From an uncultured Oscillospiraceae bacterium (GTDB lineage Bacteria > Bacillota > Clostridia > Oscillospirales > CAG-382), in contig CAZTNR010000002.1 in assembly GCA_964614955.1 (NCBI GenBank), positions 1-57,677 of the forward strand: a stretch of DNA of 57,677 nucleotides, in the 5' to 3' direction. The notes under the pieces were generated by a model that had not been told where the DNA came from, made no database searches, and was given only the letters and a program-made list of their open reading frames with translations. Both the position numbers and the translations under genes were made by a program. Shown here one piece after another: positions 1-57,677 of this stretch (the stretch's first letter is position 1; every line of letters begins with the position of its first letter).

Positions 1-1314
1 GACGAATTCAAGGACTCTAACTATGCGGATGCAATTAAGAGACTTTGCCCTGAGCTTGAGCATACATCACCCGGCAAGCCCCTTCACTGCAAGAAGCTTC
101 CTATGCTCAGAAATGTAATTACAGTAGGCTTCAAGATGGCAGGCTGCCTTGAGTGGAATGAGGCAATGCAGAGGGCTGCTGATGTTCCTGTTGAAAAAAT
201 ATACAAAATGGCGTCGGAGGTTGACATCCACGACGTATGTAATATGCAGTATACATCGGGTACAACAGGCTTCCCCAAGGGCGTTATGCTTACTCACTAT
301 AATGTTGTAAATAACGGTAAGTATATCGGTGACCATATGGATTTGTCAACTGCAGATCGTATGATGATTCAGGTACCTATGTTCCATTGCTTCGGTATGG
401 TGCTTTCGATGACTTCGTCTATGACACACGGTACTACTATGTGTCCTATGCCTTATTTCTCACCAAAATCCTCACTTGCCTGCATCAATCAGGAGCATAT
501 TACAGCCTTTAACGGTGTACCTACAATGTTTATTGCTATGATGCAGCACGCTGATTTTGATAAGACAGATTTCAGCTATATGAGAGTTGGAATTATGGCA
601 GGTGCAAACTGTCCCGCAGACCTTATGAAGCTTGCGGCAACAGGTCCTATGAATATGAAGCAGATTGTATCTGTTTACGGTCAGACGGAAGCGAGCCCCG
701 GTTGTACAATGAGCTCATACTATGATGATTTAACAGTAAGAACCGAGACCGTAGGCTCTGCCTTTGCAAATGTTGAATGTAAGGTAATAGACCCCGAAAC
801 AGGTCTTGATGTACCGGACGGCGTAAACGGCGAGTTTGTAGCACGCGGCTATAACATTATGAAGGGCTATTATAAAATGCCGGAAGCAACAGCGGCGGCA
901 ATCGACGAAAACGGCTGGCTTCATTCTGGTGACCTTGCCTGCAGAGATTCTAACGGTAACTACCGCATTACAGGCCGCTTAAAGGATATGATTATCCGCG
1001 GCGGTGAAAACATTTATCCTAAGGAAATAGAAGAATTTATCTATACCAATCCCAAGGTTCGCGACGTACAAGTAATCGGTGTTCCGGACGAACAGTACGG
1101 CGAAGAAATAATGGCTTGTATTATCCTCAAGGATGGGGAAGAGATGACGGAAAAGGAAATGAAGGACTTTATCGTCGCAAGCCTTGCAAAGCATAAGGTG
1201 CCGAGATATATTGACTTTGTCAAGGAATTCCCGATGAATGCTGCGGGTAAGATTCTTAAGTATAAGATGAGAGAAGAAGCCGCAGAAAAGCTCGGACTTA
1301 ATAAAAAGCAATAA
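1..1314 (+). CDS. AMP-dependent acyl-CoA synthetase/ligase; the 5' end lies outside the window
   Basis: Frame 1 is open from base 1 (DEFKDSNYADAIKRL...) into the 403-aa track ORF. It carries the AMP-binding signature YTSGTTGFPKGVMLTH, then GWLHSGD and a C-terminal ...AAGKILK. TAA stop at 1312-1314. Confidence 0.9.
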   Translation, partial: DEFKDSNYADAIKRLCPELEHTSPGKPLHCKKLPMLRNVITVGFKMAGCLEWNEAMQRAADVPVEKIYKMASEVDIHDVCNMQYTSGTTGFPKGVMLTHYNVVNNGKYIGDHMDLSTADRMMIQVPMFHCFGMVLSMTSSMTHGTTMCPMPYFSPKSSLACINQEHITAFNGVPTMFIAMMQHADFDKTDFSYMRVGIMAGANCPADLMKLAATGPMNMKQIVSVYGQTEASPGCTMSSYYDDLTVRTETVGSAFANVECKVIDPETGLDVPDGVNGEFVARGYNIMKGYYKMPEATAAAIDENGWLHSGDLACRDSNGNYRITGRLKDMIIRGGENIYPKEIEEFIYTNPKVRDVQVIGVPDEQYGEEIMACIILKDGEEMTEKEMKDFIVASLAKHKVPRYIDFVKEFPMNAAGKILKYKMREEAAEKLGLNKKQ

Positions 1315-1321
1315 ATTATAT

Positions 1322-1341
1322 GGGCGGATGAAGATCCGCCC
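1322..1341 (+). terminator. Possible weak intrinsic terminator after the acyl-CoA synthetase gene
   Basis: GGGCGGAT-gaag-ATCCGCCC, an 8-bp GC-rich stem 8 nt after the stop. The downstream U-tract is poor (gtaatatatt). Confidence 0.4.
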
Positions 1342-1360
1342 GTAATATATTAAATAACTC

Positions 1361-1389
1361 TTGAAATATCGTGGATTATTTGATATAAT
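1361..1389 (+). promoter_or_regulatory. Sigma-A type promoter for the PFOR gene
   Basis: TTGAAA (1361-1366), a 17-nt spacer ending in TGa (extended -10), then TATAAT (1384-1389). It lies ~45 nt upstream of ATG 1435. Confidence 0.55.
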
Positions 1390-1434
1390 CAATCAATATT
1401 GAAATACTTGCATATACCGAAAGGACAAATTAAA

Positions 1435-4400
1435 ATGTCAGATAAAAAGCTTGTAACTATGGACGGTAATGAGGCTGCTGCATATATATCCTATGCCTTT
1501 AGCGAAATTGCGGCGATTTACCCCATAACTCCATCCTCGCCGATGGCAGGTAAAACAGACGCATGGTCTGCAAACGGAAAAAAGAATATATTCGGTCAGG
1601 AAGTATCCCTTGTGGAAATGCAGTCTGAGGCAGGTGCTATTGCGGCTGTTCACGGCTCGCTTGAAACGGGTGCACTTTCTGCAACCTTTACATCAAGCCA
1701 GGGACTTATGCTTATGATTCCGGTGCTTCACAGAATTTCGGGCGAAAGACTTCCCGGTGTTGTACACGTAGCATCCCGTACGGTTGGTACACACGCCCTT
1801 TCAATTTTCGGTGACCATTCGGATATCTATAACTGCCGTCAGTGCGGCTTTGCTATGCTGTCCACATCCTCTGTTCAGGAAATAATGGATTTGGCTTCCG
1901 TTGCACATCTTTCGGCAATTAAGTCAAGGATTCCTTTTATGCATTTTTTTGATGGCTTCAGAACAAGCCATCAGATTGATAAGGTTGAAGAAATGCCTTA
2001 CAGCGAGCTTTCCAAGCTTGTCGATTATGATGCCCTCAACGAATATAAGAGAGGCGCACTCAATCCTGACCACCCTGATCTTCGTGCAACCGTTCAGAAC
2101 CCCGATATTTTCTTCCAAGTCAGAGAAGCAAATAACACAGACTATAATGAGCTTCCCGAAACGGTTGAAAACTATATGAAAGAGATTTCAAGGATTACGG
2201 GCAGGGAATACCACCTCTTCAATTACTACGGTGTAAAAGATGCCGAAAATGTAATTGTTGCTATGGGTTCTGTGTCCGAAGCTGTAATGGAAACCGTTGA
2301 TTACCTTAATAGAAACGGCAAAAGGGTCGGCTTTCTGCAGGTACATCTCTATAGACCTTTTTCTGCAAAGCATTTTCTCTCTGCACTTCCCGAAACCGTA
2401 AAGAAGATTGCAGTTCTTGACAGAACAAAGGAAATGGGTGCGGTAGGAGAACCGCTTTATACAGATGTCAGAAGCGTACTCTTTGATAAAGATATTATCG
2501 TTATCGGCGGCAGATACGGGCTTTCTTCCAAGGATACAACCCCCTCGGATATACTCGGTGTATTTGAAAACCTGGATAAAGATGTGCCGCTAAACGGCTT
2601 TACCGTAAGCATCAATGATGACCTAACTCACCTCAGCCTTGCACCTTCAACCGTAATCAACGCCGAAAACGATGATACGGTAAGCTGTAAATTCTGGGGT
2701 CTCGGTTCTGACGGTACTGTCGGTGCAAACCACAGTACGGTAAAGATTATCAATGACCACACTGAAAAGTACGCACAGGCTTATTTTGAATATGATGCAA
2801 AGAAGTCCTTCGGCGTTACAAAATCCCACCTCAGATTTAGCTCAAAGCCTATACGCTCCACTTATTATGTCAAGAATGCAGACTTTATTGCCTGCCATAA
2901 TCAGAGCTATATTTATAAATACGATATCGTAACCGAACTTAAGGAGGGCGGCACATTCCTTCTTAACTGCTCTTATTCACCCGATGAGCTTGATGCACGT
3001 CTTCCCGTGGCACTTAAGAAAGAACTCGCAAAGAAGAAAGCAAGCTTCTATATTATAGATGCAACCAAAATTGCCGATGAAATCGGACTTCACGGAAGAA
3101 TCAATATGGTGCTTCAGGCGGCATTCTTTACTCTTGCAAGGGTAATTGATCCCGAAGAAGCAAAGAACTATATGATTGACTCTGCAAGGAAAACCTACTT
3201 TGCAAAGGGTGAGGATGTAGTTAATAAGAATGTTGAAGCTATCCTCAAAGGTGCTTCGGCGTTTAAAAAGATTGATGTTCCCGAAAACTGGGGCAGTCTT
3301 TCCGATGTATTTGCAAATCCCGATATGTCAAAGCCTGAGGTTGTAACTCAGATACTTGAACCCATCAACAACCAGAAGGGCGACGATCTTCCCGTATCCG
3401 TCTTCAGTAAGTATAAGGACGGCAGAATCGAGCTCGGTCTTACTGCCTTTGAAAAGAGAGCAATTTCCGAGAATATCCCTGTATGGAATCCCGAAAAATG
3501 CATCCAGTGTAATAAGTGTGCTTTTGTTTGTCCTCACGCTGTTATAAGACCTTATCTTTTGAGTGAAGACGAGGTTAAGAATGCACCTGCTTCTATGAAG
3601 TACGTAAAGGCAAACGGCAAGGCTGCAGAAGGACTTTACTATACACTTTCTGTCAGCGGTGCCGACTGTACTGGCTGCGGAAGCTGTGTAAATAACTGCC
3701 TTGCCAAAGAAAAGGCAATTACAATGGAGCACGTTTCAAATGTTCCTACATATGATGAAGCTTGGGAATATACACTTAAAACAAGCGATAAGGGCGAAAT
3801 CTTCGATAAGTATACATTAAAGGGAAGCCAGTTCAGAACGCCCTTGCTTGAGTTCTCGGCGGCTTGTGCAGGCTGCGGTGAAACTCCTTATGCAAAGCTT
3901 CTTACTCAGCTTTTCGGCGATAAGGCTTACTGGGCAAACGCAACCGGCTGTTCGCAGGCGTGGGGCTCACCGATGCCGGGTATTCCGTATACAAAGAATG
4001 CTAAGGGCAAGGGGCCTGCCTGGTCAAACTCCCTTTTTGAAAATAATGCAGAGTTCTCACTCGGTATGCTTATTGCCGACAGAAAGCAAAGAGAGCTTGT
4101 TAAAATCAATGTCGAAAAGCTTGTCGAAAGCTGTGATGATTCGGCACTCTTGAATGCGGCAGAAAAATGGCTTGAAACCTATGACGATATAGATGCAAAT
4201 GAAGCTGCCTCCGAAGGCCTTATTACGGCACTCAAAAATGCCGAAAAGACAGACGCAGTGAGTGCAGTTCTTCGTGATTCAGACAGACTTTCAAAAAAGA
4301 CATTCTGGATGTTTGGCGGTGACGGCTGGGCATATGATATCGGCTTTGGAGGTCTTGACCACGTAATAGCATCCGGCGAAGATATCAATGTCTTTGTTGT

Positions 4401-4938
4401 TGATACAGAGGTTTATTCAAACACAGGCGGTCAGTCTTCAAAGGCAACACCGCTTGGAGCCGTCGCACAGTTTGCGGCATCAGGTAAAAAGTCGAAGAAA
4501 AAAGACCTCGGTGCTATGCTTATGACCTACGGCAACGTATACGTTGCGCAGGTTGCAATGGGAGCAGATGCCAATCAGCTTATAAAGGCGCTTAAAGAGG
4601 CTCAGAGCTATAAAGGACCTTCTGTTGTTATCGCTTATACACCTTGTCTTTCCCACGGTATCAAAATCGGTATGGACAGGGTGCAGGAGGAAATGAAGAG
4701 GGCTGTTGACTGCGGTTACTGGATTCTTTACAGATATAATCCCGATGCTGAGGGAAAGCATCTTACGGTTGATTCCAAAGAGCCGTCCTGCGACCTTATG
4801 GACTTCTTTGACGGTGAAGTCAGATACGCATCTCTTAAGAGAACATTCCCTGAAAACGCAAAGGTACTCTTTGAGCAGAGCAGGGTGGATGCTGTCGAAA
4901 GATATAACAAGTATAAGAAAATGGAAGAATATATGTAA
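1435..4938 (+). CDS. nifJ: Pyruvate:ferredoxin (flavodoxin) oxidoreductase, single-chain PFOR
   Basis: 1167 aa. ATG 1435 is preceded by an AAAGGA RBS; the track ORF starts at an upstream TTG at 1399 that has no RBS. Two 4Fe-4S motifs (CIQCNKCAFVCPH, CTGCGSCVNNC) and the TPP-binding GGDGWAYDIGFGGLDH motif. Length and domain order are typical of NifJ/Por. Confidence 0.95.
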   Translation: MSDKKLVTMDGNEAAAYISYAFSEIAAIYPITPSSPMAGKTDAWSANGKKNIFGQEVSLVEMQSEAGAIAAVHGSLETGALSATFTSSQGLMLMIPVLHRISGERLPGVVHVASRTVGTHALSIFGDHSDIYNCRQCGFAMLSTSSVQEIMDLASVAHLSAIKSRIPFMHFFDGFRTSHQIDKVEEMPYSELSKLVDYDALNEYKRGALNPDHPDLRATVQNPDIFFQVREANNTDYNELPETVENYMKEISRITGREYHLFNYYGVKDAENVIVAMGSVSEAVMETVDYLNRNGKRVGFLQVHLYRPFSAKHFLSALPETVKKIAVLDRTKEMGAVGEPLYTDVRSVLFDKDIIVIGGRYGLSSKDTTPSDILGVFENLDKDVPLNGFTVSINDDLTHLSLAPSTVINAENDDTVSCKFWGLGSDGTVGANHSTVKIINDHTEKYAQAYFEYDAKKSFGVTKSHLRFSSKPIRSTYYVKNADFIACHNQSYIYKYDIVTELKEGGTFLLNCSYSPDELDARLPVALKKELAKKKASFYIIDATKIADEIGLHGRINMVLQAAFFTLARVIDPEEAKNYMIDSARKTYFAKGEDVVNKNVEAILKGASAFKKIDVPENWGSLSDVFANPDMSKPEVVTQILEPINNQKGDDLPVSVFSKYKDGRIELGLTAFEKRAISENIPVWNPEKCIQCNKCAFVCPHAVIRPYLLSEDEVKNAPASMKYVKANGKAAEGLYYTLSVSGADCTGCGSCVNNCLAKEKAITMEHVSNVPTYDEAWEYTLKTSDKGEIFDKYTLKGSQFRTPLLEFSAACAGCGETPYAKLLTQLFGDKAYWANATGCSQAWGSPMPGIPYTKNAKGKGPAWSNSLFENNAEFSLGMLIADRKQRELVKINVEKLVESCDDSALLNAAEKWLETYDDIDANEAASEGLITALKNAEKTDAVSAVLRDSDRLSKKTFWMFGGDGWAYDIGFGGLDHVIASGEDINVFVVDTEVYSNTGGQSSKATPLGAVAQFAASGKKSKKKDLGAMLMTYGNVYVAQVAMGADANQLIKALKEAQSYKGPSVVIAYTPCLSHGIKIGMDRVQEEMKRAVDCGYWILYRYNPDAEGKHLTVDSKEPSCDLMDFFDGEVRYASLKRTFPENAKVLFEQSRVDAVERYNKYKKMEEYM

Positions 4939-4944
4939 AAGAGA

Positions 4945-4969
4945 AAAGGCGGTTTCAAACCGCCTTTTT
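4945..4969. terminator. Bidirectional intrinsic terminator between the convergent PFOR and glycoside hydrolase genes
   Basis: AAAGGCGG-tttcaaa-CCGCCTTT hairpin, flanked by an A-run on the left and a T-run on the right. It sits between the stop at 4938 and the minus-strand stop at 4976. Confidence 0.8.
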
Positions 4970-4975
4970 GTTGTG

Positions 4976-7921
4976 TTATTTCAGATAAATACCGATGCCC
5001 GAGAAGCTGTAGCTGTTTTCTTCCCAGGCTTCTCTGGTTTTTGCAAGTTTCCAGATTCTTGATTCATTGTGGAACGCGGCAGGTGCCGAGAATTTGGGAT
5101 TGCTGCCGAGATGATGGCATCCCATCATATTCTGGAATGAGGTAATAAGCTCGATTTCAACCTCATTTTCACCGGCATTAAGAAGTCCCGAGAGATTTAC
5201 TTCATACGGTGCCCAGTATATGGGAGTAAGATCTTTTCCGTTGACATTAATCTTTGTAACAACACTGCAGAGACGTGAAAACTCTATGCTCCTGTTTTCG
5301 GTTTCATCAGCCGTTAGTGTGAAGGTCTTTTTTAGTGTCATACTTCCGCAGAAGAAGGGGAAGCCCTGAGGTGCTATGTCGCCGTTTTCAATATGGAAGG
5401 GTCTTTTTGTAAGAGAGAATTTTCCGTATGTCTTATATCCGTCACCGCCGCAGGGTGTAAACTCTTCGCTTGAATTTACGGCGAATTCACCGAGAAGATA
5501 AATAGGTTCTATTTCCATATCGTAGTAAAGCTTGTTTTTAACTGACTCAAACTGCGTACAGTTGTCAAGTGTGTCATATACAACCTGAGACTGAACAAAA
5601 TCACATTCAAGCGTAATTATGTTGTAGCCCTTTTCAAGCTTTCCTGTAATGTCGATAATCTTAAAGGACTTGTCTCTGTAGTAGCCGAGAACATTCTTTT
5701 CGATAAGCTTGCCGTTAATGTAGATTGTGTACTGCTCGGGTCTTTCTATGACAAGCTGAATTTTGTCGGGAATATTTCTGTCAAGATTTACGTCAAAGTC
5801 CATAGCAACCTTGACCTTTCTCTTTAAGTCGCAGGCAAGCTGCATAACATCGAGAATGTAGGCGTTCTTGCGTTCAAGCTCACCGTCAAAGTAAACGTCG
5901 CACTTATCAAGGGTAAGAAGGTTATCGTCACTCTTTGCGATTTCCCAGTCACCGAAAAGTTTTTCATTGACAGGGGATAACGCTGCTGTTTTGTCTTCAA
6001 CGCTCTTGTATACGTCATCCTGCCTTACAAAGTAGACAACAGAACCCTTTTTCTCAAAGGTGTGGTTAACTGTAATAACGCCGTCTTTTTCTGTAAAGGA
6101 AACGGGACGGGTTTCGCCTGTCATATAGTCGAACATTGCAACCGATTTTCCGTAAAGACTGATTTTTGTATCTGCCTTGTCCGAGAAGGAATTTACAAAG
6201 TAGAACATTTCAAAGTCGTCGAAAATTCGTCTGCATACCTGAATATCAACGGGATTGTTCTCTTTGTCACATATTGCACAGCAGCGCGCTGTATCAGGGA
6301 TGAAAGAAAGAATATCTTCTGTTTTATCGGCTTTGTTTTTGCATATTAATTCTGCTTTGTTACATCTTTCACCGTCAACAAGATACGGAGCCTTGTCTAC
6401 GAAGATAAGCTTTCCGCCATTGTCTTGGAATTGAGTCAGCAGCTCCAATGTGTTGCTGTCAATACATTCGGATGACGGTACGATAATTGTTGAATATGTA
6501 ATTTTACCGACTGTAAATTTGTTGCCCTCAATCCTCGCGTACTTTTTCATAATCTTGTCGTCACCGAGGTGGAAGAGAATCTGGTTTTGATCGAGAACAG
6601 TCATTACGTCGAACAATTTCCCCTGTATATTATTGCATCTTATTCTCTTTTCTCTTTCATCGCCGTGCCAGTTAACCCAGGCTGAAGACATAGTGTGAAG
6701 CACAAGCACATCGCACTTAATTTCACCTTCTGCAAGAAGCATACCCATACGGCTTGCAAAATCGTTAAAGTCTCGATAATCATTCCACCAGGGATTCTGG
6801 TAGAAGTGACCTGCAGGATAGTCGCGCTTACGAAGACCCTCCAGACTGTAGCCTGCAAGATGCTGGCAGAGTAGATTTACACCCTTGACCATCTGCCATT
6901 CGTATACGTGCTTTAATTCTTCAAAGGAAACATCCCAGCCGCACATGGCAAAGCTTTCGGTCAGAATCTGCTTTTTTCCGAGCTGTGCACAGACGGATGT
7001 TACCTGAGAGGGCATGAGGTATCTGTTTAGTGAAAGCCCCAATTTGTCAACTCCGGGTATATGCATATACTCGTAGTTTGGCATAACTGCACCGTTGGAT
7101 TCAATAGCGTCTGTCAGACCTTCTTCAAGAACCATATGACCGGTTAATTCTGAGCCGTTTTCGTTGCACCATTTGTATATTCTTCCCATAAAGTTTTCGC
7201 TGAAAAGATATGTCACAAGCTTCCAAAAACGGAAAAGTGTCTGCTTTCCGCTTTCGGATTCTATAAATAAATCGCAAAGCTTCGGAAGGAGACTTTCACC
7301 GTATGCCTTCTTGTATTCCTCATCAAGGATAAACGACCAGGGAATACCGCCACGGGAAACCTGAGGCTCGTCCGTAAAGAAACCGCGCATATTCTTGAAT
7401 TTGTCACAAAGCTCAGACTTGTACTTTTCGTGAGTTGATTTTAAGAATTCATCGGTTACCTTGCCGTTAAGAGTGTCAACATAAAAGGGATTTACATCAT
7501 AGTAAAAATGAGCAAATTTTCCGTCGTCAAGCCTTATGTTGGTAATGGTTCTGTCAGTAGACTTTTCTTCATCTACTGTTTCCATTCTTAAATACTTCTG
7601 CTGATATTCGACGCCCAGACCGTTTACTGCATCCGAGCCGAAGCCGCTGGGCCAGCCGTTTTCGTCATAACCCCAGGCGTGCATATTAAGCTTTTCGGCT
7701 TCATCAACGGATGCCTTTACGTTGTCCATCCATTCTTCGCCGAGATATGGGGTGGTAAGACCGCCTCTTGCGTGCATAAAAAAGCCGCCCATACCGACTC
7801 TGTTCATTTCGTCTATCTGCCATCTTGTTTCTTGTGCATCAAGCCTTGAATTCCAGGACCAGAAGGGGACAGGTCTGTATTTTGACGGCGGGTTCTTAAT
7901 TCTGCTAAGTATTTCATTCAT
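4976..7921 (-). CDS. Putative glycoside hydrolase, family uncertain, no signal peptide
   Basis: 981-aa ORF. The N-terminus is YRPVPFWSWNSRLDAQETRWQIDEMNRVGMGGFFMHARGGL...EEW...WGYDENGWPSGFG. That motif type occurs in large uncharacterised GH-like proteins, often annotated GH106-like or 'GH2 sugar-binding'. RBS GGAG ~10 nt upstream of the ATG. The family assignment is from memory only. Confidence 0.6.
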   Translation of the reverse strand: MNEILSRIKNPPSKYRPVPFWSWNSRLDAQETRWQIDEMNRVGMGGFFMHARGGLTTPYLGEEWMDNVKASVDEAEKLNMHAWGYDENGWPSGFGSDAVNGLGVEYQQKYLRMETVDEEKSTDRTITNIRLDDGKFAHFYYDVNPFYVDTLNGKVTDEFLKSTHEKYKSELCDKFKNMRGFFTDEPQVSRGGIPWSFILDEEYKKAYGESLLPKLCDLFIESESGKQTLFRFWKLVTYLFSENFMGRIYKWCNENGSELTGHMVLEEGLTDAIESNGAVMPNYEYMHIPGVDKLGLSLNRYLMPSQVTSVCAQLGKKQILTESFAMCGWDVSFEELKHVYEWQMVKGVNLLCQHLAGYSLEGLRKRDYPAGHFYQNPWWNDYRDFNDFASRMGMLLAEGEIKCDVLVLHTMSSAWVNWHGDEREKRIRCNNIQGKLFDVMTVLDQNQILFHLGDDKIMKKYARIEGNKFTVGKITYSTIIVPSSECIDSNTLELLTQFQDNGGKLIFVDKAPYLVDGERCNKAELICKNKADKTEDILSFIPDTARCCAICDKENNPVDIQVCRRIFDDFEMFYFVNSFSDKADTKISLYGKSVAMFDYMTGETRPVSFTEKDGVITVNHTFEKKGSVVYFVRQDDVYKSVEDKTAALSPVNEKLFGDWEIAKSDDNLLTLDKCDVYFDGELERKNAYILDVMQLACDLKRKVKVAMDFDVNLDRNIPDKIQLVIERPEQYTIYINGKLIEKNVLGYYRDKSFKIIDITGKLEKGYNIITLECDFVQSQVVYDTLDNCTQFESVKNKLYYDMEIEPIYLLGEFAVNSSEEFTPCGGDGYKTYGKFSLTKRPFHIENGDIAPQGFPFFCGSMTLKKTFTLTADETENRSIEFSRLCSVVTKINVNGKDLTPIYWAPYEVNLSGLLNAGENEVEIELITSFQNMMGCHHLGSNPKFSAPAAFHNESRIWKLAKTREAWEENSYSFSGIGIYLK

Positions 7922-7975
7922 AAACTTAATTCTCCGTTTCCCACATTACTGCATTATTTGTATTCATTTATTGAA

Positions 7976-8005
7976 TTATAACATTCATTATCTGACAGTG
8001 TCAAT
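7976..8005 (-). promoter_or_regulatory. Sigma-A type promoter of the glycoside hydrolase gene, with its -35 inside a TGACA-N-TGTCA palindrome
   Basis: Minus strand reads TTGACA (8005-8000), an 18-nt spacer, then TATAAT (7981-7976), ~48 nt upstream of ATG 7921. The -35 overlaps the palindrome TGACAgTGTCA (7994-8004). Confidence 0.5.
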
Positions 8006-8139
8006 ACTTTTTCAACATAATCGGTAAGATACCAAATAGTCAATTATTTACATTCAAATGTTTAATAATTTTTTGTATGAGCCGGAGCAGACGTGCTTAA
8101 AATCGAGCAACTTGTTCATAAAAATGTTAAATATAAACA

Positions 8140-8168
8140 TTCATTTCTTTTATATAATTTGATATAAT
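8140..8168 (+). promoter_or_regulatory. Candidate promoter for the first small ORF and giant gene
   Basis: TGaTATAAT extended -10 (TATAAT 8163-8168) with a weak -35 TTCATT (8140-8145). The segment gaatttgtata just downstream is shared with the 17172-17200 promoter region. Confidence 0.3.
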
Positions 8169-8201
8169 GAATTTGTATATCTGTAAAAGGAGGGTCTGCT
8201 T

Positions 8202-8324
8202 ACGAAAAAGAGTAACAAAGAATATGTCTGTCCGAAAATTGATGTAATAAAGGTACAGACACAGGAGATTCTTACTGCCAGCGACGAAGAAGTTTTTGTA
8301 GATGGCGGCAGTTTGTTCGATTAG
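8202..8324 (+). pseudogene. Small acidic ORF (40 codons) homologous to 17414-17545; ACG sits where the ATG is expected
   Basis: GGAGG (8189-8193) is followed 8 nt later by ACG AAA AAG ... giving (T)KKSNKEYVCPKIDVIKVQTQEILTASDEEVFVDGGSLFD, then TAG at 8322-8324. It aligns with the 17414 ORF (Y..P.[LI][ED]V......[ED]IL.AS...EV..DG..LFD). There is no ATG/GTG/TTG in frame after the TAA at 8184. Confidence 0.4.
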
Positions 8325-8372
8325 TTCCCGGCATAGCTTTAATCCAAAATAAACCATAAGGAGAAGAACATT

Positions 8373-8939
8373 ATGAAAAAGTTTTTGAGCATACTGCTTG
8401 CGGTTCTGATGGTGTTTTCATCAACTGTCAGCTATGCTGCACCTTCACTTGCAGGTTCAACCGAAACTGCGGTTGAATATTATGTGCCTGTGATTGAAGA
8501 ACAAGAAGAATCAGCAGAGGCAACACTTGCCGCTGTTGACACAACAGAGTACGGTGAGCTTGTTGTAAGATTTACATACGATAATCTTACCGCAGATACA
8601 GATTACCTTTCGGCATTTACCGTTACTGACTATAACAACGACCTCGTTGATGTCGGCGGTGAATGGGGTTCCGGATCTCATATGAATACCAATTCCAATA
8701 ACACAAGACCCTTCGCATGGGACGGTGCAAACGGTTCTTCTGAAAGACATTCTGCGGTTTATGCAAGAGAAGAATCTGACGGTAACGTGTACCTCGAACT
8801 TCAGGGTACAGGCTCTACCGCAAGATTCGGTATCCGTGACTACAACGGCGGCGGCTTTGCAAAAGCAGGTCACTATATTCTAACAGTAGACGTGCTTTCT
8901 GAAACTAACAAGAGACCTTTTAATAAAGCACACTTCTAG
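8373..8939 (+). CDS. N-terminal fragment of giant surface protein 1 (signal peptide plus part of the first module), ending at the internal TAG
   Basis: RBS AAGGAGAAG is followed by ATG 8373. The signal peptide is nearly identical to that of the 17591 gene. The 188 aa end at TAG in the middle of a module. Confidence 0.8.
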   Translation: MKKFLSILLAVLMVFSSTVSYAAPSLAGSTETAVEYYVPVIEEQEESAEATLAAVDTTEYGELVVRFTYDNLTADTDYLSAFTVTDYNNDLVDVGGEWGSGSHMNTNSNNTRPFAWDGANGSSERHSAVYAREESDGNVYLELQGTGSTARFGIRDYNGGGFAKAGHYILTVDVLSETNKRPFNKAHF

Positions 8940-9473
8940 GACGGCACAGGTACTGATAAGTTCTATCAGGATGAGCTTATTGACGAGGATATTACACTTG
9001 GAGAATGGTCTACAATCGTTGTATCACAGGACGATATTCACGATTCCCTCACTGTTAGTGCCGGTACATATGACCATACACTCAACACCTATGCAAACTA
9101 CATCTTCCTTTATGATGCTCTTGCTTCCGGTGAAGTCGTAGGTATCGATAACCTTACACTTTGGTGGATTCCTGCGGAAATCACACATAAGGTTACTCAT
9201 ACATCCTATGACGGCGGTCTTGAAATTGCTGAAGCTGATACAGTAATCGGTGGCGGTATCAAGACGGTTGATGAAATAGCTATTACCCTTAATGAAGATC
9301 CTAAGTTTAACTCCGCAGGCTACTATCTTGATAAGATTATCCTTGACGGCGTTGAATATTCGGGTTCCGATAAGGTTGTCCTTACATCGGCTAAGACATT
9401 TACTGTCGTATGGGATAAGCTTAACCTTCTCGAATACGGTGTTGAATTCAACACTGTTGAAGACTATAATGCC

Positions 9474-12400
9474 ATGGCTACGAACAACGGTATTCGTTCT
9501 CCGGGTAAGAGCCATGCTTATTATGGAACTGGTGATTACAGCTTTGTTGAATGGAATGAAGATGATGGTTATGTAACAATCAACGTTGATGCTTCAGATG
9601 CTGCAAAGACAGCGGCAACAGAAAACGGGTACAGCTATGCGTTTGTTCATGACCACGGCTTTTACGTTCCTTCAATCAGAGAAGGCGACCTTGGTGTGAC
9701 TGTTCCCGCAGGCTCATTTGAAAAGTTTGAAATACGACTCAGATATCACATCAACCTTGCTGAGGCTGACTACAGTTCAAATCTTACATACTACAATGTA
9801 AACGCAAGTAACACTCAGACCTTTGATGCAGCAAGCTTCAGAGCTCCTTCTTATCTTTATATGAAGATAGGCAGTGCCGGTTGGGCTGATAAGGGTAGTG
9901 ATTTCGCAAAAAAGAGCGTTTCTGCGATTCAGGACCAGTGGATTACATTAACTTTTGATGCTTCCACATATGGCTTTGATACACAGGCTCTTACAGCACT
10001 CAGATACGACTATAACCTTCCCGACGGTTCTACAATCGATATCGACTACATCCGTTTCATCGGCGAGCCTCTTCCCAATGTAATCATTGATATGGACGGC
10101 GTGACAAAGAATCTCGGCTACAAGTACGATGAAACTACAACAGTCGGTGATATCCTTTCCAAGATTGATTATGTCGGCAATGAAACAGTTGTAGGACTTG
10201 CTTCCACCGAAGGCGGTGCAGCACTTGCTGAGGACACATTTATCAGCTCTCTCGGCACAGACGATGTTACTCTTTATGCTGTTTACAAAGCCAATCCTTT
10301 TATAGGAGATTATGGCGAATTAGTTTTCAATTTTGATTTCGATTCAGCTTCCGAAGGTGTATATTCATATATTACTAGTGGCGGAACCTACAATTCAATT
10401 TCTGAGTTAGGTGGCACAGCTAACAGTAATTTTAACGTTGAAAATATATATTTTGTTCAATACGGTAATGGTACTGATGCATCTACTTATACTATTGTTA
10501 AGGAAAATGACGGCAATCAGTATCTTGAAATAGATTTGTCATGTGATGCAATATATAATTCCCCGACTTACGCAGTAAGACATAAAACCGATGTCGGTTT
10601 TACGGATGTTTCACGTTATGAAAACGGTTCCCTTGTTGTCACATATGATGTTTTAGCCGATACTTCAAACCCTGATTCTTCAGCATTTAAGGTTGTTTTC
10701 AATGGTGAAAACTTAATTGCAAGAGAACTCGGTGGTACTGCTTGCACATATCCTCAGAAGGGCGAATGGGGTACTGTTGTATCTATGTTCGGTGAAGAAC
10801 AGATTGCTTCAGATAGTAAGAAATTATTTACCGATATAGCTGATGTAACAAGAATTATTTTGCAAAAGCAAAATAAGGAAACAACAAGCGGTATTTACGG
10901 TATTGATAACATTTCCCTTTGGTGGTTGCCTGAAACAGTAGATATTACTGTTGCGGCAGGGGATAACGACAGCGTTAAGGACACAGCATATACAATCTGT
11001 CCTACAGAAACAACTGTCGGCGACCTTATGGATATGGTTTACGGCAACAGAAAGAACATCGTAGGTCTTTCTCTCACAGAAGGCGGCGAGCTTCTCTCTG
11101 AAGACACACTTCTTACATATGCATATCCCACAACACTTTATCCTACCTGGTCTGATATTGCTATTCTTGATGACTACAGTCTTGAATTTGATGAAGCAAC
11201 CTCTATCACAGACACAGACGGTACGGTTAGCTTCTTAAAACTCAGAGATAACACCAATGTAACTTGGAACGAAGACGGCTATATGACAATGCACTTTGAA
11301 GCTGCAGACGGTTATACCGGCGTCTACGATAACTACATCTTGAATAAAAAGATTACTACAGATAACTGCATTAAGCCCGGTGTTGTTAACAAGGTTGCAA
11401 TAAGAGTAAGATTCCACGGCTTGACTGAAGGTTCGTACTTGACATCATATAGCACATCTTCTTACACTTTAAGCTTCTCAGGCTTCAAGTCCTGTCTGCA
11501 TATATTGGATACAACAGGTGCAGGTCCTTTAACTACTAACTGGGCTGAAAAGCTTAACGGTGTTTTTGAGAACGATAAGTGGTATGTATTGTATTTTGAT
11601 GCAGCCGATTGTATGCCCGACGGTGCAGGACAGGTCAGATTTGATACTCCTTATCCTATGCCCGACGGTGCAAGTATGGATCTCGACTACATCCGTTTCC
11701 TTCCCACAAATAAGTATACATTAACTGTTGATAACGGCGATAATACATCCGCTACAGTTGTCACAATGGATGCATATCCCGAAACAACAGCTGCAGAAGT
11801 TATGGCAAAGATCCGTGTTGACGAAGGCGACAAGACGCTTGTTGGTATTTCAAGAACAGCAGGCGGCGAGCTTCTCGCTTCCTCCGAATATATTTGCACA
11901 ACAGGTGATGATACAACAGTTTACGCTGTTTGGGAAGATTATGAATTCCTTGAAGGCTACGGCTATGAATTCAATGACGATGTTCTTCCTTACAGTTCAA
12001 ATATCCAGACAAATAATGCAACCAGAACGCTTTCGGTTCAGGACGGTTATATTACAGTAGATCTTACTGCTCCCGAAGGATACACAGGCGTATGGGATAC
12101 TCAGTTCTATTTGCCCCTCACAACAAACGCCTTCTATAACCCCTCAAAGTATGTTCCTGCAGGTGTTGTAACAAACATTACAGCAAGAATTCGCTTCAGA
12201 GGTACAGGTACTGAAGAACAGAGTTTAACAACTACCCACGACAAATACCCGACAGCTACATTCAACCCGGTAAACCCCAGCAATGTATATATTTACTCGG
12301 GTGCTCCCGGTAATAAGTGGGGTGAAAACCTTAAGTCTTACAATTACAACTACAAATCCTTCACATCCGACGGTATTGTTGATGGTCGTTGGTTTACAGT

Positions 12401-15400
12401 AAATATTCCTACAAATAGCGAAACCATAGATCTCTACAATAACGGTGTAGGCTACTTGAGATTCGACTTCCCGTATCCAATGCCCTCAGGCACAAAGATT
12501 GATGTTGACTTTATCCGTCTTGTCGGCGATAACGATAAACTTCCCGTAGTAGAAGACGGCGAATACGGCACAAAGGTTTGGGAAATTAACTTTGACACAG
12601 CTGCTGCCGGCTCTGTAGCATCAGGTACGGTGGTAAGCGACCTCGGTTCAGTATTCAATCCCGTATTCTTCGGTGCTGACTATGAAGGCGGCACAAAGTT
12701 AAGATACGGCAATGCTACAACAGAACTTGTTGCTGAAGCAGACGGTACAGGTAACTACATCAAGTATACTTCTACTGCTGACGGCACGGGCCCTTATATG
12801 TTCATTGTTAATGATAAACAGCTTCCCTTCGTCAAGGAAGATGGTTACTTCATTATCACTTATGATTTGATTAACGACACAAGCGCTTCTGTACCTCATA
12901 CCTTCAGAATCAATATGAAGGATTTGGTTGAAGACAAGGCTGATAACTTCGAATTTGCCGAAAACGGTGATTGGCAAAAGGTTGTTCTTTACTACGATAA
13001 AGAAATAGGCTCAAAGGCAGATGACGCCGACGGTATTATTACAAGCACCTCCGATATTACAATCGTCAAGTGGCATAACACAAGTTCCACAAAGACAGGC
13101 GAAACAATCTGTATGGATAATATCACACTCTGGTATGTTCCCAAGACTGTTCCCGTAGTTATCGATAACAGTGCAGTAGGACTTGAAAACACAGTCATCG
13201 AAGAATACCCCACTTGCGGTATGACAAACGAAGAGCTTGCCGCCCTTCTTCCTACAGTGGATAACGGTGAGGTTATAGGTCTTTCCAAGTCAGCAGGCGG
13301 TGCTCTTGTATACGAAAACAGATCTCCCGTTTCTCAGATGCTCTACTCTGTATGGGCAATTGATACAATCCTTACGGTTGATATGGGCGATAACACAAAG
13401 CTTTCCGATATGACAATTCAGATTCCCGCAGGTTCATCCGTTACTGTTTCTGATATCGAAGCAAAGTTTATAGACCACGGTGATAAGATTTTCGCAGGTC
13501 TTTCACTCACAGAAGGCGGCGAAAAGCTTTCTTCCACAGCTACAATTTCTGCAACCGAAGACGGTGCAATCACAATCTACGCACTCTGGAACGACTACTA
13601 TACAAACGACTTCTACAGCGTTGAATTCGACCATAAGGGCGAAGGCGTGGCAGACGTTGGTGAATCCCACGTCAATGCAGGTAAGAACTCTGCATACCGC
13701 CTCGATGCCAAGGATGCAAGCGGTAACGCAGCGGCAGGTGATGCGACTGATTCACTCGTCTGGAACGAAGAAGAAGGCTATCTCACAATGAAGTTTGATG
13801 CATCCGGTTATGCAAAGGCTCAGGCTGCTGAAAACGGATACACTGCTATCGTTTGGGACCCCTATATGGAGATCGATACCCTTTATGATGCTACAGGCGA
13901 CGAAACATATCTCCCTGCAGGCAATGCAGACTATGTTGTTATCAGAATGAGATACAGAGGTATGCCCGGTGTCAATACTGCTTATTGGAGAGCAGACACT
14001 GCAAAAGCATACACTTTGAAGCCTGCAGAAGTTTACGCTCCCTACTACTACTACACAACATCCGCAAATGCAGACTTCGGCTCACCTAATGCGGTTAAGT
14101 ATGTATCCTTGGTAGAAGGCAGTGCACACAGAGATAGCTGGTTCACAGTATTTATTCCTGCATCTGAACTCACCATTGACGCAAACAATGTTTACAGATT
14201 CAGACTCGACCCCAATGACGGTATGCCCGACGGCTCTGCTATTGATATTGACTTTATCAGATTTATTCATACAACTGATGAAACCAAAAACTTTGATGCA
14301 CCTGCTTCCATAGAAGACAGAACGGCTATTAGAATTGGTTCTGATGACGATATTACAAAGTACGGTGCCAAGAGAAACGGTGTCAGAGTTCTTGCAAGTA
14401 TCTCAGCTGCAACAGCAACTCCCTCTACAGAATTCGGCTGGATGTTTACAGCTTCTGAAAAGTGGAATAAGTCCGGTACAGACGGTTCAAGAAGCTGGTA
14501 TGAGCTTAAGATGGATCTGTATGATGAAAGCAGTAACTTTATTATGGCCGGTTTCATTAAGAGAAACAGCGAACACGAAGTCGGCTTCTTTGAAAGTGAC
14601 GATGATTTCTTCAAGACCTTTGCAGCAGTTCTTTACAACATTCCCGTAAAGAACTATAAGAGTCCCTTCATCGTAAGACCTTTTGCAAAGCTTGGTAACA
14701 ATTACGCATACGGCGAACCCTTTGAAATCAACTTCCTTGATATTCTCGAAGCGGCTGCCGGCAAAGAAGGTGTTTCTGATGAAGTAGTTGCGTACTACAA
14801 CGAATGTAACTCTGCATACGCTGCTTACCTCAGTGCAAACGCAGACTACAACAGCAGTGAAGTTGTTGCAGCACTCAATACTGTTATGAGCAGTGCTTCT
14901 TCCATCAAGGAAAACCTTATTATTCCTACAAATGATACTGCTCCCACAGTAAGCGGTGACATTGTAACAATGAAGGCTTGGATGGACGGTTCACTCGTTA
15001 CACTCAATGTTTCTACAAAGGATACATATCCTGCAATTATAGATACAAGCACAGGTCTTCTTTCCGATGCTTATAACGAAAAGCCTTGTGTATACTATCT
15101 CAGCGACGGTGTTTACTACATCAGATCTCTCGGCAGATCAGAAAATGCAGGCGGCGACTATAACGGTCTTGAAAAGTCCGATGCTACTGCAATGGAAGCA
15201 AATGTTGACGCAAGTGCTCTCTTCCTTTCAGAAATCGAAGATGTTGCATCACCCTTCCAGAGGCTTCCTATCGACGATGAACTTACAAACGGTAAGGATA
15301 GCTTCTTCCTCGGTGACTTTGCTACAGGTGAATTTGACTTCACATTCCAGAGAGCAAACTCCACAACAAGAATAATTACAACAGGTAAGACAGGCATAAT

Positions 15401-16958
15401 CGGCTCCGACTCAGTGGTTGTTGCAAAGTATAACTTCCCGAACGGCACTACAGAATGGGTATCCTACTCGGTTGACCAGCTTCTCAAGATGGGTCTTGAC
15501 AGCAGCAGCGAGGATATTGCCGACGGTATCGACTTTACAAATCTTACATACGTTGTATCCAATAATACAACATCTGTTGCATCAGGCACGGTTAACCAGA
15601 GAGAATACGAAGACCTCGCAGTTCTCGCAGGTGTTGTTGATGTTCCTGCAACCGTAAATTACACAACAACAAACTTCCTTGCAGCAAAATATAACAAGGT
15701 TATCGTTAAGACAACAAGTGCGACAAGCTATGTAACTGTTAAGTTCACAAGAGCTGACGGCGTTTCCGATTCCATTAAGTACTACGCTTACGGTACAACA
15801 ACCGACGACTATAGAATCTTTGACGTTGACCTTTACGGTATGGCTAAGTACCACAGCACAATTTCAAGCCTTACAGTAACAGCTAACTCCGGCTCCGTAT
15901 CATATGCATACCTTGTTGAAGATCCTGATTACTATTCTTCCTCAGACCTTGCGAATATGAATTCTACAATGATATTCCAGGATATGAACTACGACAACGG
16001 TTTCTATGTAAGAGATATGGATCAGGTGTTGACAAAGTCTGATTGGCAGAACTACAAGTTTGCTTCCAACGGCAATACTCCTCTTTGGATGATTGACCCC
16101 TGGTATTCTTATGACTATAGCGGTACAAAAGCAAACTACGAACTTTATACAAAAGCTTCCGAAACTGCTACATCTCTTAGTGATACAGCAGGTTCAAAGG
16201 TTGTTAAGTTCAACGGCACAAAGACCTCCACATATGCAGACGGCTCGTCTCATACGGGTGATGTTCTTTCGCTTACACTTAATGCAAGAGCAATTTACAA
16301 CGGTATGACACACACTGAAATGCAGTCTGCAGGTATGACATACTGGCCTCACCTTCTCATTGAACAGAACACACAGATTGCTTCCGTTGATACTACAGCA
16401 ACAAGTGCAGGTGCAGATAAGATATTCCTCGAAATGGATATCAAGATGACCGACTATACTGTTGATGTGGATAAATACACCGAAAGCGTAGGTACAAAGC
16501 AGCTTTCATTCCTGCTCTACTCCTACCTCAGACCCAAGGCAAGTCCTAACGACAGAATCTGGTTCGGTGCTTCTCTCTGTAGTGAAGGTGCAACTCAGTA
16601 TCCTACATGGAACAGAGATACAGGTGCTTCCGCATACATCTACTGTATACCTCAGGAAATCGTATACCAGGGTATTGCAAACTCCTTCTATCAGCAGATT
16701 GAAGATAACATTACTGAAAAATCCCTCACAGGTCGCGGCACAGATTCCACAAGTAAGGATTGGGTACACATCAGCCTTGATGTAACACCTTATATCCAGA
16801 CTGCTATCGACTGGGCTAACCGTGAAGACGCATTCGGTCTCGGTGCTCTCACAAGAGATGACTTCTACTTCGACGGTGTGAACATCGGTTTCGAAACACA
16901 CGGTAATATTGACGGTACATTTGAAATTGCAAACTTCAACTTTGTAGCGTATAACTAA
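9474..16958 (+). CDS. Main body of giant surface protein 1, called from the first in-frame ATG; the true coding sequence continues upstream to 8940
   Basis: 2494 aa with no RBS or signal peptide at 9474. Contents, in order: four modules ending IDIDYIRFIG / MDLDYIRFLP / IDVDFIRLVG / IDIDFIRFIH; five Flg_new-like ~70-aa repeats; a GIRF-type ~130-aa domain (14318-14745); and the conserved C-terminal domain (15921-16958: YWPHLLIEQ ... GVNIGFETHGNIDGTFEIANFNFVAYN). Confidence 0.85.
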   Translation: MATNNGIRSPGKSHAYYGTGDYSFVEWNEDDGYVTINVDASDAAKTAATENGYSYAFVHDHGFYVPSIREGDLGVTVPAGSFEKFEIRLRYHINLAEADYSSNLTYYNVNASNTQTFDAASFRAPSYLYMKIGSAGWADKGSDFAKKSVSAIQDQWITLTFDASTYGFDTQALTALRYDYNLPDGSTIDIDYIRFIGEPLPNVIIDMDGVTKNLGYKYDETTTVGDILSKIDYVGNETVVGLASTEGGAALAEDTFISSLGTDDVTLYAVYKANPFIGDYGELVFNFDFDSASEGVYSYITSGGTYNSISELGGTANSNFNVENIYFVQYGNGTDASTYTIVKENDGNQYLEIDLSCDAIYNSPTYAVRHKTDVGFTDVSRYENGSLVVTYDVLADTSNPDSSAFKVVFNGENLIARELGGTACTYPQKGEWGTVVSMFGEEQIASDSKKLFTDIADVTRIILQKQNKETTSGIYGIDNISLWWLPETVDITVAAGDNDSVKDTAYTICPTETTVGDLMDMVYGNRKNIVGLSLTEGGELLSEDTLLTYAYPTTLYPTWSDIAILDDYSLEFDEATSITDTDGTVSFLKLRDNTNVTWNEDGYMTMHFEAADGYTGVYDNYILNKKITTDNCIKPGVVNKVAIRVRFHGLTEGSYLTSYSTSSYTLSFSGFKSCLHILDTTGAGPLTTNWAEKLNGVFENDKWYVLYFDAADCMPDGAGQVRFDTPYPMPDGASMDLDYIRFLPTNKYTLTVDNGDNTSATVVTMDAYPETTAAEVMAKIRVDEGDKTLVGISRTAGGELLASSEYICTTGDDTTVYAVWEDYEFLEGYGYEFNDDVLPYSSNIQTNNATRTLSVQDGYITVDLTAPEGYTGVWDTQFYLPLTTNAFYNPSKYVPAGVVTNITARIRFRGTGTEEQSLTTTHDKYPTATFNPVNPSNVYIYSGAPGNKWGENLKSYNYNYKSFTSDGIVDGRWFTVNIPTNSETIDLYNNGVGYLRFDFPYPMPSGTKIDVDFIRLVGDNDKLPVVEDGEYGTKVWEINFDTAAAGSVASGTVVSDLGSVFNPVFFGADYEGGTKLRYGNATTELVAEADGTGNYIKYTSTADGTGPYMFIVNDKQLPFVKEDGYFIITYDLINDTSASVPHTFRINMKDLVEDKADNFEFAENGDWQKVVLYYDKEIGSKADDADGIITSTSDITIVKWHNTSSTKTGETICMDNITLWYVPKTVPVVIDNSAVGLENTVIEEYPTCGMTNEELAALLPTVDNGEVIGLSKSAGGALVYENRSPVSQMLYSVWAIDTILTVDMGDNTKLSDMTIQIPAGSSVTVSDIEAKFIDHGDKIFAGLSLTEGGEKLSSTATISATEDGAITIYALWNDYYTNDFYSVEFDHKGEGVADVGESHVNAGKNSAYRLDAKDASGNAAAGDATDSLVWNEEEGYLTMKFDASGYAKAQAAENGYTAIVWDPYMEIDTLYDATGDETYLPAGNADYVVIRMRYRGMPGVNTAYWRADTAKAYTLKPAEVYAPYYYYTTSANADFGSPNAVKYVSLVEGSAHRDSWFTVFIPASELTIDANNVYRFRLDPNDGMPDGSAIDIDFIRFIHTTDETKNFDAPASIEDRTAIRIGSDDDITKYGAKRNGVRVLASISAATATPSTEFGWMFTASEKWNKSGTDGSRSWYELKMDLYDESSNFIMAGFIKRNSEHEVGFFESDDDFFKTFAAVLYNIPVKNYKSPFIVRPFAKLGNNYAYGEPFEINFLDILEAAAGKEGVSDEVVAYYNECNSAYAAYLSANADYNSSEVVAALNTVMSSASSIKENLIIPTNDTAPTVSGDIVTMKAWMDGSLVTLNVSTKDTYPAIIDTSTGLLSDAYNEKPCVYYLSDGVYYIRSLGRSENAGGDYNGLEKSDATAMEANVDASALFLSEIEDVASPFQRLPIDDELTNGKDSFFLGDFATGEFDFTFQRANSTTRIITTGKTGIIGSDSVVVAKYNFPNGTTEWVSYSVDQLLKMGLDSSSEDIADGIDFTNLTYVVSNNTTSVASGTVNQREYEDLAVLAGVVDVPATVNYTTTNFLAAKYNKVIVKTTSATSYVTVKFTRADGVSDSIKYYAYGTTTDDYRIFDVDLYGMAKYHSTISSLTVTANSGSVSYAYLVEDPDYYSSSDLANMNSTMIFQDMNYDNGFYVRDMDQVLTKSDWQNYKFASNGNTPLWMIDPWYSYDYSGTKANYELYTKASETATSLSDTAGSKVVKFNGTKTSTYADGSSHTGDVLSLTLNARAIYNGMTHTEMQSAGMTYWPHLLIEQNTQIASVDTTATSAGADKIFLEMDIKMTDYTVDVDKYTESVGTKQLSFLLYSYLRPKASPNDRIWFGASLCSEGATQYPTWNRDTGASAYIYCIPQEIVYQGIANSFYQQIEDNITEKSLTGRGTDSTSKDWVHISLDVTPYIQTAIDWANREDAFGLGALTRDDFYFDGVNIGFETHGNIDGTFEIANFNFVAYN

Positions 16959-16985
16959 AAGTAAATTCCCCGGGCAGGGGAGAAT

Positions 16986-17018
16986 AAGCCGCAGCTGAAA
17001 AGCTGCGGCTTTTGTCTT
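16986..17018 (+). terminator. Intrinsic terminator after giant gene 1
   Basis: AAGCCGCAGC-tgaaaa-GCTGCGGCTT, a 10-bp stem followed by TTTGTCTT. It starts 28 nt after the TAA. Confidence 0.85.
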
Positions 17019-17171
17019 GGTAAATAGTATTGATTTTGATGTATAAATTCTAAGTTGTCATAAATTACGTAAATTTTCAAATGTGAAAAATTTAAAAAGT
17101 GCCTGAAACACCAATGCTGAATTTGTTTGTCCAAAATTATATGTTTTTTATTAATTTTATCCAAAAACGTA

Positions 17172-17200
17172 TTGATTTTTATCAAAACTTATGATAGAAT
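17172..17200 (+). promoter_or_regulatory. Sigma-A type promoter for the second small ORF and giant gene; the -35 is the left half of a TTGAT-N4-ATCAA palindrome
   Basis: TTGATT (17172-17177), a 17-nt spacer ending TGa, then TAGAAT (17195-17200). TTGATttttATCAA spans 17172-17185. Confidence 0.5.
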
Positions 17201-17413
17201 TATAGTGTGAATTTGTATAGGTAGAATTGTACATAAAATTTAAAACATTTATGTAGAAAAGCTTCTCGGGATTGCTTGAAATTGTATAAAGTGCTCCCTT
17301 TCACAGGTAAAAAGTAAGTAGGGAAGACCGTTGGATTTTTGTCATAAATGTCGTTTTGCTGTTTTTGTAAAAAATAAAAAAATATAAATGAATTATCAAA
17401 AGGAGGTAAATCT

Positions 17414-17545
17414 ATGAAACTGAAGTATTTTAGCCCCGAGTTGGAAGTAACTCTCTTGTTGGCTGAAGACATCCTTAATGCAAGTACAGGCACTGACATT
17501 AGCGACGCAGAAGTCGAAATGGATGGTTCAGATCTCTTCGATTAA
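17414..17545 (+). CDS. Small acidic protein (43 aa) conserved upstream of both giant genes
   Basis: The strong RBS AAAAGGAGG lies 7 nt before the ATG. Product MKLKYFSPELEVTLLLAEDILNASTGTDISDAEVEMDGSDLFD, TAA stop. It has a homologue at 8202-8324 in the same relative position. It falls below the track's length cut-off. Confidence 0.6.
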   Translation: MKLKYFSPELEVTLLLAEDILNASTGTDISDAEVEMDGSDLFD

Positions 17546-17590
17546 TACGCACACCCCCTCAAAAAAACATTTTAAAGGAGAAATTTCATT

Positions 17591-20500
17591 ATGAAAAAGT
17601 TTTTAAGCATTTTGCTTGCTGTTATGATGGTTCTCTCTACAGTAAGCTTTGCGGCTCCCTCAATCGCAGGTTCTACTGAAACAGCTGTTGAAGCTCCTGT
17701 GGTTGAAGCTCTTGCAGAAGAAGCTGCAGACCTTGCAGCTGATGCAGTAATAGACGAATTCGGTACACTTCTTGCAGAAGTTAACTTTAACTCCGCGGCA
17801 CTTGGCGAAATTGATTTCGGCTCCGGCCTTCTCATTTCTGCTCTCGGCGGATCTTCGGATATCACAACTGCAAAATTATGTAACGGCTCCGGTAATAGTT
17901 ACCCTGCAATGGGTGCTGTAATCAAGGAAAGAGCAACAGGCGATAAGTACCTCGAGGTTACAACTAACGCTTCTGCTGCTTATAACCTTCTTCAGCTCTA
18001 TACAGGTGCAAGCAGCACTTACTTCACAACTGAAGACGGCTATCTTACAGTAACATTTGATGTAAACTACGGCACTTCCGCTGCGACCGGCAAGTACCAC
18101 GATGTTGTTTACAACAGAAGCCAGCTGGCTGAAGCAAAGGATCAGTCCCTTCTCACACTCGCTGAAGAAAACGGCGGCTGGGGCAAGGTTATTTCTTCCT
18201 TTGACGAAGAAATCGGTCTTTCCGGTAACGGCGGTAACTCCGAAACAATGGTTCCCAACGAAGTAAACTACATCAAGCTTCACAGTGCTTCCGGCGTAGC
18301 AGCAGGCGAAACATACGGCATCGATAACATCCGCGTTTACTACAGACCCAAGACCGTTGATGTAACTATCTACGTTGACGGTACAAACGATGTAGTTATC
18401 AATGACTACGACACACTCGGTATGGAATTAGATGAGCTCGCAGCTTTGCTTCCCGAAGTGGAAGGCAAGGCTCTCGCTGGCTTCTCACTTGAAGAAGGCG
18501 GCGAACCTATGGCAACAACAAAGTTTGCAAGCGACTGCACGGTTTACCCCGTATACGAAGAAAGAGTTGCTCTTAACGGCTCACTTGAATTTACAAGTGA
18601 TTCTGACCTTAATAAGATTACTAACAGAAACGGCAAGGCTGCATTTTCCCATGACGCAGATAACGGCTATCTTCATGTCGAGTTCAGTGGCTCTGATACC
18701 GGCTTTAACTGGAAATCTGTAAATATCCCCGCAGATGTTTTGACGGACATCGAATTTAAGATCAGATATTACGGTATTACCAAGACAACGAATGTTAACC
18801 AGCCCGAAATTTACTACACAACAGGTGGTACTTTCATACACGGTACATCTTACAAAATTGACCTTACAAATTATAATGACGGCGATTGGCTTACATTCCA
18901 CTTTACGGCAGCTGAACTCGGTATTACAGACCTTACAACCTTCCGCCTTGACTTCTATGATAATATGACCTCGGGCAGTGCTGATATTGACTACATCCGT
19001 TTCATCGGTAGACCCGTTAGAGTAACAGTTGACAACGGTGATAACGCTACAGCTCCCGAAGTTGTTATGGATATCACTTCTTCCACAACAGTAGCAGAAG
19101 TTGAAGCTAAGTACGCTAAAGACCACGGCGATATGAAGTTCCTCGGTCTTTCCAGAACAGCAGGCGGCGAAGTTCTCGCTGACACTGAGCTCGTTTCTGC
19201 TGACGGCACATCCACAACACTCTACGCAGTTTGGGACGATTATGAATACCTCACAAGATACTCTCTTGACTTCGATGAAGAAACAGACGTTACAAAGAAG
19301 ATAAGCATCAATCAGAACAACGACGGTGTTGACGGCAACTCCACATACGGCACAACATACTTCTGGAACGAAGAAGGCGGCTACCTCACACTTAAGGCAG
19401 TTGCAGCTGACGGCTACACAGCTACTTGGGACCACCAGGTATATGTTAATACCTTCAGCTCGGATACTGCACTTCCCGCAGGTGTTGTTTCCGAAATTGC
19501 TGTAAGAATGAGATACAGAAACATTCCTTCTGCAAAGACAACATACACAATTTCCGGCAAAAGTGATATAGCATTCGACCCTGCAAACAATAATGCATAC
19601 GTTCACATTGATAAGTACGGTGCAACAGCTTTTGGTAAGCAGCTTCAGTCCACGAACCGTACCGAAAAGAACCTTGTTGACGGTGAATGGTTCACTCGTT
19701 ACCTCGATGCTGAAACATACTTCGCAGGCGGTCTTTCTTATGTAAGATTCGATACAGCATATCCCCTGCCCGACGGCGCTGAAGTTGATATCGACTACAT
19801 CAGATTCGTTGGCGATAACAAAGACGAAAACATCCCCGGCGCTGAATTCCTCGGCGAATACGGCGAACAAGTATTTACAGTAAACTTTGACAGTGCTGCT
19901 GCAGGTACTCTTACATCCGGTTCAACAATTGAGGCTATCGGCGGAGAAACAAACGGCTGGATTTCTAAGGCTGAAGCTTCTGAAATCAAGTTTGGATTCG
20001 GTGCAAATGGCGGCAAGACAGCTCCTACAGGTGTTATCGAAAGCACAGGTACAAATCAGTACTTCACATACACCCTCAATGATGCAGGCTCTTATAACTA
20101 TTTCTTCTTCAGATCTTATGCTTCAGGTTTACAGTATGTAGACCAGGATGGTTACTTTATTGCAACATTTGATTATAAGACAAGTGCTGATAAAGCTTTC
20201 ACATTCAGATTCAACAGACAGGACCAGATCGAAGATCCTGCTGAAAATATTCAGGTAATCGATAACGGCGAATGGAAGACAGCTGTTGTTTACTACGATA
20301 ATGAAATCGGTTCTGCCGTAAGAAGCACAACAACAAGTATTGCTTCCACAGATGAAATCAACATTGTTAAGTGGCATCCTACAGGCGACGGTGCTGCAGC
20401 AGGCACAACAGTTTCTATTGATAACTTCACGCTTTGGTTTGTTCCCAAGACAACCACAGTTACTGTTAACCTTGCAAAGTACGGTGTTGCTGACGCTGTA

Positions 20501-22444
20501 ATCGAGGATTATCCTACAATCGGTATGACAAAGGAACAGCTCACACGTGCTCTTCCTGCAGTTCCCGACAGAGAAATCACAGGTCTTTCTCTTACAGACG
20601 GCGGCGAAGCTCTCTACCAGAACAGAATTGCAACAGAAGCAACGGTATACCCCGTATACGATAAGGTAAAGCTTCTCGATCAGACACTTGAATTCAACAG
20701 CTCTGCAGATTATGATAGAATTGCTGCAATCAACGGTTTCAGAGTTGGTCAGAACAACGTAAAGACTAAAGTTGCCGAACAGTTTGTAATTACAAGCGAT
20801 GATACAGCAGGCTACATCTCTATGGAAAATGAATCTGCTGAAGGCGAAGGCGGTGCAGTAATTGACTACGGCTTTGTCGTTACAACTACTCCTTTCTCCA
20901 AGGAAGAAGTTAAGGAAATCGTTATAAGACTCAGACTTAATAACATTCCTGAAGCTACAGCAAAATATACCTGCGGTACTCACTGTACTACCGGAAGTCA
21001 TACATTTGATCCTACAAATGCATGCTATATGGAGCTTGTATGGTGGGATGCAGATTCTGCTGAATTAAAGCAGAACTATGTATATGCAAACCTTGTTGAG
21101 CTTGAAGGCGACTGGTTTACATATTCTATCCCCGCGGAAAGCTTCCCCTACGATAATGTTAAGCAGTTCAGATTTGACCCCTTCGGCGACGTAGCTCCTA
21201 ACGGTACGGTTTGTGAAGTTGACTACATCCGCTTCTACGGCTATCCCGATCCCGACAACGAAGCTCTCGCATACAGTGCAGAATTCAATGAAAACGCAAA
21301 CGGCGTGAGCCTTAATGCTTGGATGAAGGAAGACGGCACATATATGTTCGATGACGGCGTAAACGGCGATAGGGGCCCCGGTATCGGTTCTAAGTACCTC
21401 ACAGACGGTGCTGACGGCTACATCACTTGGAACGCAGACGGTTATGTAACTCTTAACTTCGACGCAAACGATGAAATAAAGGCAGCTGCAGCAGAGGCAG
21501 GCTACACAGCAGCAGTTTACGACCCCTCTATCTACGTTTCCGCACTTGATAAGGCTAAGTACATTCCTGCCGGCTCATTTGAAGAACTCGTTATCAGAAT
21601 GAGAATCAGAGGTCTTCCCACAGACGGTACAACAGTTTACGGTCAGAACTACGGCGGTCTTAACTCCGTAGAATTCTCAATGTCCAAGTACCCTGTATAC
21701 TTCCACTGGATGAACAGCAGAGATGCTATTAAGTATGACGGCGTACAGTCTAAGTACTTTGACGACACTTGCACATTTATCGAAGGCTCCTATGTAGCTG
21801 ACGAATGGTTCACAGTTTCCATTCCCGCATCCTTCTTTGATGCAGATGTTGAAGACCTTGCAACTCTCAGAATCAACCTTCCCGACTGGACTCCCGACGG
21901 AACAAAGATTGATATCGACTACATCAGATTTATGGGTCAGCCCGCAGAGGTTGATGCTCCTGCATCTGTTGAAGACGCTACAGATATCAGAATTGTAGAA
22001 GGTAAGGAAAACGGTCTCAGATTCAAGGCTACAGTTACCTCTGCTACAGATACAACAGCTGCAGCCCTTGGTTTCGTAGTAGTTTCCTACGACAAGTTTA
22101 TGGCTGATAACAATTCTTACGACGCTCTTGCAGTTGATACAGAAGGTGCAAAGGTTGGTTATAAGAGACTTGATGGCGAAGATTTAGTTAACTACTTCAA
22201 CACCGATGATGACGAAGCTCTCGAAATGGCAGCAGTTCTTTACGGTATTCCCGAAGCAAACTTCGAAAGCTACGTACTCGTAAGACCCTTCGCATTCGTT
22301 GATGGCGCTTACTACTACGGTACAGCATTCTCCACAAGCCTCTATATTGAAGCTTGCGAAATCGCTGATTCCGATGCTTATGATCTCTTAGATGAAGATC
22401 AGCAGGCATACATCGACTACGTTCTCAACACAGTTGAACTCTGA
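17591..22444 (+). CDS. Giant secreted modular surface protein 2, N-terminal gene (1617 aa), ending at TGA 22442
   Basis: RBS AAAGGAG and signal peptide MKKFLSILLAVMMVLSTVSFA. Four modules end ADIDYIRFIG / VDIDYIRFVG / CEVDYIRFYG / IDIDYIRFMG. Also three Flg_new-like repeats and a GIRF-type domain (21976-22350). It ends at the position homologous to the natural C-terminus of the 45757 protein. Confidence 0.9.
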   Translation: MKKFLSILLAVMMVLSTVSFAAPSIAGSTETAVEAPVVEALAEEAADLAADAVIDEFGTLLAEVNFNSAALGEIDFGSGLLISALGGSSDITTAKLCNGSGNSYPAMGAVIKERATGDKYLEVTTNASAAYNLLQLYTGASSTYFTTEDGYLTVTFDVNYGTSAATGKYHDVVYNRSQLAEAKDQSLLTLAEENGGWGKVISSFDEEIGLSGNGGNSETMVPNEVNYIKLHSASGVAAGETYGIDNIRVYYRPKTVDVTIYVDGTNDVVINDYDTLGMELDELAALLPEVEGKALAGFSLEEGGEPMATTKFASDCTVYPVYEERVALNGSLEFTSDSDLNKITNRNGKAAFSHDADNGYLHVEFSGSDTGFNWKSVNIPADVLTDIEFKIRYYGITKTTNVNQPEIYYTTGGTFIHGTSYKIDLTNYNDGDWLTFHFTAAELGITDLTTFRLDFYDNMTSGSADIDYIRFIGRPVRVTVDNGDNATAPEVVMDITSSTTVAEVEAKYAKDHGDMKFLGLSRTAGGEVLADTELVSADGTSTTLYAVWDDYEYLTRYSLDFDEETDVTKKISINQNNDGVDGNSTYGTTYFWNEEGGYLTLKAVAADGYTATWDHQVYVNTFSSDTALPAGVVSEIAVRMRYRNIPSAKTTYTISGKSDIAFDPANNNAYVHIDKYGATAFGKQLQSTNRTEKNLVDGEWFTRYLDAETYFAGGLSYVRFDTAYPLPDGAEVDIDYIRFVGDNKDENIPGAEFLGEYGEQVFTVNFDSAAAGTLTSGSTIEAIGGETNGWISKAEASEIKFGFGANGGKTAPTGVIESTGTNQYFTYTLNDAGSYNYFFFRSYASGLQYVDQDGYFIATFDYKTSADKAFTFRFNRQDQIEDPAENIQVIDNGEWKTAVVYYDNEIGSAVRSTTTSIASTDEINIVKWHPTGDGAAAGTTVSIDNFTLWFVPKTTTVTVNLAKYGVADAVIEDYPTIGMTKEQLTRALPAVPDREITGLSLTDGGEALYQNRIATEATVYPVYDKVKLLDQTLEFNSSADYDRIAAINGFRVGQNNVKTKVAEQFVITSDDTAGYISMENESAEGEGGAVIDYGFVVTTTPFSKEEVKEIVIRLRLNNIPEATAKYTCGTHCTTGSHTFDPTNACYMELVWWDADSAELKQNYVYANLVELEGDWFTYSIPAESFPYDNVKQFRFDPFGDVAPNGTVCEVDYIRFYGYPDPDNEALAYSAEFNENANGVSLNAWMKEDGTYMFDDGVNGDRGPGIGSKYLTDGADGYITWNADGYVTLNFDANDEIKAAAAEAGYTAAVYDPSIYVSALDKAKYIPAGSFEELVIRMRIRGLPTDGTTVYGQNYGGLNSVEFSMSKYPVYFHWMNSRDAIKYDGVQSKYFDDTCTFIEGSYVADEWFTVSIPASFFDADVEDLATLRINLPDWTPDGTKIDIDYIRFMGQPAEVDAPASVEDATDIRIVEGKENGLRFKATVTSATDTTAAALGFVVVSYDKFMADNNSYDALAVDTEGAKVGYKRLDGEDLVNYFNTDDDEALEMAAVLYGIPEANFESYVLVRPFAFVDGAYYYGTAFSTSLYIEACEIADSDAYDLLDEDQQAYIDYVLNTVEL

Positions 22445-22477
22445 AGGGAACGCCTCGACGAGGAGCTTGTCACTCTT

Positions 22478-24640
22478 ATGAGTGAACCTGCTTCCGTTGC
22501 GGAAAGCATAATTATTCCCACAAACCTAAAGCCCGTTGAATATAAGTATGTTTACGGTGATCTTACTCCCCATATATATGCTTTTGTAGACGGCACAGCA
22601 AAGTACATTCCCGTTGATAGATACGCAAGTCTTAACGGCACTCTTTCCGTCCTCTCGCAGGACGGAAAGGCTGTCAATAGTCTTTTCGACGAAAAGCTTT
22701 GCGTTTATGCAATTGATAAGTACGGAATTTATCATATAAGAGGTCTTAGCTCTGCAATTGATATGGACGGCGAATATGTCGGCTTGTCGCAGGACGGTGC
22801 TTCTCTTTACAGCGGAACCGATGAAAGCATTATGATTATAAATGAAGATGCTTACTTTGCTTCTAATGTTCAGAGAATTGACGGTGAGAATAACGAGGAT
22901 TCAATTTTCCTCGGAAGCCGTGAAGATACTACGTATGAAAGCGTATTTCCCACCGACCTTACAAAGGTAATAGTGAGAACCTACTTCACTGAATCCGATA
23001 CTTATGAATGGGCAACCTATGACTATGATGCTCTTATGCTTATGGGGCTTGCAAATGAGGGTACATATAATCTCGGTCATAATATCCCGACAGAGTCTCT
23101 TTCCTATGTTCTTTCAAATAAGAAGGACAGCACAGAGAATGAGTATCTTGTTGCGGCATATATTACAAATACGTATGTTGATGACTGCGAGTATGATATT
23201 GATGAATTCACAAGCGACAATTGCATCATAAGACAGGCAGAAACAACATTTGAAGACGGCAATGTTACTCTCGAAGCAACAGGCACCGATATTTCAATCG
23301 GTCTTACTGACCTAAGTCTCGATACATCCTTGTACAACAGAGTGAGAATACGTCTTAAGTACACAGGCGAATTCGCGGAGAACGAAAGATTCCAGCTCTT
23401 CTTCATGAGAACACAGGATAGTGCTTTTACCGAAGCGCGAACCCAAAATGGCAGATTTGAAGCTTACTGTGTTCCCGACGGGGAAGGGTGGTACATTTTC
23501 GACCTTGACCTTTCAAATGCTTCGAAATGGAACGGAACAATCAAGGAAATCCGTTTTGACCCCGTAAATGACTATGGTACATTTACATTTGATTATATCA
23601 AGTTTATCAGAAACGGTAAATATGAGAAGTTAAGTGACAGTGAGCTTGAAGCTCTTTACACTCCTACATCTCTTCTTTATGATAACGACTTCGTAAACGG
23701 CTTTGACGTGCGTCCTATAGTTAACAACTATAATCCCGAGGGTTATTTTGAATATACAGGCTCGGGTGATGAAACTAACAACCTTTGGGCAATCTGCCCT
23801 TGGTGGACTCACGACGGTGACGGACTCAGTCCCTCAAACTACGCGGCAACAAGCCTTATTCATAACCGTGCAGAAACGGATGAATATACCATTGCTGACG
23901 CAAAGGGCTCGAAGGTAATTACATACCATCCCGATGATAAGTCGCTTACAATGACGCTCAACGCCTCCAGGATTTATGACGGCACGCCTCATATCAAGGA
24001 TGATGCGACAACTACAGACGTTGATGAATCAAACCGTAAGTGGTGGCCTCATCTTCTTATCGAACAGGATCCATCAATCTGTCCGGTTGATACAGAAGTT
24101 CATTCTGCCGATGCAGAAAGAATTATGTGCGAGCTTGATATCAGAATGACCGAGTATACGCCTACAACCAACGAAGAAGGCACAAATGCCTGCCAGTTCC
24201 TCGTGTATTTCTACCTCTTCCATAAGGATGATGTAAAGAGAAGTCAGAGAATCTGGTTCGGTGCTTGTCTTTATGATAACAGAGGCGGTGTCGTATACGT
24301 TCCGACCTGGAACCGTGACTCTGCGGCAAATCAGATGATTTACTGTATTCCTCAGGAAACGGTTTATGAGGGACTTGAAAATTCCTATATCAGACATCAG
24401 GTTGTTGACAATACGTCTGTGTTTAATACCGTAACCGATGATGAATGGAAAACTATCAGACTTGATTTGACTTCCCATATTGACAGGGTAGTTGAATGGA
24501 TGAACAGAGACAACGCATTCGGAAAAGAAGTGTCAAAAGAGGATTTGTACTTCGGCGGCGTAAATCTCGGCTTCGAAACACACGGCAATATCGACTGTAC
24601 ATTTGAAATAAGAAACTTTGATCTTGTTTCATATAACTGA
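22478..24640 (+). CDS. C-terminal portion of the giant protein 2 family (720 aa), same frame as 17591-22444, no signal peptide
   Basis: Colinear with residues downstream of the GIRF domain in giant protein 1 (ESIIIPTN vs ENLIIPTN). It has one module ending FTFDYIKFIRN and the conserved C-terminal domain (KWWPHLLIEQ ... GVNLGFETHGNIDCTFEIRNFDLVSYN). Only a GAGGAG 12 nt upstream could serve as an RBS. Confidence 0.8.
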   Translation: MSEPASVAESIIIPTNLKPVEYKYVYGDLTPHIYAFVDGTAKYIPVDRYASLNGTLSVLSQDGKAVNSLFDEKLCVYAIDKYGIYHIRGLSSAIDMDGEYVGLSQDGASLYSGTDESIMIINEDAYFASNVQRIDGENNEDSIFLGSREDTTYESVFPTDLTKVIVRTYFTESDTYEWATYDYDALMLMGLANEGTYNLGHNIPTESLSYVLSNKKDSTENEYLVAAYITNTYVDDCEYDIDEFTSDNCIIRQAETTFEDGNVTLEATGTDISIGLTDLSLDTSLYNRVRIRLKYTGEFAENERFQLFFMRTQDSAFTEARTQNGRFEAYCVPDGEGWYIFDLDLSNASKWNGTIKEIRFDPVNDYGTFTFDYIKFIRNGKYEKLSDSELEALYTPTSLLYDNDFVNGFDVRPIVNNYNPEGYFEYTGSGDETNNLWAICPWWTHDGDGLSPSNYAATSLIHNRAETDEYTIADAKGSKVITYHPDDKSLTMTLNASRIYDGTPHIKDDATTTDVDESNRKWWPHLLIEQDPSICPVDTEVHSADAERIMCELDIRMTEYTPTTNEEGTNACQFLVYFYLFHKDDVKRSQRIWFGACLYDNRGGVVYVPTWNRDSAANQMIYCIPQETVYEGLENSYIRHQVVDNTSVFNTVTDDEWKTIRLDLTSHIDRVVEWMNRDNAFGKEVSKEDLYFGGVNLGFETHGNIDCTFEIRNFDLVSYN

Positions 24641-24651
24641 AAAAACAATTG

Positions 24652-24678
24652 AATCCCTCGGTTTTCGGGGGATTTATT
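24652..24678 (+). terminator. Intrinsic terminator after 22478-24640
   Basis: AATCCCTCG-gtttt-CGGGGGATT, a 9-bp stem with one G-U pair, followed by TTATT. Confidence 0.6.
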
Positions 24679-24704
24679 GCACATTTGTATTTGCTTGTTA
24701 CAAT
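24677..24704 (+). promoter_or_regulatory. Candidate promoter of SLH paralogue A
   Basis: TTGCAC (24677-24682), a 16-nt spacer, then TACAAT (24699-24704), ~40 nt upstream of ATG 24745. Confidence 0.4.
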
Positions 24705-24744
24705 ACATTTGGTGCATAATTATATAAGAAAGGAAGTTTTTTGT

Positions 24745-26436
24745 ATGAAAAAATTCTTATCAGTACTTCTTGCAGCACTTATGCTTGCTACAGGTACATT
24801 CGCGGCATTCGAAAAGGTTAATACATATGACAATAACTTTTCCGATGTCAAGGACACTAACTGGTTTGCAAAGGATGTAAAGTCTGCTTACGAACTCGGC
24901 TTTATGAACGGTAAGGCAGAAGGTCTTTTCGATCCTAACGGTAACGTAACAGTTGCTGAAGGTATTACAATGGCAGCAAGAGTTCACGCTATTTATAACG
25001 GCAATGAAATCACAAAGGCTGAAAAGCCTGTTGTAGCTGCCGGTGACGAAATCCGTTTTGATTTCGACACACTTGACGGTCACAGACTCAACCACGCAGT
25101 GGGTGATGTTGAAGACGGCGTTCTTGTAATGCAGCCCGATGCTCCCAATGCTTCCAACTTGTTTGACCTCGGCGTATTTATGGATGATCTTTCCATTGAT
25201 GCTTCTGTTTATAAGACAATGACTGTAAGAATGAAGAGAGACGAGCTTCCCAATATTGTTGAAAGCAGAAATGAAGCATTTGAAATCTTCTTTGGTTCTG
25301 AAGCTAACTCCACACTCGGTGCTGAAGGTAACTTCTTGTATTCAAAAATTGCAGAGCCCGAAAAGCTTTCCGACTGGAATGAATATACATTCGATATGTC
25401 TTCGGCAGCAGGTTGGACAGGCACTATTGTTCAGATTCGTTTCGACCCCACAAATAATAACGGTAAGTACTACATTGACTCTATCGTGCTCACGGCAGGT
25501 TCAGCTCCCGTAGTTGAAGAACCCAAGGCTGAAAAGTGGTATGATATGTATGTTGACTACGCTGTAGCTAACGGCATTATAACAAAGACAACCTTCGGCA
25601 GCTACGATAAGAATATCTCAAGAGCAGACCTTGCTCACCTCTTTGCAGCATCACTTCCCGAAAGCTACTTTGGTGCTATCAACGATATCAAGGGTATTCC
25701 CGATGTTGATAAGAATGATAAGTATGCAAAGGAGCTTCTTATGCTCTATAATGCAGGTGTAGTTCTCGGTGATGCAGAAGGTAACTTCAACCCTGCATCC
25801 GATATTAAGAGATCTGAAGTTGCAGCTATTATCAACAGAGTTGCTCTTCCCGAATCCAGAGTAAAGGGTACAGTTAATGCTGTATGGGAAGAAGAAAAGC
25901 CTGTTACTCCTGTAACTCCCGAGGTTCCCAAGGCAGATGAAAATGAAACTGAAAAGGAACACGTTGCAACTCCTTTTGATGTTGAATTCAATGACCCTGC
26001 GGATCTTGATAAGTTTGCTCCCGGTGAAGTTGATTCTGCTGAAATTATTGACGGCGCACTTGTAATGGTTGCAAGAGACAGAGGTGCTGATCGTCAGCCT
26101 CAGTACGACCCCAGACTTGTTATGAAGAATGTTGAAATTGATGCTGATACATACAAGACAATCAAAATCAGACTCAAGGCTGAATTCATCGGTGAAATTA
26201 CTAACGGATATTCTACAGATATTTACTTTATGACAGCTGAAGATGATAACTTCTCCGAAGAAAGATCACTTCATCCCAACCTCCTCTCTGTTTCAAAGCT
26301 TGATGATGAAGGCTGGTATCTTGTAGAGATCGACCTTACTGCTAAGGATAACTGGAGGGGCAAGGTTGTTGCATTCCGTTTCGACCCCTCTAACAACAAC
26401 GGAAAGTTCTCATTTGATTACATCAGATTTGAATAA
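24745..26436 (+). CDS. SLH-anchored surface protein, paralogue A (563 aa); lacks the conserved C-terminal domain
   Basis: RBS AAAGGAAG before ATG 24745; the track ORF starts at an upstream alternative codon. Domain order: signal peptide MKKFLSVLLAALMLATGTFA; SLH1 (FSDVKDTNWFAKDVKSAYELGFMNGKAEGLFDPNGNVTVAEG); module ending NNGKYYIDSIVL; SLH2-SLH3; module ending FRFDPSNNNGKFSFDYIRFE, then the stop. Confidence 0.9.
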   Translation: MKKFLSVLLAALMLATGTFAAFEKVNTYDNNFSDVKDTNWFAKDVKSAYELGFMNGKAEGLFDPNGNVTVAEGITMAARVHAIYNGNEITKAEKPVVAAGDEIRFDFDTLDGHRLNHAVGDVEDGVLVMQPDAPNASNLFDLGVFMDDLSIDASVYKTMTVRMKRDELPNIVESRNEAFEIFFGSEANSTLGAEGNFLYSKIAEPEKLSDWNEYTFDMSSAAGWTGTIVQIRFDPTNNNGKYYIDSIVLTAGSAPVVEEPKAEKWYDMYVDYAVANGIITKTTFGSYDKNISRADLAHLFAASLPESYFGAINDIKGIPDVDKNDKYAKELLMLYNAGVVLGDAEGNFNPASDIKRSEVAAIINRVALPESRVKGTVNAVWEEEKPVTPVTPEVPKADENETEKEHVATPFDVEFNDPADLDKFAPGEVDSAEIIDGALVMVARDRGADRQPQYDPRLVMKNVEIDADTYKTIKIRLKAEFIGEITNGYSTDIYFMTAEDDNFSEERSLHPNLLSVSKLDDEGWYLVEIDLTAKDNWRGKVVAFRFDPSNNNGKFSFDYIRFE

Positions 26437-26451
26437 TAATTTGAAAATGAT

Positions 26452-26479
26452 AAAAGGTTGACTTCGGTCAACCTTTTTT
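26452..26479 (+). terminator. Intrinsic terminator after paralogue A
   Basis: AAAAGGTTGAC-ttcg-GTCAACCTTTTTT: a perfect stem with a UUCG tetraloop, an A-run and a T-run. Confidence 0.9.
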
Positions 26480-26654
26480 GACGGAATTTATGATAAATTC
26501 TCGGGCTGAATGCTGGCTTTGCTGTCAAAATGATAAATAGTCGGGAATAAATGATAAATCAATTCGTTGTTTAAGTGTTGCTTTTTGTTATAGTTTGTGT
26601 TATCATTAATTTGTGAGTGGTTGTAATTAACAACCGTAAGAAAGGAGAAAATTT

Positions 26655-29240
26655 ATGAAGAAGTTTTTATGTCTGCTCTTGGTTGCAATAATGCTTTGTG
26701 TAGGTGTAAATGCGGAATTCGAAAAGGTTAATACTTATAACAATAACTTTTCGGATGTAACTGATTCCAATTGGTATGCAGAAAACGTGAAGACTGCATA
26801 TGAGCTCGGCTTTATGAACGGTAAGTCCGAGGGCAAATTTGATCCCAACGGCACAGTTACCGTAGCCGAGGGTATTACTATGGCTGCACGTATCCACGCC
26901 ATTTATAACGGCAATGATATTGATGCACATAAGAAGGTCGTTGAAGAATACGGCTTTACGTTTGAAGACGGTAAGGTGCCTACAGCATATAACCGTGCAA
27001 CAGGCCGCGTAGAAGATGGTGTTCTTATAGTACAGCCCGATAAACCTAACTCCAACGGTGCGTATGACCCCCAGGTTTCCTTCAACAAGCTCAGCTTCTC
27101 GGCTTCTGACTATAATCTTCTCAAGTTCCGTATGAAGATTGAGCCTCTTGATAATACTGATACATCAAAGCCCAGAAATGAAGTGCTTCAGTTCTACTTT
27201 ATGACAAATCAGTCCAGCGGAATTACTGCCGATAAGGTTGAGTATGTAAAGCTTAAAGAGCTTGGCAAGGATCTTACTGACTGGTTCGAGGTTGAAGTTG
27301 AGCTTTCGGGTAATGAAAAGTGGATTGATACTATCACAGGCTTCCGCTTTGACCCCTCCGACGATAACGGTATTTTCTATATTGACTATATCACATTCTC
27401 AAAGAGTGAAAATACTACAGGTCAGAAGTGGTATCAGAAGTATGTTGACTATGCCACAGATTACAATCTCTATGGCAAGAATGACTTTTCTTCTTCTGAT
27501 ATGAACAGAAATATAACGCGTGCTGAAATGTGTAATCTTATTGCAGCATCCGTTCCCGAAGAAGAATTTGTTGCTATCAACGACGTAAAGGGCATTCCCG
27601 ATGTTCTACGTGATGCAAGAAATGCCGATGTTTACCTTATGCTTTATAAGGCAGGTATCGTTCTCGGTGATACAGAGGGTAACTTTAAGCCTGCTTCCGA
27701 TATAAAGAGATCTGAAATTGCTGCTATCATCAATAGAGTAGCTCTTCCCGAAAACAGAGTAAAGGGTACAACAAAGACCGACTGGGCAGAGCAGGGTAAT
27801 GAGTATGACGTTGAATTCAACTCTGCCGATGACCTTGCACGTGCTGTTCCCGGTGACTGCGATTTTGCTGAAATTAAGAACGGCGCAATCACAATCATCC
27901 CCAGGGATAGAGGCGAAAACCGTTCTCCTCAGTTTGACCCCAAGCTTCTCGTTTCCAACATCAATGTAAATGCGGACGAATTTGCAAAGCTCAAGGTAAG
28001 AATGAAGGTTGATTTTGAGGGCACACCCAATCCCAGCCAGACAAAGTTCGACTTCTACTTTAAGACCGAAGGCGACGAATCTCTTTCCGAAGCAAAGTCA
28101 ATGCATCAGGCATTCACAGAATACAGCTATGTTGATGCTGCCGGCTGGTATGTAATGGAGGTTGACTTCACACTCCATAAGGAATGGAAGGGTAATATCG
28201 TTGAATTCCGTTTTGACCCCGCAAATACAAACGGCACATACACAATCGACTACATAAGACTTGCTAAGGGCGATCCTCTTCACGGCGCTTCTCACGAATT
28301 GCTTATCAGCGAAGGCTATACTGCAACAAGACTTATGCAGGACGAACACTTTGAAAGAGGCTTCGGCGTTGCTAATGTTGAGCAGAAGGAAGGCTATACA
28401 CACGGTACTTGGCAGACCTTCACAGATACCGACGAAAAGCCCCTTTGGGGTATCGGTCCCTGGTGGATTGGTACAGGCGAAGGCTTTGAAGTGGTCGATC
28501 TTTGGGACGACAGAGATTTGGCTGCCGATAAGTATACTCTTACAGATAAGTACGGTATTAACACTGTTAGGTATAACCCCGAAGAAAACTCTATCATTAT
28601 GCGTCAGAACGGTGCGGCTCTCTATCAGGGTAAGCCCCACGATAAGGAGACATATAAGTGGTGGCCTCATCTTCTTCTTGAACAGTCTGTTTCTCTCACA
28701 GGTCCCGTTGATAAGGTAAGAAACTCTGCGGCTGCGGACAGAACCTTCTTTGAAATCGACGTAAAAATGAATGACTATAAGGATACAACAAATCCTGAAG
28801 GCACTAATGTTTCATCATATCTCGTTTACTTCTATCTCGTAACAGATAAGGCACCCGGTCAGAGAATCTGGTTTGGCTTTAAGCTCTTTACAGGTGAAGC
28901 AGCTAACGGCACAGTTACACCTTCCTGGAGTCCCGACTCTGCAGCAAATCAGTATATGTACGGTATTCAGCCTGCTGATATTTATGACGGTCTTGAAAAC
29001 TCCTTCAACCCCGAAAAGGGTGTTGTTACTGCTGACGGTGAATGGAGACACGTCAGAATGGATATCACTTCCCACATCAAGAGAGCTGTTGAATGGGCAA
29101 ACCGTGATAACATCTTCGGTACCGAAGTGACTGTTGAGGATATGTACTGGAACGGCGTAAACATCGGCTTCGAAACACACGGTAACTATGACTACGAGTT
29201 CGAATTCAAGAACTTTAATATGGTTTCCTATAACAAGTAA
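26655..29240 (+). CDS. SLH-anchored surface protein, paralogue B (861 aa)
   Basis: RBS AAAGGAGAAAA. Domain order: signal peptide; SLH1 (26748-26909); module (26943-27401, ...FRFDPSDDNGIFYIDYITF); SLH2-SLH3 (27426-27752); second module (...FRFDPANTNGTYTIDYIRL); C-terminal domain 28270-29240 (KWWPHLLLEQ, RIWFG, WSPDSAANQYMYG, GVNIGFETHGNYDYEFEFKNFNMVSYNK). Confidence 0.92.
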   Translation: MKKFLCLLLVAIMLCVGVNAEFEKVNTYNNNFSDVTDSNWYAENVKTAYELGFMNGKSEGKFDPNGTVTVAEGITMAARIHAIYNGNDIDAHKKVVEEYGFTFEDGKVPTAYNRATGRVEDGVLIVQPDKPNSNGAYDPQVSFNKLSFSASDYNLLKFRMKIEPLDNTDTSKPRNEVLQFYFMTNQSSGITADKVEYVKLKELGKDLTDWFEVEVELSGNEKWIDTITGFRFDPSDDNGIFYIDYITFSKSENTTGQKWYQKYVDYATDYNLYGKNDFSSSDMNRNITRAEMCNLIAASVPEEEFVAINDVKGIPDVLRDARNADVYLMLYKAGIVLGDTEGNFKPASDIKRSEIAAIINRVALPENRVKGTTKTDWAEQGNEYDVEFNSADDLARAVPGDCDFAEIKNGAITIIPRDRGENRSPQFDPKLLVSNINVNADEFAKLKVRMKVDFEGTPNPSQTKFDFYFKTEGDESLSEAKSMHQAFTEYSYVDAAGWYVMEVDFTLHKEWKGNIVEFRFDPANTNGTYTIDYIRLAKGDPLHGASHELLISEGYTATRLMQDEHFERGFGVANVEQKEGYTHGTWQTFTDTDEKPLWGIGPWWIGTGEGFEVVDLWDDRDLAADKYTLTDKYGINTVRYNPEENSIIMRQNGAALYQGKPHDKETYKWWPHLLLEQSVSLTGPVDKVRNSAAADRTFFEIDVKMNDYKDTTNPEGTNVSSYLVYFYLVTDKAPGQRIWFGFKLFTGEAANGTVTPSWSPDSAANQYMYGIQPADIYDGLENSFNPEKGVVTADGEWRHVRMDITSHIKRAVEWANRDNIFGTEVTVEDMYWNGVNIGFETHGNYDYEFEFKNFNMVSYNK

Positions 29241-29336
29241 TAAAAATTTAAATAGCATTGGTTAAGATATAATAGATAAGCAAAAAATAAATATATTCTT
29301 TCTTTGAAAGAGTTGCAATATTTTATCACAAAGCAC

Positions 29337-29366
29337 AAAAAGGGTTGACATCTGTCAGCCTTTTTT
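29337..29366 (+). terminator. Intrinsic terminator after paralogue B (part of the composite terminator-promoter element)
   Basis: AAAAAGGGTTGACAtcTGTCAGCCTTTTTT: a GC-containing stem with one G-U pair, flanked by A- and T-runs. Confidence 0.75.
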
Positions 29367-29374
29367 GTTATAAT
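29345..29374 (+). promoter_or_regulatory. Promoter of paralogue C, with the -35 embedded in the preceding hairpin
   Basis: TTGACA (29345-29350), an 18-nt spacer, then TATAAT (29369-29374), 40 nt upstream of ATG 29414. Confidence 0.6.
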
Positions 29375-29413
29375 TTTTACATATAACCGATGGTATATGA
29401 AAGGATGATACTA

Positions 29414-32400
29414 ATGAAGAAAATACTTGTATTTTTAGTTGTGGCACTTATGCTTGCAATCGGTGCATTGGCTCAGGATACGCCGGCTGAAACAAACACG
29501 CTTCGCTATGACTTTGACGGCATAGACGGAATATCTTTTTACCGTGCAAGCGGCGATGTTGAGAATGGAGTTCTTGTATATAAGCCTGATACACCTGCAA
29601 ACGGCGGAAGCTTTGACCACGGCTTTTTCCTTGAAGATCTCGGTTTCGATGCTTCTGAATACGATACTCTCAAAATTCGTATGAAGCGTGATAAGCTTGA
29701 TAATACTGACCCTAACAAGTCAAGACCCGAATGGCTTCAGGTTTATTTTCTGACAGCCAATGAAACAAGCTTTACTGCTGACAGAGGTGTTTCCGTAAAT
29801 CTTAAAGTAACTATTGGCGAAGAAAACCTTTCCGATTGGTTTGAGGTTGAAGTGAAGCTTTCGGGTAATAAGCTCTGGAATGGTGAAATCCCCAGAATGC
29901 GTATTGATACTACGGATAATAACGGCGTGTATTATGTTGATTATGTTGAGCTTACAAGCAGTGCCGCGGTAAAAAAGCCCGAAGTGACTGAAAGTGAAAC
30001 AGAAGAAAATGAGACTCCGGAGGAAATTAACATTTCCTTTGAAAAGGTTAATACATATGCCGGTAACTTCGGTGATGTTCCCGCTACATCTTGGTATGCC
30101 GAAAATGTAAAGATGGCTTACGAGCTTGGCTTTATGAACGGCAAGTCCGAAGGCGAGTTTGACCCAAGTGGAAATGTAACGGTTGCTGAAGGTATAACAA
30201 TGGCAACGCGTCTTCACGCTATTTCAATAGGCAGTGAGGTTAGTCAGGAAACGGCGTCCGGTTCTGATTCTTTGCGCTATGATTTTGATTCAATGGACGG
30301 CATTTCTCTTTCTCATGCTGTTGCAAAAGCGGAGGACGGTCTTCTTGTCCTTCAGCCCGATGCCCCTCTTTCCAACGGTCTATATGACCCCGGCTTTTTC
30401 CTTGACGGACTCGATATGTACGCCACCACCTACGATACATTCAAGATTCGTATGAAGAGAGATAAGCTTGATAATACCGACCCCAACAAGTCAAGACCCG
30501 AGTGGCTTCAGGTTTATTTCCAGACCATAAATGATCTTAACTTCAAGGGCGAAAGAGGCTATTCCGTAAATCTTAAAAATGTGATAGGCGAGGATAAGCT
30601 CTCGGATTGGTTTGAGGTTGAAATCAAGCTTTCCGACAACGCACTCTGGAAGGATACCATTTCAAGAATGCGTATCGACCCGACAGATAATAACGGCATT
30701 TATTATATTGACTACATCGAATTTTCAAAAAGCGGCGAGAAGAGCGCAAACGAAAAATGGTATGACCTTTATGTAAGCTATGCTCTCACACATAACATTA
30801 TCAAGCAGAACACATTCTCTACCGAAGAATACACAAGAAACATAACACGTGCCGAAATGTGTAATCTTTTTGCTGCGGCTCTTCCCGAAAACTATTTCCC
30901 TCCCATAAATAAAGTTACGGCAATTCCTGATATGGATAAGAATGACTACTATGCGGATATTATGCTTATGCTCTACCGCGCAGGTGTTGTTCTCGGCTCC
31001 GATGCTGAAGGAAACTTCAATGCCTCTTCTGATATTAAGAGATCAGAGGTTGCGGCAATTATCAACAGAGTTGCACTTCCCGAAAATAGGGTAAAGGGGG
31101 AAATTACAGGTGACTGGGCAAGCTCATACCATTTGCACGATATTGAATTTAATGATCCTTCTGAACTTGATAATCTCTATTTGCCGGAATCAAGCTCAGA
31201 AGGTGAAATCAAGGACGGACACCTTGTTCTTAAGCCTGTCGAAAGAAAGGTTGCACCCACATATGATGCACAGGTAGGAAAGCTGGGAACAAGCATCCGC
31301 GCCGATGAATATACTACTCTCAGAGTCAGAATGAAGATAGAGTATAAGGGTGCAATCGGCAGAACAAAGGGCGAATTCTTCTTTACTCCCGAAGGCGTTG
31401 GAAATTTTGCTCAGGATTACGGATATTTCCCCGATTTTGAAGCGGGATATTATGTTGATGCCGCCGGCTGGAGAGTTTACGAATTCTATCTCGGCGGAGT
31501 TGAAAACTGGAAGGGTAATATCACAGGCTTCCGCTTTGACCCCACAAACAATAACGGCGTATATACTATCGACTATATCCGTTTTGTCAGAGAAGAAAGC
31601 ACAATGATTGTCTCTGATGAAGAACTCGAAAAGAATTATACTGCAACAAAAGTGTTCGAAGACGAGGGATTTGAAACAGGCTTTATAGTAAAAGAACCCG
31701 ACGGTGATAGAAAAGCGGTTGGTACATTTACATACGGCGATGAGACAAAAGAGCCCAAGTGGTATCTTCTTCCCTGGTGGACAAAGGCTTGCTTTATAAA
31801 TGATGCGGCAGAAACAAATGATAAATATACAATAGCCGATAATATAGGAGCAAAAACCTTTAAGTATAATCCCCAAGAAAAGTCTGTCACAATGAGACTT
31901 GATACAGAAAAGGTTTATGAGGGCAAGGCTCACGGTGCTGATGATATGTGGCCGCACCTTCTTGTCGAGCAGTCTTTGTATGCAGATGATTATTCCAAGG
32001 TTCCCGAGGAAAAGAAGGAGAGCCTTGACCTCGGTGCAGATAAGGTTTACGTTGAAATGGAAGTAAAGCTTAATGAGCTCGTTGACCTTGACGCTCATAA
32101 CAGACAGGACGGCGTAAGAAGTCATATTAAGTATAATGTTTACTTCTACGTTGCACACAAGGATATTCCAGGTACACATACATATTTTGGCGTAAATCCT
32201 CTTGATACAAGAGGAAATAACTCCACACAATATGACTGGTTCAATGATACCGAATCTACTATGATGATTTACAGAGTTCCCGCTTCTGATTTTGTAACAG
32301 AAGAAAACGCACTCGGTAATGACGACGGAACGTATAATATGGGCGAATGGAAGAAGATAAGAGTTGATATCACTCCTCACCTTGAAAATATTGCATCACT

Positions 32401-32554
32401 TCTTACAAAGGACAATACACTAAAGAGAAGCGTTACACGTGATGACCTCTGGATGAGCGGCGTTAATGCGGGCTTTGAAATCTGGGGTAACTGGCAGTGT
32501 GAGGTTGAAATGAGAAACCTCAACGTAATTTGCTACGATAAAATAGAAGCGTAA
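29414..32554 (+). CDS. SLH-anchored surface protein, paralogue C (1046 aa), with an extra N-terminal module
   Basis: RBS AGGA 8 nt before ATG 29414; the track ORF starts at ATG 29390, which has no RBS. Domain order: signal peptide; module; acidic linker; SLH1; duplicated module; SLH2-SLH3; module (YTIDYIRFVRE); a divergent C-terminal domain (MWPHLLVEQ ... GVNAGFEIWGNWQCEVEMRNLNVICYDK). Confidence 0.9.
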   Translation: MKKILVFLVVALMLAIGALAQDTPAETNTLRYDFDGIDGISFYRASGDVENGVLVYKPDTPANGGSFDHGFFLEDLGFDASEYDTLKIRMKRDKLDNTDPNKSRPEWLQVYFLTANETSFTADRGVSVNLKVTIGEENLSDWFEVEVKLSGNKLWNGEIPRMRIDTTDNNGVYYVDYVELTSSAAVKKPEVTESETEENETPEEINISFEKVNTYAGNFGDVPATSWYAENVKMAYELGFMNGKSEGEFDPSGNVTVAEGITMATRLHAISIGSEVSQETASGSDSLRYDFDSMDGISLSHAVAKAEDGLLVLQPDAPLSNGLYDPGFFLDGLDMYATTYDTFKIRMKRDKLDNTDPNKSRPEWLQVYFQTINDLNFKGERGYSVNLKNVIGEDKLSDWFEVEIKLSDNALWKDTISRMRIDPTDNNGIYYIDYIEFSKSGEKSANEKWYDLYVSYALTHNIIKQNTFSTEEYTRNITRAEMCNLFAAALPENYFPPINKVTAIPDMDKNDYYADIMLMLYRAGVVLGSDAEGNFNASSDIKRSEVAAIINRVALPENRVKGEITGDWASSYHLHDIEFNDPSELDNLYLPESSSEGEIKDGHLVLKPVERKVAPTYDAQVGKLGTSIRADEYTTLRVRMKIEYKGAIGRTKGEFFFTPEGVGNFAQDYGYFPDFEAGYYVDAAGWRVYEFYLGGVENWKGNITGFRFDPTNNNGVYTIDYIRFVREESTMIVSDEELEKNYTATKVFEDEGFETGFIVKEPDGDRKAVGTFTYGDETKEPKWYLLPWWTKACFINDAAETNDKYTIADNIGAKTFKYNPQEKSVTMRLDTEKVYEGKAHGADDMWPHLLVEQSLYADDYSKVPEEKKESLDLGADKVYVEMEVKLNELVDLDAHNRQDGVRSHIKYNVYFYVAHKDIPGTHTYFGVNPLDTRGNNSTQYDWFNDTESTMMIYRVPASDFVTEENALGNDDGTYNMGEWKKIRVDITPHLENIASLLTKDNTLKRSVTRDDLWMSGVNAGFEIWGNWQCEVEMRNLNVICYDKIEA
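29501..29953 (+). repeat. Intragenic duplicated module, copy 1 (151 codons)
   Basis: LRYDFDGIDG...KIRMKRDKLDNTDPNKSRPEWLQVYF...NNGVYYVDYVEL. Long near-identical nucleotide runs are shared with 30272-30724 (attcgtatgaag...gataagcttgataata..gac..caacaagtcaagacccga.tggcttcaggtttatt). Confidence 0.85.
30272..30724 (+). repeat. Intragenic duplicated module, copy 2 (151 codons)
   Basis: LRYDFDSMDG...KIRMKRDKLDNTDPNKSRPEWLQVYF...NNGIYYIDYIEF. It is the same length as copy 1 and is separated from it by SLH1. Confidence 0.85.
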
Positions 32555-32606
32555 TAACGTATATGTTCTTTTTTCTAAATAGTTGTTATATTTTATCTTA
32601 TAAAAC

Positions 32607-32636
32607 AAAAAGGGTTGACAATTGTCAGCCTTTTTT
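32607..32636 (+). terminator. Intrinsic terminator after paralogue C (composite element)
   Basis: AAAAAGGGTTGACAatTGTCAGCCTTTTTT, nearly identical to 29337-29366. Confidence 0.75.
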
Positions 32637-32644
32637 GTTATAAT
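32615..32644 (+). promoter_or_regulatory. Promoter of paralogue D, with the -35 embedded in the preceding hairpin
   Basis: TTGACA (32615-32620), an 18-nt spacer, then TATAAT (32639-32644), 40 nt upstream of ATG 32684. Confidence 0.6.
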
Positions 32645-32683
32645 AAGACGTAATAATTTTGCATAAAAGAAAGGAACAGGCAA

Positions 32684-35284
32684 ATGAAAAAATTATTGGT
32701 TTTGCTTATGGCTGCAGTAATGCTTGCTACAGGCGCAAATGCTGCGTTTGAGAAGGTTAATAAGTATGAAAACAATTTCTCTGACGTAAAAGACACAGCG
32801 TGGTATGCTGAAAACGTTAAAACAGCATACGAACTCGGCTTTATGAACGGTAAATCCGAAGGCATGTTTGACCCCAATGGAAATGTAACAATTGTTGAGG
32901 GTATCACAATGGCTTCCCGTCTTCATGCTATTTACAACGGTACTGAAGTAAAGAAGAACGAAAACAAGGAAGTTTCCGAATACCGTATTGAATTCGATGA
33001 TCCCGAAATTCTTGTTGACCTTTCCCAAAGAAACTCAAGAAACACACATGGTGTAAACTTTAACAGAGCATACGGTGAAATCAAGGATGGTGTGCTTATC
33101 TGTCAGCCCGATGCTCCCAACGCATCAGGCAACTATGACCCTCAGATCAAGTTTGAAGGTCTTGAGCTTCCCGCAAAGGATTATAACAAGGTTATTTTCT
33201 GTATGAAGAGAGATGTTCTTCCCGACATTGACGACAGAAAGAGAAACGAAGTTCTTGAATTCTACTTCCAGACAAGCACGGCTCCCAACATTTCCGCAGA
33301 TAAGTGTGTATATATCAAGCTTCCCACTGATCAGGATCTTTCAGATTGGTTCGTTGTTGAAGCCGATCTCGGTAACCACGAATTGTGGAAGGACATAATC
33401 ACAGGCTTCCGATTTGATCCCACAAACCATAACGGTGTTTACTATATCGACTACATTGGTTTCGGCAAGAGCGAAAACATCAAGAGCGATAAGTGGTATG
33501 ATATGTATATCGATTATGCTATCGAAAACGGCATTATCGGTAAGACAGACTACACAACAGACGAATACAATAACAATATCACAAGAGCTGAAATCTGTGA
33601 CATGATCGCAGCAGCTATCCCCGAAGAACACTTTGCACCCATCAATGATGTAAAGGGTATTCCCGACGTACTCAGAGACTCCAAGAACGCAGACGTTTAC
33701 CTTACACTCTATAAGGCTGGCGTGCTTCTCGGTGACACAAACGGCAACTTCAATCCCGAGGCTGACATTAAGAGATCGGAAATCGCAGCTATCATCAACA
33801 GAGTAGCTCTTCCCGAATCAAGAGTTAAGGGCACTGTTGACTGTGACTGGGCTGACCAGGGTAACCAGTATGACAGAGAATTCTATGATGCATCCAGCCT
33901 TGAAACCATTACATACAAGAAGTGTGACCTTGAAGTTGTAAACGGCGCTCTCGTTGCAACGGCTCAGTTTATGGGTGCCGATGCAAAGCCTCCGTATGAC
34001 ACACAGATTGGTGTTGAAGACATTTCTCTTAACGCTGACGACTACACAAAGCTCAGAGTAAGAATGAAGATTGATTTCATCGGTGAAAACGATGAGGTTT
34101 CCAGAAAGGGCGACTTCTACTTCAAGACAAGCGAAGATGAAAACCTTTCCGAGACAAAGGCTCTTCATGCAGACTTTGGTGCAACATCCTATAAGGATCC
34201 CTTCGGCTGGTACATCATCGACGTTGACTTTGCAACACATAAGGAATGGAAGGGCAATATTACAGGCTTCCGTTTTGACCCTGCAAACGCAAACGGTAAA
34301 TTTACAATCGACTATATCAGACTTGTAAAGGCTGATCCTTTAAAGAATGCTTCCCATGAAACACTTATCGGTGCAGGCTATGAAGCAACATACCTTATGC
34401 AGGATAAGGGCTGGGATAACGGCTTCTATGTAGGTCACTATGAACAGTCTAAGACAGTTGATATGGAAAGCCGTATCTGGCAGTACAATGAAACTGACGA
34501 AAAGCCTCTTTGGAGCATTGCTCCTATTTGGAACACATATGACCTTTGGGACCACAAGGTAGTAGACGGCAACAAGTACGTTCTCACCGACGATAAGGGT
34601 ATTAACACTCTTACTTATAACCCCGAAGAAAAGTCCATGTCCATGAGACTCAATGCTACAAAGATTTATAACGGCGAGCCTCACGACCCCGAAACATATA
34701 AGTGGTGGCCTCATCTCCTTCTTGACCAGCAGGAATCTGTTCCCGTTGATAAGGAGAAGAATTCCGTAAATGCTGACAGAATGTATATTGAACTCGACAT
34801 GAGAGTTACTGACTTCAAGGATACATTAAATCAGGAAGGCAGCAACGTATGTTCTTTCCTTGCATACTTCTATCTCAAGACAGATAAGAACCCCGCTGCC
34901 AAGATCTGGTACGGCGTCAGACTTTTCCCCGGTCTCAGCGCAAGCACAAGCACAACTCCCGGTTGGGCTCCCGACTCTGCAGCTCATATGTATATGTACG
35001 GTATTACTCCTGCTGATATCTTTGGCGGAATTGAAAATTCCTTTAACCCCGAAAAGGGCGTAGTTACTGTCAGCGACGAATGGAAGCATATCAGAGTTGA
35101 TATTACAGAACATATCGACAGGTGTGTCGAATGGGCTAACCGCGATAAGGCTTACGGTGTTGAAGTAACTAAGGAAGACCTCTACTTCAACGGCGGTAAT
35201 ATAGGCTTTGAAATCCACGGTAACTACGATATGACTGTTGAAATCAAGAATCTTGATATCGTATCCTACAACAAGGCTGACTAA
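32684..35284 (+). CDS. SLH-anchored surface protein, paralogue D (866 aa)
   Basis: RBS AAAGGAA and a signal peptide. The architecture is SLH1 / module (YYIDYIGF) / SLH2-3 / module (FTIDYIRL) / C-terminal domain 34327-35284 (KWWPHLLLDQ ... GGNIGFEIHGNYDMTVEIKNLDIVSYNK). Confidence 0.92.
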   Translation: MKKLLVLLMAAVMLATGANAAFEKVNKYENNFSDVKDTAWYAENVKTAYELGFMNGKSEGMFDPNGNVTIVEGITMASRLHAIYNGTEVKKNENKEVSEYRIEFDDPEILVDLSQRNSRNTHGVNFNRAYGEIKDGVLICQPDAPNASGNYDPQIKFEGLELPAKDYNKVIFCMKRDVLPDIDDRKRNEVLEFYFQTSTAPNISADKCVYIKLPTDQDLSDWFVVEADLGNHELWKDIITGFRFDPTNHNGVYYIDYIGFGKSENIKSDKWYDMYIDYAIENGIIGKTDYTTDEYNNNITRAEICDMIAAAIPEEHFAPINDVKGIPDVLRDSKNADVYLTLYKAGVLLGDTNGNFNPEADIKRSEIAAIINRVALPESRVKGTVDCDWADQGNQYDREFYDASSLETITYKKCDLEVVNGALVATAQFMGADAKPPYDTQIGVEDISLNADDYTKLRVRMKIDFIGENDEVSRKGDFYFKTSEDENLSETKALHADFGATSYKDPFGWYIIDVDFATHKEWKGNITGFRFDPANANGKFTIDYIRLVKADPLKNASHETLIGAGYEATYLMQDKGWDNGFYVGHYEQSKTVDMESRIWQYNETDEKPLWSIAPIWNTYDLWDHKVVDGNKYVLTDDKGINTLTYNPEEKSMSMRLNATKIYNGEPHDPETYKWWPHLLLDQQESVPVDKEKNSVNADRMYIELDMRVTDFKDTLNQEGSNVCSFLAYFYLKTDKNPAAKIWYGVRLFPGLSASTSTTPGWAPDSAAHMYMYGITPADIFGGIENSFNPEKGVVTVSDEWKHIRVDITEHIDRCVEWANRDKAYGVEVTKEDLYFNGGNIGFEIHGNYDMTVEIKNLDIVSYNKAD

Positions 35285-35344
35285 AAGGAAAACTGCATAT
35301 TAAGGTTCACGATTTTTTACATAATTGTCGCGAATTATTAACAC

Positions 35345-35371
35345 AAAAGGTTGACTTAGGTCAGCCTTTTT
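35345..35371 (+). terminator. Intrinsic terminator after paralogue D (composite element)
   Basis: AAAAGGTTGACttagGTCAGCCTTTTT. Confidence 0.75.
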
Positions 35372-35379
35372 GTTATTAT
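35351..35379 (+). promoter_or_regulatory. Promoter of paralogue E, with the -35 embedded in the preceding hairpin
   Basis: TTGACT (35351-35356), a 17-nt spacer, then TATTAT (35374-35379), 39 nt upstream of ATG 35418. Confidence 0.55.
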
Positions 35380-35417
35380 TAGTATGGTAAATACTCTTGA
35401 TACAGAAAGGAATAAAG

Positions 35418-37970
35418 ATGAAAAAGCTTGTTTTTGTTGTTTTAGCAACCCTTATGCTTGCGGTCAGCGTTAATGCTGCGTTTGAAAAGGTTAATACCTA
35501 TGATAATAACTTTTCCGATGTTAAGGATTCGGCGTGGTACGCAGAAAACGTGAAAACTGCATATGAACTCGGTTTTATGAACGGTAAATCCGAGGGAAAA
35601 TTTGATCCTAACGGTAATGTTACTGTTGTTGAGGCTCTTACTATGGCTTCGCGTCTTCACGCAATTTACAACGGTACAGAGGTAAAACCGAGAGAAGCGG
35701 GTAATAATGAATTCCGTATTGACTTTGACTCAATGGAGAATGTTTCCGTAAGATCCAATACAATCGGCAGAGTAGAAGACGGTGTTCTTGTGCTTGAGTC
35801 AAAGGGACCTAACAACAACGGTCTTTATGATCTCGGCACAATGATTGTCGGACTCGACCTTGATGCAAATGAATATAATAAGGTCAAGATTCGTATGAGA
35901 AGAGATTTTCTTCCCAATGTAAACGGCGATGAAAACCGCGATGAACGACTTGAACTTTTCTATATAACGAGCACGGAAACTCAGTATGATATGTCAAAGT
36001 ACGTTGCAATTGGTACTTCAAAGGTCTCGGATATGTCCGAATGGTTTGAGGTTGAGGTTGATGTATCTTCAAAAGAAAAGTGGAAGGACTATATCAAGGG
36101 TGTTCGTCTTGACCCTACTAATAATAACGGTATCTACTATATCGATTACATTTCCTTTACAAGAACCGAAAAACAGGTTGATAATAAATGGTATCAGATG
36201 TATGTTGACTATGCTGTTGACAACAAGATTGTAAATAAGGATAAGTTCAGAGAAGCCGATTATACCAGAAATATCACGCGCTTTGAGCTTTGCGAGCTTT
36301 TTGCAGCAGCTCTTCCCGAAGAATGCTATGCTCCTATAAATGAAGTAAAGGGTATTCCTGATGTGTTCAGAGACGAAGAAAACGCTGATATTGTTCTTAT
36401 GCTGTATAAAGCGGGTATTCTTCTCGGCTCAGACAGCAAGGGTACATTCAATCCTGCATCCGATATTAAGAGATCGGAAGTTGCTGCCATTATCAACAGA
36501 GCAGCACTCCCTGAAAACAGAGTAAATGGTTCTGTGGATTTTGACTGGGCGGCACAGGGTAATGAATATGACCTTGAATTTACTGACGAATCAAGCCTTG
36601 ATAATGTAACATTCAATGCTGAATCCGTCGAAGTGAAGAACGGCTCACTTGTTCTCGTTCCCAAGTACAGAGGCGACGGTCAGAGCTTAAAATACGACCC
36701 CCAGATAATTGTCAAGGATATCAATATCAACGCCGATGAGTATACAAAGCTTAAGGTAAGAATGAAGGTTGATTTTGACGATGAGATTTCAAATACAAAC
36801 TTTGAATTCTTCTATATGACAGACGATGATGAGAACTTCTCTCAGTCGAAGTTCGCCTTTGCTGACCTTCTTGCATATGCAAAGGTTGACCCTGCAGGAT
36901 GGTTTGTTGTTGAAGTTGACCTTGCACTGAGAGAACAGTGGAAGGGAACTGTTAAGGCGTTCCGTTTTGACCCTGCAAATACAGGCGGTACATATACAAT
37001 TGACTATATAAGACTCGCAAAGGCTGATTATCTCCAGGGTGCTTCCCACGACGCACTTGTGGCTGAAGGTTATACATCAAATCGACTCTTCGAAGATGAA
37101 GATATGGCAAACGGCTTCTATGTATCTCAGGTTGAAATGAAGCAAACAGCCAAGAATTACGGCATGTTCACAGATTATTGTGAAACTGCTGCCGCTCCTC
37201 TTTGGGCAATTGCGCCCATATGGTCAAAGTATGACCTTGTAGAAAACAGAGATACAAAGGCTGATAAATATACTCTTGCCGATACATACGGCATAAATAC
37301 AGTTAAGTATAATCCCGAAGAAAAGTCCTTATCCTTGCGTCTTGATGCAACAAAGGTTTATTATGGAGAAGCACACGACAGTGCAACCTATAACTGGTGG
37401 CCGCATCTTCTTATCGAACAGCTTGAAGAAGTGGATAAGAAAAAGAATTCGGCTGCAGCTGATAGAGTTTTTGCAGAGGTTGACCTCAAGCTTTCCGATT
37501 TTAAGACAACAACAAATCCCGAGGGAATCAATGCCTGTCAGTATGTTGCTAACTTCTATCTTATGACAGATAAGGCACCCGGTCAGAGAATTTGGTTTGG
37601 TCTGAGTTTGTTTGATGACCGTCTCGGCGGTAATACAACAGTAATTCCTTCCTGGAGCCCCGACTCTGCGGCGAATATGTATATGTATATAATTCCCACG
37701 GCTGTTGTGTTTGACGGTATCGAAAACAGCTTTACTCCAAAGAAGGGTGAGGTTGTTTCGGGCGATGAATGGAAGCACGTAAGACTTGATATTACGCCCC
37801 ATATCGACAGAGCAGTTGAATGGGCAAACAGAGACAATATCTTCGGTACTCAAATTACAAAGGAAGATTTGTACTTTGGCGGCGTAAATATCGGCTTTGA
37901 AATTCACGGAAATTACGATGCAACATTTGAGCATAAGAATCTTAATATAGTTTCCTATTACAAAGACTAA
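35418..37970 (+). CDS. SLH-anchored surface protein, paralogue E (850 aa)
   Basis: RBS AAAGGAA before ATG 35418; the track ORF starts at TTG 35397. Same architecture as the other paralogues. C-terminal domain 37020-37970 (NWWPHLLIEQ ... GVNIGFEIHGNYDATFEHKNLNIVSYYKD). Confidence 0.92.
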   Translation: MKKLVFVVLATLMLAVSVNAAFEKVNTYDNNFSDVKDSAWYAENVKTAYELGFMNGKSEGKFDPNGNVTVVEALTMASRLHAIYNGTEVKPREAGNNEFRIDFDSMENVSVRSNTIGRVEDGVLVLESKGPNNNGLYDLGTMIVGLDLDANEYNKVKIRMRRDFLPNVNGDENRDERLELFYITSTETQYDMSKYVAIGTSKVSDMSEWFEVEVDVSSKEKWKDYIKGVRLDPTNNNGIYYIDYISFTRTEKQVDNKWYQMYVDYAVDNKIVNKDKFREADYTRNITRFELCELFAAALPEECYAPINEVKGIPDVFRDEENADIVLMLYKAGILLGSDSKGTFNPASDIKRSEVAAIINRAALPENRVNGSVDFDWAAQGNEYDLEFTDESSLDNVTFNAESVEVKNGSLVLVPKYRGDGQSLKYDPQIIVKDININADEYTKLKVRMKVDFDDEISNTNFEFFYMTDDDENFSQSKFAFADLLAYAKVDPAGWFVVEVDLALREQWKGTVKAFRFDPANTGGTYTIDYIRLAKADYLQGASHDALVAEGYTSNRLFEDEDMANGFYVSQVEMKQTAKNYGMFTDYCETAAAPLWAIAPIWSKYDLVENRDTKADKYTLADTYGINTVKYNPEEKSLSLRLDATKVYYGEAHDSATYNWWPHLLIEQLEEVDKKKNSAAADRVFAEVDLKLSDFKTTTNPEGINACQYVANFYLMTDKAPGQRIWFGLSLFDDRLGGNTTVIPSWSPDSAANMYMYIIPTAVVFDGIENSFTPKKGEVVSGDEWKHVRLDITPHIDRAVEWANRDNIFGTQITKEDLYFGGVNIGFEIHGNYDATFEHKNLNIVSYYKD

Positions 37971-37976
37971 ATACAT

Positions 37977-38004
37977 AAAAAGGTTGACTTAGGTCAGCCT
38001 TTTT
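37977..38004 (+). terminator. Intrinsic terminator after paralogue E (composite element)
   Basis: AAAAAGGTTGACttagGTCAGCCTTTTT, starting 7 nt after the stop. Confidence 0.75.
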
Positions 38005-38012
38005 GCTATTAT
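37984..38012 (+). promoter_or_regulatory. Promoter of paralogue F, with the -35 embedded in the preceding hairpin
   Basis: TTGACT (37984-37989), a 17-nt spacer, then TATTAT (38007-38012), 31 nt upstream of ATG 38043. Confidence 0.55.
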
Positions 38013-38042
38013 AAAGGCATAAGAAAAACTTGGAGGTGTAAT

Positions 38043-40643
38043 ATGAGAAAAATGGCTATCTTTATGATACTCTCACTTGTTCTTGTTACAGGAGCATCTG
38101 CGGTTTTCGTAAAGACAAGTACTTACGACAATAACTTTTCCGATGTTAAAGAATCGGCGTGGTATGTAAAGGATGTAAAGACAGCATATGAGCTCGGATT
38201 TATGAACGGAAAATCAGACAGTTTATTTGACCCCAACGGCAGTGTTACCGTTGTCGAAGGTATTGCTATGGCGTCTCGACTCCACGCCATCTACAACGGT
38301 ATAGAAATTAAACCGAGGGACAATGAGGTACAAGAATACAGAATTGATTTTGAAGATCCAAGTATTATAGTCGATTTGACAAAGAGAAATCAGCGTTTGG
38401 ACAGCGGCATAGGTTTTCACCGTTCTACGGGTTATATTGAGGATGGTGTTCTTGTCGTACAGCCCGATGCACCAAACGACAGAGGCATTTATGACCCGGG
38501 TGTATTCATAAAAGGCTTTGAGCTTGATACAAGATACTATAATAAGCTCACATTCCGTATGAAAAGACAGGCGCTTAATAACGTAAATCCCGATGCACCG
38601 AGAAGCGAAACTGTGGAAATCTTCTTTGCAACCACTTCTAACGGAAATATTTCGGGGGATAAATGCGTAACTGTAAGCCTTAAGGATATTCCCGACCTTA
38701 CAGAATGGGTTGAGGTCGAGGTTGATTTGTTTAAGCACGGAAAGTATACTGATTTTCTCAAACAAATCAGATTTGACCCTACTAATAATAACGGCATTTA
38801 CTATATTGACTATATCGCATTTTCACATAGTGAAAACTATAACGGTGAAAAATGGTATGATATGTATGTCAATTATGCCCTTGATAACGGAATTGTCAAA
38901 CAGCACGATTATTATACCGACGATTACTCGAGAAATATCACAAGGGGAGAGCTGTGCAGTCTTTTTGCATCGGCACTTCCCGAAGCATACTTTGAAAAAA
39001 TTAATGATATCAAAGGTATTCCCGATATTTTGCGAAACGATAAGAATGCCGATGTTTTCCTGATGCTCTATAATGCGGGCATTGTTCTCGGCTCTGATAA
39101 AGAGGGGACATTTAACCGCGACAACGATATAAAACGGAGCGAAGCTGCGGCAATTATAAACAGAGCTGCGCTTCCCGAAAACAGAGTGAAAGGCAGTATT
39201 TCTGCAACATGGGAAATTGACGGAACACCGTACGACATAGAATTTGATGACCCGTTGTTCCTTGACACGGCAACCTTTGAAGCAGAGAGCGTAGAGATAA
39301 ATAATAGTGTACTTACTCTTAAGGTTTTCGACAGAGGAGAGGGGAGAACTACGCGCTTTGACCCGAAAATCACAGTTAAAAATACAGATATTGATGCAAA
39401 GAAATATTCAAAGCTGAGAATAAGAATAAAGCCCGAGTTTAAGGGCGAGGTTACAAATAGAAATATTGACTTCTATTTTATGACCGAGGGTGACTCAAAC
39501 TTCTCGGAAGCAAAGTCCTTTCATATGTCATATGACGGTCAGTATGTAGATTCGTCAGGCTATACTTTTTTTGAAATTGATTTCAGACTTCTTCCCATCT
39601 GGGACGGAAAGGTGACGGCAATACGCTTTGACCCTGCCAATGCCGACGGCATCTTTCATATTGACTATATCAGATTTATCGAAGACAAAAACGGCTATAA
39701 TACCTTGTTTACTCATAACGAGCTTGTTGAAGCAGGGTATACCTCAACAAGACTTATGCGTGATGAGGGCTTTGAAAGAGGCTTTTATGTGTCCCGAATT
39801 CAGAATACGGCAAGCTCGCCTGAAAAAGGTTTGTTCAGGGATTATGTTGAAACAAATGATATGCCGCTGTGGAATATTTCTCCCCATTGGGCACGCTTTG
39901 ACCTTGTGGATGATAGGGATACAACAACCGATAAGTATACAATCAAGGATAAGCACGGCGTTAATACAATCACCTATAACCCTGATGAAAAATCTCTTAC
40001 AATGAGGGTAAATACATATCCAATCTATGAGGGCAAACCTCATATTGATGATGAGTATAAATGGTGGCCTCATCTTCTTGTGAGTCAGTCTTCTGATATC
40101 TGCCCAATAGATAAAAAACGAAATTCTGCAGCGGCCGACAGAATGTTTATTGAAGCGGATATCAGACTCCTTGACTTTAATGACACAACGATAAAAGCGG
40201 GCACAACCAGTGCAAACTTTATGGCGTACTTCTACCTGCGTACCGATAAGTCTCCGGGTGACCTTATATGGTTCGGTATAAACTTCTTCAACGGAACAAA
40301 AACCGACTCCGCTATAAGATGCGGCTGGGCACCCGATTCTGCAGCTCATCAGTATATGTATAAGATGTCGCAGGCAATAGTTTACGGCGGTGTAGAAAAC
40401 TCCTTTGTTCCCGAAAACGGTGTAGTTCTGTCAGGGGATGAATGGAAGCACGTAAGAATTGATGTTACACCACATATTCAGCAGGCAGTTGACTGGGCAA
40501 ACAGAGACGACGCCTTCGGCACACCCGTAACTGTTGAAGATATGTACTTCGAAGGTGTTAATATCGGTTACGAAACCTGGGGCAATTACGATTACACGGT
40601 TGAGTTCAAAAACTTTAATATGATTTCATACAATAAGCCATAA
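38043..40643 (+). CDS. SLH-anchored surface protein, paralogue F (866 aa)
   Basis: RBS GGAGGTG and a signal peptide. Same architecture as the other paralogues (YYIDYIAF, FHIDYIRF). C-terminal domain 39681-40643 (KWWPHLLVSQ ... GVNIGYETWGNYDYTVEFKNFNMISYNKP). Confidence 0.92.
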   Translation: MRKMAIFMILSLVLVTGASAVFVKTSTYDNNFSDVKESAWYVKDVKTAYELGFMNGKSDSLFDPNGSVTVVEGIAMASRLHAIYNGIEIKPRDNEVQEYRIDFEDPSIIVDLTKRNQRLDSGIGFHRSTGYIEDGVLVVQPDAPNDRGIYDPGVFIKGFELDTRYYNKLTFRMKRQALNNVNPDAPRSETVEIFFATTSNGNISGDKCVTVSLKDIPDLTEWVEVEVDLFKHGKYTDFLKQIRFDPTNNNGIYYIDYIAFSHSENYNGEKWYDMYVNYALDNGIVKQHDYYTDDYSRNITRGELCSLFASALPEAYFEKINDIKGIPDILRNDKNADVFLMLYNAGIVLGSDKEGTFNRDNDIKRSEAAAIINRAALPENRVKGSISATWEIDGTPYDIEFDDPLFLDTATFEAESVEINNSVLTLKVFDRGEGRTTRFDPKITVKNTDIDAKKYSKLRIRIKPEFKGEVTNRNIDFYFMTEGDSNFSEAKSFHMSYDGQYVDSSGYTFFEIDFRLLPIWDGKVTAIRFDPANADGIFHIDYIRFIEDKNGYNTLFTHNELVEAGYTSTRLMRDEGFERGFYVSRIQNTASSPEKGLFRDYVETNDMPLWNISPHWARFDLVDDRDTTTDKYTIKDKHGVNTITYNPDEKSLTMRVNTYPIYEGKPHIDDEYKWWPHLLVSQSSDICPIDKKRNSAAADRMFIEADIRLLDFNDTTIKAGTTSANFMAYFYLRTDKSPGDLIWFGINFFNGTKTDSAIRCGWAPDSAAHQYMYKMSQAIVYGGVENSFVPENGVVLSGDEWKHVRIDVTPHIQQAVDWANRDDAFGTPVTVEDMYFEGVNIGYETWGNYDYTVEFKNFNMISYNKP

Positions 40644-40648
40644 CCTGT

Positions 40649-40687
40649 AAAGAGCCGATGCGTGTCGGCTCTTTTATCTTTTTTTCT
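40649..40687 (+). terminator. Intrinsic terminator after paralogue F
   Basis: AAAGAGCCGA-tgcgtg-TCGGCTCTTTT followed by ATCTTTTTTT. Confidence 0.85.
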
Positions 40688-40695
40688 CAAATGGG

Positions 40696-40724
40696 TTGAT
40701 AAATACGTTAATCTATGTTATAAT
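40696..40724 (+). promoter_or_regulatory. Promoter of paralogue G
   Basis: TTGATA (40696-40701), a 17-nt spacer, then TATAAT (40719-40724), 46 nt upstream of ATG 40770. Confidence 0.55.
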
Positions 40725-40769
40725 TAAAAATATATTTGAATAATTTGATTTACGAATTGGAGATTAAAA

Positions 40770-43700
40770 ATGACTTTAAGAAAAGTACTTTCATTGCTTG
40801 TAATCATATCATTTGCTCTTTTGCTTCAGATTGCCGTTGCCGCTTTGCCTTCTGTTGTTACAGCCGCAGATACGGCAAATGAAATAGTTGAGGCTTCCTC
40901 TGATATTTCAGGTCTTTTCGCAGACGGTTGTGTTTCAATTAATATCGGCGAAAAAGTGAATGCGGAAAATATAAGATATGCTGAGATTGACGGAGTGCAG
41001 ACAGAAATTGCCGAGAATAACAATCAATATTCGGCTTTGATTGGAGATAATAATTTTATTGTTACAATCATAGAAAAAACAGTCGACAAGGCTTCTGTTG
41101 TGAAAACACAGTGCTTTTATGTAAATGCCGCCGATAAAACTGCAGTAAAGCTTAATATGGACTCATATATGAAGTCTTATGAAGATAAAGCAATCAGAAC
41201 TGTCGGTGAAATGGGAATACGCTTCAAGGCCCATATTCTTTCAGATGTAAAGTCGGAAGAGATTGACTTTTCCATTGATGAATACGGCTACATAATTTCA
41301 ACAAAGGAAGCCCTTGGTTCTGAGTCTCTTACTTTTAATTCTTCAAGGTATATCACTGGTGTTGCATACAATAAAGCTGACGGCACCGACATTGTTTATG
41401 ACCGAACTAATGATGATTACGATATCTTTACCGGTGTACTGAAAAATGTGCCTGTGAAGAATTATGAAACAGAGCTTGTATGTAAAACATATACAAAGCT
41501 TACTGTTGTAAATGAAGCATTTGTAATTTACGGAGAACCTGTTGCCGGTAATGTCTTTGATATCGCAGCTCGGATTTTTTTAAATGATTCCTCAAATTTG
41601 AGTGTTGCAAAAATAATTTTTGATTATATTGAGTGCTCGAGAAATGCGGATTCCTCCTTCACAGACAGCTTTGTCAATTGTGAAGCCGATGGTACAAGCC
41701 TTGATGTCAGCGGTTACTTTGAATGCAGCTCTTCCGATACCAATGTATATAACGTGTATCTTGTAACATATGATGAACTTGGCTCAATTGCTTCGGTTGA
41801 AAAATCTGATGATTTTACACTTGTGTCGGGATTGAACTCATTCACTGCCTCCTTTGAAACGCAGGACGAAGGCTTAGAGACAAAGGCTTTTGTGCTTACA
41901 TCCGATATAAGACTTGTATCTTGTGAAGACAAGATTCGCTGGACGCCTTCGCAGGATATTTTCTACGATATTCTGTGCTCCGATGTCTTTGATGCCGAAA
42001 CGGATTTTTCTTCTCTTATTGATTCTGATGAAAACGTATCAATAATTGAAGGTATCAGTATTGCTTCGGCGCTTCACGCAAAGAAAAACAGTAAAAAAGT
42101 TACCGTAAATGAAGATGCTGTATATGAGCATTATGTTGAAATGGATGATGCTTCACAGCTTATAGACCTTTCCGAAAGGAATTCAGTTAATCTTGACGCT
42201 ATGAATTTCGGAAATGCAAGCGGTGAAATTGATGAAGAAAACGGCTATCTTATTGGTACTTCAACCGTTAAATCGAACGGCGGCTACGACCCACAGCTTA
42301 CAATCAACGGTCTTTTGCTTGAAGCAAGAAAATACAATAAGATTACTGTTCGTATGAAGTTCGAAAAGTTTGACGGCAGTGAGTCGAATATATCCAAGCA
42401 GTCTGTACAGATTTTCTTTAAGACAAATATGAGTACCGGTCTTTCTGAAACAAACAGTTGTTTGTACTCACTCAAGAATGTTGCAAATCCCTATGATTGG
42501 TTTGAGTTTGAACTTGAAATGAGCACCAAGGAAGCGTGGAACAACTTTATCACAGGCATACGCCTTGACCCGACAAATGCAAATGTCAAGTTCTATATTG
42601 ATTATGTAAAGTTTTCACAGAGCGATAATGCTGTTAATACGGCGTGGTATGACAGATTTCTCGATTATGCATATGAAAACGATATTGTTGAAATAGGCGA
42701 CTTTACCGAAGCCGAGTTCGACAGGGATATTACAAGAGAAGAATTGCTTACAATGCTTGTAAAGGCTCTCGGTGAGGATGAGTTTAATACAATAAACAGC
42801 GATATTTGCGCTATTCCTGATGTTGACAGAAACAGAGATAATGCGGAAATTTTCCTTATGCTCTATAAATCGGGCATTACTCTCGGCTTTGATAAAGACG
42901 GAAACCTTTGTCCCGAAAATAGCATTCTCAGAAGTGAAACTGCTGCAGTAGTCAATAGAATCGCTGTTGACGATAACAGGCTTGTCGGTACTGTTGATGC
43001 TACGTGGGAAAGCGATGATTATATCAATGACTATGAGTTTAACGATTCTTCAGACCTTAGTCGGTTTACAACTCGTAAGAGAATGACAGAGCAGGTTGTT
43101 TCCGACGGTGCATACTCATTCAATGCAACCTGGGATTCATATATGGTTGACCCGTCTATTTCTATAGATGCGGATAAGTACACCAAGATTAAAATAAGAA
43201 TCAAGGCTGACTATGCATCAGAACCCAATGCAAGCGGTAAGACATATAATGTTTATTTTAAACCCGAGGATTTTGACGGTGAAATTACTCATTACACCTA
43301 CAGTGAAGCTGTAGCAGATTACTATCTTGACGCTGCAGGCTGGTATGTATTTGAAATTGATATGTGCCTGCATCCCAAGTGGAGAGGAAATGTAAGCTAT
43401 TTCCGTTTTGATCCGATGAATTCCGCAGGCTCATATAAGATTGACTATATTCGTTTTATCAAGTCCGAATATGCGGATTATCCCGACCAGGAATCGCTTA
43501 TAAATGCCGGCTATACTGCAACAAGACTTATGCAGGATGAGGATTTTACCCGCGGATTCTATGTCAGCTCGGTTGACCAGTCTGTGTCTTCCGTAAATCA
43601 CGGTCTGTGGCAGGACTACTGTGAAACCTCCGATGCACCTCTTTGGCAGATTGGCCCCTGGTGGCAGGGAACAGGCGAGGGCTTCGAGACGGTTGACCTC

Positions 43701-44465
43701 TGGGAGGACAGAGATACAACCACCGATGAGTATACTCTTGCAGATAAATACGGTATAAATACTATTACCTATAATCCCGAGCTTAAGTCTATAACACAAA
43801 GACTTGATGCCACAAAGATTTATGGCGGTGAGCCTCACAATGTTGACACTTATACGTGGTGGCCTCATCAGCTTCTCGAGCAGAATACAAACTACACGGG
43901 TGATGTTGATAAAGACAGAAACTCTGCCGATGCAGACAGAATGTTTGTTGAGCTTGATGTCAGAATGACAGACTTCAAGAACACGACAAATGCCGAGGGC
44001 ACAAACGTGTGCTCATACCTCGTTTACTTCTATCTGCGACCCAAGGCACAGCCCAATCAGAGAATCTGGTTCGGTCTCAATCTCTTCTCGACAAGCTCTT
44101 CAACCGAAAACCCCACAGGTCTTACTGCACCTACAAGTGTAAAACCGAACTGGTCGCCCGACTCTGCGGCACATCAGTATATGTACGGAATGCCGATGGC
44201 TGTTGTTTATGACGGCATTGAAAACTCCTTCAACCCGTCAAGCGGCGTTGCGGATGTTAGCGACGAATGGAAGAAGATACGTCTTGATGTTACTCCTCAT
44301 ATTGATAGAGCAATTGAATGGGCTAATCGTGACGATATCTTCGGCTATGAAGTTACAAAGTCTGATATGTACTTTGACGGTGTAAATATAGGTTATGAAA
44401 TACACGGTAACTATGACTGTACATTTGAGTTTAAGAACTTCAATATGATTTCTTATAATAAGTAA
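40770..44465 (+). CDS. SLH-anchored surface protein, paralogue G (1231 aa), with an N-terminal extension
   Basis: RBS GGAGA and a signal peptide. Domain order: an extra ~390-aa N-terminal region containing a GIRF-type domain (41195-41570); a degenerate SLH1 with only its C-terminal half recognisable; module (FYIDYVKF); SLH2-3; module (YKIDYIRF); C-terminal domain 43461-44465 (TWWPHQLLEQ ... GVNIGYEIHGNYDCTFEFKNFNMISYNK). Confidence 0.9.
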   Translation: MTLRKVLSLLVIISFALLLQIAVAALPSVVTAADTANEIVEASSDISGLFADGCVSINIGEKVNAENIRYAEIDGVQTEIAENNNQYSALIGDNNFIVTIIEKTVDKASVVKTQCFYVNAADKTAVKLNMDSYMKSYEDKAIRTVGEMGIRFKAHILSDVKSEEIDFSIDEYGYIISTKEALGSESLTFNSSRYITGVAYNKADGTDIVYDRTNDDYDIFTGVLKNVPVKNYETELVCKTYTKLTVVNEAFVIYGEPVAGNVFDIAARIFLNDSSNLSVAKIIFDYIECSRNADSSFTDSFVNCEADGTSLDVSGYFECSSSDTNVYNVYLVTYDELGSIASVEKSDDFTLVSGLNSFTASFETQDEGLETKAFVLTSDIRLVSCEDKIRWTPSQDIFYDILCSDVFDAETDFSSLIDSDENVSIIEGISIASALHAKKNSKKVTVNEDAVYEHYVEMDDASQLIDLSERNSVNLDAMNFGNASGEIDEENGYLIGTSTVKSNGGYDPQLTINGLLLEARKYNKITVRMKFEKFDGSESNISKQSVQIFFKTNMSTGLSETNSCLYSLKNVANPYDWFEFELEMSTKEAWNNFITGIRLDPTNANVKFYIDYVKFSQSDNAVNTAWYDRFLDYAYENDIVEIGDFTEAEFDRDITREELLTMLVKALGEDEFNTINSDICAIPDVDRNRDNAEIFLMLYKSGITLGFDKDGNLCPENSILRSETAAVVNRIAVDDNRLVGTVDATWESDDYINDYEFNDSSDLSRFTTRKRMTEQVVSDGAYSFNATWDSYMVDPSISIDADKYTKIKIRIKADYASEPNASGKTYNVYFKPEDFDGEITHYTYSEAVADYYLDAAGWYVFEIDMCLHPKWRGNVSYFRFDPMNSAGSYKIDYIRFIKSEYADYPDQESLINAGYTATRLMQDEDFTRGFYVSSVDQSVSSVNHGLWQDYCETSDAPLWQIGPWWQGTGEGFETVDLWEDRDTTTDEYTLADKYGINTITYNPELKSITQRLDATKIYGGEPHNVDTYTWWPHQLLEQNTNYTGDVDKDRNSADADRMFVELDVRMTDFKNTTNAEGTNVCSYLVYFYLRPKAQPNQRIWFGLNLFSTSSSTENPTGLTAPTSVKPNWSPDSAAHQYMYGMPMAVVYDGIENSFNPSSGVADVSDEWKKIRLDVTPHIDRAIEWANRDDIFGYEVTKSDMYFDGVNIGYEIHGNYDCTFEFKNFNMISYNK

Positions 44466-44473
44466 AAAAATTG

Positions 44474-44502
44474 GGCGTCCTGCTTGGCAGGACGCCTTTT
44501 TT
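44474..44502. terminator. Bidirectional intrinsic terminator between paralogue G and the convergent AraC gene
   Basis: GGCGTCCTG-cttgg-CAGGACGCC with AAAAAAA upstream and TTTTTT downstream. Confidence 0.85.
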
Positions 44503-44506
44503 GCAG

Positions 44507-45508
44507 TTATTTGTTGCTTGTTCTCAGTTTACCCACGTGAGGATTGAACTTTCTGTATTGGGCAGGGGTTATTTGTCTTATTTTTTTAAAAGCCTTTGAA
44601 AAGCTGTCGCGGTTTTTAAAGCCGAGCTCCGTCGCAATTTTGCTTATAGGCATACGTGTGTTGAGAAGCATAATTTTAGCAAGGCGGACTCGTTCGCTTG
44701 CGACGAGATATGAAAAAGAAACACCCGTTGCTTCTTTGAGAAGACGGTGTATGTGGGTTCTTGAAAATCCGAAGTGGGAGGATAACTCTTTAAGTGTAAC
44801 GGTGCTGCAGTTGTTGTTGATGTAGCTTATAATCCTTTGGGCAACATCGCTTTTTCCCGATTCCTCTGAAGTATAAAGGTGCTCATGCCGTTCTTGCTTT
44901 GCCAGCATAATAAGACAGGAAGAAAATAGATTTTCAAAATATAAATTGTCAAAAAGTCCCGTGCTTCGGTACACGGTTCTGTGAATATCAAGCATTTTCG
45001 ACAGCGTATTTTCATACATTTCATTGTCCTTACTTGAAAAAACGGTAAAAATACTGTTGCTGCTGAGATTTGAAATGTAGTTGTTCGGGTCGCCGTTTTT
45101 GAATATATTGCCCATTTCACAAAACCAATCGCTCTTAATAAAGAATGAGGCGTGATTTGTGTCGGGAAGAACGAAAAAACTGTGTGTGACAGAAGGTGAC
45201 AGAATTACTGTTTCACCCTTTTCAATGATGTAACTGTTGTCTGCCATAACTTCAACTATGGCACCTTCAAGTACATGTGTAAATTCATAAAAGTTGTGAT
45301 TATGATAGTCTGCATTTGGAAAGAACATATAATTGTGCTGAATTTTTCTCAGATTGTCATGAGCACAGATTTCAAAAAGCATTGTTCTTGAGGCTTTGTT
45401 TTGGTGTAAGGAGCTTATAACATTGGTGATTCTTTCTATTTCTCTGTATACTTCTACACCGTACTTATCAATAACTTCTTGTCTGTTATTTTTGCTGACT
45501 GTAATCAT
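44507..45508 (-). CDS. AraC/XylS-family transcriptional regulator (cupin-like N-domain plus C-terminal dual HTH)
   Basis: 333 aa. The C-terminus is LKELSSHFGFSRTHIHRLLKEATGVSFSYLVASERVRLAKIMLLNTRMPISKIATELGFKNRDSFSKAFKKIRQITPAQYRK, a typical AraC HTH. RBS AAAGGA. Confidence 0.9.
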   Translation of the reverse strand: MITVSKNNRQEVIDKYGVEVYREIERITNVISSLHQNKASRTMLFEICAHDNLRKIQHNYMFFPNADYHNHNFYEFTHVLEGAIVEVMADNSYIIEKGETVILSPSVTHSFFVLPDTNHASFFIKSDWFCEMGNIFKNGDPNNYISNLSSNSIFTVFSSKDNEMYENTLSKMLDIHRTVYRSTGLFDNLYFENLFSSCLIMLAKQERHEHLYTSEESGKSDVAQRIISYINNNCSTVTLKELSSHFGFSRTHIHRLLKEATGVSFSYLVASERVRLAKIMLLNTRMPISKIATELGFKNRDSFSKAFKKIRQITPAQYRKFNPHVGKLRTSNK

Positions 45509-45756
45509 ATTCTCACATCCTTTGCCTTTTTATTATAAAAAATGATGTTGACTTAGTCGTTAATATAATGTAACATTTGGACTTATTTATGTTCATTAAT
45601 GCAAGAAAAGGTCATTGTAGGCGAAATGGTTGCGTGATATACTATAGATGTAAAATTGGTGGAATATACAAAGTGCTTTTGTTGATATATTTCATTTTCG
45701 GCATAATGGCATAAAAATATAATTTTGATATACATTTTGAAAGGAGTAAGATTTTT

Positions 45757-48700
45757 ATGAGAAAAAATTTAAGCGTTTTACTTGCATTGATGATGGTTCT
45801 TTCGACGGTAAGTTTTGCTTTGCCTTCGGCTATAACTGTTTACGATGCAGTAAACGAATTCATTTCGGAGGCATATTCTGAAGAGAATGCAGAGCTTTCC
45901 GGCGATGAATGGAGCAATACCGAAAAGGGTTACAAGCTCTTTGTTATCGACTTTGAAACAAAGAACGACGGCACAGCCCTTGTTTCAAGTGATTACTCTG
46001 CAATAACAAACAGCAGAGTTGATGCTACTGCAACCACTAAAACAGGCGGTGTTGCTGTAAGTGCTGTCGGCAGAACAAACCCGAATTATACGGTCAATGC
46101 CCGTGTTAACGTAAAGGGCGGTTCCGGTGCATCCCTCTCAGGTACAGATAATAAGTATCTCACGCTTTCTACTGCAGGCGACTCGCTTATTTTCAGCCAG
46201 CTTTATGTAGGTGACGGTACATATGTATTCGAATTTGAAACAGACACCGTAACATACAACGCTATAAGAGGAAGCTATAATGCAGGTGTTACTCCTACAG
46301 CCACGGCAAAGGACGGCACATGGTATGCGACCTCTCATACAGCTGCAAATATGACAGAAGCGTTGTCCACAAGCTGTTCTTCATACGGCACAGATAATAT
46401 CCGCTTCCATTTCAGCACAACGCCCACAATGTATGATAACATCGTTGTGTACTATCAGCCTACGGGCTGGACATCACCTTCTACAGGTAATGAAGGCGGC
46501 GAGGAGGACGAAGGTGCCGCTGACACACAGAGCTGGACTCATCCCACATACGGTACAAAGCTCTTTAATATGGACTTTGATACCAATAATAACGGTGAAG
46601 CAGTGGCAGAAGCTGCTCTTTCGGGTATCAATGGGGGAAAAATCAGCAGCGGCAGTGAGGGTATTCTCGTTTCAACTGTCGGTCAGATTAACCCCGAGCT
46701 CAGTGCCGATGAAGCCTCTGACTACAGAGTAAGCCTTTATGACGGTACAGGCAATATGACCTATTCTCTCGAAAGTGTCGGCGACAGCCAAGGACTCGGT
46801 TTTATTGCAACAGGAAGCTATAAGCCAAGCCTTTATATCGGTGGTGTCTATGATAAGGCAGGTTCTTATACTATAGTTATTGACTATAAGTATGATGACG
46901 GTGGCAGCGGTGTCGCACACAATAACATTCAGTTTGCAAATCCCACGGCTACTTATTATGACGGGACTTTAAGCTCAGGAAGCCTTGAAACTGTACCCTA
47001 TACACTTGAGTATACAGACTCCGATACATATATCAGCCAGAGAATCGTATTCTATTGTAACGGTTCTACCGATACCTTCACGGGCAGTGAAAAGTTTATT
47101 ATTGACAACCTCAGTGTTTACTATTACGATGAAAACATCGACTATACTGAGCCTGAAGAACCCTCGACCGATATTTGGGAAAGCACAGAATACGGTACAA
47201 AGCTTTATGAAGTAAACTTTGATACAAAGCTTGACGGCACAACTGTAACCGAAACCGACCTTTCGGGTATTGACAGCGGCAGACTCGACCAGGATTTGTC
47301 AGCAGGTATTCTTGTTTCCAATATCGGTAAGGTAAACCCAAATATTGATGCCACATATTCCGAAGACTACAGAATCAGCGTAAAGGATCTTACTTATTCT
47401 CTCGGAACGGCTGACGGAAAGACCTTCCTTGACATAAAGTCCACAACCGAAAAGCCCTGTATTATGCTTGGCGGCTTCAATGACAGAGACGGTGATTATA
47501 CAATTGTCATCGACTACAGATACCTGAAGAACACCAGCTCCTATACCCACGACAGACTTTATATGCACACCCACAATCAGAATGTTGACTCGTCTCTTCT
47601 CAGTAACGAAAGCTGGGCGACTGCGCCTTATTCCTTCTCAACCCTTGACGGAGATGTGTATAAGACCAATTATATGAGAATGGTATTCTACTCTGTAGGT
47701 AATGTCTTCACGGGTGTAGAAGAATTCCAGATTGATAAGATTTCTGTTTACTATAAGGCAAAGACCACTGTTAAGGTGACGGTAAGTGCCAACGGAAATG
47801 CTGATATGAGCGACGTTGTAATGAGTGATATTTCAGCAAGCGGCGTTCGTGTAGCCGATATACTTGCAAGAATTACCAATAACTCAGGTAAACAGCTTCT
47901 CGGTATTTCTGCGACTGCAGACGGTGTGACTTTATCTGCAGGCGAGACAATAACCCCTGCAGACGGTGCAACCCTTTATATGATCTGGGGTAATGAAATC
48001 GTCGATAAGGAAATAACCTGGACTGACTCCGAAAAGGGTTATCTTCTCTATGACCTTGACTTTGAAACCGAAAAGCACTATGTAAAGAACAACGATGAAC
48101 TCAGTCTCTTCGGTGCTGTCAATACAAATATTATAAATAACGGCGACTGGTACATTACCGTGAATTATTATGAAGACCTGCTTCCCGGTACGGGTACAGC
48201 CACCTATGAACCCAAGGAAGGGGAAATCAGATACGAATATGTTGATGGAAAGTACAATAAGTATCTTTCGATAAAGCCCGACGGAACAACCTGCTGGCCT
48301 CAGGTAGGCATTATGGCTTATGCCGTAGGCAGCTCCAATTATACCGTATTCGGCGGTGCAAACGGTATCTATACAATTGAAGGCGACGTCAGAGCAATTC
48401 TTGCCGACGGCTCAAATTACTCTTATACCTCGATTGTCGTTGATATGGCAACATATGACGAAACATCTGCAAAGTACACCTCGCAGACTCAGATTACCTC
48501 TGTAGGATACACATATACAACCGGCGAATGGGCGACAATCAGCGGTGTACTCGATAATGCCGACTATGACGGACTTTCAAGAATTAAACCCTGTAACCAG
48601 TATTCGGATCTTCCTATAGCAGGTGCAGACGAAATACACTTTGATAACTTCAAGCTCTACTGGAAGCCCTATACCGTAAATGTTACCTTTGATAACAGCG

Positions 48701-50838
48701 CGGTTGCCACAATGTCAAATCAGACGGTCTCTGTATCTACAGAAAACCCCATAACTGTCGGCGACCTTAAGAAGCTCGTAAAGTCAGACGGTCTTATGGA
48801 ACTCAAGGGTTTATCTAAGGCAAAGGGCGGTGTGCTTCTTTCTGATGATACCGTAATTGATTTCTTTGGAAACCTTACATTCTACACAGTCTGGGAGCAG
48901 AAGGATATGACGGGCTGGACACACGATGACTACGGTATTCTTGTCTATGACCTTGACTTCAACAGTTCAGAATCATTTACAACAAGTACTTTGGCATCCC
49001 TTTATGGCAGAGTAAATCCCAACCTTACCGACAGCGAAAACTGGACAATTTCATCTCACTACTTAAAGGATGCAGAAATTGTTGACGACGGTTCAGGCAA
49101 TAAGTACTTAAAAATGTCTGTTGACGGTACAAATGAGTATCCTCAGATTCAGGTGAACGCAAATGTTACGGACAGTTATGTATTTTCTTCTGACGGTAAC
49201 TATACACTTATGGCGGACATTAAGGTTGTCTCTGCCGACGGCTATATGACAAACACCTTAAACAGCGTAAGTCTTGCGCTTCACGGAGCGACAAATACCG
49301 ACGGCGTATGGAGTTATACACAGGAAGGAGGCGGCTGGTCAACAAGTGACAAAACAGCACTTTCCTCTGACTTTGTTTCGGCTCTCGGTACATTTAATTG
49401 CTCATCATATGACGGTGTTTCAAAGATAATCTACTGTATGTCCTACGGTGAAGTGCCTACAGCCGATATTGAAGCTCTTTATATTGACAACCTCAGACTT
49501 TACTGGAAGCCTTCATATGTAACGGTAACAGTAAAGCCCGGCGAAAACAAGCTTGCCCGTGAACACGCTATCAAGGTAAGCACATCGGGCGTATCTGTTT
49601 CCGATATTATGACAAAGGTAGTTGACCACGGTGATATGATTCTCAAAGGCATCTCCAATAAGGCAGGTGGCAGTGCACTTTCGGGTACACTTACACTCAG
49701 CTCTGACACAACACTTTACGCACTTTGGGAAGAAACAGGCGAAGTTCTCAGTGAATACAGCGTTGAATTTGAAAAAGACGAATCCAGCGGCATTGACGTA
49801 TACTGGAAAAACCACGGTACAAACTCCGAGGGTAACGGATATGTGAGAAACACCGACGGACACGGCGTATTTACCTTCAATGCAAAGAAGGAACACTCTG
49901 CCGTATGGGATTCAAATATCAGCTTTACTTCCTTTGTGAGTAAAGCTACTCCTGCCGGTGAAATAAAAGCAATCATGGTAAGAATGAGATACAGAAATGT
50001 TCCTTACTTTGACTGCTCGTGTGCAACCGATGTCAACAGCCACGTTCATGAATACAAAACAGGCAGTACGAACACCTATGACAATAAGAAACAGATGATG
50101 CAGTTCTATTATCTCACTCCCGATACTACTAAAATGAGTGAATCACAGTCGCTTAAGTATAACTTCTCTGTGGCAGACGGCGACGGAATTGAAAATGACT
50201 GGTTTACATTCTACATTGATGTTTCCGAGAATGCTGATTTCAGAGATAAGGGTATTTCAGATCTCCGACTTGACTTCAATAATGACGTTTGGGACGGTAC
50301 TGTAATCGATATTGACTACATCAGATTTATCGGTGATAAATCAAAAGCACCTGTTACGCAGAATACGAATTCAATAAAGACAACTGATCCTTTGGGTATA
50401 CGCTTTATGGCTTCATTAAAGAAGGAGCTTGTAGAGTCTTCAAGTTCCTACGGATGGGTTATTGCAAGAGAAGTATCACTTGCTGCAGCCGGACTTTCAA
50501 ATTCAGACTTTTCATATGAAGCGGCAACAGAAAAGAGCGTAGCTGCTCTCAGGGGTGTAAACTTCGGAGAGGGCAGAGAAGAGGCACTGACCCTCAGTGA
50601 AGACTCTGTAAATGTTTACTTTACTGCAATGCTTTATAATATCCCCTCAGATATGTACGAGGATAAGCTTGTGGCAAGACCATTTGCCGTTGTAGACGAC
50701 GTTACTTACTACGGCGCACCTCTTTCAAAGAGTGTGTATGATGTGGCAAAGGCGCTTCGTGACGGCGGATTCTCGGGATGTACAGCGGCACAGCAGACAT
50801 ATATCCAAAGAGTTATAGACAAAGTAGAAATGGCATAA
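45757..50838 (+). CDS. Giant secreted modular surface protein 3 (1693 aa); no C-terminal KWWPHLL domain
   Basis: RBS AAAGGAG and signal peptide MRKNLSVLLALMMVLSTVSFA. Five ~200-aa modules each start W..[ST]E.G.[KL]L...DF[ED]T and end DN[ILF].[VL]YY/W.P. Also three Flg_new-like repeats, one module ending IDIDYIRFIGD, and a GIRF-type domain (50380-50750). Confidence 0.9.
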   Translation: MRKNLSVLLALMMVLSTVSFALPSAITVYDAVNEFISEAYSEENAELSGDEWSNTEKGYKLFVIDFETKNDGTALVSSDYSAITNSRVDATATTKTGGVAVSAVGRTNPNYTVNARVNVKGGSGASLSGTDNKYLTLSTAGDSLIFSQLYVGDGTYVFEFETDTVTYNAIRGSYNAGVTPTATAKDGTWYATSHTAANMTEALSTSCSSYGTDNIRFHFSTTPTMYDNIVVYYQPTGWTSPSTGNEGGEEDEGAADTQSWTHPTYGTKLFNMDFDTNNNGEAVAEAALSGINGGKISSGSEGILVSTVGQINPELSADEASDYRVSLYDGTGNMTYSLESVGDSQGLGFIATGSYKPSLYIGGVYDKAGSYTIVIDYKYDDGGSGVAHNNIQFANPTATYYDGTLSSGSLETVPYTLEYTDSDTYISQRIVFYCNGSTDTFTGSEKFIIDNLSVYYYDENIDYTEPEEPSTDIWESTEYGTKLYEVNFDTKLDGTTVTETDLSGIDSGRLDQDLSAGILVSNIGKVNPNIDATYSEDYRISVKDLTYSLGTADGKTFLDIKSTTEKPCIMLGGFNDRDGDYTIVIDYRYLKNTSSYTHDRLYMHTHNQNVDSSLLSNESWATAPYSFSTLDGDVYKTNYMRMVFYSVGNVFTGVEEFQIDKISVYYKAKTTVKVTVSANGNADMSDVVMSDISASGVRVADILARITNNSGKQLLGISATADGVTLSAGETITPADGATLYMIWGNEIVDKEITWTDSEKGYLLYDLDFETEKHYVKNNDELSLFGAVNTNIINNGDWYITVNYYEDLLPGTGTATYEPKEGEIRYEYVDGKYNKYLSIKPDGTTCWPQVGIMAYAVGSSNYTVFGGANGIYTIEGDVRAILADGSNYSYTSIVVDMATYDETSAKYTSQTQITSVGYTYTTGEWATISGVLDNADYDGLSRIKPCNQYSDLPIAGADEIHFDNFKLYWKPYTVNVTFDNSAVATMSNQTVSVSTENPITVGDLKKLVKSDGLMELKGLSKAKGGVLLSDDTVIDFFGNLTFYTVWEQKDMTGWTHDDYGILVYDLDFNSSESFTTSTLASLYGRVNPNLTDSENWTISSHYLKDAEIVDDGSGNKYLKMSVDGTNEYPQIQVNANVTDSYVFSSDGNYTLMADIKVVSADGYMTNTLNSVSLALHGATNTDGVWSYTQEGGGWSTSDKTALSSDFVSALGTFNCSSYDGVSKIIYCMSYGEVPTADIEALYIDNLRLYWKPSYVTVTVKPGENKLAREHAIKVSTSGVSVSDIMTKVVDHGDMILKGISNKAGGSALSGTLTLSSDTTLYALWEETGEVLSEYSVEFEKDESSGIDVYWKNHGTNSEGNGYVRNTDGHGVFTFNAKKEHSAVWDSNISFTSFVSKATPAGEIKAIMVRMRYRNVPYFDCSCATDVNSHVHEYKTGSTNTYDNKKQMMQFYYLTPDTTKMSESQSLKYNFSVADGDGIENDWFTFYIDVSENADFRDKGISDLRLDFNNDVWDGTVIDIDYIRFIGDKSKAPVTQNTNSIKTTDPLGIRFMASLKKELVESSSSYGWVIAREVSLAAAGLSNSDFSYEAATEKSVAALRGVNFGEGREEALTLSEDSVNVYFTAMLYNIPSDMYEDKLVARPFAVVDDVTYYGAPLSKSVYDVAKALRDGGFSGCTAAQQTYIQRVIDKVEMA

Positions 50839-50856
50839 GAAAGGAGCAGATAGATT

Positions 50857-53800
50857 ATGAAAAAGAAAATAATTTCGATAGTAGCTTTTGCTCTTCTTAT
50901 CTGCCTTCTTGCGGTAGGAGCATCGGCTTCACAGATTAAAAACGTGATTTTCCTTATTCCCGACGGTGCGGGTATGAATACCTTCGACTTTGCAAATGAT
51001 GTAAAGGTTGCAGGCGGCTTTGATGATACAAAGTTCCCCTACAGAACACAGGTTGATAACAGCCCGATGTTTATGAAGGATTATATGGCAGGTACCTGCT
51101 CAACAAATACCTATACCAACACACTTACCGACTCTGCGGCTGCAGGTACAGCACTTGCTACAGGTTATAAAACACTCTCGGGTCAGCTTGGTGTTGACTA
51201 CAGAGGAAGACCCAAGGCAAATATGCTTGAAATGGCACAGTCTGTCGGTAAGGCTACAGGTGTTGTAGCCACCTACGAATGGATGCACGCAACTCCTGCA
51301 TCCTTCGGTGCACACGTTATGACAAGAACTGACTATGAAAACATCTATCAGCAGATGGAAAATCAGAAGATAGATGTTGTTCTCGGCTCAGGCTACGGTG
51401 CAGTTTCAAGCTATGCGACAATTCAGAACGCAACCGACAGAGGCTATACAATTATTACAAACCGTTCTGATCTTGAAAATGTAGAACCCGGCGATAGACT
51501 CTGGGGCAATGCTACAAATAACAGCTCACCCTATGATATTAACCTTACAGCCACACAGCCGACTCTTGCCCAGATGACTCAGGCGGCAATCACAGCACTC
51601 TCTTCTGACGAAGACGGCTTCTTCCTTATGGTAGAAGGAAGTAAGGTTGATACAGGTGCACACGCAAATGATGCCGTTGTATCATCCTCTGAATATATAG
51701 CATTTGACGAAGCCTTCAGAGTTGCAGTCGAATTTGCAAAAGGCAGAACAGATACAGTTGTATTTGCAACCCCTGACCACGATACCGGCGGTATGCTTTA
51801 TCACGACCTTATTGCATCCGACCCCGATGCTGCTGCAAATGCAATAGCCGAGGCAAGGGTTGGTACTAATCCCTCGGCTCTCGGTTGGACAACAGGCTCT
51901 CATACACAGCAGCTTGTCGGCGTATGGTTCTATGCCCCCGAAGGCGTTGCTATAGTAGATGGTCTTAATCCCGATGTCGGCGACACAGAAGATACAAGAA
52001 ACAACTATGTTATTGACAACACCGCTTTTGCACCTTATGTTGCTTCTCTTATGGGAGTAGATATGGATGAGGTTACAAAGTCACTCTTTGTTGACGTAAC
52101 AGATATCGGTGTTTATTCCTCGGGCACAGGTAAGTTTACCTTCAACAGTACGGGAAAGTATATCTATAAGAACCAGTCCTGGTACTATACAAAGAGTGGG
52201 GAAAAGATAGACCTTGACGGTAAGGTTTCACTTTACTCCAACGGCAGAATGTACGTGCCCTCCGATATGGTTGCGGAGGATGACTGGAACTATGTTTCAG
52301 ACGGCACTGAGGGTATTCAGGGCTCGGGTACAATTGCCGACCCATACCTTATCGACGATGAAAACGATTTTCTTGATTTCACAGCTTCTGTTATTGGCGG
52401 TGAAACCTACAGCGGTATGTACTTCGAGCAGACAGCCGATATTGATATGTCAGAAGTTTCTGAATATACTGCAATGACAGGAAGTAACACTTTCTCAGGT
52501 ATCTATAACGGCTGCGGCTATACAATTAATGTTGCTGTTTCCAAGGACGGTGAAGCAGCTGTATTTGGTCAGATAGGCTCAGGCGGCATTGTTATGAACG
52601 TCGGTATTACAGGCTCTCTGACAAGTAATACAACATATGCTGCAGGTATTGTAAGAAAAATTGCGGCAGGCGGTAAACTTGTAAACTCCTATTCTTTGGC
52701 ATCCCTTTCGGGTTCTTCCGAAGGCGGTCTTACAATGTCTGTTTACGGTACAATTGAAAACTGCTATTTCGGCGGTACTCTTACAAAGTCGGGCTCTGCT
52801 CCCATAGGCGGCGTTTCAAGTTCTGAAAAGGTAAAGAATTGCTACTATGTTGATTCCTGCGGTGGTTCGCAAACAGCAGACGGCATCACGGCAGTTACGG
52901 AAGAAGCTGCAAAGTCAACACTTGCTTCGACTCTTGAGTCGGGCAAGGCAGATGCGGCGGCAACCGTAGGCTTTACAGAGGAGGATATGTGCTACTGGAG
53001 ACAGAGCAGTGTAAATTCACTTCCCGAAATTTATCTTCCCGTTCCAACTGTTACGGGCGTTACTGTATCTCCTTCAAGCGTTACGGTAAATAAGGGCGAC
53101 GGTGTTCAGCTGACGGCAAATGTTACTGGTGAATTCAATCCTTCGACAGAGGTTATCTGGACTATTGAAGCAACAGAAGACATAGCTTCCGGCACAAAAG
53201 TTTACGAAGACGGCTACCTCTTGATTGACAGATACGAGACAGCCTCCGGTTTTACGGTTATGGCAAAGTCCAAGGCAAACGGTGCTGTCGCAGGAAGTGC
53301 TAAGATTACAGTCGGCTCTGCTACGGTTACTGCCGAGGATGGTACTCGTGCAAGACCTTATCTTATCGAAAACGAAGAGGATTATCTCGCTTTTGTAAAT
53401 GCAATAATTGCAGGCACAACCTACAGCGGAAAGTACTTCAGACAAACCGCAGACCTTGATATGGCAGACTACGAGGGATATTACGGTATCCCTGACAGCA
53501 AGAGCTTTGGCGGTATCTACGATGGTGCGGGTTATGAAATTAATGTTGATATTGCAATGAGCGACGATGCTTACGGCGTTTTTGGTCTTCTTACGAATGC
53601 TACTGTTATGAATCTCGGTGTAACTGGTTCTATCAACAATAACGGTCAGTATGCAGCAGGTATTGTAAGAAAAATGACAAACTCTGTTGTAATCAACTGC
53701 TACTGCAGTGCTGATGTAAATGCGCAGGGGAAGAGTGCAGGCGGTATTGCCGTTTCCAACTACGGTAAGATTATTGCCAATGTATATTACAGCGGTACTC

Positions 53801-55062
53801 TAACAGGCTCAGACCTCAGATTTATTGCAACTCCTACAGGTGATGCAAATCCTGAAAACTTTAATGCCTTCTACGTAGGCGAGGATTACTATGTGTCGGA
53901 AAATGACATTGAAATATCTCGCGATACATTTATGAGTGAAGACTTTGTTGCAATTCTCAATGAGGGCAGGGAAGAATCGGCAGAAAAAGCAGGCGTTGCC
54001 GTCAGCAATCTCTGTATGTGGACTCTTGGCGCCGATGGTCCTGTGTTTGTTAAAGATACGTCGGGTGTTGCAGGTGCTATCACATCTGATACTGTCATTC
54101 TCTCACTTGAAATCACTGCCGATACACAAATTACAGCAGGCGAGTACCTTGTAACATTTAATGATTTAAGTATTGCTTCAGGTGCTGTTCTCACACTCGG
54201 TGAAGGTACATATATCATCGAAAACTACTCCGGTGCAGGTGTACTCAGCGCGTCTGAAAACGCAAACGTAATTGTACTTTCCGATAATAAGCCGAAGGGG
54301 TATGTTGAAATCGACATTGGTGAAAGAGAAGCTGACACAAACGTAAGATTTGCTGAAGCTTGCGGCAGACAGTTTGCAATACGTGAATATAATAACATTT
54401 ACGGTGTGATTGCAGGCAAGGATATGCTCGTTGAAATTACGGAAAAGACCAGTAATGAAGCTGTTGTTTTGGCAAAGTCAAGCTATTATGCGGTTGATGC
54501 TGAAACTGATTGTTATAATAAACTTGATATGGATAGCTTTATTAAGAATGTAAACGCTCTTTCCGTGAGGGCTTCGGATCCCATTGGCATTAGGTTCAGC
54601 TCGAACATAACCACCGCATCAAAGAATGAGAAGAATTCTTTTGAGATTACCGAATACGGCTATATTATAGGTCTTGAATCAACACTTATCAATAAGGGTG
54701 AAGAACTCAATTTTGATGCGACTAAATACGTTTACGGTGTTGCATACGAAAAGAACGGAAAAGACCTCGTGTTTGATTCGTCAAATGACCTCTATGATGT
54801 GTTTACGGGTGTACTTTATAATATTCCCGATACAGCATACGGCGAAAGAATCGTTTCCAAGACTTATACAAAGATTAGAATTGACGGTAGTGAGTATATA
54901 GTATACGGCGAGCCTGTTTCGGCAAGTATCTATGAAATTGCTCTTATCAGCCGCGGTATTGATATGTCTGATGAACATAAGGCTGTTATCGACAGTATTA
55001 TAAATAAAGCGGAGGATATGTCACCGGATCTTGGATTTGATGTAGGTGATCTCTATAACTGA
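50857..55062 (+). CDS. Secreted multidomain protein: N-terminal alkaline phosphatase fused to GLUG-like repeats, Big_2 and a GIRF-type domain (1401 aa)
   Basis: It starts 18 nt after the upstream stop, with RBS AAAGGAG and a signal peptide. PhoA-family motifs: IPDGAG, TDSAAAGTALATGYKT, EGSKVDTGAHAND, TPDHDTGG. A copper-amine-oxidase-N-like stretch follows (NGRMYVPSDMVAED). There are two G[ST]...PYLI..E.D...F......G.TYSG.YF.QTADLDM / F.GIY.G.GY.INV units, and Big_2 (VTGVTVSPSSVTVNKGDGVQLTANV). The C-terminal GIRF-type domain is at 54574-54945. Confidence 0.85.
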   Translation: MKKKIISIVAFALLICLLAVGASASQIKNVIFLIPDGAGMNTFDFANDVKVAGGFDDTKFPYRTQVDNSPMFMKDYMAGTCSTNTYTNTLTDSAAAGTALATGYKTLSGQLGVDYRGRPKANMLEMAQSVGKATGVVATYEWMHATPASFGAHVMTRTDYENIYQQMENQKIDVVLGSGYGAVSSYATIQNATDRGYTIITNRSDLENVEPGDRLWGNATNNSSPYDINLTATQPTLAQMTQAAITALSSDEDGFFLMVEGSKVDTGAHANDAVVSSSEYIAFDEAFRVAVEFAKGRTDTVVFATPDHDTGGMLYHDLIASDPDAAANAIAEARVGTNPSALGWTTGSHTQQLVGVWFYAPEGVAIVDGLNPDVGDTEDTRNNYVIDNTAFAPYVASLMGVDMDEVTKSLFVDVTDIGVYSSGTGKFTFNSTGKYIYKNQSWYYTKSGEKIDLDGKVSLYSNGRMYVPSDMVAEDDWNYVSDGTEGIQGSGTIADPYLIDDENDFLDFTASVIGGETYSGMYFEQTADIDMSEVSEYTAMTGSNTFSGIYNGCGYTINVAVSKDGEAAVFGQIGSGGIVMNVGITGSLTSNTTYAAGIVRKIAAGGKLVNSYSLASLSGSSEGGLTMSVYGTIENCYFGGTLTKSGSAPIGGVSSSEKVKNCYYVDSCGGSQTADGITAVTEEAAKSTLASTLESGKADAAATVGFTEEDMCYWRQSSVNSLPEIYLPVPTVTGVTVSPSSVTVNKGDGVQLTANVTGEFNPSTEVIWTIEATEDIASGTKVYEDGYLLIDRYETASGFTVMAKSKANGAVAGSAKITVGSATVTAEDGTRARPYLIENEEDYLAFVNAIIAGTTYSGKYFRQTADLDMADYEGYYGIPDSKSFGGIYDGAGYEINVDIAMSDDAYGVFGLLTNATVMNLGVTGSINNNGQYAAGIVRKMTNSVVINCYCSADVNAQGKSAGGIAVSNYGKIIANVYYSGTLTGSDLRFIATPTGDANPENFNAFYVGEDYYVSENDIEISRDTFMSEDFVAILNEGREESAEKAGVAVSNLCMWTLGADGPVFVKDTSGVAGAITSDTVILSLEITADTQITAGEYLVTFNDLSIASGAVLTLGEGTYIIENYSGAGVLSASENANVIVLSDNKPKGYVEIDIGEREADTNVRFAEACGRQFAIREYNNIYGVIAGKDMLVEITEKTSNEAVVLAKSSYYAVDAETDCYNKLDMDSFIKNVNALSVRASDPIGIRFSSNITTASKNEKNSFEITEYGYIIGLESTLINKGEELNFDATKYVYGVAYEKNGKDLVFDSSNDLYDVFTGVLYNIPDTAYGERIVSKTYTKIRIDGSEYIVYGEPVSASIYEIALISRGIDMSDEHKAVIDSIINKAEDMSPDLGFDVGDLYN

Positions 55063-55076
55063 TTAAATTTAAAAAG

Positions 55077-55104
55077 CTCTGTCCGAAAGGGCAGAGCTGA
55101 TTTT
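55077..55104. terminator. Intrinsic terminator after the alkaline phosphatase fusion gene
   Basis: GCTCTGTCC-gaaa-GGGCAGAGC hairpin preceded by AAAAA and followed by TGATTTTA. Confidence 0.75.
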
Positions 55105-55125
55105 ATGAAAAAAGAAAATTAAATG

Positions 55126-55173
55126 GAAGTGACCCTCAGTTATGTTTCTTTACACACAACCGAGGGTCACTTC
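55126..55173. repeat. Perfect 12-bp inverted repeat with a 24-nt loop
   Basis: GAAGTGACCCTC (55126-55137) and GAGGGTCACTTC (55162-55173). On the minus strand it is followed by a T-rich tract (catttaattttctttttt). Confidence 0.8.
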
Positions 55174-55542
55174 TGTTCACTCTTGAAATCCAGTGTCATT
55201 TTATTAACTTCTCCTTTCGAATCTACCTGCCAATCAGTCATTACAATTCTTAAAACACACTAAAACAAAAACGATTTTCCAAAGATATAAAAACTAAGGT
55301 GAAAATTTGGTTTCAATTCCTATAGAGTATTTGCCTATTAAATTGTAAATGTGTTTTATCCTGTAATTTTTCCGAACAGGGCAGATGCTTTGACCTTCTG
55401 TACTGTTTCGTAAATCAATTAAACATGGCATCACCGACTAAGTAAACAATTCTAAATATATGTAATGCGTAACACCGCCGTGTGAAATATCTTTCGGTTT
55501 GCTATATTCTTTGATTTACGTATCTGATACATCGGGCTGAGG

Positions 55543-55760
55543 CTACTTTCTCATTGGACTGTACCTTTCTTTCTCAAATTTCTTTTCTGTAAGGTTGGAA
55601 TTTTACTGCCATTGGACTAAACCTTTCCTTCATAAAGTTTAAAACGAAAAGTCAACTGTTCATTGGTTCTTACCTTTTCCTTTTAGATTATGTATGAAAG
55701 TTACCTGTTCATTGGAGTGTACCTTCCTTTCCTCGCCTTTATTGTAACACACCTTCCTGT
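55543..55760. repeat. Degenerate tandem direct-repeat array: 4 clear units plus 1 decayed unit, period 49-58 bp
   Basis: Plus-strand cores are CATTGGACTGTACCTTTCTTTCTC (55552), CATTGGACTAAACCTTTCCTTC (55610), CATTGGTTCTTACCTTTTCCTTTT (55661) and CATTGGAGTGTACCTTCCTTTCCTC (55710). The decayed unit is ATTGTAACACACCTTCCTGT (55741). Each core's minus strand reads as a purine-rich SD-like tract, then CCAATG, then a stop 2 codons later in 3 of the 4 units. Confidence 0.8.
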
Positions 55761-55801
55761 AAAAAATCAAGTGGCATAATATGCAAAGTTTACAATTTAA
55801 A

Positions 55802-55830
55802 ATTGTATAATAAGTAGAAGTTGTTGTAAA
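55802..55830 (-). promoter_or_regulatory. Candidate minus-strand promoter reading into the repeat array
   Basis: Minus strand reads TTTACA (55830-55825), a 17-nt spacer, then TACAAT (55807-55802). Confidence 0.35.
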
Positions 55831-55844
55831 TACACAAAATGCTG

Positions 55845-55874
55845 TTGACAACCGGGAAGATTGTGTGATATCAT
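55845..55874 (+). promoter_or_regulatory. Candidate promoter of the histidine phosphatase gene
   Basis: TTGACA (55845-55850), an 18-nt spacer ending TGa, then TATCAT (55869-55874), ~80 nt upstream of ATG 55955. Confidence 0.4.
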
Positions 55875-55954
55875 TATTTTGATAGGGCATATAGAGATTG
55901 ACAAAAAATGTTTTTTTCTGTGCCTCCTGATTTTTGTAAGGCTACGGTGATAAT

Positions 55955-56638
55955 ATGAGAATTATTTTTGTCAGACACGGTCATCCTGATTATAAAAATG
56001 ACTGTCTTACGGAGCTTGGTCATATTCAGGCAGCTGCCTGTGCCGAAAGATTGAAAAATGAAAGTATTGATAAGTTTTATTCTTCTTCCTGCGGCAGAGC
56101 CTATGAAACTGCATTACATATTGCAGAGGGACGGAATATGCAGGTTGAAAAGCTTGACTTTATGCGTGAAATCGGTTGGGGACCCGTAGGCGGCAAGGGA
56201 GAAAACGGATATGATCCCTGGTCTCTGTCCGCAAGAATGGTTGACAGGGGACAAAGTCTTATGAGCCCCATGTGGCATCTCGAAGATCCTTTCATTACAT
56301 CTTTTACTTCCGAATGTTGTCTTAATGTCGGTAAAAATATAGATGTATGGCTTGAGACGCTTGGGTATAAACGTGACGGTGAGTTTTACCGAAAAAGCGG
56401 TGAAAAGTATAAGAATGTTTTGCTTGCAAGTCACGGCGGGTCGTCAACTGCGGCTCTTGCACATATATTTAATCTTCCTGTTCCTTTTATGAGCCGTGCT
56501 GTTTGTCCCAACTTTACTGCCATTACAATTGTGAGCTTCTATGGAGAAGAAGGAGCACTTGTTTGTCCTCAGTTTGAGATTGTAAACGATGCAAGACATA
56601 TCTTTGGAATAAATACTGAAAATGTATACGGTAACTAA
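55955..56638 (+). CDS. Histidine phosphatase superfamily protein (phosphoglycerate-mutase-like)
   Basis: 227 aa. The N-terminus MRIIFVRHGHPDY carries the RHG catalytic motif. A later SHGG motif (LLASHGGSS) is also present. Confidence 0.85.
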   Translation: MRIIFVRHGHPDYKNDCLTELGHIQAAACAERLKNESIDKFYSSSCGRAYETALHIAEGRNMQVEKLDFMREIGWGPVGGKGENGYDPWSLSARMVDRGQSLMSPMWHLEDPFITSFTSECCLNVGKNIDVWLETLGYKRDGEFYRKSGEKYKNVLLASHGGSSTAALAHIFNLPVPFMSRAVCPNFTAITIVSFYGEEGALVCPQFEIVNDARHIFGINTENVYGN

Positions 56639-56670
56639 CAAAAAAGCCTTGGTGTATGAGGTGTACTGTT

Positions 56671-56709
56671 AAGGACAATTTTTCAAAGTATTGAAAATTG
56701 TCCTTTTCT
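56671..56709 (+). terminator. Intrinsic terminator after the histidine phosphatase gene
   Basis: AAGGACAATTTTC-aaagtatt-GAAAATTGTCCTT, a 13-bp stem followed by TTCTCTT. Confidence 0.8.
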
Positions 56710-56710
56710 C

Positions 56711-56739
56711 TTGAATTTTCTATTTTAATATGATATAAT
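56711..56739 (+). promoter_or_regulatory. Promoter of the methyltransferase gene
   Basis: TTGAAT (56711-56716), a 17-nt spacer ending TGa, then TATAAT (56734-56739), 46 nt upstream of ATG 56785. Confidence 0.6.
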
Positions 56740-56784
56740 GGGATAAAATAGGTATCAAAAATTACCCAGAACAAGGTGGTTTAT

Positions 56785-57677
56785 ATGGCAAAGCAAGTTC
56801 ATTTAAGAATAGATGAGAGTGTGTATGAAAATTTATCTTCTTATGCTACAAGCACTAATCAATCAATACAAGATTGTTTTACAACTGCGGTTAAGCAGTT
56901 ATTAAATAACACAAAAAAAGACAAAGAAATCACAAGCGAACATTATACATTCATAGATTTATTTGCAGGAATCGGTGGCATGAGAATTGCATATGAAAAA
57001 GCAGGTGCAAGATGTGTATATTCAAACGAATGGAATAAGTATTGTCAAAAAACATATTATGCTAATTTTGGCGATCAGCCCGACGATGATATAACACAAG
57101 TAAATGCAGATACCGATATTCCACAACATGACATATTAGTGGCTGGTTTCCCATGTCAACCTTTTTCGATTGCCGGTGTTTCTAAAAAACAAAGTCTTGG
57201 AAGAGCAACCGGTTTTGAGGACAAAACACAAGGAACATTGTTTTTTGATGTATGCAGAGTTATTAAAACAAAAAGACCTAAAGCGTTTATGCTTGAAAAT
57301 GTAAAAAATCTCCAAAGTCACGATAAAGGAAATACATTTAAAATCATTTGCGAATCCCTTGAAGAACTTGATTATAGTGTCAGTTATGCAGTACTTGACG
57401 GAAAAAATTATGTTCCTCAGCATAGAGAAAGAATCATAATTGTTGGTTTTGATAAAAAAAGGTATGGTTCAGACATTAATTTTGATTTTATATTAAATCC
57501 ACCAAACAAACAGCCAAAAGTAAGTAATATATTGGAAACCTCCGTTGATGAACGATACACATTATCTGATAAGTTATGGACATATCTGCAGAACTACGCT
57601 TTAAAACACAAGGCTGCCGGAAATGGGTTTGGATATGGAATGGCACCGCTTGATGGAATAACAAGAACCATGAGTGC
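56785..57677 (+). CDS. DNA (cytosine-5)-methyltransferase; the 3' end lies outside the window
   Basis: Absent from the ORF track because no stop occurs before the window ends. RBS AAGGTGG is followed by ATG 56785. Motif I FIDLFAGIGGMR, motif IV GFPCQPFS, motif VI ENVKNL, motif VIII QHRERIIIVGF. The first ~45 aa form an extra N-terminal segment. Confidence 0.9.
   Translation, partial: MAKQVHLRIDESVYENLSSYATSTNQSIQDCFTTAVKQLLNNTKKDKEITSEHYTFIDLFAGIGGMRIAYEKAGARCVYSNEWNKYCQKTYYANFGDQPDDDITQVNADTDIPQHDILVAGFPCQPFSIAGVSKKQSLGRATGFEDKTQGTLFFDVCRVIKTKRPKAFMLENVKNLQSHDKGNTFKIICESLEELDYSVSYAVLDGKNYVPQHRERIIIVGFDKKRYGSDINFDFILNPPNKQPKVSNILETSVDERYTLSDKLWTYLQNYALKHKAAGNGFGYGMAPLDGITRTMS

Follow-up and report, generated by a model that had tools for sequence, protein, structure and literature searches.

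Seven consecutive plus-strand genes (A1 to A7) occupy positions 24745 to 44465 of the 57,677-nt stretch of DNA analyzed here (the window), which comes from an uncultured gut Clostridia bacterium, with open reading frames at the coordinates originally predicted. Their products combine SLH segments, a module of ~155 aa (M0, M1 or M2, by position), and, in most cases, a C-terminal domain (CT), arranged as follows.

24745..26436, plus strand: A1, ORF and translation of a 563-aa paralogue without CT; signal peptide 24745-24804, SLH1 24805-25029, M1 25039-25497, SLH2-3 25501-25959, M2 25963-26430
26655..29240, plus strand: A2, canonical 861-aa paralogue (orthologues 88-90% identity); signal peptide 26655-26714, SLH1 26715-26939, M1 26940-27410, SLH2-3 27411-27788, M2 27789-28274, CT 28290-29237
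29414..32554, plus strand: A3, 1046-aa paralogue with three modules (orthologues 75% identity in the MAG contigs L007 and L008); M0 29489-29962, SLH1 30035-30262, M1 30263-30733, SLH2-3 30737-31123, M2 31124-31597, CT 31625-32542
32684..35284, plus strand: A4, canonical 866-aa paralogue (orthologues 85% identity); SLH1 32744-32968, M1 32969-33475, SLH2-3 33476-33853, M2 33854-34336, CT 34352-35275
35418..37970, plus strand: A5, canonical 850-aa paralogue (orthologues 91-92% identity); SLH1 35478-35699, M1 35700-36170, SLH2-3 36171-36551, M2 36552-37028, CT 37044-37964
38043..40643, plus strand: A6, canonical 866-aa paralogue (orthologues 79-80% identity); SLH1 38103-38324, M1 38325-38834, SLH2-3 38835-39218, M2 39219-39683, CT 39714-40637
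40770..44465, plus strand: A7, 1231-aa paralogue with a long signal peptide (orthologue 75% identity in L003); unnamed N-terminal region 40866-42125, M1 42126-42626, degenerate SLH2-3 42627-43013, M2 43014-43469, CT 43488-44462

The single architecture proposed for all seven proteins is found exactly in A2, A4, A5, and A6, but A1 has no CT, A3 carries a third module before SLH1, and A7 lacks SLH1 and begins with a 450-aa extension. In A1, the SLH segments (Pfam E 2.8e-18) and both modules (E 3.5e-54 and 2.3e-57 against the module HMM) are well defined; the protein stops after its second module without any CT match, and its orthologues in three MAGs (563-571 aa, 86-87% identity) share that end point. 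No Pfam family was found for A7 as a whole, nor any family match for its N-terminal region (450 aa).

The array is flanked by the following related and linked genes.

4976..7921, minus strand: GH106-like gene (alpha-L-rhamnosidase family; Pfam PF17132, E 3.4e-12, 46 bits versus a cut-off of 29)
8373..16958, plus strand: G1, giant reading frame of 2861 codons containing an in-frame stop (TAG, 8937-8939); modules in four weaker copies, 9432-10064, 11172-11702, 11958-12527, and 13749-14270; CT 15951-16955
17591..24640, plus strand: G2, giant reading frame of 2349 codons containing an in-frame stop (TGA, 22442-22444); modules in five copies, 18581-19009, 19256-19813, 20687-21241, 21422-21937, and 23183-23611; CT 23645-24637
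44507..45508, minus strand: AraC-family regulator (cupin + HTH_18; Pfam PF12833, E 1.4e-19; PF00165, E 3.8e-16)
45757..50838, plus strand: third giant gene, 1693 aa; one module copy at 49753-50334 and no CT

The three giant genes do share the array modules, as had been proposed (four copies in G1, five in G2, and one in the third), but the frames of G1 and G2 contain in-frame stops. Where G1 has TAG, its homologue P0133 (2878 aa) carries a sense codon, and the TGA of G2 recurs at the same position in two related contigs (L011 and L001). The four gene regions total about 40 kb of coding sequence, the figure given in the original prediction, and Pfam likewise bears out the linkage to a glycoside hydrolase and an AraC regulator. 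The window lacks csaB, whose pyruvyl-transferase product serves SLH binding, and yielded no transporter genes, and no dockerin or cohesin was detected by Pfam in any of its proteins, which places none of them among cellulosome components.

An AAAGGA/GGAGG-type ribosome-binding site lies 6-10 nt 5' of the ATG in all seven genes, and every array protein starts with a signal-peptide-like sequence (for example, MKKFLSVLLAALMLATGTFA followed by AFEKV), so that each gene has both the ribosome-binding site and the Sec-type signal peptide attributed to it. Most genes had also been credited with a terminator and a promoter of their own, and terminator-like hairpins and promoter-like sites are indeed present in the spacers.

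26452..26477, plus strand: spacer hairpin AAAAGGTTGACttcgGTCAACCTTTT after A1, terminator-like on both strands
29339..29374, plus strand: hairpin/promoter element before A3 (pattern search), with a terminator-like hairpin at 29335-29368
32609..32644, plus strand: hairpin/promoter element before A4 (pattern search)
35345..35379, plus strand: hairpin/promoter element before A5 (pattern search), with a terminator-like hairpin at 35345-35370
37978..38012, plus strand: hairpin/promoter element before A6 (pattern search)
40649..40724, plus strand: region before A7, with a terminator-like hairpin (40649-40674) separate from a promoter-like site (40696-40724)
44473..44497, no strand assigned: GC-rich two-way terminator-like hairpin at the array end (11 pairs, including 8 GC pairs, with a score on each strand), common to the convergent AraC gene

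One terminator-like hairpin is repeated in five spacers (5 occurrences versus 0 expected in the pattern search), with the -35 box of the next promoter inside it. Before A3, the -35 TTGACA lies in the 5' arm of the hairpin and TGTTATAAT follows 18 nt downstream; the spacer before A4 is 83% identical to this one across 84 nt (repeat family D18). The promoter-like sites all have an extended -10 TG and match the consensus at 12/12 positions before A3 (29345-29374) and A4 (32615-32644), at 11/12 before A7 (40696-40724), and at 10/12 before A5 (35351-35379) and A6 (37984-38012).

The identification of SLH domains is borne out by Pfam for A1 to A6 (PF00395, 54-66 bits versus a cut-off of 20.8, E 1e-14 to 1e-18) but not for A7, whose SLH2-3 segment reaches 14.7 bits, below the cut-off for membership, and in which BLAST finds no SLH1 match. 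Pfam delimits one or two SLH stretches per protein (the SLH2-3 segment gives two in A1 and one in A2), and the third motif was read by eye (W-Y-x-x-Y-V-x-Y-A ... N-I-T-R-A-E). The triplet is split by the 155-aa module lying between SLH1 and SLH2-3; the separated motifs would presumably assemble into a functional unit that binds pyruvylated secondary cell-wall polymer.

In ruminant-gut MAGs that were assembled separately, every paralogue is matched one to one by an orthologue of 75-92% identity, while the paralogues share 45-60% identity with one another. The array is therefore old and not an assembly artefact. Mis-joined or collapsed metagenome repeats might be suspected in a metagenome-type contig, the more so as the order A2-A3, A4-A5, and A6-A7 differs in related MAGs; we nevertheless regard this explanation as hardly credible, given that long, nearly identical stretches of DNA are absent between the paralogues (60-79% identity over 300 nt or less in the best blocks), that every one of them has its own orthologue in separate assemblies, and that the junctions G2-A1-A2, A3-A4, and A5-A6 recur, with nucleotide identity of about 80-85%, in contigs of other MAGs. 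All domains are alike in conservation between orthologues (83-88%), and therefore the genes represent long-kept paralogues, each conserved in its own lineage, without ongoing hypervariation; to call the family "diversifying", as was originally done, is misleading for paralogues that are old and deeply diverged (about 39% identity between modules) and whose orthologues are evenly conserved.

The same observations bear on whether these proteins are S-layer or other structural envelope parts, serving as alternative building blocks or variable surface antigens, with strong promoters reflecting abundance. SLH anchoring, the extended -10 promoters that precede several genes with a full or nearly full consensus match, and the many paralogues per genome in related MAGs would all suit such a role. 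We consider it improbable, since domain-by-domain conservation of the orthologues argues against antigenic variation, no switching device (invertible segments or silent cassettes) was seen, with repeats between paralogues limited to 60-79% nucleotide identity over at most 300 nt, and the same CT occurs in proteins that do not form lattices (small lipoproteins, leaderless proteins, and one bearing a dockerin).

An iterated HMM recovered 25 module copies, in line with the ~25 expected: 15 in the array, 4 in G1, 5 in G2, and 1 in 45757-50838 (21 with the non-iterated model). The predicted end motifs are present in the sequences. Copies match one another at E 1e-47 to 1e-64 and share 33-51% identity between paralogues. 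By sequence, the module matches no described CBM family (CBM11, CBM27, CBM28, CBM4/22, or CBM6): Pfam and NCBIfam hit only SLH on the array proteins, and the one hit of a profile search against the PDB was at chance level (E 0.93). The first reading of the locus could not name the modules because searches of Pfam, NCBIfam, and PDB sequences give nothing for them; the only segments these searches name are the SLH ones. Modeling of single domains with AlphaFold and comparison with Foldseek, as suggested with the original prediction, did yield folds for both the module and CT. The model of A2 M2 (pLDDT 92.4) is a CBM-like beta-sandwich that matches CBM11, CBM27, CBM28, a xylanase CBM, and an Eph ligand-binding domain at E about 1e-4 and TM 0.46-0.55, with a gingipain adhesin domain also among the matches. 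This fold does not fix the ligand, because Eph receptor ligand-binding domains score equally well.

CT is present in eight copies (A2 to A7, G1, and G2) rather than the nine predicted, being absent from A1 and from 45757-50838. The copies match one another at E 1e-124 to 1e-159, that of A3 being the most divergent (31-36% identity to the others). The AlphaFold model of the A2 CT (pLDDT 94.2, pTM 0.92) has, by Foldseek against the PDB, the GH12/GH11-like jelly roll of clan GH-C. Its best match is Cel12A of T. maritima (3AMH; E 3.9e-9, probability 1.00, TM 0.51, 268 aligned columns), and the best 50 PDB matches listed are all GH12 or GH11 enzymes. Among the matches listed, E ranges from 3.9e-9 to 1e-4 and TM (target) from 0.41 to 0.52, at probability 1.00; ranks 1-22 are GH12, and GH11 structures are weaker, appearing from rank 23 (E 3.4e-6) downward together with more GH12. 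A TM of about 0.5 with an rmsd of 5.5 Å indicates similarity of the modeled CT to GH12 in fold only. Membership in GH12 (PF01670) by sequence was rejected: 33 family members had no Pfam match at E up to 10, PF01670 included, 82 distant members had no GH12/GH11 match at E up to 0.01, the PDB sequence-profile search returned 0 hits, and hhalign against a fungal GH12 alignment gave a probability below 1%. GH11 was rejected likewise, with no Pfam match and only the weaker fold matches.

Clustering at 50% identity divides the CT family, which comes mainly from Clostridia of the ruminant hindgut, into 613 clusters. The family is unnamed, is covered by neither Pfam nor NCBIfam models, and lacks a solved structure. 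The domain is also found stand-alone, as a lipoprotein, dockerin linked, and Ig linked, its relatives bearing dockerin, Big_2, and Listeria-Bacteroides repeats. A type I dockerin is present on two distant relatives (P0164 and 1/82 distant members), and lipoprotein-type N-termini are present on many stand-alone ones; some relatives, including five in one operon (L009), are missing a signal peptide. Dockerin, Ig-type, and lipoprotein contexts are typical of extracellular carbohydrate-active modules. The neighbors of the stand-alone relatives are of the housekeeping kind (asd-dapA-dapB, or mfd) and do not form sugar-use clusters.

E300 (A2-CT numbering) is invariant in 123/123 diverse relatives within the motif N-x-G-x-E-x-x-G and is the only invariant acidic residue of the family. 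In the model, it lies on the next-to-last strand, right after the sole long helix, and appears to be placed where the acid/base of a GH12 enzyme would be; we take this to be the same place in the fold as acid/base E200 of T. reesei Cel12A, whose G-x-E-x-x-x-G motif was checked against the 1h8v sequence. The favored nucleophile strand (156-169) has no family-wide conserved acid (E160 is Glu in 24/123 relatives and D162 is Asp in 66/123), and thus the GH12-type retaining pair is not recovered. With one invariant acid and no conserved GH12-type nucleophile, CT is therefore at most a candidate enzyme.

These features would also suit a set of noncatalytic adhesins or lectins, wall anchored for attachment to plant particles, mucus, or other cells, in which CT would bind glycan without cleavage. 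The missing nucleophile and the lack of a sequence match to any glycoside hydrolase family favor this explanation, as do the conservation of A1 without CT, implying that the SLH-plus-module part works alone, and the sharing of the module fold with protein binders (the Eph receptor and gingipain adhesin domains). We find it somewhat doubtful, however, because an invariant Glu in N-x-G-x-E at the presumed acid/base place is more enzyme-like than lectin-like, D23, D206, D221, and D263 are also highly conserved, and 50/50 listed structural matches are enzymes, with no lectins. Alternatively, CT could be another beta-sandwich enzyme, such as a glutamic (Glu/Gln) peptidase or polysaccharide lyase with surface or dietary polymers as substrates. 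Glu/Gln pairs are catalytic in eqolisin peptidases and Arg/Gln/His/Tyr sets in jelly-roll lyases, and E300 is conserved together with Q181 (kept in 90/123), Q137, H132, Y185, Y187, and R/K164. Nevertheless, this is very unlikely, since neither peptidases nor lyases occur among the 50 listed structural matches, Pfam gives no match to such families, and A2, A3, A4, A6, and A7 have Ser, Asn, or Lys in place of Q181.

We therefore favor, with moderate confidence, the view that the locus is an old and conserved array of separately promoted genes whose products, modular surface proteins exported by Sec and anchored to the wall, most likely have glycans as their targets. The proteins would be exported and their signal peptides cut after an AxA-type site; the three SLH motifs would join and hold them on the secondary cell-wall polymer; the two CBM-like modules could give each paralogue its own ligand preference; and the GH12/GH11-like cleft of CT (315 aa), a domain that would belong to an undescribed family with E300 at the putative acid/base site, might bind, and perhaps cut, a polysaccharide chain. 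The glycan-binding or glycan-processing role originally proposed fits both predicted folds, but the GH12 catalytic pair was not recovered. The GH106-like and AraC genes nearby also favor a glycan role; the housekeeping neighbors of stand-alone relatives and the relatives lacking a signal peptide weigh against it. A more tentative extension, which we rate as possible, is that CT represents the first member of a new glycoside hydrolase family, which would form a third, very distant branch within the GH11/GH12 fold and be distributed among uncultured gut Clostridia, with an altered catalytic set perhaps made of the invariant Glu and a noncanonical partner (D221, D206, or E136); the array would then be a wall-anchored enzyme bank with paralogue-specific CBM-like aiming, and the split SLH a new anchor.

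The CT family is sizeable, unnamed, and confidently predicted to have a cellulase-like fold; shaped like a family-12 cellulase, it may be a new carbohydrate-active family. If active, it would add such a family to fibre-digesting gut organisms, and its unusual active site would call for an explanation. The array also provides a natural experiment, in that seven paralogues of one frame have been kept for long with binding modules that differ. Even if the proteins only bind, two domains that are widespread but unnamed would receive names, as would a split SLH anchor.

The original prediction recognized no characterized system of this composition, but well-known precedents in kind exist, both as SLH-anchored modular enzymes and as paralogous families of wall-anchored surface proteins. 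SLH-anchored multimodular glycoside hydrolases are known as xylanases and glucanases of Thermoanaerobacterium, Clostridium/Acetivibrio, Paenibacillus, and Caldicellulosiruptor. The array resembles them in its Sec signals, three SLH motifs for putative wall attachment, CBM-type modules, and larger GH-fold domain, and in having a transcription regulator and another GH gene nearby. It differs in that its CT and modules match no described family by sequence, seven paralogues form one array, catalysis is proposed from the fold, and the SLH triplet is split (SLH1-M1-SLH2-SLH3), whereas the three motifs are generally contiguous in the known examples. At the domain level, CT shares with GH12/GH11 enzymes (3AMH, 1H8V) the jelly roll and a long helix followed by two final strands, the first with the invariant Glu in G-x-E, but has ~10% identity to GH12, is about 60-100 residues larger, and does not conserve the second catalytic Glu. 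Similarly, the module (~160 aa) is like type B CBMs (CBM11, CBM27, CBM28, CBM4/22-type) in being a beta-sandwich beside a GH-like domain, and unlike them in having no sequence match and in its R-F-D-P-x-N-x-N-G-x-Y-x-I-D-Y-I end motif, particular to the array family. Paralogous wall-anchored families include the Bacillus anthracis S-layer-associated (BSL) proteins and the Clostridioides difficile Cwp family, which likewise combine many paralogues, one shared anchoring unit, and differing functional parts; in the array, however, the paralogues are in tandem, share the whole architecture and not the anchor alone, and carry functional domains without a known family. For an anchor they use SLH, like the BSLs, rather than CWB2. 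Taken as a kind, the array encodes a previously undescribed version of SLH-anchored modular surface proteins, which are probably directed at glycans.

Seven consecutive plus-strand reading frames (A1-A7, window 24745-44465) were recovered where the original prediction had placed them, each with its own ribosome-binding site (AAAGGA or GGAGG, 6-10 nt upstream of each ATG) and each encoding a signal-peptide-like N-terminus that runs from basic to hydrophobic to AxA-type. DNA repeats between the paralogues are 60-79% identical and at most 300 nt long, so diverged that an assembler would not confuse the genes. Furthermore, every paralogue has a one-to-one orthologue (75-92% amino acid identity) in separately assembled MAGs of Oscillospiraceae SIG639, Clostridia RGIG8792 (water deer colon) and one member of the Feifaniaceae; within the window, identity between paralogues is 45-60%. 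The junctions G2-A1-A2 (G2 being the giant frame at 17591-24640), A3-A4 and A5-A6 recur in other contigs at ~80-85% nucleotide identity, and elsewhere the order differs. An assembly artefact, whose likelihood is close to nil, was rejected on the evidence of the orthologues, the reproduced junctions and the low DNA identity between paralogues. To judge from the orthologues, the recurring junctions and the differing order, the array is older than the species compared and has been rearranged since. AMP-binding/PFOR genes and a GH106-like gene directly adjoin different array members in related MAGs, so the locus has undergone rearrangement between species; the segments compared were as follows.

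Window 1-4094 and 4976-7901, against 15029-19122 of L001 and 12507-15435 of L003 (loci in other MAG contigs): rearrangement comparison

The proteins had been described as a diversifying family. Between paralogues, the first wall-anchor segment, SLH1, is most alike (mean identity of 70%), followed by SLH2-3 (52%), the ~315-aa C-terminal domain, CT (48%), and the ~155-aa modules M1 and M2 (39-40%), whereas between orthologues all domains are alike at 83-88%. This equal conservation argues against the description, and ongoing hypervariation was rejected on it. The pattern points to old paralogues, each apparently settled on its own version of the modules, and gives no sign of a hypervariable locus.

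A consensus scan found the best promoter-like matches of the window in the array spacers: 12/12 with an extended -10 TG ahead of A3 and of A4, 11/12 ahead of A7, and 10/12 ahead of A5 and A6. Terminator-like hairpins lie 3' of A2, A4, A6 and A7. Five spacers share one element, confined to the array, whose five copies compare with none expected by chance.

26452-26477, 29339-29364, 32609-32634, 35345-35370 and 37978-38003: 26-nt spacer hairpin AAAGGnTTGACnnnnGTCAnCCTTTT, with a terminator-like stem

Within its 5' arm, this hairpin includes the -35 hexamer of the promoter that follows, and a TATAAT-like box lies 17-18 nt beyond the -35 in four of the five hairpin spacers. Together, these promoter-like and terminator-like signals make it plausible that A1-A7 are each transcribed separately. 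The unusually long A1-A2 spacer (218 nt) also holds four direct copies of (A/T)ATGATAAA(T/A) within 115 nt (26446-26559), which may be a regulator binding site; the motif shows no enrichment over the full length of the window. Neither Rfam nor a tRNA scan gave a match anywhere in the window.

The single architecture proposed for all seven products, which our domain map examined with BLAST and HMMs made from the window's own copies, holds for A2, A4, A5 and A6 (signal peptide-SLH1-M1-SLH2-3-M2-CT) and fails for A1, A3 and A7. A1 ends after M2, as do its orthologues in three other genomes, and is thus a conserved short form. A3 carries a third module N-terminal to SLH1. A7 is without SLH1, its SLH3 scores under the Pfam cut-off, and its N-terminal region of ~450 aa matches no family; between A7 and its orthologue this region is the least conserved, at 60% where the remaining domains reach 75-90%.

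40866-42125: N-terminal region of A7, 420 aa, no Pfam match

Eight CT copies were found rather than the nine claimed, namely in A2-A7 and at the ends of G1 (the giant frame at 8373-16958) and G2; none was found in the third giant gene (45757-50838). The count of about 25 modules was reproduced, with 21 from the first-pass model and 25 after iteration, the iterated E-values being inflated because the model's own matches were fed back into it.

As had been predicted, SLH is a genuine call and the only family that Pfam and NCBIfam recognise in the array proteins; nothing else was matched by either library. PDB sequence and profile searches with the module and CT alignments gave no matches, Pfam matched none of 33 close and 82 distant CTs, and a literature search found no description of the CT family or of the array architecture. 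Only three fragments came back from a profile search based on the module alignment, and ten CT relatives have no public name beyond "hypothetical protein" or "Ig-like domain-containing protein". Structure models were built from alignments of the window copies and metagenomic relatives (CT: pLDDT 94.2, pTM 0.92; module: pLDDT 92.4). All 50 PDB matches listed for CT are GH12 endoglucanases/xyloglucanases or GH11 xylanases, the best among those listed being T. maritima Cel12A (E 3.9e-9, probability 1.00, TM 0.51, 268 columns) at an identity of ~10%; a Foldseek comparison with viral structures yielded nothing informative. In T. maritima Cel12A (3AMH), the catalytic residues are E134 and E231. The module model matches jelly-roll binding domains (CBM11, CBM27, CBM28 and a xylanase CBM), and the Eph receptor ligand-binding domain matches it equally well (E ~1e-4, TM ~0.5). 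The modelled folds agree with a glycan-directed protein, the scores indicating a shared fold and not family membership. Structural components of an S-layer are an improbable alternative.

Among 123 diverse CT relatives, E300 (A2-CT numbering) is the only invariant acidic residue, within the motif N296-x-G298-x-E300-x-x-G303. In the CT model it lies on the next-to-last strand, right behind the sole long helix, which we take to be the place occupied in the GH12 fold by E200, the acid/base residue of T. reesei Cel12A; the motif G-x-E-x-x-x-G of that enzyme was confirmed in the 1h8v sequence. The second GH12 glutamate was not recovered among the 123 relatives on the favoured equivalent strand, 156-169: E160 is kept by at least 90% of the 33 SLH-linked subfamily members and is Glu in only 24/123 family-wide, and D162 is Asp in 66/123. 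Of three strand matchings weighed, strand counts alone favour the predicted equivalence of 132-138 with B5 and of 156-169 with B6. Other well-kept residues are D23, W58, W130, H132, E136, Q181, Y185, Y187, W199, D206, D221 and D263. Aligning the CT family with 120 fungal GH12 sequences (all at least 50% identical to T. reesei, hence not diverse) by hhalign gave no significant result, global or local, the sole local match spanning 5 columns (RIWFG to MIWLG). CT is fairly described as a cleft domain of GH12/GH11-like type, with a single invariant Glu and putative catalytic competence. Within the glycan-directed reading, a true hydrolase of a new family is a tentative possibility. The main rival to that reading, a non-catalytic adhesin or lectin role, is rather unlikely, and an enzyme of another class is very improbable.

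The CT family extends well beyond the array, with 613 clusters at E <=0.001 and 345 at E <=1e-10 in a scan of 1.84 billion representatives. In one-genome-per-species contigs it occurs in 74 loci, nearly all from MAGs of the ruminant gut that belong to Acutalibacteraceae, Oscillospiraceae or unclassified Clostridia, and mostly as a stand-alone protein of ~322 aa with a hydrophobic N-terminus. Of the more distant relatives, many start with a lipoprotein-type signal and then a Ser/Thr-rich linker, and others are without a signal peptide; multidomain relatives bear Big_2, Listeria-Bacteroides repeats or type I dockerin. In 61 loci (L012-L074; Acutalibacteraceae and related MAGs), CT is a single-copy ~322-aa gene found in one of a few fixed places: following asd-dapA-dapB, flanked by mfd and the gene for a HAD hydrolase, or following a 166-aa protein taken by eye to be MscL. 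The neighbourhoods of these 61 genes hold housekeeping genes, with no carbohydrate-use genes and no functional hint. In two MAGs near the window's organism, an operon of five stand-alone CT genes lies directly upstream of an SLH-type paralogue; each gene has a ribosome-binding site of its own and encodes a product without a signal peptide, which is puzzling in a domain otherwise exported.

3587-8258 of L009 and 3587-8258 of L010: five-gene CT operon, 305-312 aa each, gaps of 3-16 nt

The three giant module-bearing genes of the original prediction exist as frames, but G1 and G2 are each broken by one in-frame stop.

8937-8939: in-frame TAG in G1, after 188 codons
22442-22444: in-frame TGA, splitting G2
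50857-55062: alkaline phosphatase-domain protein, 1401 aa, domain E 2e-55

The next ATG beyond the G1 TAG is 178 codons on and lacks a ribosome-binding site, and a 2878-aa G1 homologue (P0133) has Gln aligned to the stop, which suggests a nonsense change (CAG to TAG), an error in sequencing or a variant of the strain. The G2 TGA falls at exactly the corresponding codon in two further genomes (window 22442-22510; L011 8786-8854; L001 2337-2405); the local sequence is identical in one of them and differs in SIG639 (~81% nucleotide identity regionally). The downstream frame (22478) has neither ribosome-binding site nor signal peptide, and a stable RNA hairpin starts 9-12 nt beyond the UGA in all three genomes (z -3.4, -4.35 and -2.6); Rfam gave no match. 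Programmed read-through, reinitiation and selenocysteine are possible explanations. Stop-codon reassignment was rejected, since the two stops are different codons and TGA is the ordinary stop of two genes in the window. The phosphatase-domain protein starts 18 nt after the third giant gene and includes a weak, below-cut-off Big_2 match and ~1000 aa without a family match.

Overall, we lean towards array products that are glycan-directed, wall-anchored proteins. Each would be exported and its signal peptide cleaved, after which the SLH motifs would fix it to the wall. In jelly-roll modules the two termini often lie near each other, so the motifs could come together around the inserted M1. M1 and M2 would then capture glycan, which the GH12-like cleft would bind and perhaps cleave. 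New here are two domain families without description in the libraries searched, the altered GH12-like residue set of CT, the module placed between SLH1 and SLH2, and a tandem seven-gene array with a terminator/promoter spacer element. The overall design has clear precedent: it resembles SLH-anchored modular glycoside hydrolases, a familiar kind of system, and also the known paralogous families of wall-anchored surface proteins, such as the BSLs of B. anthracis and the Cwp proteins of C. difficile.

Follow-up and report, generated by a model that had tools for sequence, protein, structure and literature searches.

What is the function of a domain that closes one large protein after another in the same gene array? 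In the window analysed here (the whole stretch of 57,677 nucleotides, from a Clostridia bacterium of the ruminant gut), tblastn with the focal copy as query detected a C-terminal domain (CTD) of about 325 aa at the end of eight neighbouring plus-strand ORFs, with E values from 1e-46 to 1e-136 and 32–59% identity to the focal copy. A ninth copy was not found in the window, and the next tblastn match had an E value of 0.5. The repeat described in the first-pass annotation is real, and the coordinate ranges given there for eight copies agree with ours within about 20 bases, but the nine copies named in its title were a miscount. The focal CTD (28248–29237, plus strand) is located in ORF 26655–29240 and defines the residue numbering used throughout, residue 1 being the D at its start. 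Further copies, all on the plus strand, lie upstream at 15897–16955 in the giant 2494-aa ORF 9474–16958 (33% identity to the focal copy) and at 23603–24637 in ORF 22478–24640, which encodes 720 aa without a signal peptide (42%). Downstream follow the most divergent copy at 31571–32542 in ORF 29390–32554 (32%), and copies at 34310–35275 in ORF 32684–35284 (58%), at 37002–37964 in ORF 35397–37970 (58%), at 39663–40637 in ORF 38043–40643 (52%), and at 43443–44462 in ORF 40770–44465 (59%). As had been described before, every copy in the window is C-terminal, ending 0–3 residues short of the stop codon. As a trait of the family this position does not hold, since elsewhere the CTD occurs alone or N-terminal to dockerin, T9SS-tail or BNR. 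The recurrent motifs listed earlier are present as consensus in the copies, and 40 columns are invariant across all eight. For the focal CTD and its orthologues in two MAGs, a dN/dS of 0.14 was obtained; the CTD is under purifying selection.

The focal gene (26655–29240, plus strand) encodes a signal peptide, one SLH domain, an M module (26949–27404), two further SLH domains, a second M module (27807–28268), and the CTD. Pfam SLH domains were detected in five of the eight CTD proteins (857–1054 aa), confined to the N-terminal parts and never inside the CTD, and were not matched in the CTD proteins of 2494, 1231 and 720 aa. The earlier statement that the giants lack SLH domains is correct for the latter three ORFs, but not for the five proteins of 857–1054 aa. 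The M modules were matched by no Pfam or NCBIfam model. Beside the array, a minus-strand gene (4976–7921) encodes a signal-less GH106-like protein, which is homologous over its full length to a 975-aa protein whose gene adjoins family genes at three distant loci. The last CTD gene is immediately followed by the gene of an AraC-type regulator on the minus strand (44507–45508). A sugar transporter is absent from the 57-kb window, and this counts against reading the CTDs as enzymes.

Scanning of the window proteins and of 87 diverse family members with Pfam and NCBIfam returned no model for the CTD. The GH12 model PF01670 gave no match at E ≤ 1 in six whole ORFs, five of them coding for CTD proteins, and no match at E ≤ 0.01 among the 87 diverse members. 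PDB sequence-profile searches with the CTD alignments A1, A2 and A6 yielded nothing, and hhalign of the family profiles A2 and A5 against a narrow fungal GH12 profile of 40 sequences yielded probabilities of 0.1–0.3. One match of DUF7537, on P0423, was below the cutoff and covered the signal region only. No high-confidence match to a known Pfam or CAZy family, which according to the first-pass annotation would remove the novelty, was returned, and at the level of the sequence family the novelty of the CTD appears to stand. The family comprises at least 744 clusters at 50% identity, and its members come from metagenomes of gut, sediment, wetland and bioreactor samples. Homologues with a source name are all called hypothetical protein, apart from one whose name refers only to its SLH domain. 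Literature searches covering GH12-like families, newly described families of clan GH-C and the GH65 rhamnose-phosphorylase cluster found neither the family nor a characterised member. Outside the window, the CTD occurs in SLH, dockerin, T9SS-tail, PEP-CTERM and lipoprotein-anchored forms as well as in stand-alone and signal-less forms, the last of which are presumably cytoplasmic.

For analysis of the fold, two AlphaFold models were used, one of the focal CTD (model 1; pLDDT 77) and one of a stand-alone homologue (model 2; pLDDT 94.5). The top 50 Foldseek matches in the PDB consisted for both models of GH12 structures, a few GH11 structures and one designed enzyme, which we take to be built on a GH11 scaffold; GH16, lyase or peptidase structures were not among them. 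GH12 (Thermotoga maritima Cel12A, 3AMH/3AMQ; Pyrococcus EGPf; Trichoderma Cel12A) was the near-exclusive and best structural match of both models. The top match was Thermotoga Cel12A, with E values of 1e-9 and 1e-8, a probability of 1.00 and a target-normalised TM-score of about 0.5, the TM-scores overall being just about 0.4–0.5. The GH11 matches (2C1F, 2VG9, 1F5J, 7ZSZ) formed a second, weaker group with E values of 1e-4 to 1e-5. Because the models match GH12 and then GH11 structures, the predicted CTD fold is the beta-jelly roll of clan GH-C (GH12/GH11), and judged from these models GH16 is excluded. The first-pass guess of a jelly-roll, glycan-active domain gains support, as both models match beta-jelly-roll glycanases only and the family is found in carbohydrate-utilisation loci, while the resemblance to GH16 noted at the same time was not recovered, the structural neighbours being GH12 and GH11.

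Among 123 diverse family representatives, the sole invariant residue (123/123) is E309 (codon 29172–29174, plus strand). This residue is part of the motif N305-x-G307-[WF]-E309-x-x-G312 and is our candidate for a general acid/base. Also highly conserved are W139 (99%), D32 (98%), W67 (98%), H141 (95%), W208 (93%) and N305 (92%). W139 and H141 belong to the WPHLL motif (W139-P140-H141 codons at 28662–28670, plus strand), and the WWPHLL motif pointed out in the first pass is thereby conserved family-wide. In the AlphaFold models, the strand bearing E309 is preceded by a single long helix and followed by one last strand. GH12 enzymes have the same layout of helix, Glu strand and final strand, and the N-x-G-x-E-x-x-G pattern has a parallel in Q196-x-G198-x-E200-x-x-x-G204, which is invariant in the GH12 alignment (A3). 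Based on motif and topology, we propose that E309 may be the counterpart of the GH12 acid/base E200 (T. reesei Cel12A). The acid/base Glu of GH11 enzymes is likewise located on the penultimate strand. Residue proximity within the CTD was derived solely from covariation and motif analogy. Covariation was calculated as mutual information with APC correction, which gave usable strand ladders, and mean-field DCA with 423 sequences was discarded because of dominant gap and conservation artefacts. An apparent pairing of the WPHLL and E309 strands derives from near-invariant columns only and was not relied on.

The GH12 nucleophile motif E-[LI]-M-[IV]-W (E116) is not conserved in the CTD family. The sole local hhalign match (FIWFG/MIWLG) was not significant and equates E116 with position 204, which is occupied by G, N, D, S or T. 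Another acidic site, E169-x-D171-x-K173 (28752–28766, plus strand), had been compared with the acid pair of GH16. Position 169 varies among the 123 representatives (S in 31, E in 26, N in 12, and others), neither 169 nor 171 is acidic in 37 of them (30%), and the GH16 catalytic motif E-x-D-x-x-E is absent from the CTD. An antiparallel ladder of covariation links the site to R270/H268/W266 and to the last strand, which places the E169 strand in the sheet of the last strand and, by analogy to GH12, in the outer sheet. Thus, E169-x-D171-x-K173 probably forms a non-catalytic salt-bridge ladder. E169 as nucleophile was rejected due to its family-wide variability and the covariation ladders.

The gene context of the family was surveyed at about 33 non-redundant metagenome loci, where tandem arrays of 2–5 CTD-family paralogues are found. 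SBP_bac_1 is present at 13 loci and two ABC permeases at 12 loci each, in most cases immediately upstream of the family genes. LacI/GntR regulators are present at 8 loci, GH65 at 7, GH78-like genes at L087, L088, L089 and L100, and the GH106-like 975-aa protein at 3 loci in addition to the window. Further neighbours are GH15, GH38 and GH32, a conserved unannotated 936-aa protein, and HAD proteins, which we take to be beta-phosphoglucomutase-like from their usual pairing with GH65. Uronate-pathway genes were not seen among the conserved neighbour clusters. The neighbours of stand-alone CTD genes in Acutalibacteraceae appear housekeeping-like by reading (mfd, dapA/dapB, asd, queA-like) and are uninformative. 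P0265 and P0349 are encoded on short contigs and were likewise of no help here. Typical loci of the family are arranged exactly as Gram-positive polysaccharide-utilisation loci, with extracellular endo-enzyme, SBP_bac_1 ABC importer and cytoplasmic exo-enzymes or phosphorylase. The window differs from these in having just the GH106-like gene and the AraC-type regulator by the array, and no transporter. The recurrence of GH78-like, GH106-like and GH65 genes nearby may indicate that the target polysaccharide contains rhamnose and/or alpha-glucose.

Our main reading, to which we assign a probability of roughly 0.5, is that the CTD is the distal head in a large unannotated family of secreted, sometimes cytoplasmic, proteins, has the clan GH-C fold and acts as a glycan-cleaving, probably endo-acting module; it would represent a candidate new family of such enzymes, partly remodelled in the window copies. 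Repeats, purifying selection, match in fold, conserved positions and gene neighbourhoods are what the data show; catalysis, the roles of residues and the substrate are what we infer here. E309 on the penultimate strand would serve as general acid/base, like E200 in GH12. As no conserved carboxylate was found at the putative GH12 nucleophile site, a second catalytic group would have to sit elsewhere, with D32, E145 or D230 as candidates, or the chemistry would be other than classical double displacement. Signal peptides and SLH domains would hold the proteins to the cell wall, the eight diverged paralogous heads on their M-module stalks would represent a battery of related specificities, and intracellular enzymes, for example the GH106-like protein encoded beside the array, could complete the breakdown of the products. 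A more specific version is put forward tentatively: an unrecognised CAZyme family of clan GH-C that has kept the acid/base Glu, has no nucleophile at the GH12 position, and may perform non-canonical catalysis on a rhamnose/alpha-glucose polysaccharide as entry enzyme of the loci with GH65, GH78-like, GH106-like and 936-aa proteins, the window array being a specificity-diversified battery.

Rather unlikely, though to be taken seriously, is that the CTDs of the window are non-catalytic glycan-binding heads (lectins or adhesins) derived from an enzyme family, with catalysis lost, fold and sugar-binding cleft kept, and SLH stalks presenting the heads to plant or host glycans. Several polar residues conserved in the family are indeed lost in the window copies: Q71 is replaced by P and H187 is lost in all eight, Q190 in six, K105 in five, and D215-x-R217 in five. 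Given these losses, the window CTDs could be degenerate, binding-only derivatives. The missing canonical nucleophile, the location at the far end of long SLH-anchored proteins with many modules, the eightfold diversification and the window's lack of a transporter are also consistent with such heads. However, D32, W67, W139, H141, D230, N305 and E309 are kept in 8/8 window copies (W208 in 7/8) despite identities of 32–59%. Moreover, the loss of H187 covaries with the gain of H311 and H131 (z 7–8), which suggests that a functional His was relocated rather than lost to decay. The gene context suggests enzymes both for the nearest stand-alone relatives and for the family at large, and the signal-less paralogues in arrays retain the full conserved constellation, which fits an enzyme and would be odd for a lectin.

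An enzyme using the GH-C scaffold for other chemistry, i.e., a polysaccharide lyase or transglycosylase, a substrate-assisted enzyme of hexosaminidase type or a Gln/Glu glutamic-peptidase-like hydrolase, is improbable. It would account for the single invariant carboxylate accompanied in typical members by conserved H141, H187, Q190, Y194, R217 and K105, and for Q190 being opposite E309 on the adjoining strand by covariation register. The lack of lyases and peptidases among the top 50 Foldseek matches argues against it, as do the neighbouring genes, which encode glycoside hydrolases, a phosphorylase and sugar transporters and, in the conserved clusters, show no uronate pathway. A wall-binding or sorting domain replacing SLH, also offered in the first pass, is very improbable: it would agree with the C-terminal position of all window copies and with the three proteins lacking a Pfam SLH match, but SLH domains are already present in five of the eight proteins, the CTD elsewhere precedes dockerin, T9SS or BNR modules or occurs as a stand-alone lipoprotein or without any signal, and its fold is a glycanase fold. 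The chance of a GH16-like enzyme with an E169-x-D171 pair is very small, as its E-x-D spacing is a superficial likeness set against representatives without either acid, a strand pairing in the last-strand sheet and Foldseek matches without GH16.

Returning to the reading of the CTD as a glycan-cleaving module, the comparison with known systems shows both similarities and differences. In common with GH12, the CTD has a long helix followed by a long strand with G-x-E-x-x-G and a final strand, and its family is secreted and modular, with dockerin and SLH. Unlike GH12, it shows no detectable sequence homology to that family, is about 100 residues longer, reaches TM-scores of only 0.4–0.5, does not conserve the E-[LI]-M-I-W nucleophile, and has a conserved constellation of its own (D32, W67, Q71, K105, W139-P-H141, H187, Q190, D215-x-R217). 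The GH11 xylanases of clan GH-C share the jelly-roll class, but the CTD is without sequence similarity to them and without their nucleophile Glu. A further resemblance is to the multimodular surface glycanases that Clostridia and Bacillota anchor by SLH domains: in the CTD proteins, too, a terminal module of catalytic type comes after a signal peptide, SLH domains and accessory modules in repeated copies. The CTD proteins differ in their split SLH domains (one, an M module, then two), in unannotated M modules and head, and in occurring as eight tandem paralogues.

If the heads are lectins, the array would represent a diversified adhesin set, which would be less novel and still unannotated. If they are catalytic, the CTD family would be a third sequence family, with a different catalytic constellation, in a fold class known to us only from GH11 and GH12. 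A function would then be available for at least 744 clusters, unnamed or "hypothetical" where checked. A catalytic CTD would further indicate a polysaccharide-utilisation pathway that has gone unrecognised, whose other conserved members (the 936-aa protein, the GH106-like protein of 975 aa and the M module) are likewise unannotated, and would account for a large block of genes for surface proteins in Oscillospiraceae and Acutalibacteraceae of the ruminant hindgut.

The window carries a series of large ORFs on the + strand, eight of which share one terminal domain (CTD) of ~325 residues: 9474-16958 (2494 aa), 22478-24640 (720 aa), 26655-29240 (with the focal copy at 28248-29237), 29390-32554, 32684-35284, 35397-37970, 38043-40643 and 40770-44465. 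The first-pass annotation had counted nine copies. A tblastn search of the window with the focal copy as query gave exactly eight matches (32-59% identity, E 1e-46 to 1e-136), and the next match had an E value of only 0.5; therefore, the copies number eight. Their alignment contains 40 invariant columns, and all motifs listed earlier are present in it as consensus. Each copy ends 0-3 residues before the stop codon; the position at the extreme C-terminus, as described earlier, holds in the window and not in the wider family. Two related MAGs contain orthologues of the focal copy (amino-acid identity 87% and 85%), and comparison with them gave a dN/dS of ~0.14; the CTD is a genuine protein-coding domain and evolves under purifying selection.

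Signal peptides and Pfam SLH domains were found in all five CTD proteins of 857-1054 aa; the previous statement that the giants lack SLH domains applies to the 2494-, 1231- and 720-aa proteins only. The focal protein consists of a signal peptide, SLH, an M module, SLH-SLH, another M module and the CTD, in this order. The M module (~150 aa, C-terminal motif RFDPxNxxGxxxIDYIRF), for which no match was obtained in Pfam or among PDB sequences, occurs in 25 copies across 11 window ORFs between 9510 and 50334 (e.g. 26949-27404 and 27807-28268 in the focal protein), including the CTD-less 24649-26436, 17591-22444 and 45757-50838. Except in the 2494-aa giant, every CTD protein (seven of eight) has an M module immediately before its CTD. 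Long antisense ORFs (190-394 aa) over CTD and M-module coding regions (28098-28670, 31196-32380, 37329-37976, all on the - strand, and others) are probably by-products of sense-strand coding, not genes.

The 1617-aa ORF 17591-22444 (with signal peptide) is in the same frame as the 720-aa CTD ORF 22478-24640 (without), the gap being one stop codon and 10 codons. The homologous junction is uninterrupted in the 2494-aa giant, and the ~720-aa ORF is also separate in related MAGs (loci L008 and L018); the arrangement suggests either a split that has been conserved or a candidate for read-through. The giant (9474-16958) has no signal peptide; a 188-aa ORF (8373-8939) that shares its signal peptide and N-terminus with 17591-22444 is located 535 bases upstream, and an antisense 163-aa ORF occupies the gap. 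Possibly the N-terminus of the giant has been disrupted, through a frameshift, an assembly error or pseudogene formation. ORF 50857-55062 encodes a secreted 1401-aa protein that has alkaline phosphatase (Pfam E 2e-55) as its N-terminal domain as well as Big_2; its C-terminal region appears by eye similar to the ends of 17591-22444 and 45757-50838, which, if so, would mean that the gene array shares a second type of C-terminal domain.

AlphaFold models were obtained for the focal copy (8-sequence alignment; pLDDT 77, pTM 0.82) and for the stand-alone homologue P0062 (86-sequence alignment; pLDDT 94.5, pTM 0.89). For both models, the best 50 Foldseek matches in the PDB were GH12 and a few GH11 structures, joined for the second model by one designed enzyme, which we take to be built on a GH11 scaffold. 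Thermotoga Cel12A was the top match (E 1e-9 and 1e-8, probability 1.00, target-normalised TM ~0.5). These matches identify the modelled fold as the clan GH-C jelly roll; the earlier suggestion of a glycan-active jelly roll was right in kind.

Neither the window proteins nor 87 diverse relatives had a Pfam or NCBIfam match to the CTD, and PDB sequence profiles gave none. Named homologues are all 'hypothetical protein' or labelled for the SLH domain alone, and a description of the family was not found in the literature on GH12-like and new clan GH-C families. A profile search covering 1.84 billion representative proteins yielded 744 clusters at E<=1e-3 and 535 at E<=1e-10. The listed representatives include many stand-alone proteins of ~300-350 aa; in others the domain is combined with dockerin, T9SS tail, PEP-CTERM, Big_2 or BNR modules, in several cases as the N-terminal part. 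Close relatives of the window copies belong to Oscillospiraceae, Clostridia and Acutalibacteraceae MAGs obtained from goat, sheep and deer hindgut, the closest being from Oscillospiraceae SIG639 (86% identity). In the related MAGs RGIG8792 and SIG639 (L016 3590-10969 and L017 3641-10969), five tandem stand-alone ~310-aa copies come before a CTD protein of 849 aa; the domain has thus been amplified repeatedly in this lineage.

Among 123 diverse representatives aligned to the family HMM, E309 (numbering of the focal CTD copy) is invariant, followed by W139, G38, G210, G307, D32 and W67 (98-99%), H141, W208 and N305 (92-95%), and D215, R217, D272, Q190, D298, Q71, K105, D315 and D230 (72-88%). 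The motif N305-x-G307-[WF]-E309-x-x-G312 parallels Q196-x-G198-x-E200-x-x-x-G204, invariant in a GH12 alignment, and lies in the models between the one long helix and the final strand, where the acid/base Glu of GH12 is also placed. Using hhalign, the sole local match to GH12 (FIWFG-MIWLG) was not significant and would put the GH12 nucleophile at the variable position 204. We conclude that the family has no detectable conserved GH12-type nucleophile. Sequence comparison did not place the CTD in GH12 either, and we count the family as a new sequence family inside a known fold class, unannotated and with no characterised member found.

Covariation (mutual information with APC correction, 423 distinct domain sequences) revealed clear antiparallel ladders. 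The pairs K173-W266 (z 8.3), E169-R270 (4.9) and D171-H268 (4.8), together with K173-K321, N175-E319, R28-V326 and R119-E317, would place the E-x-D-x-K strand between the pre-helix strand and the last strand, which in GH12 topology belongs to the outer sheet A. Its charged pairs resemble a salt-bridge ladder on the surface rather than a catalytic centre. E169-x-D171 was also rejected as catalytic pair for its variability: position 169 is S, E, N, T, Q or K across the family and D171 is Asp in 51% of representatives. Strand 186-197 is the partner of the E309 strand (Y196-G303, 5.2; N187-H311, 7.8) and is itself paired with 204-216 (V188-G216, 6.6; Y194-G210, 4.4), a register that would put Q190 opposite E309. 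Two covarying sectors were found, {71, 105, 188, 190, 215, 217, 233, 237} and one including 131, 187 and 311. Typical members have Q71, K105, H187, Q190, D215-x-R217, A131 and P311. The window copies all have P71 and H131 and lack H187; H311 is present in six, K105 and D-x-R in three each and Q190 in two, so the window subfamily is remodelled at the putative active site.

A metagenome scan with an alignment of the typical subfamily gave 80 loci, ~33 of them non-redundant and at least 8 kb long. Here, tandem arrays of 2-5 family paralogues are common, mixing lipoprotein-signal members with ~290-aa members without signal peptide, and the conserved constellation is complete in every array member. 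Both types alternate in L118 (e.g. 8985-9863), L130, L132, L133, L134 and L137; adjacent genes often overlap or are closely spaced, suggestive of translational coupling. Neighbours are SBP_bac_1 (13 loci), two ABC permeases (12 each), a LacI/GntR regulator (8), GH65 (7), an unknown 936-aa protein (7), a GDSL esterase (4), a HAD protein, possibly beta-phosphoglucomutase (3), and, in one subgroup, GH15 and a beta-helix protein. The ~936-aa protein (L118 10936-13746; homologues in L130, L134, L135, L150, L151 and L161) is encoded directly downstream of family arrays and had no Pfam or NCBIfam match. The distant multidomain members P0282 and P0259 share one operon type (LacI, SBP_bac_1, two permeases, a GH78-like gene and the family member), with GH32, GH38 and AraC additionally in L088. 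The window itself has a signal-less GH106-like gene (4976-7921, - strand; Pfam GH106 E 3e-12; NCBIfam rhamnosidase match far below cutoff). Its product is homologous over the full length (26% identity over 923 aa, E 5e-88) to a 975-aa protein encoded near family genes in three distant loci and also in one related MAG. Family loci share the layout of a Gram-positive polysaccharide-utilisation locus, i.e. extracellular enzyme, ABC importer and cytoplasmic exo-enzymes or phosphorylase.

Our preferred reading (probability roughly 0.5) is that the CTD is the head module of a family with GH-C architecture that cleaves glycans. In that case E309 would serve as general acid/base, with D32, E145 and D230 as candidates for the second catalytic group, and non-classical chemistry is possible. 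A derivative acting as lectin or adhesin is a possible but less likely reading, as the altered window copies could have degenerated to a binding module; however, signal-less paralogues are hard to square with a pure lectin role, and the coupled swap of H187/P311/A131 to N187/H311/H131 looks like a relocated His rather than simple decay. Some other chemistry on the same GH-C scaffold is unlikely, and a wall-binding or sorting domain, the alternative offered in the first-pass annotation, is very improbable. The analogy to GH16 spacing does not hold, and a GH16-like enzyme is the least likely reading, with GH12 and GH11 as fold neighbours and 37 of the 123 representatives having no acid at 169 or 171, nearly all of which keep D32, H141, D215, R217 and E309.

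If the CTD family is glycan-cleaving, its extracellular enzyme would supply the ABC importer, and degradation would be completed in the cytoplasm by exo-enzymes or a phosphorylase. GH65 includes a 3-O-alpha-glucosyl-L-rhamnose phosphorylase, and the rhamnosidase-family and GH65 neighbours suggest, speculatively, a polymer with rhamnose and/or alpha-glucose as substrate. In the window, this head would have been amplified into eight surface-anchored, diverged paralogues.
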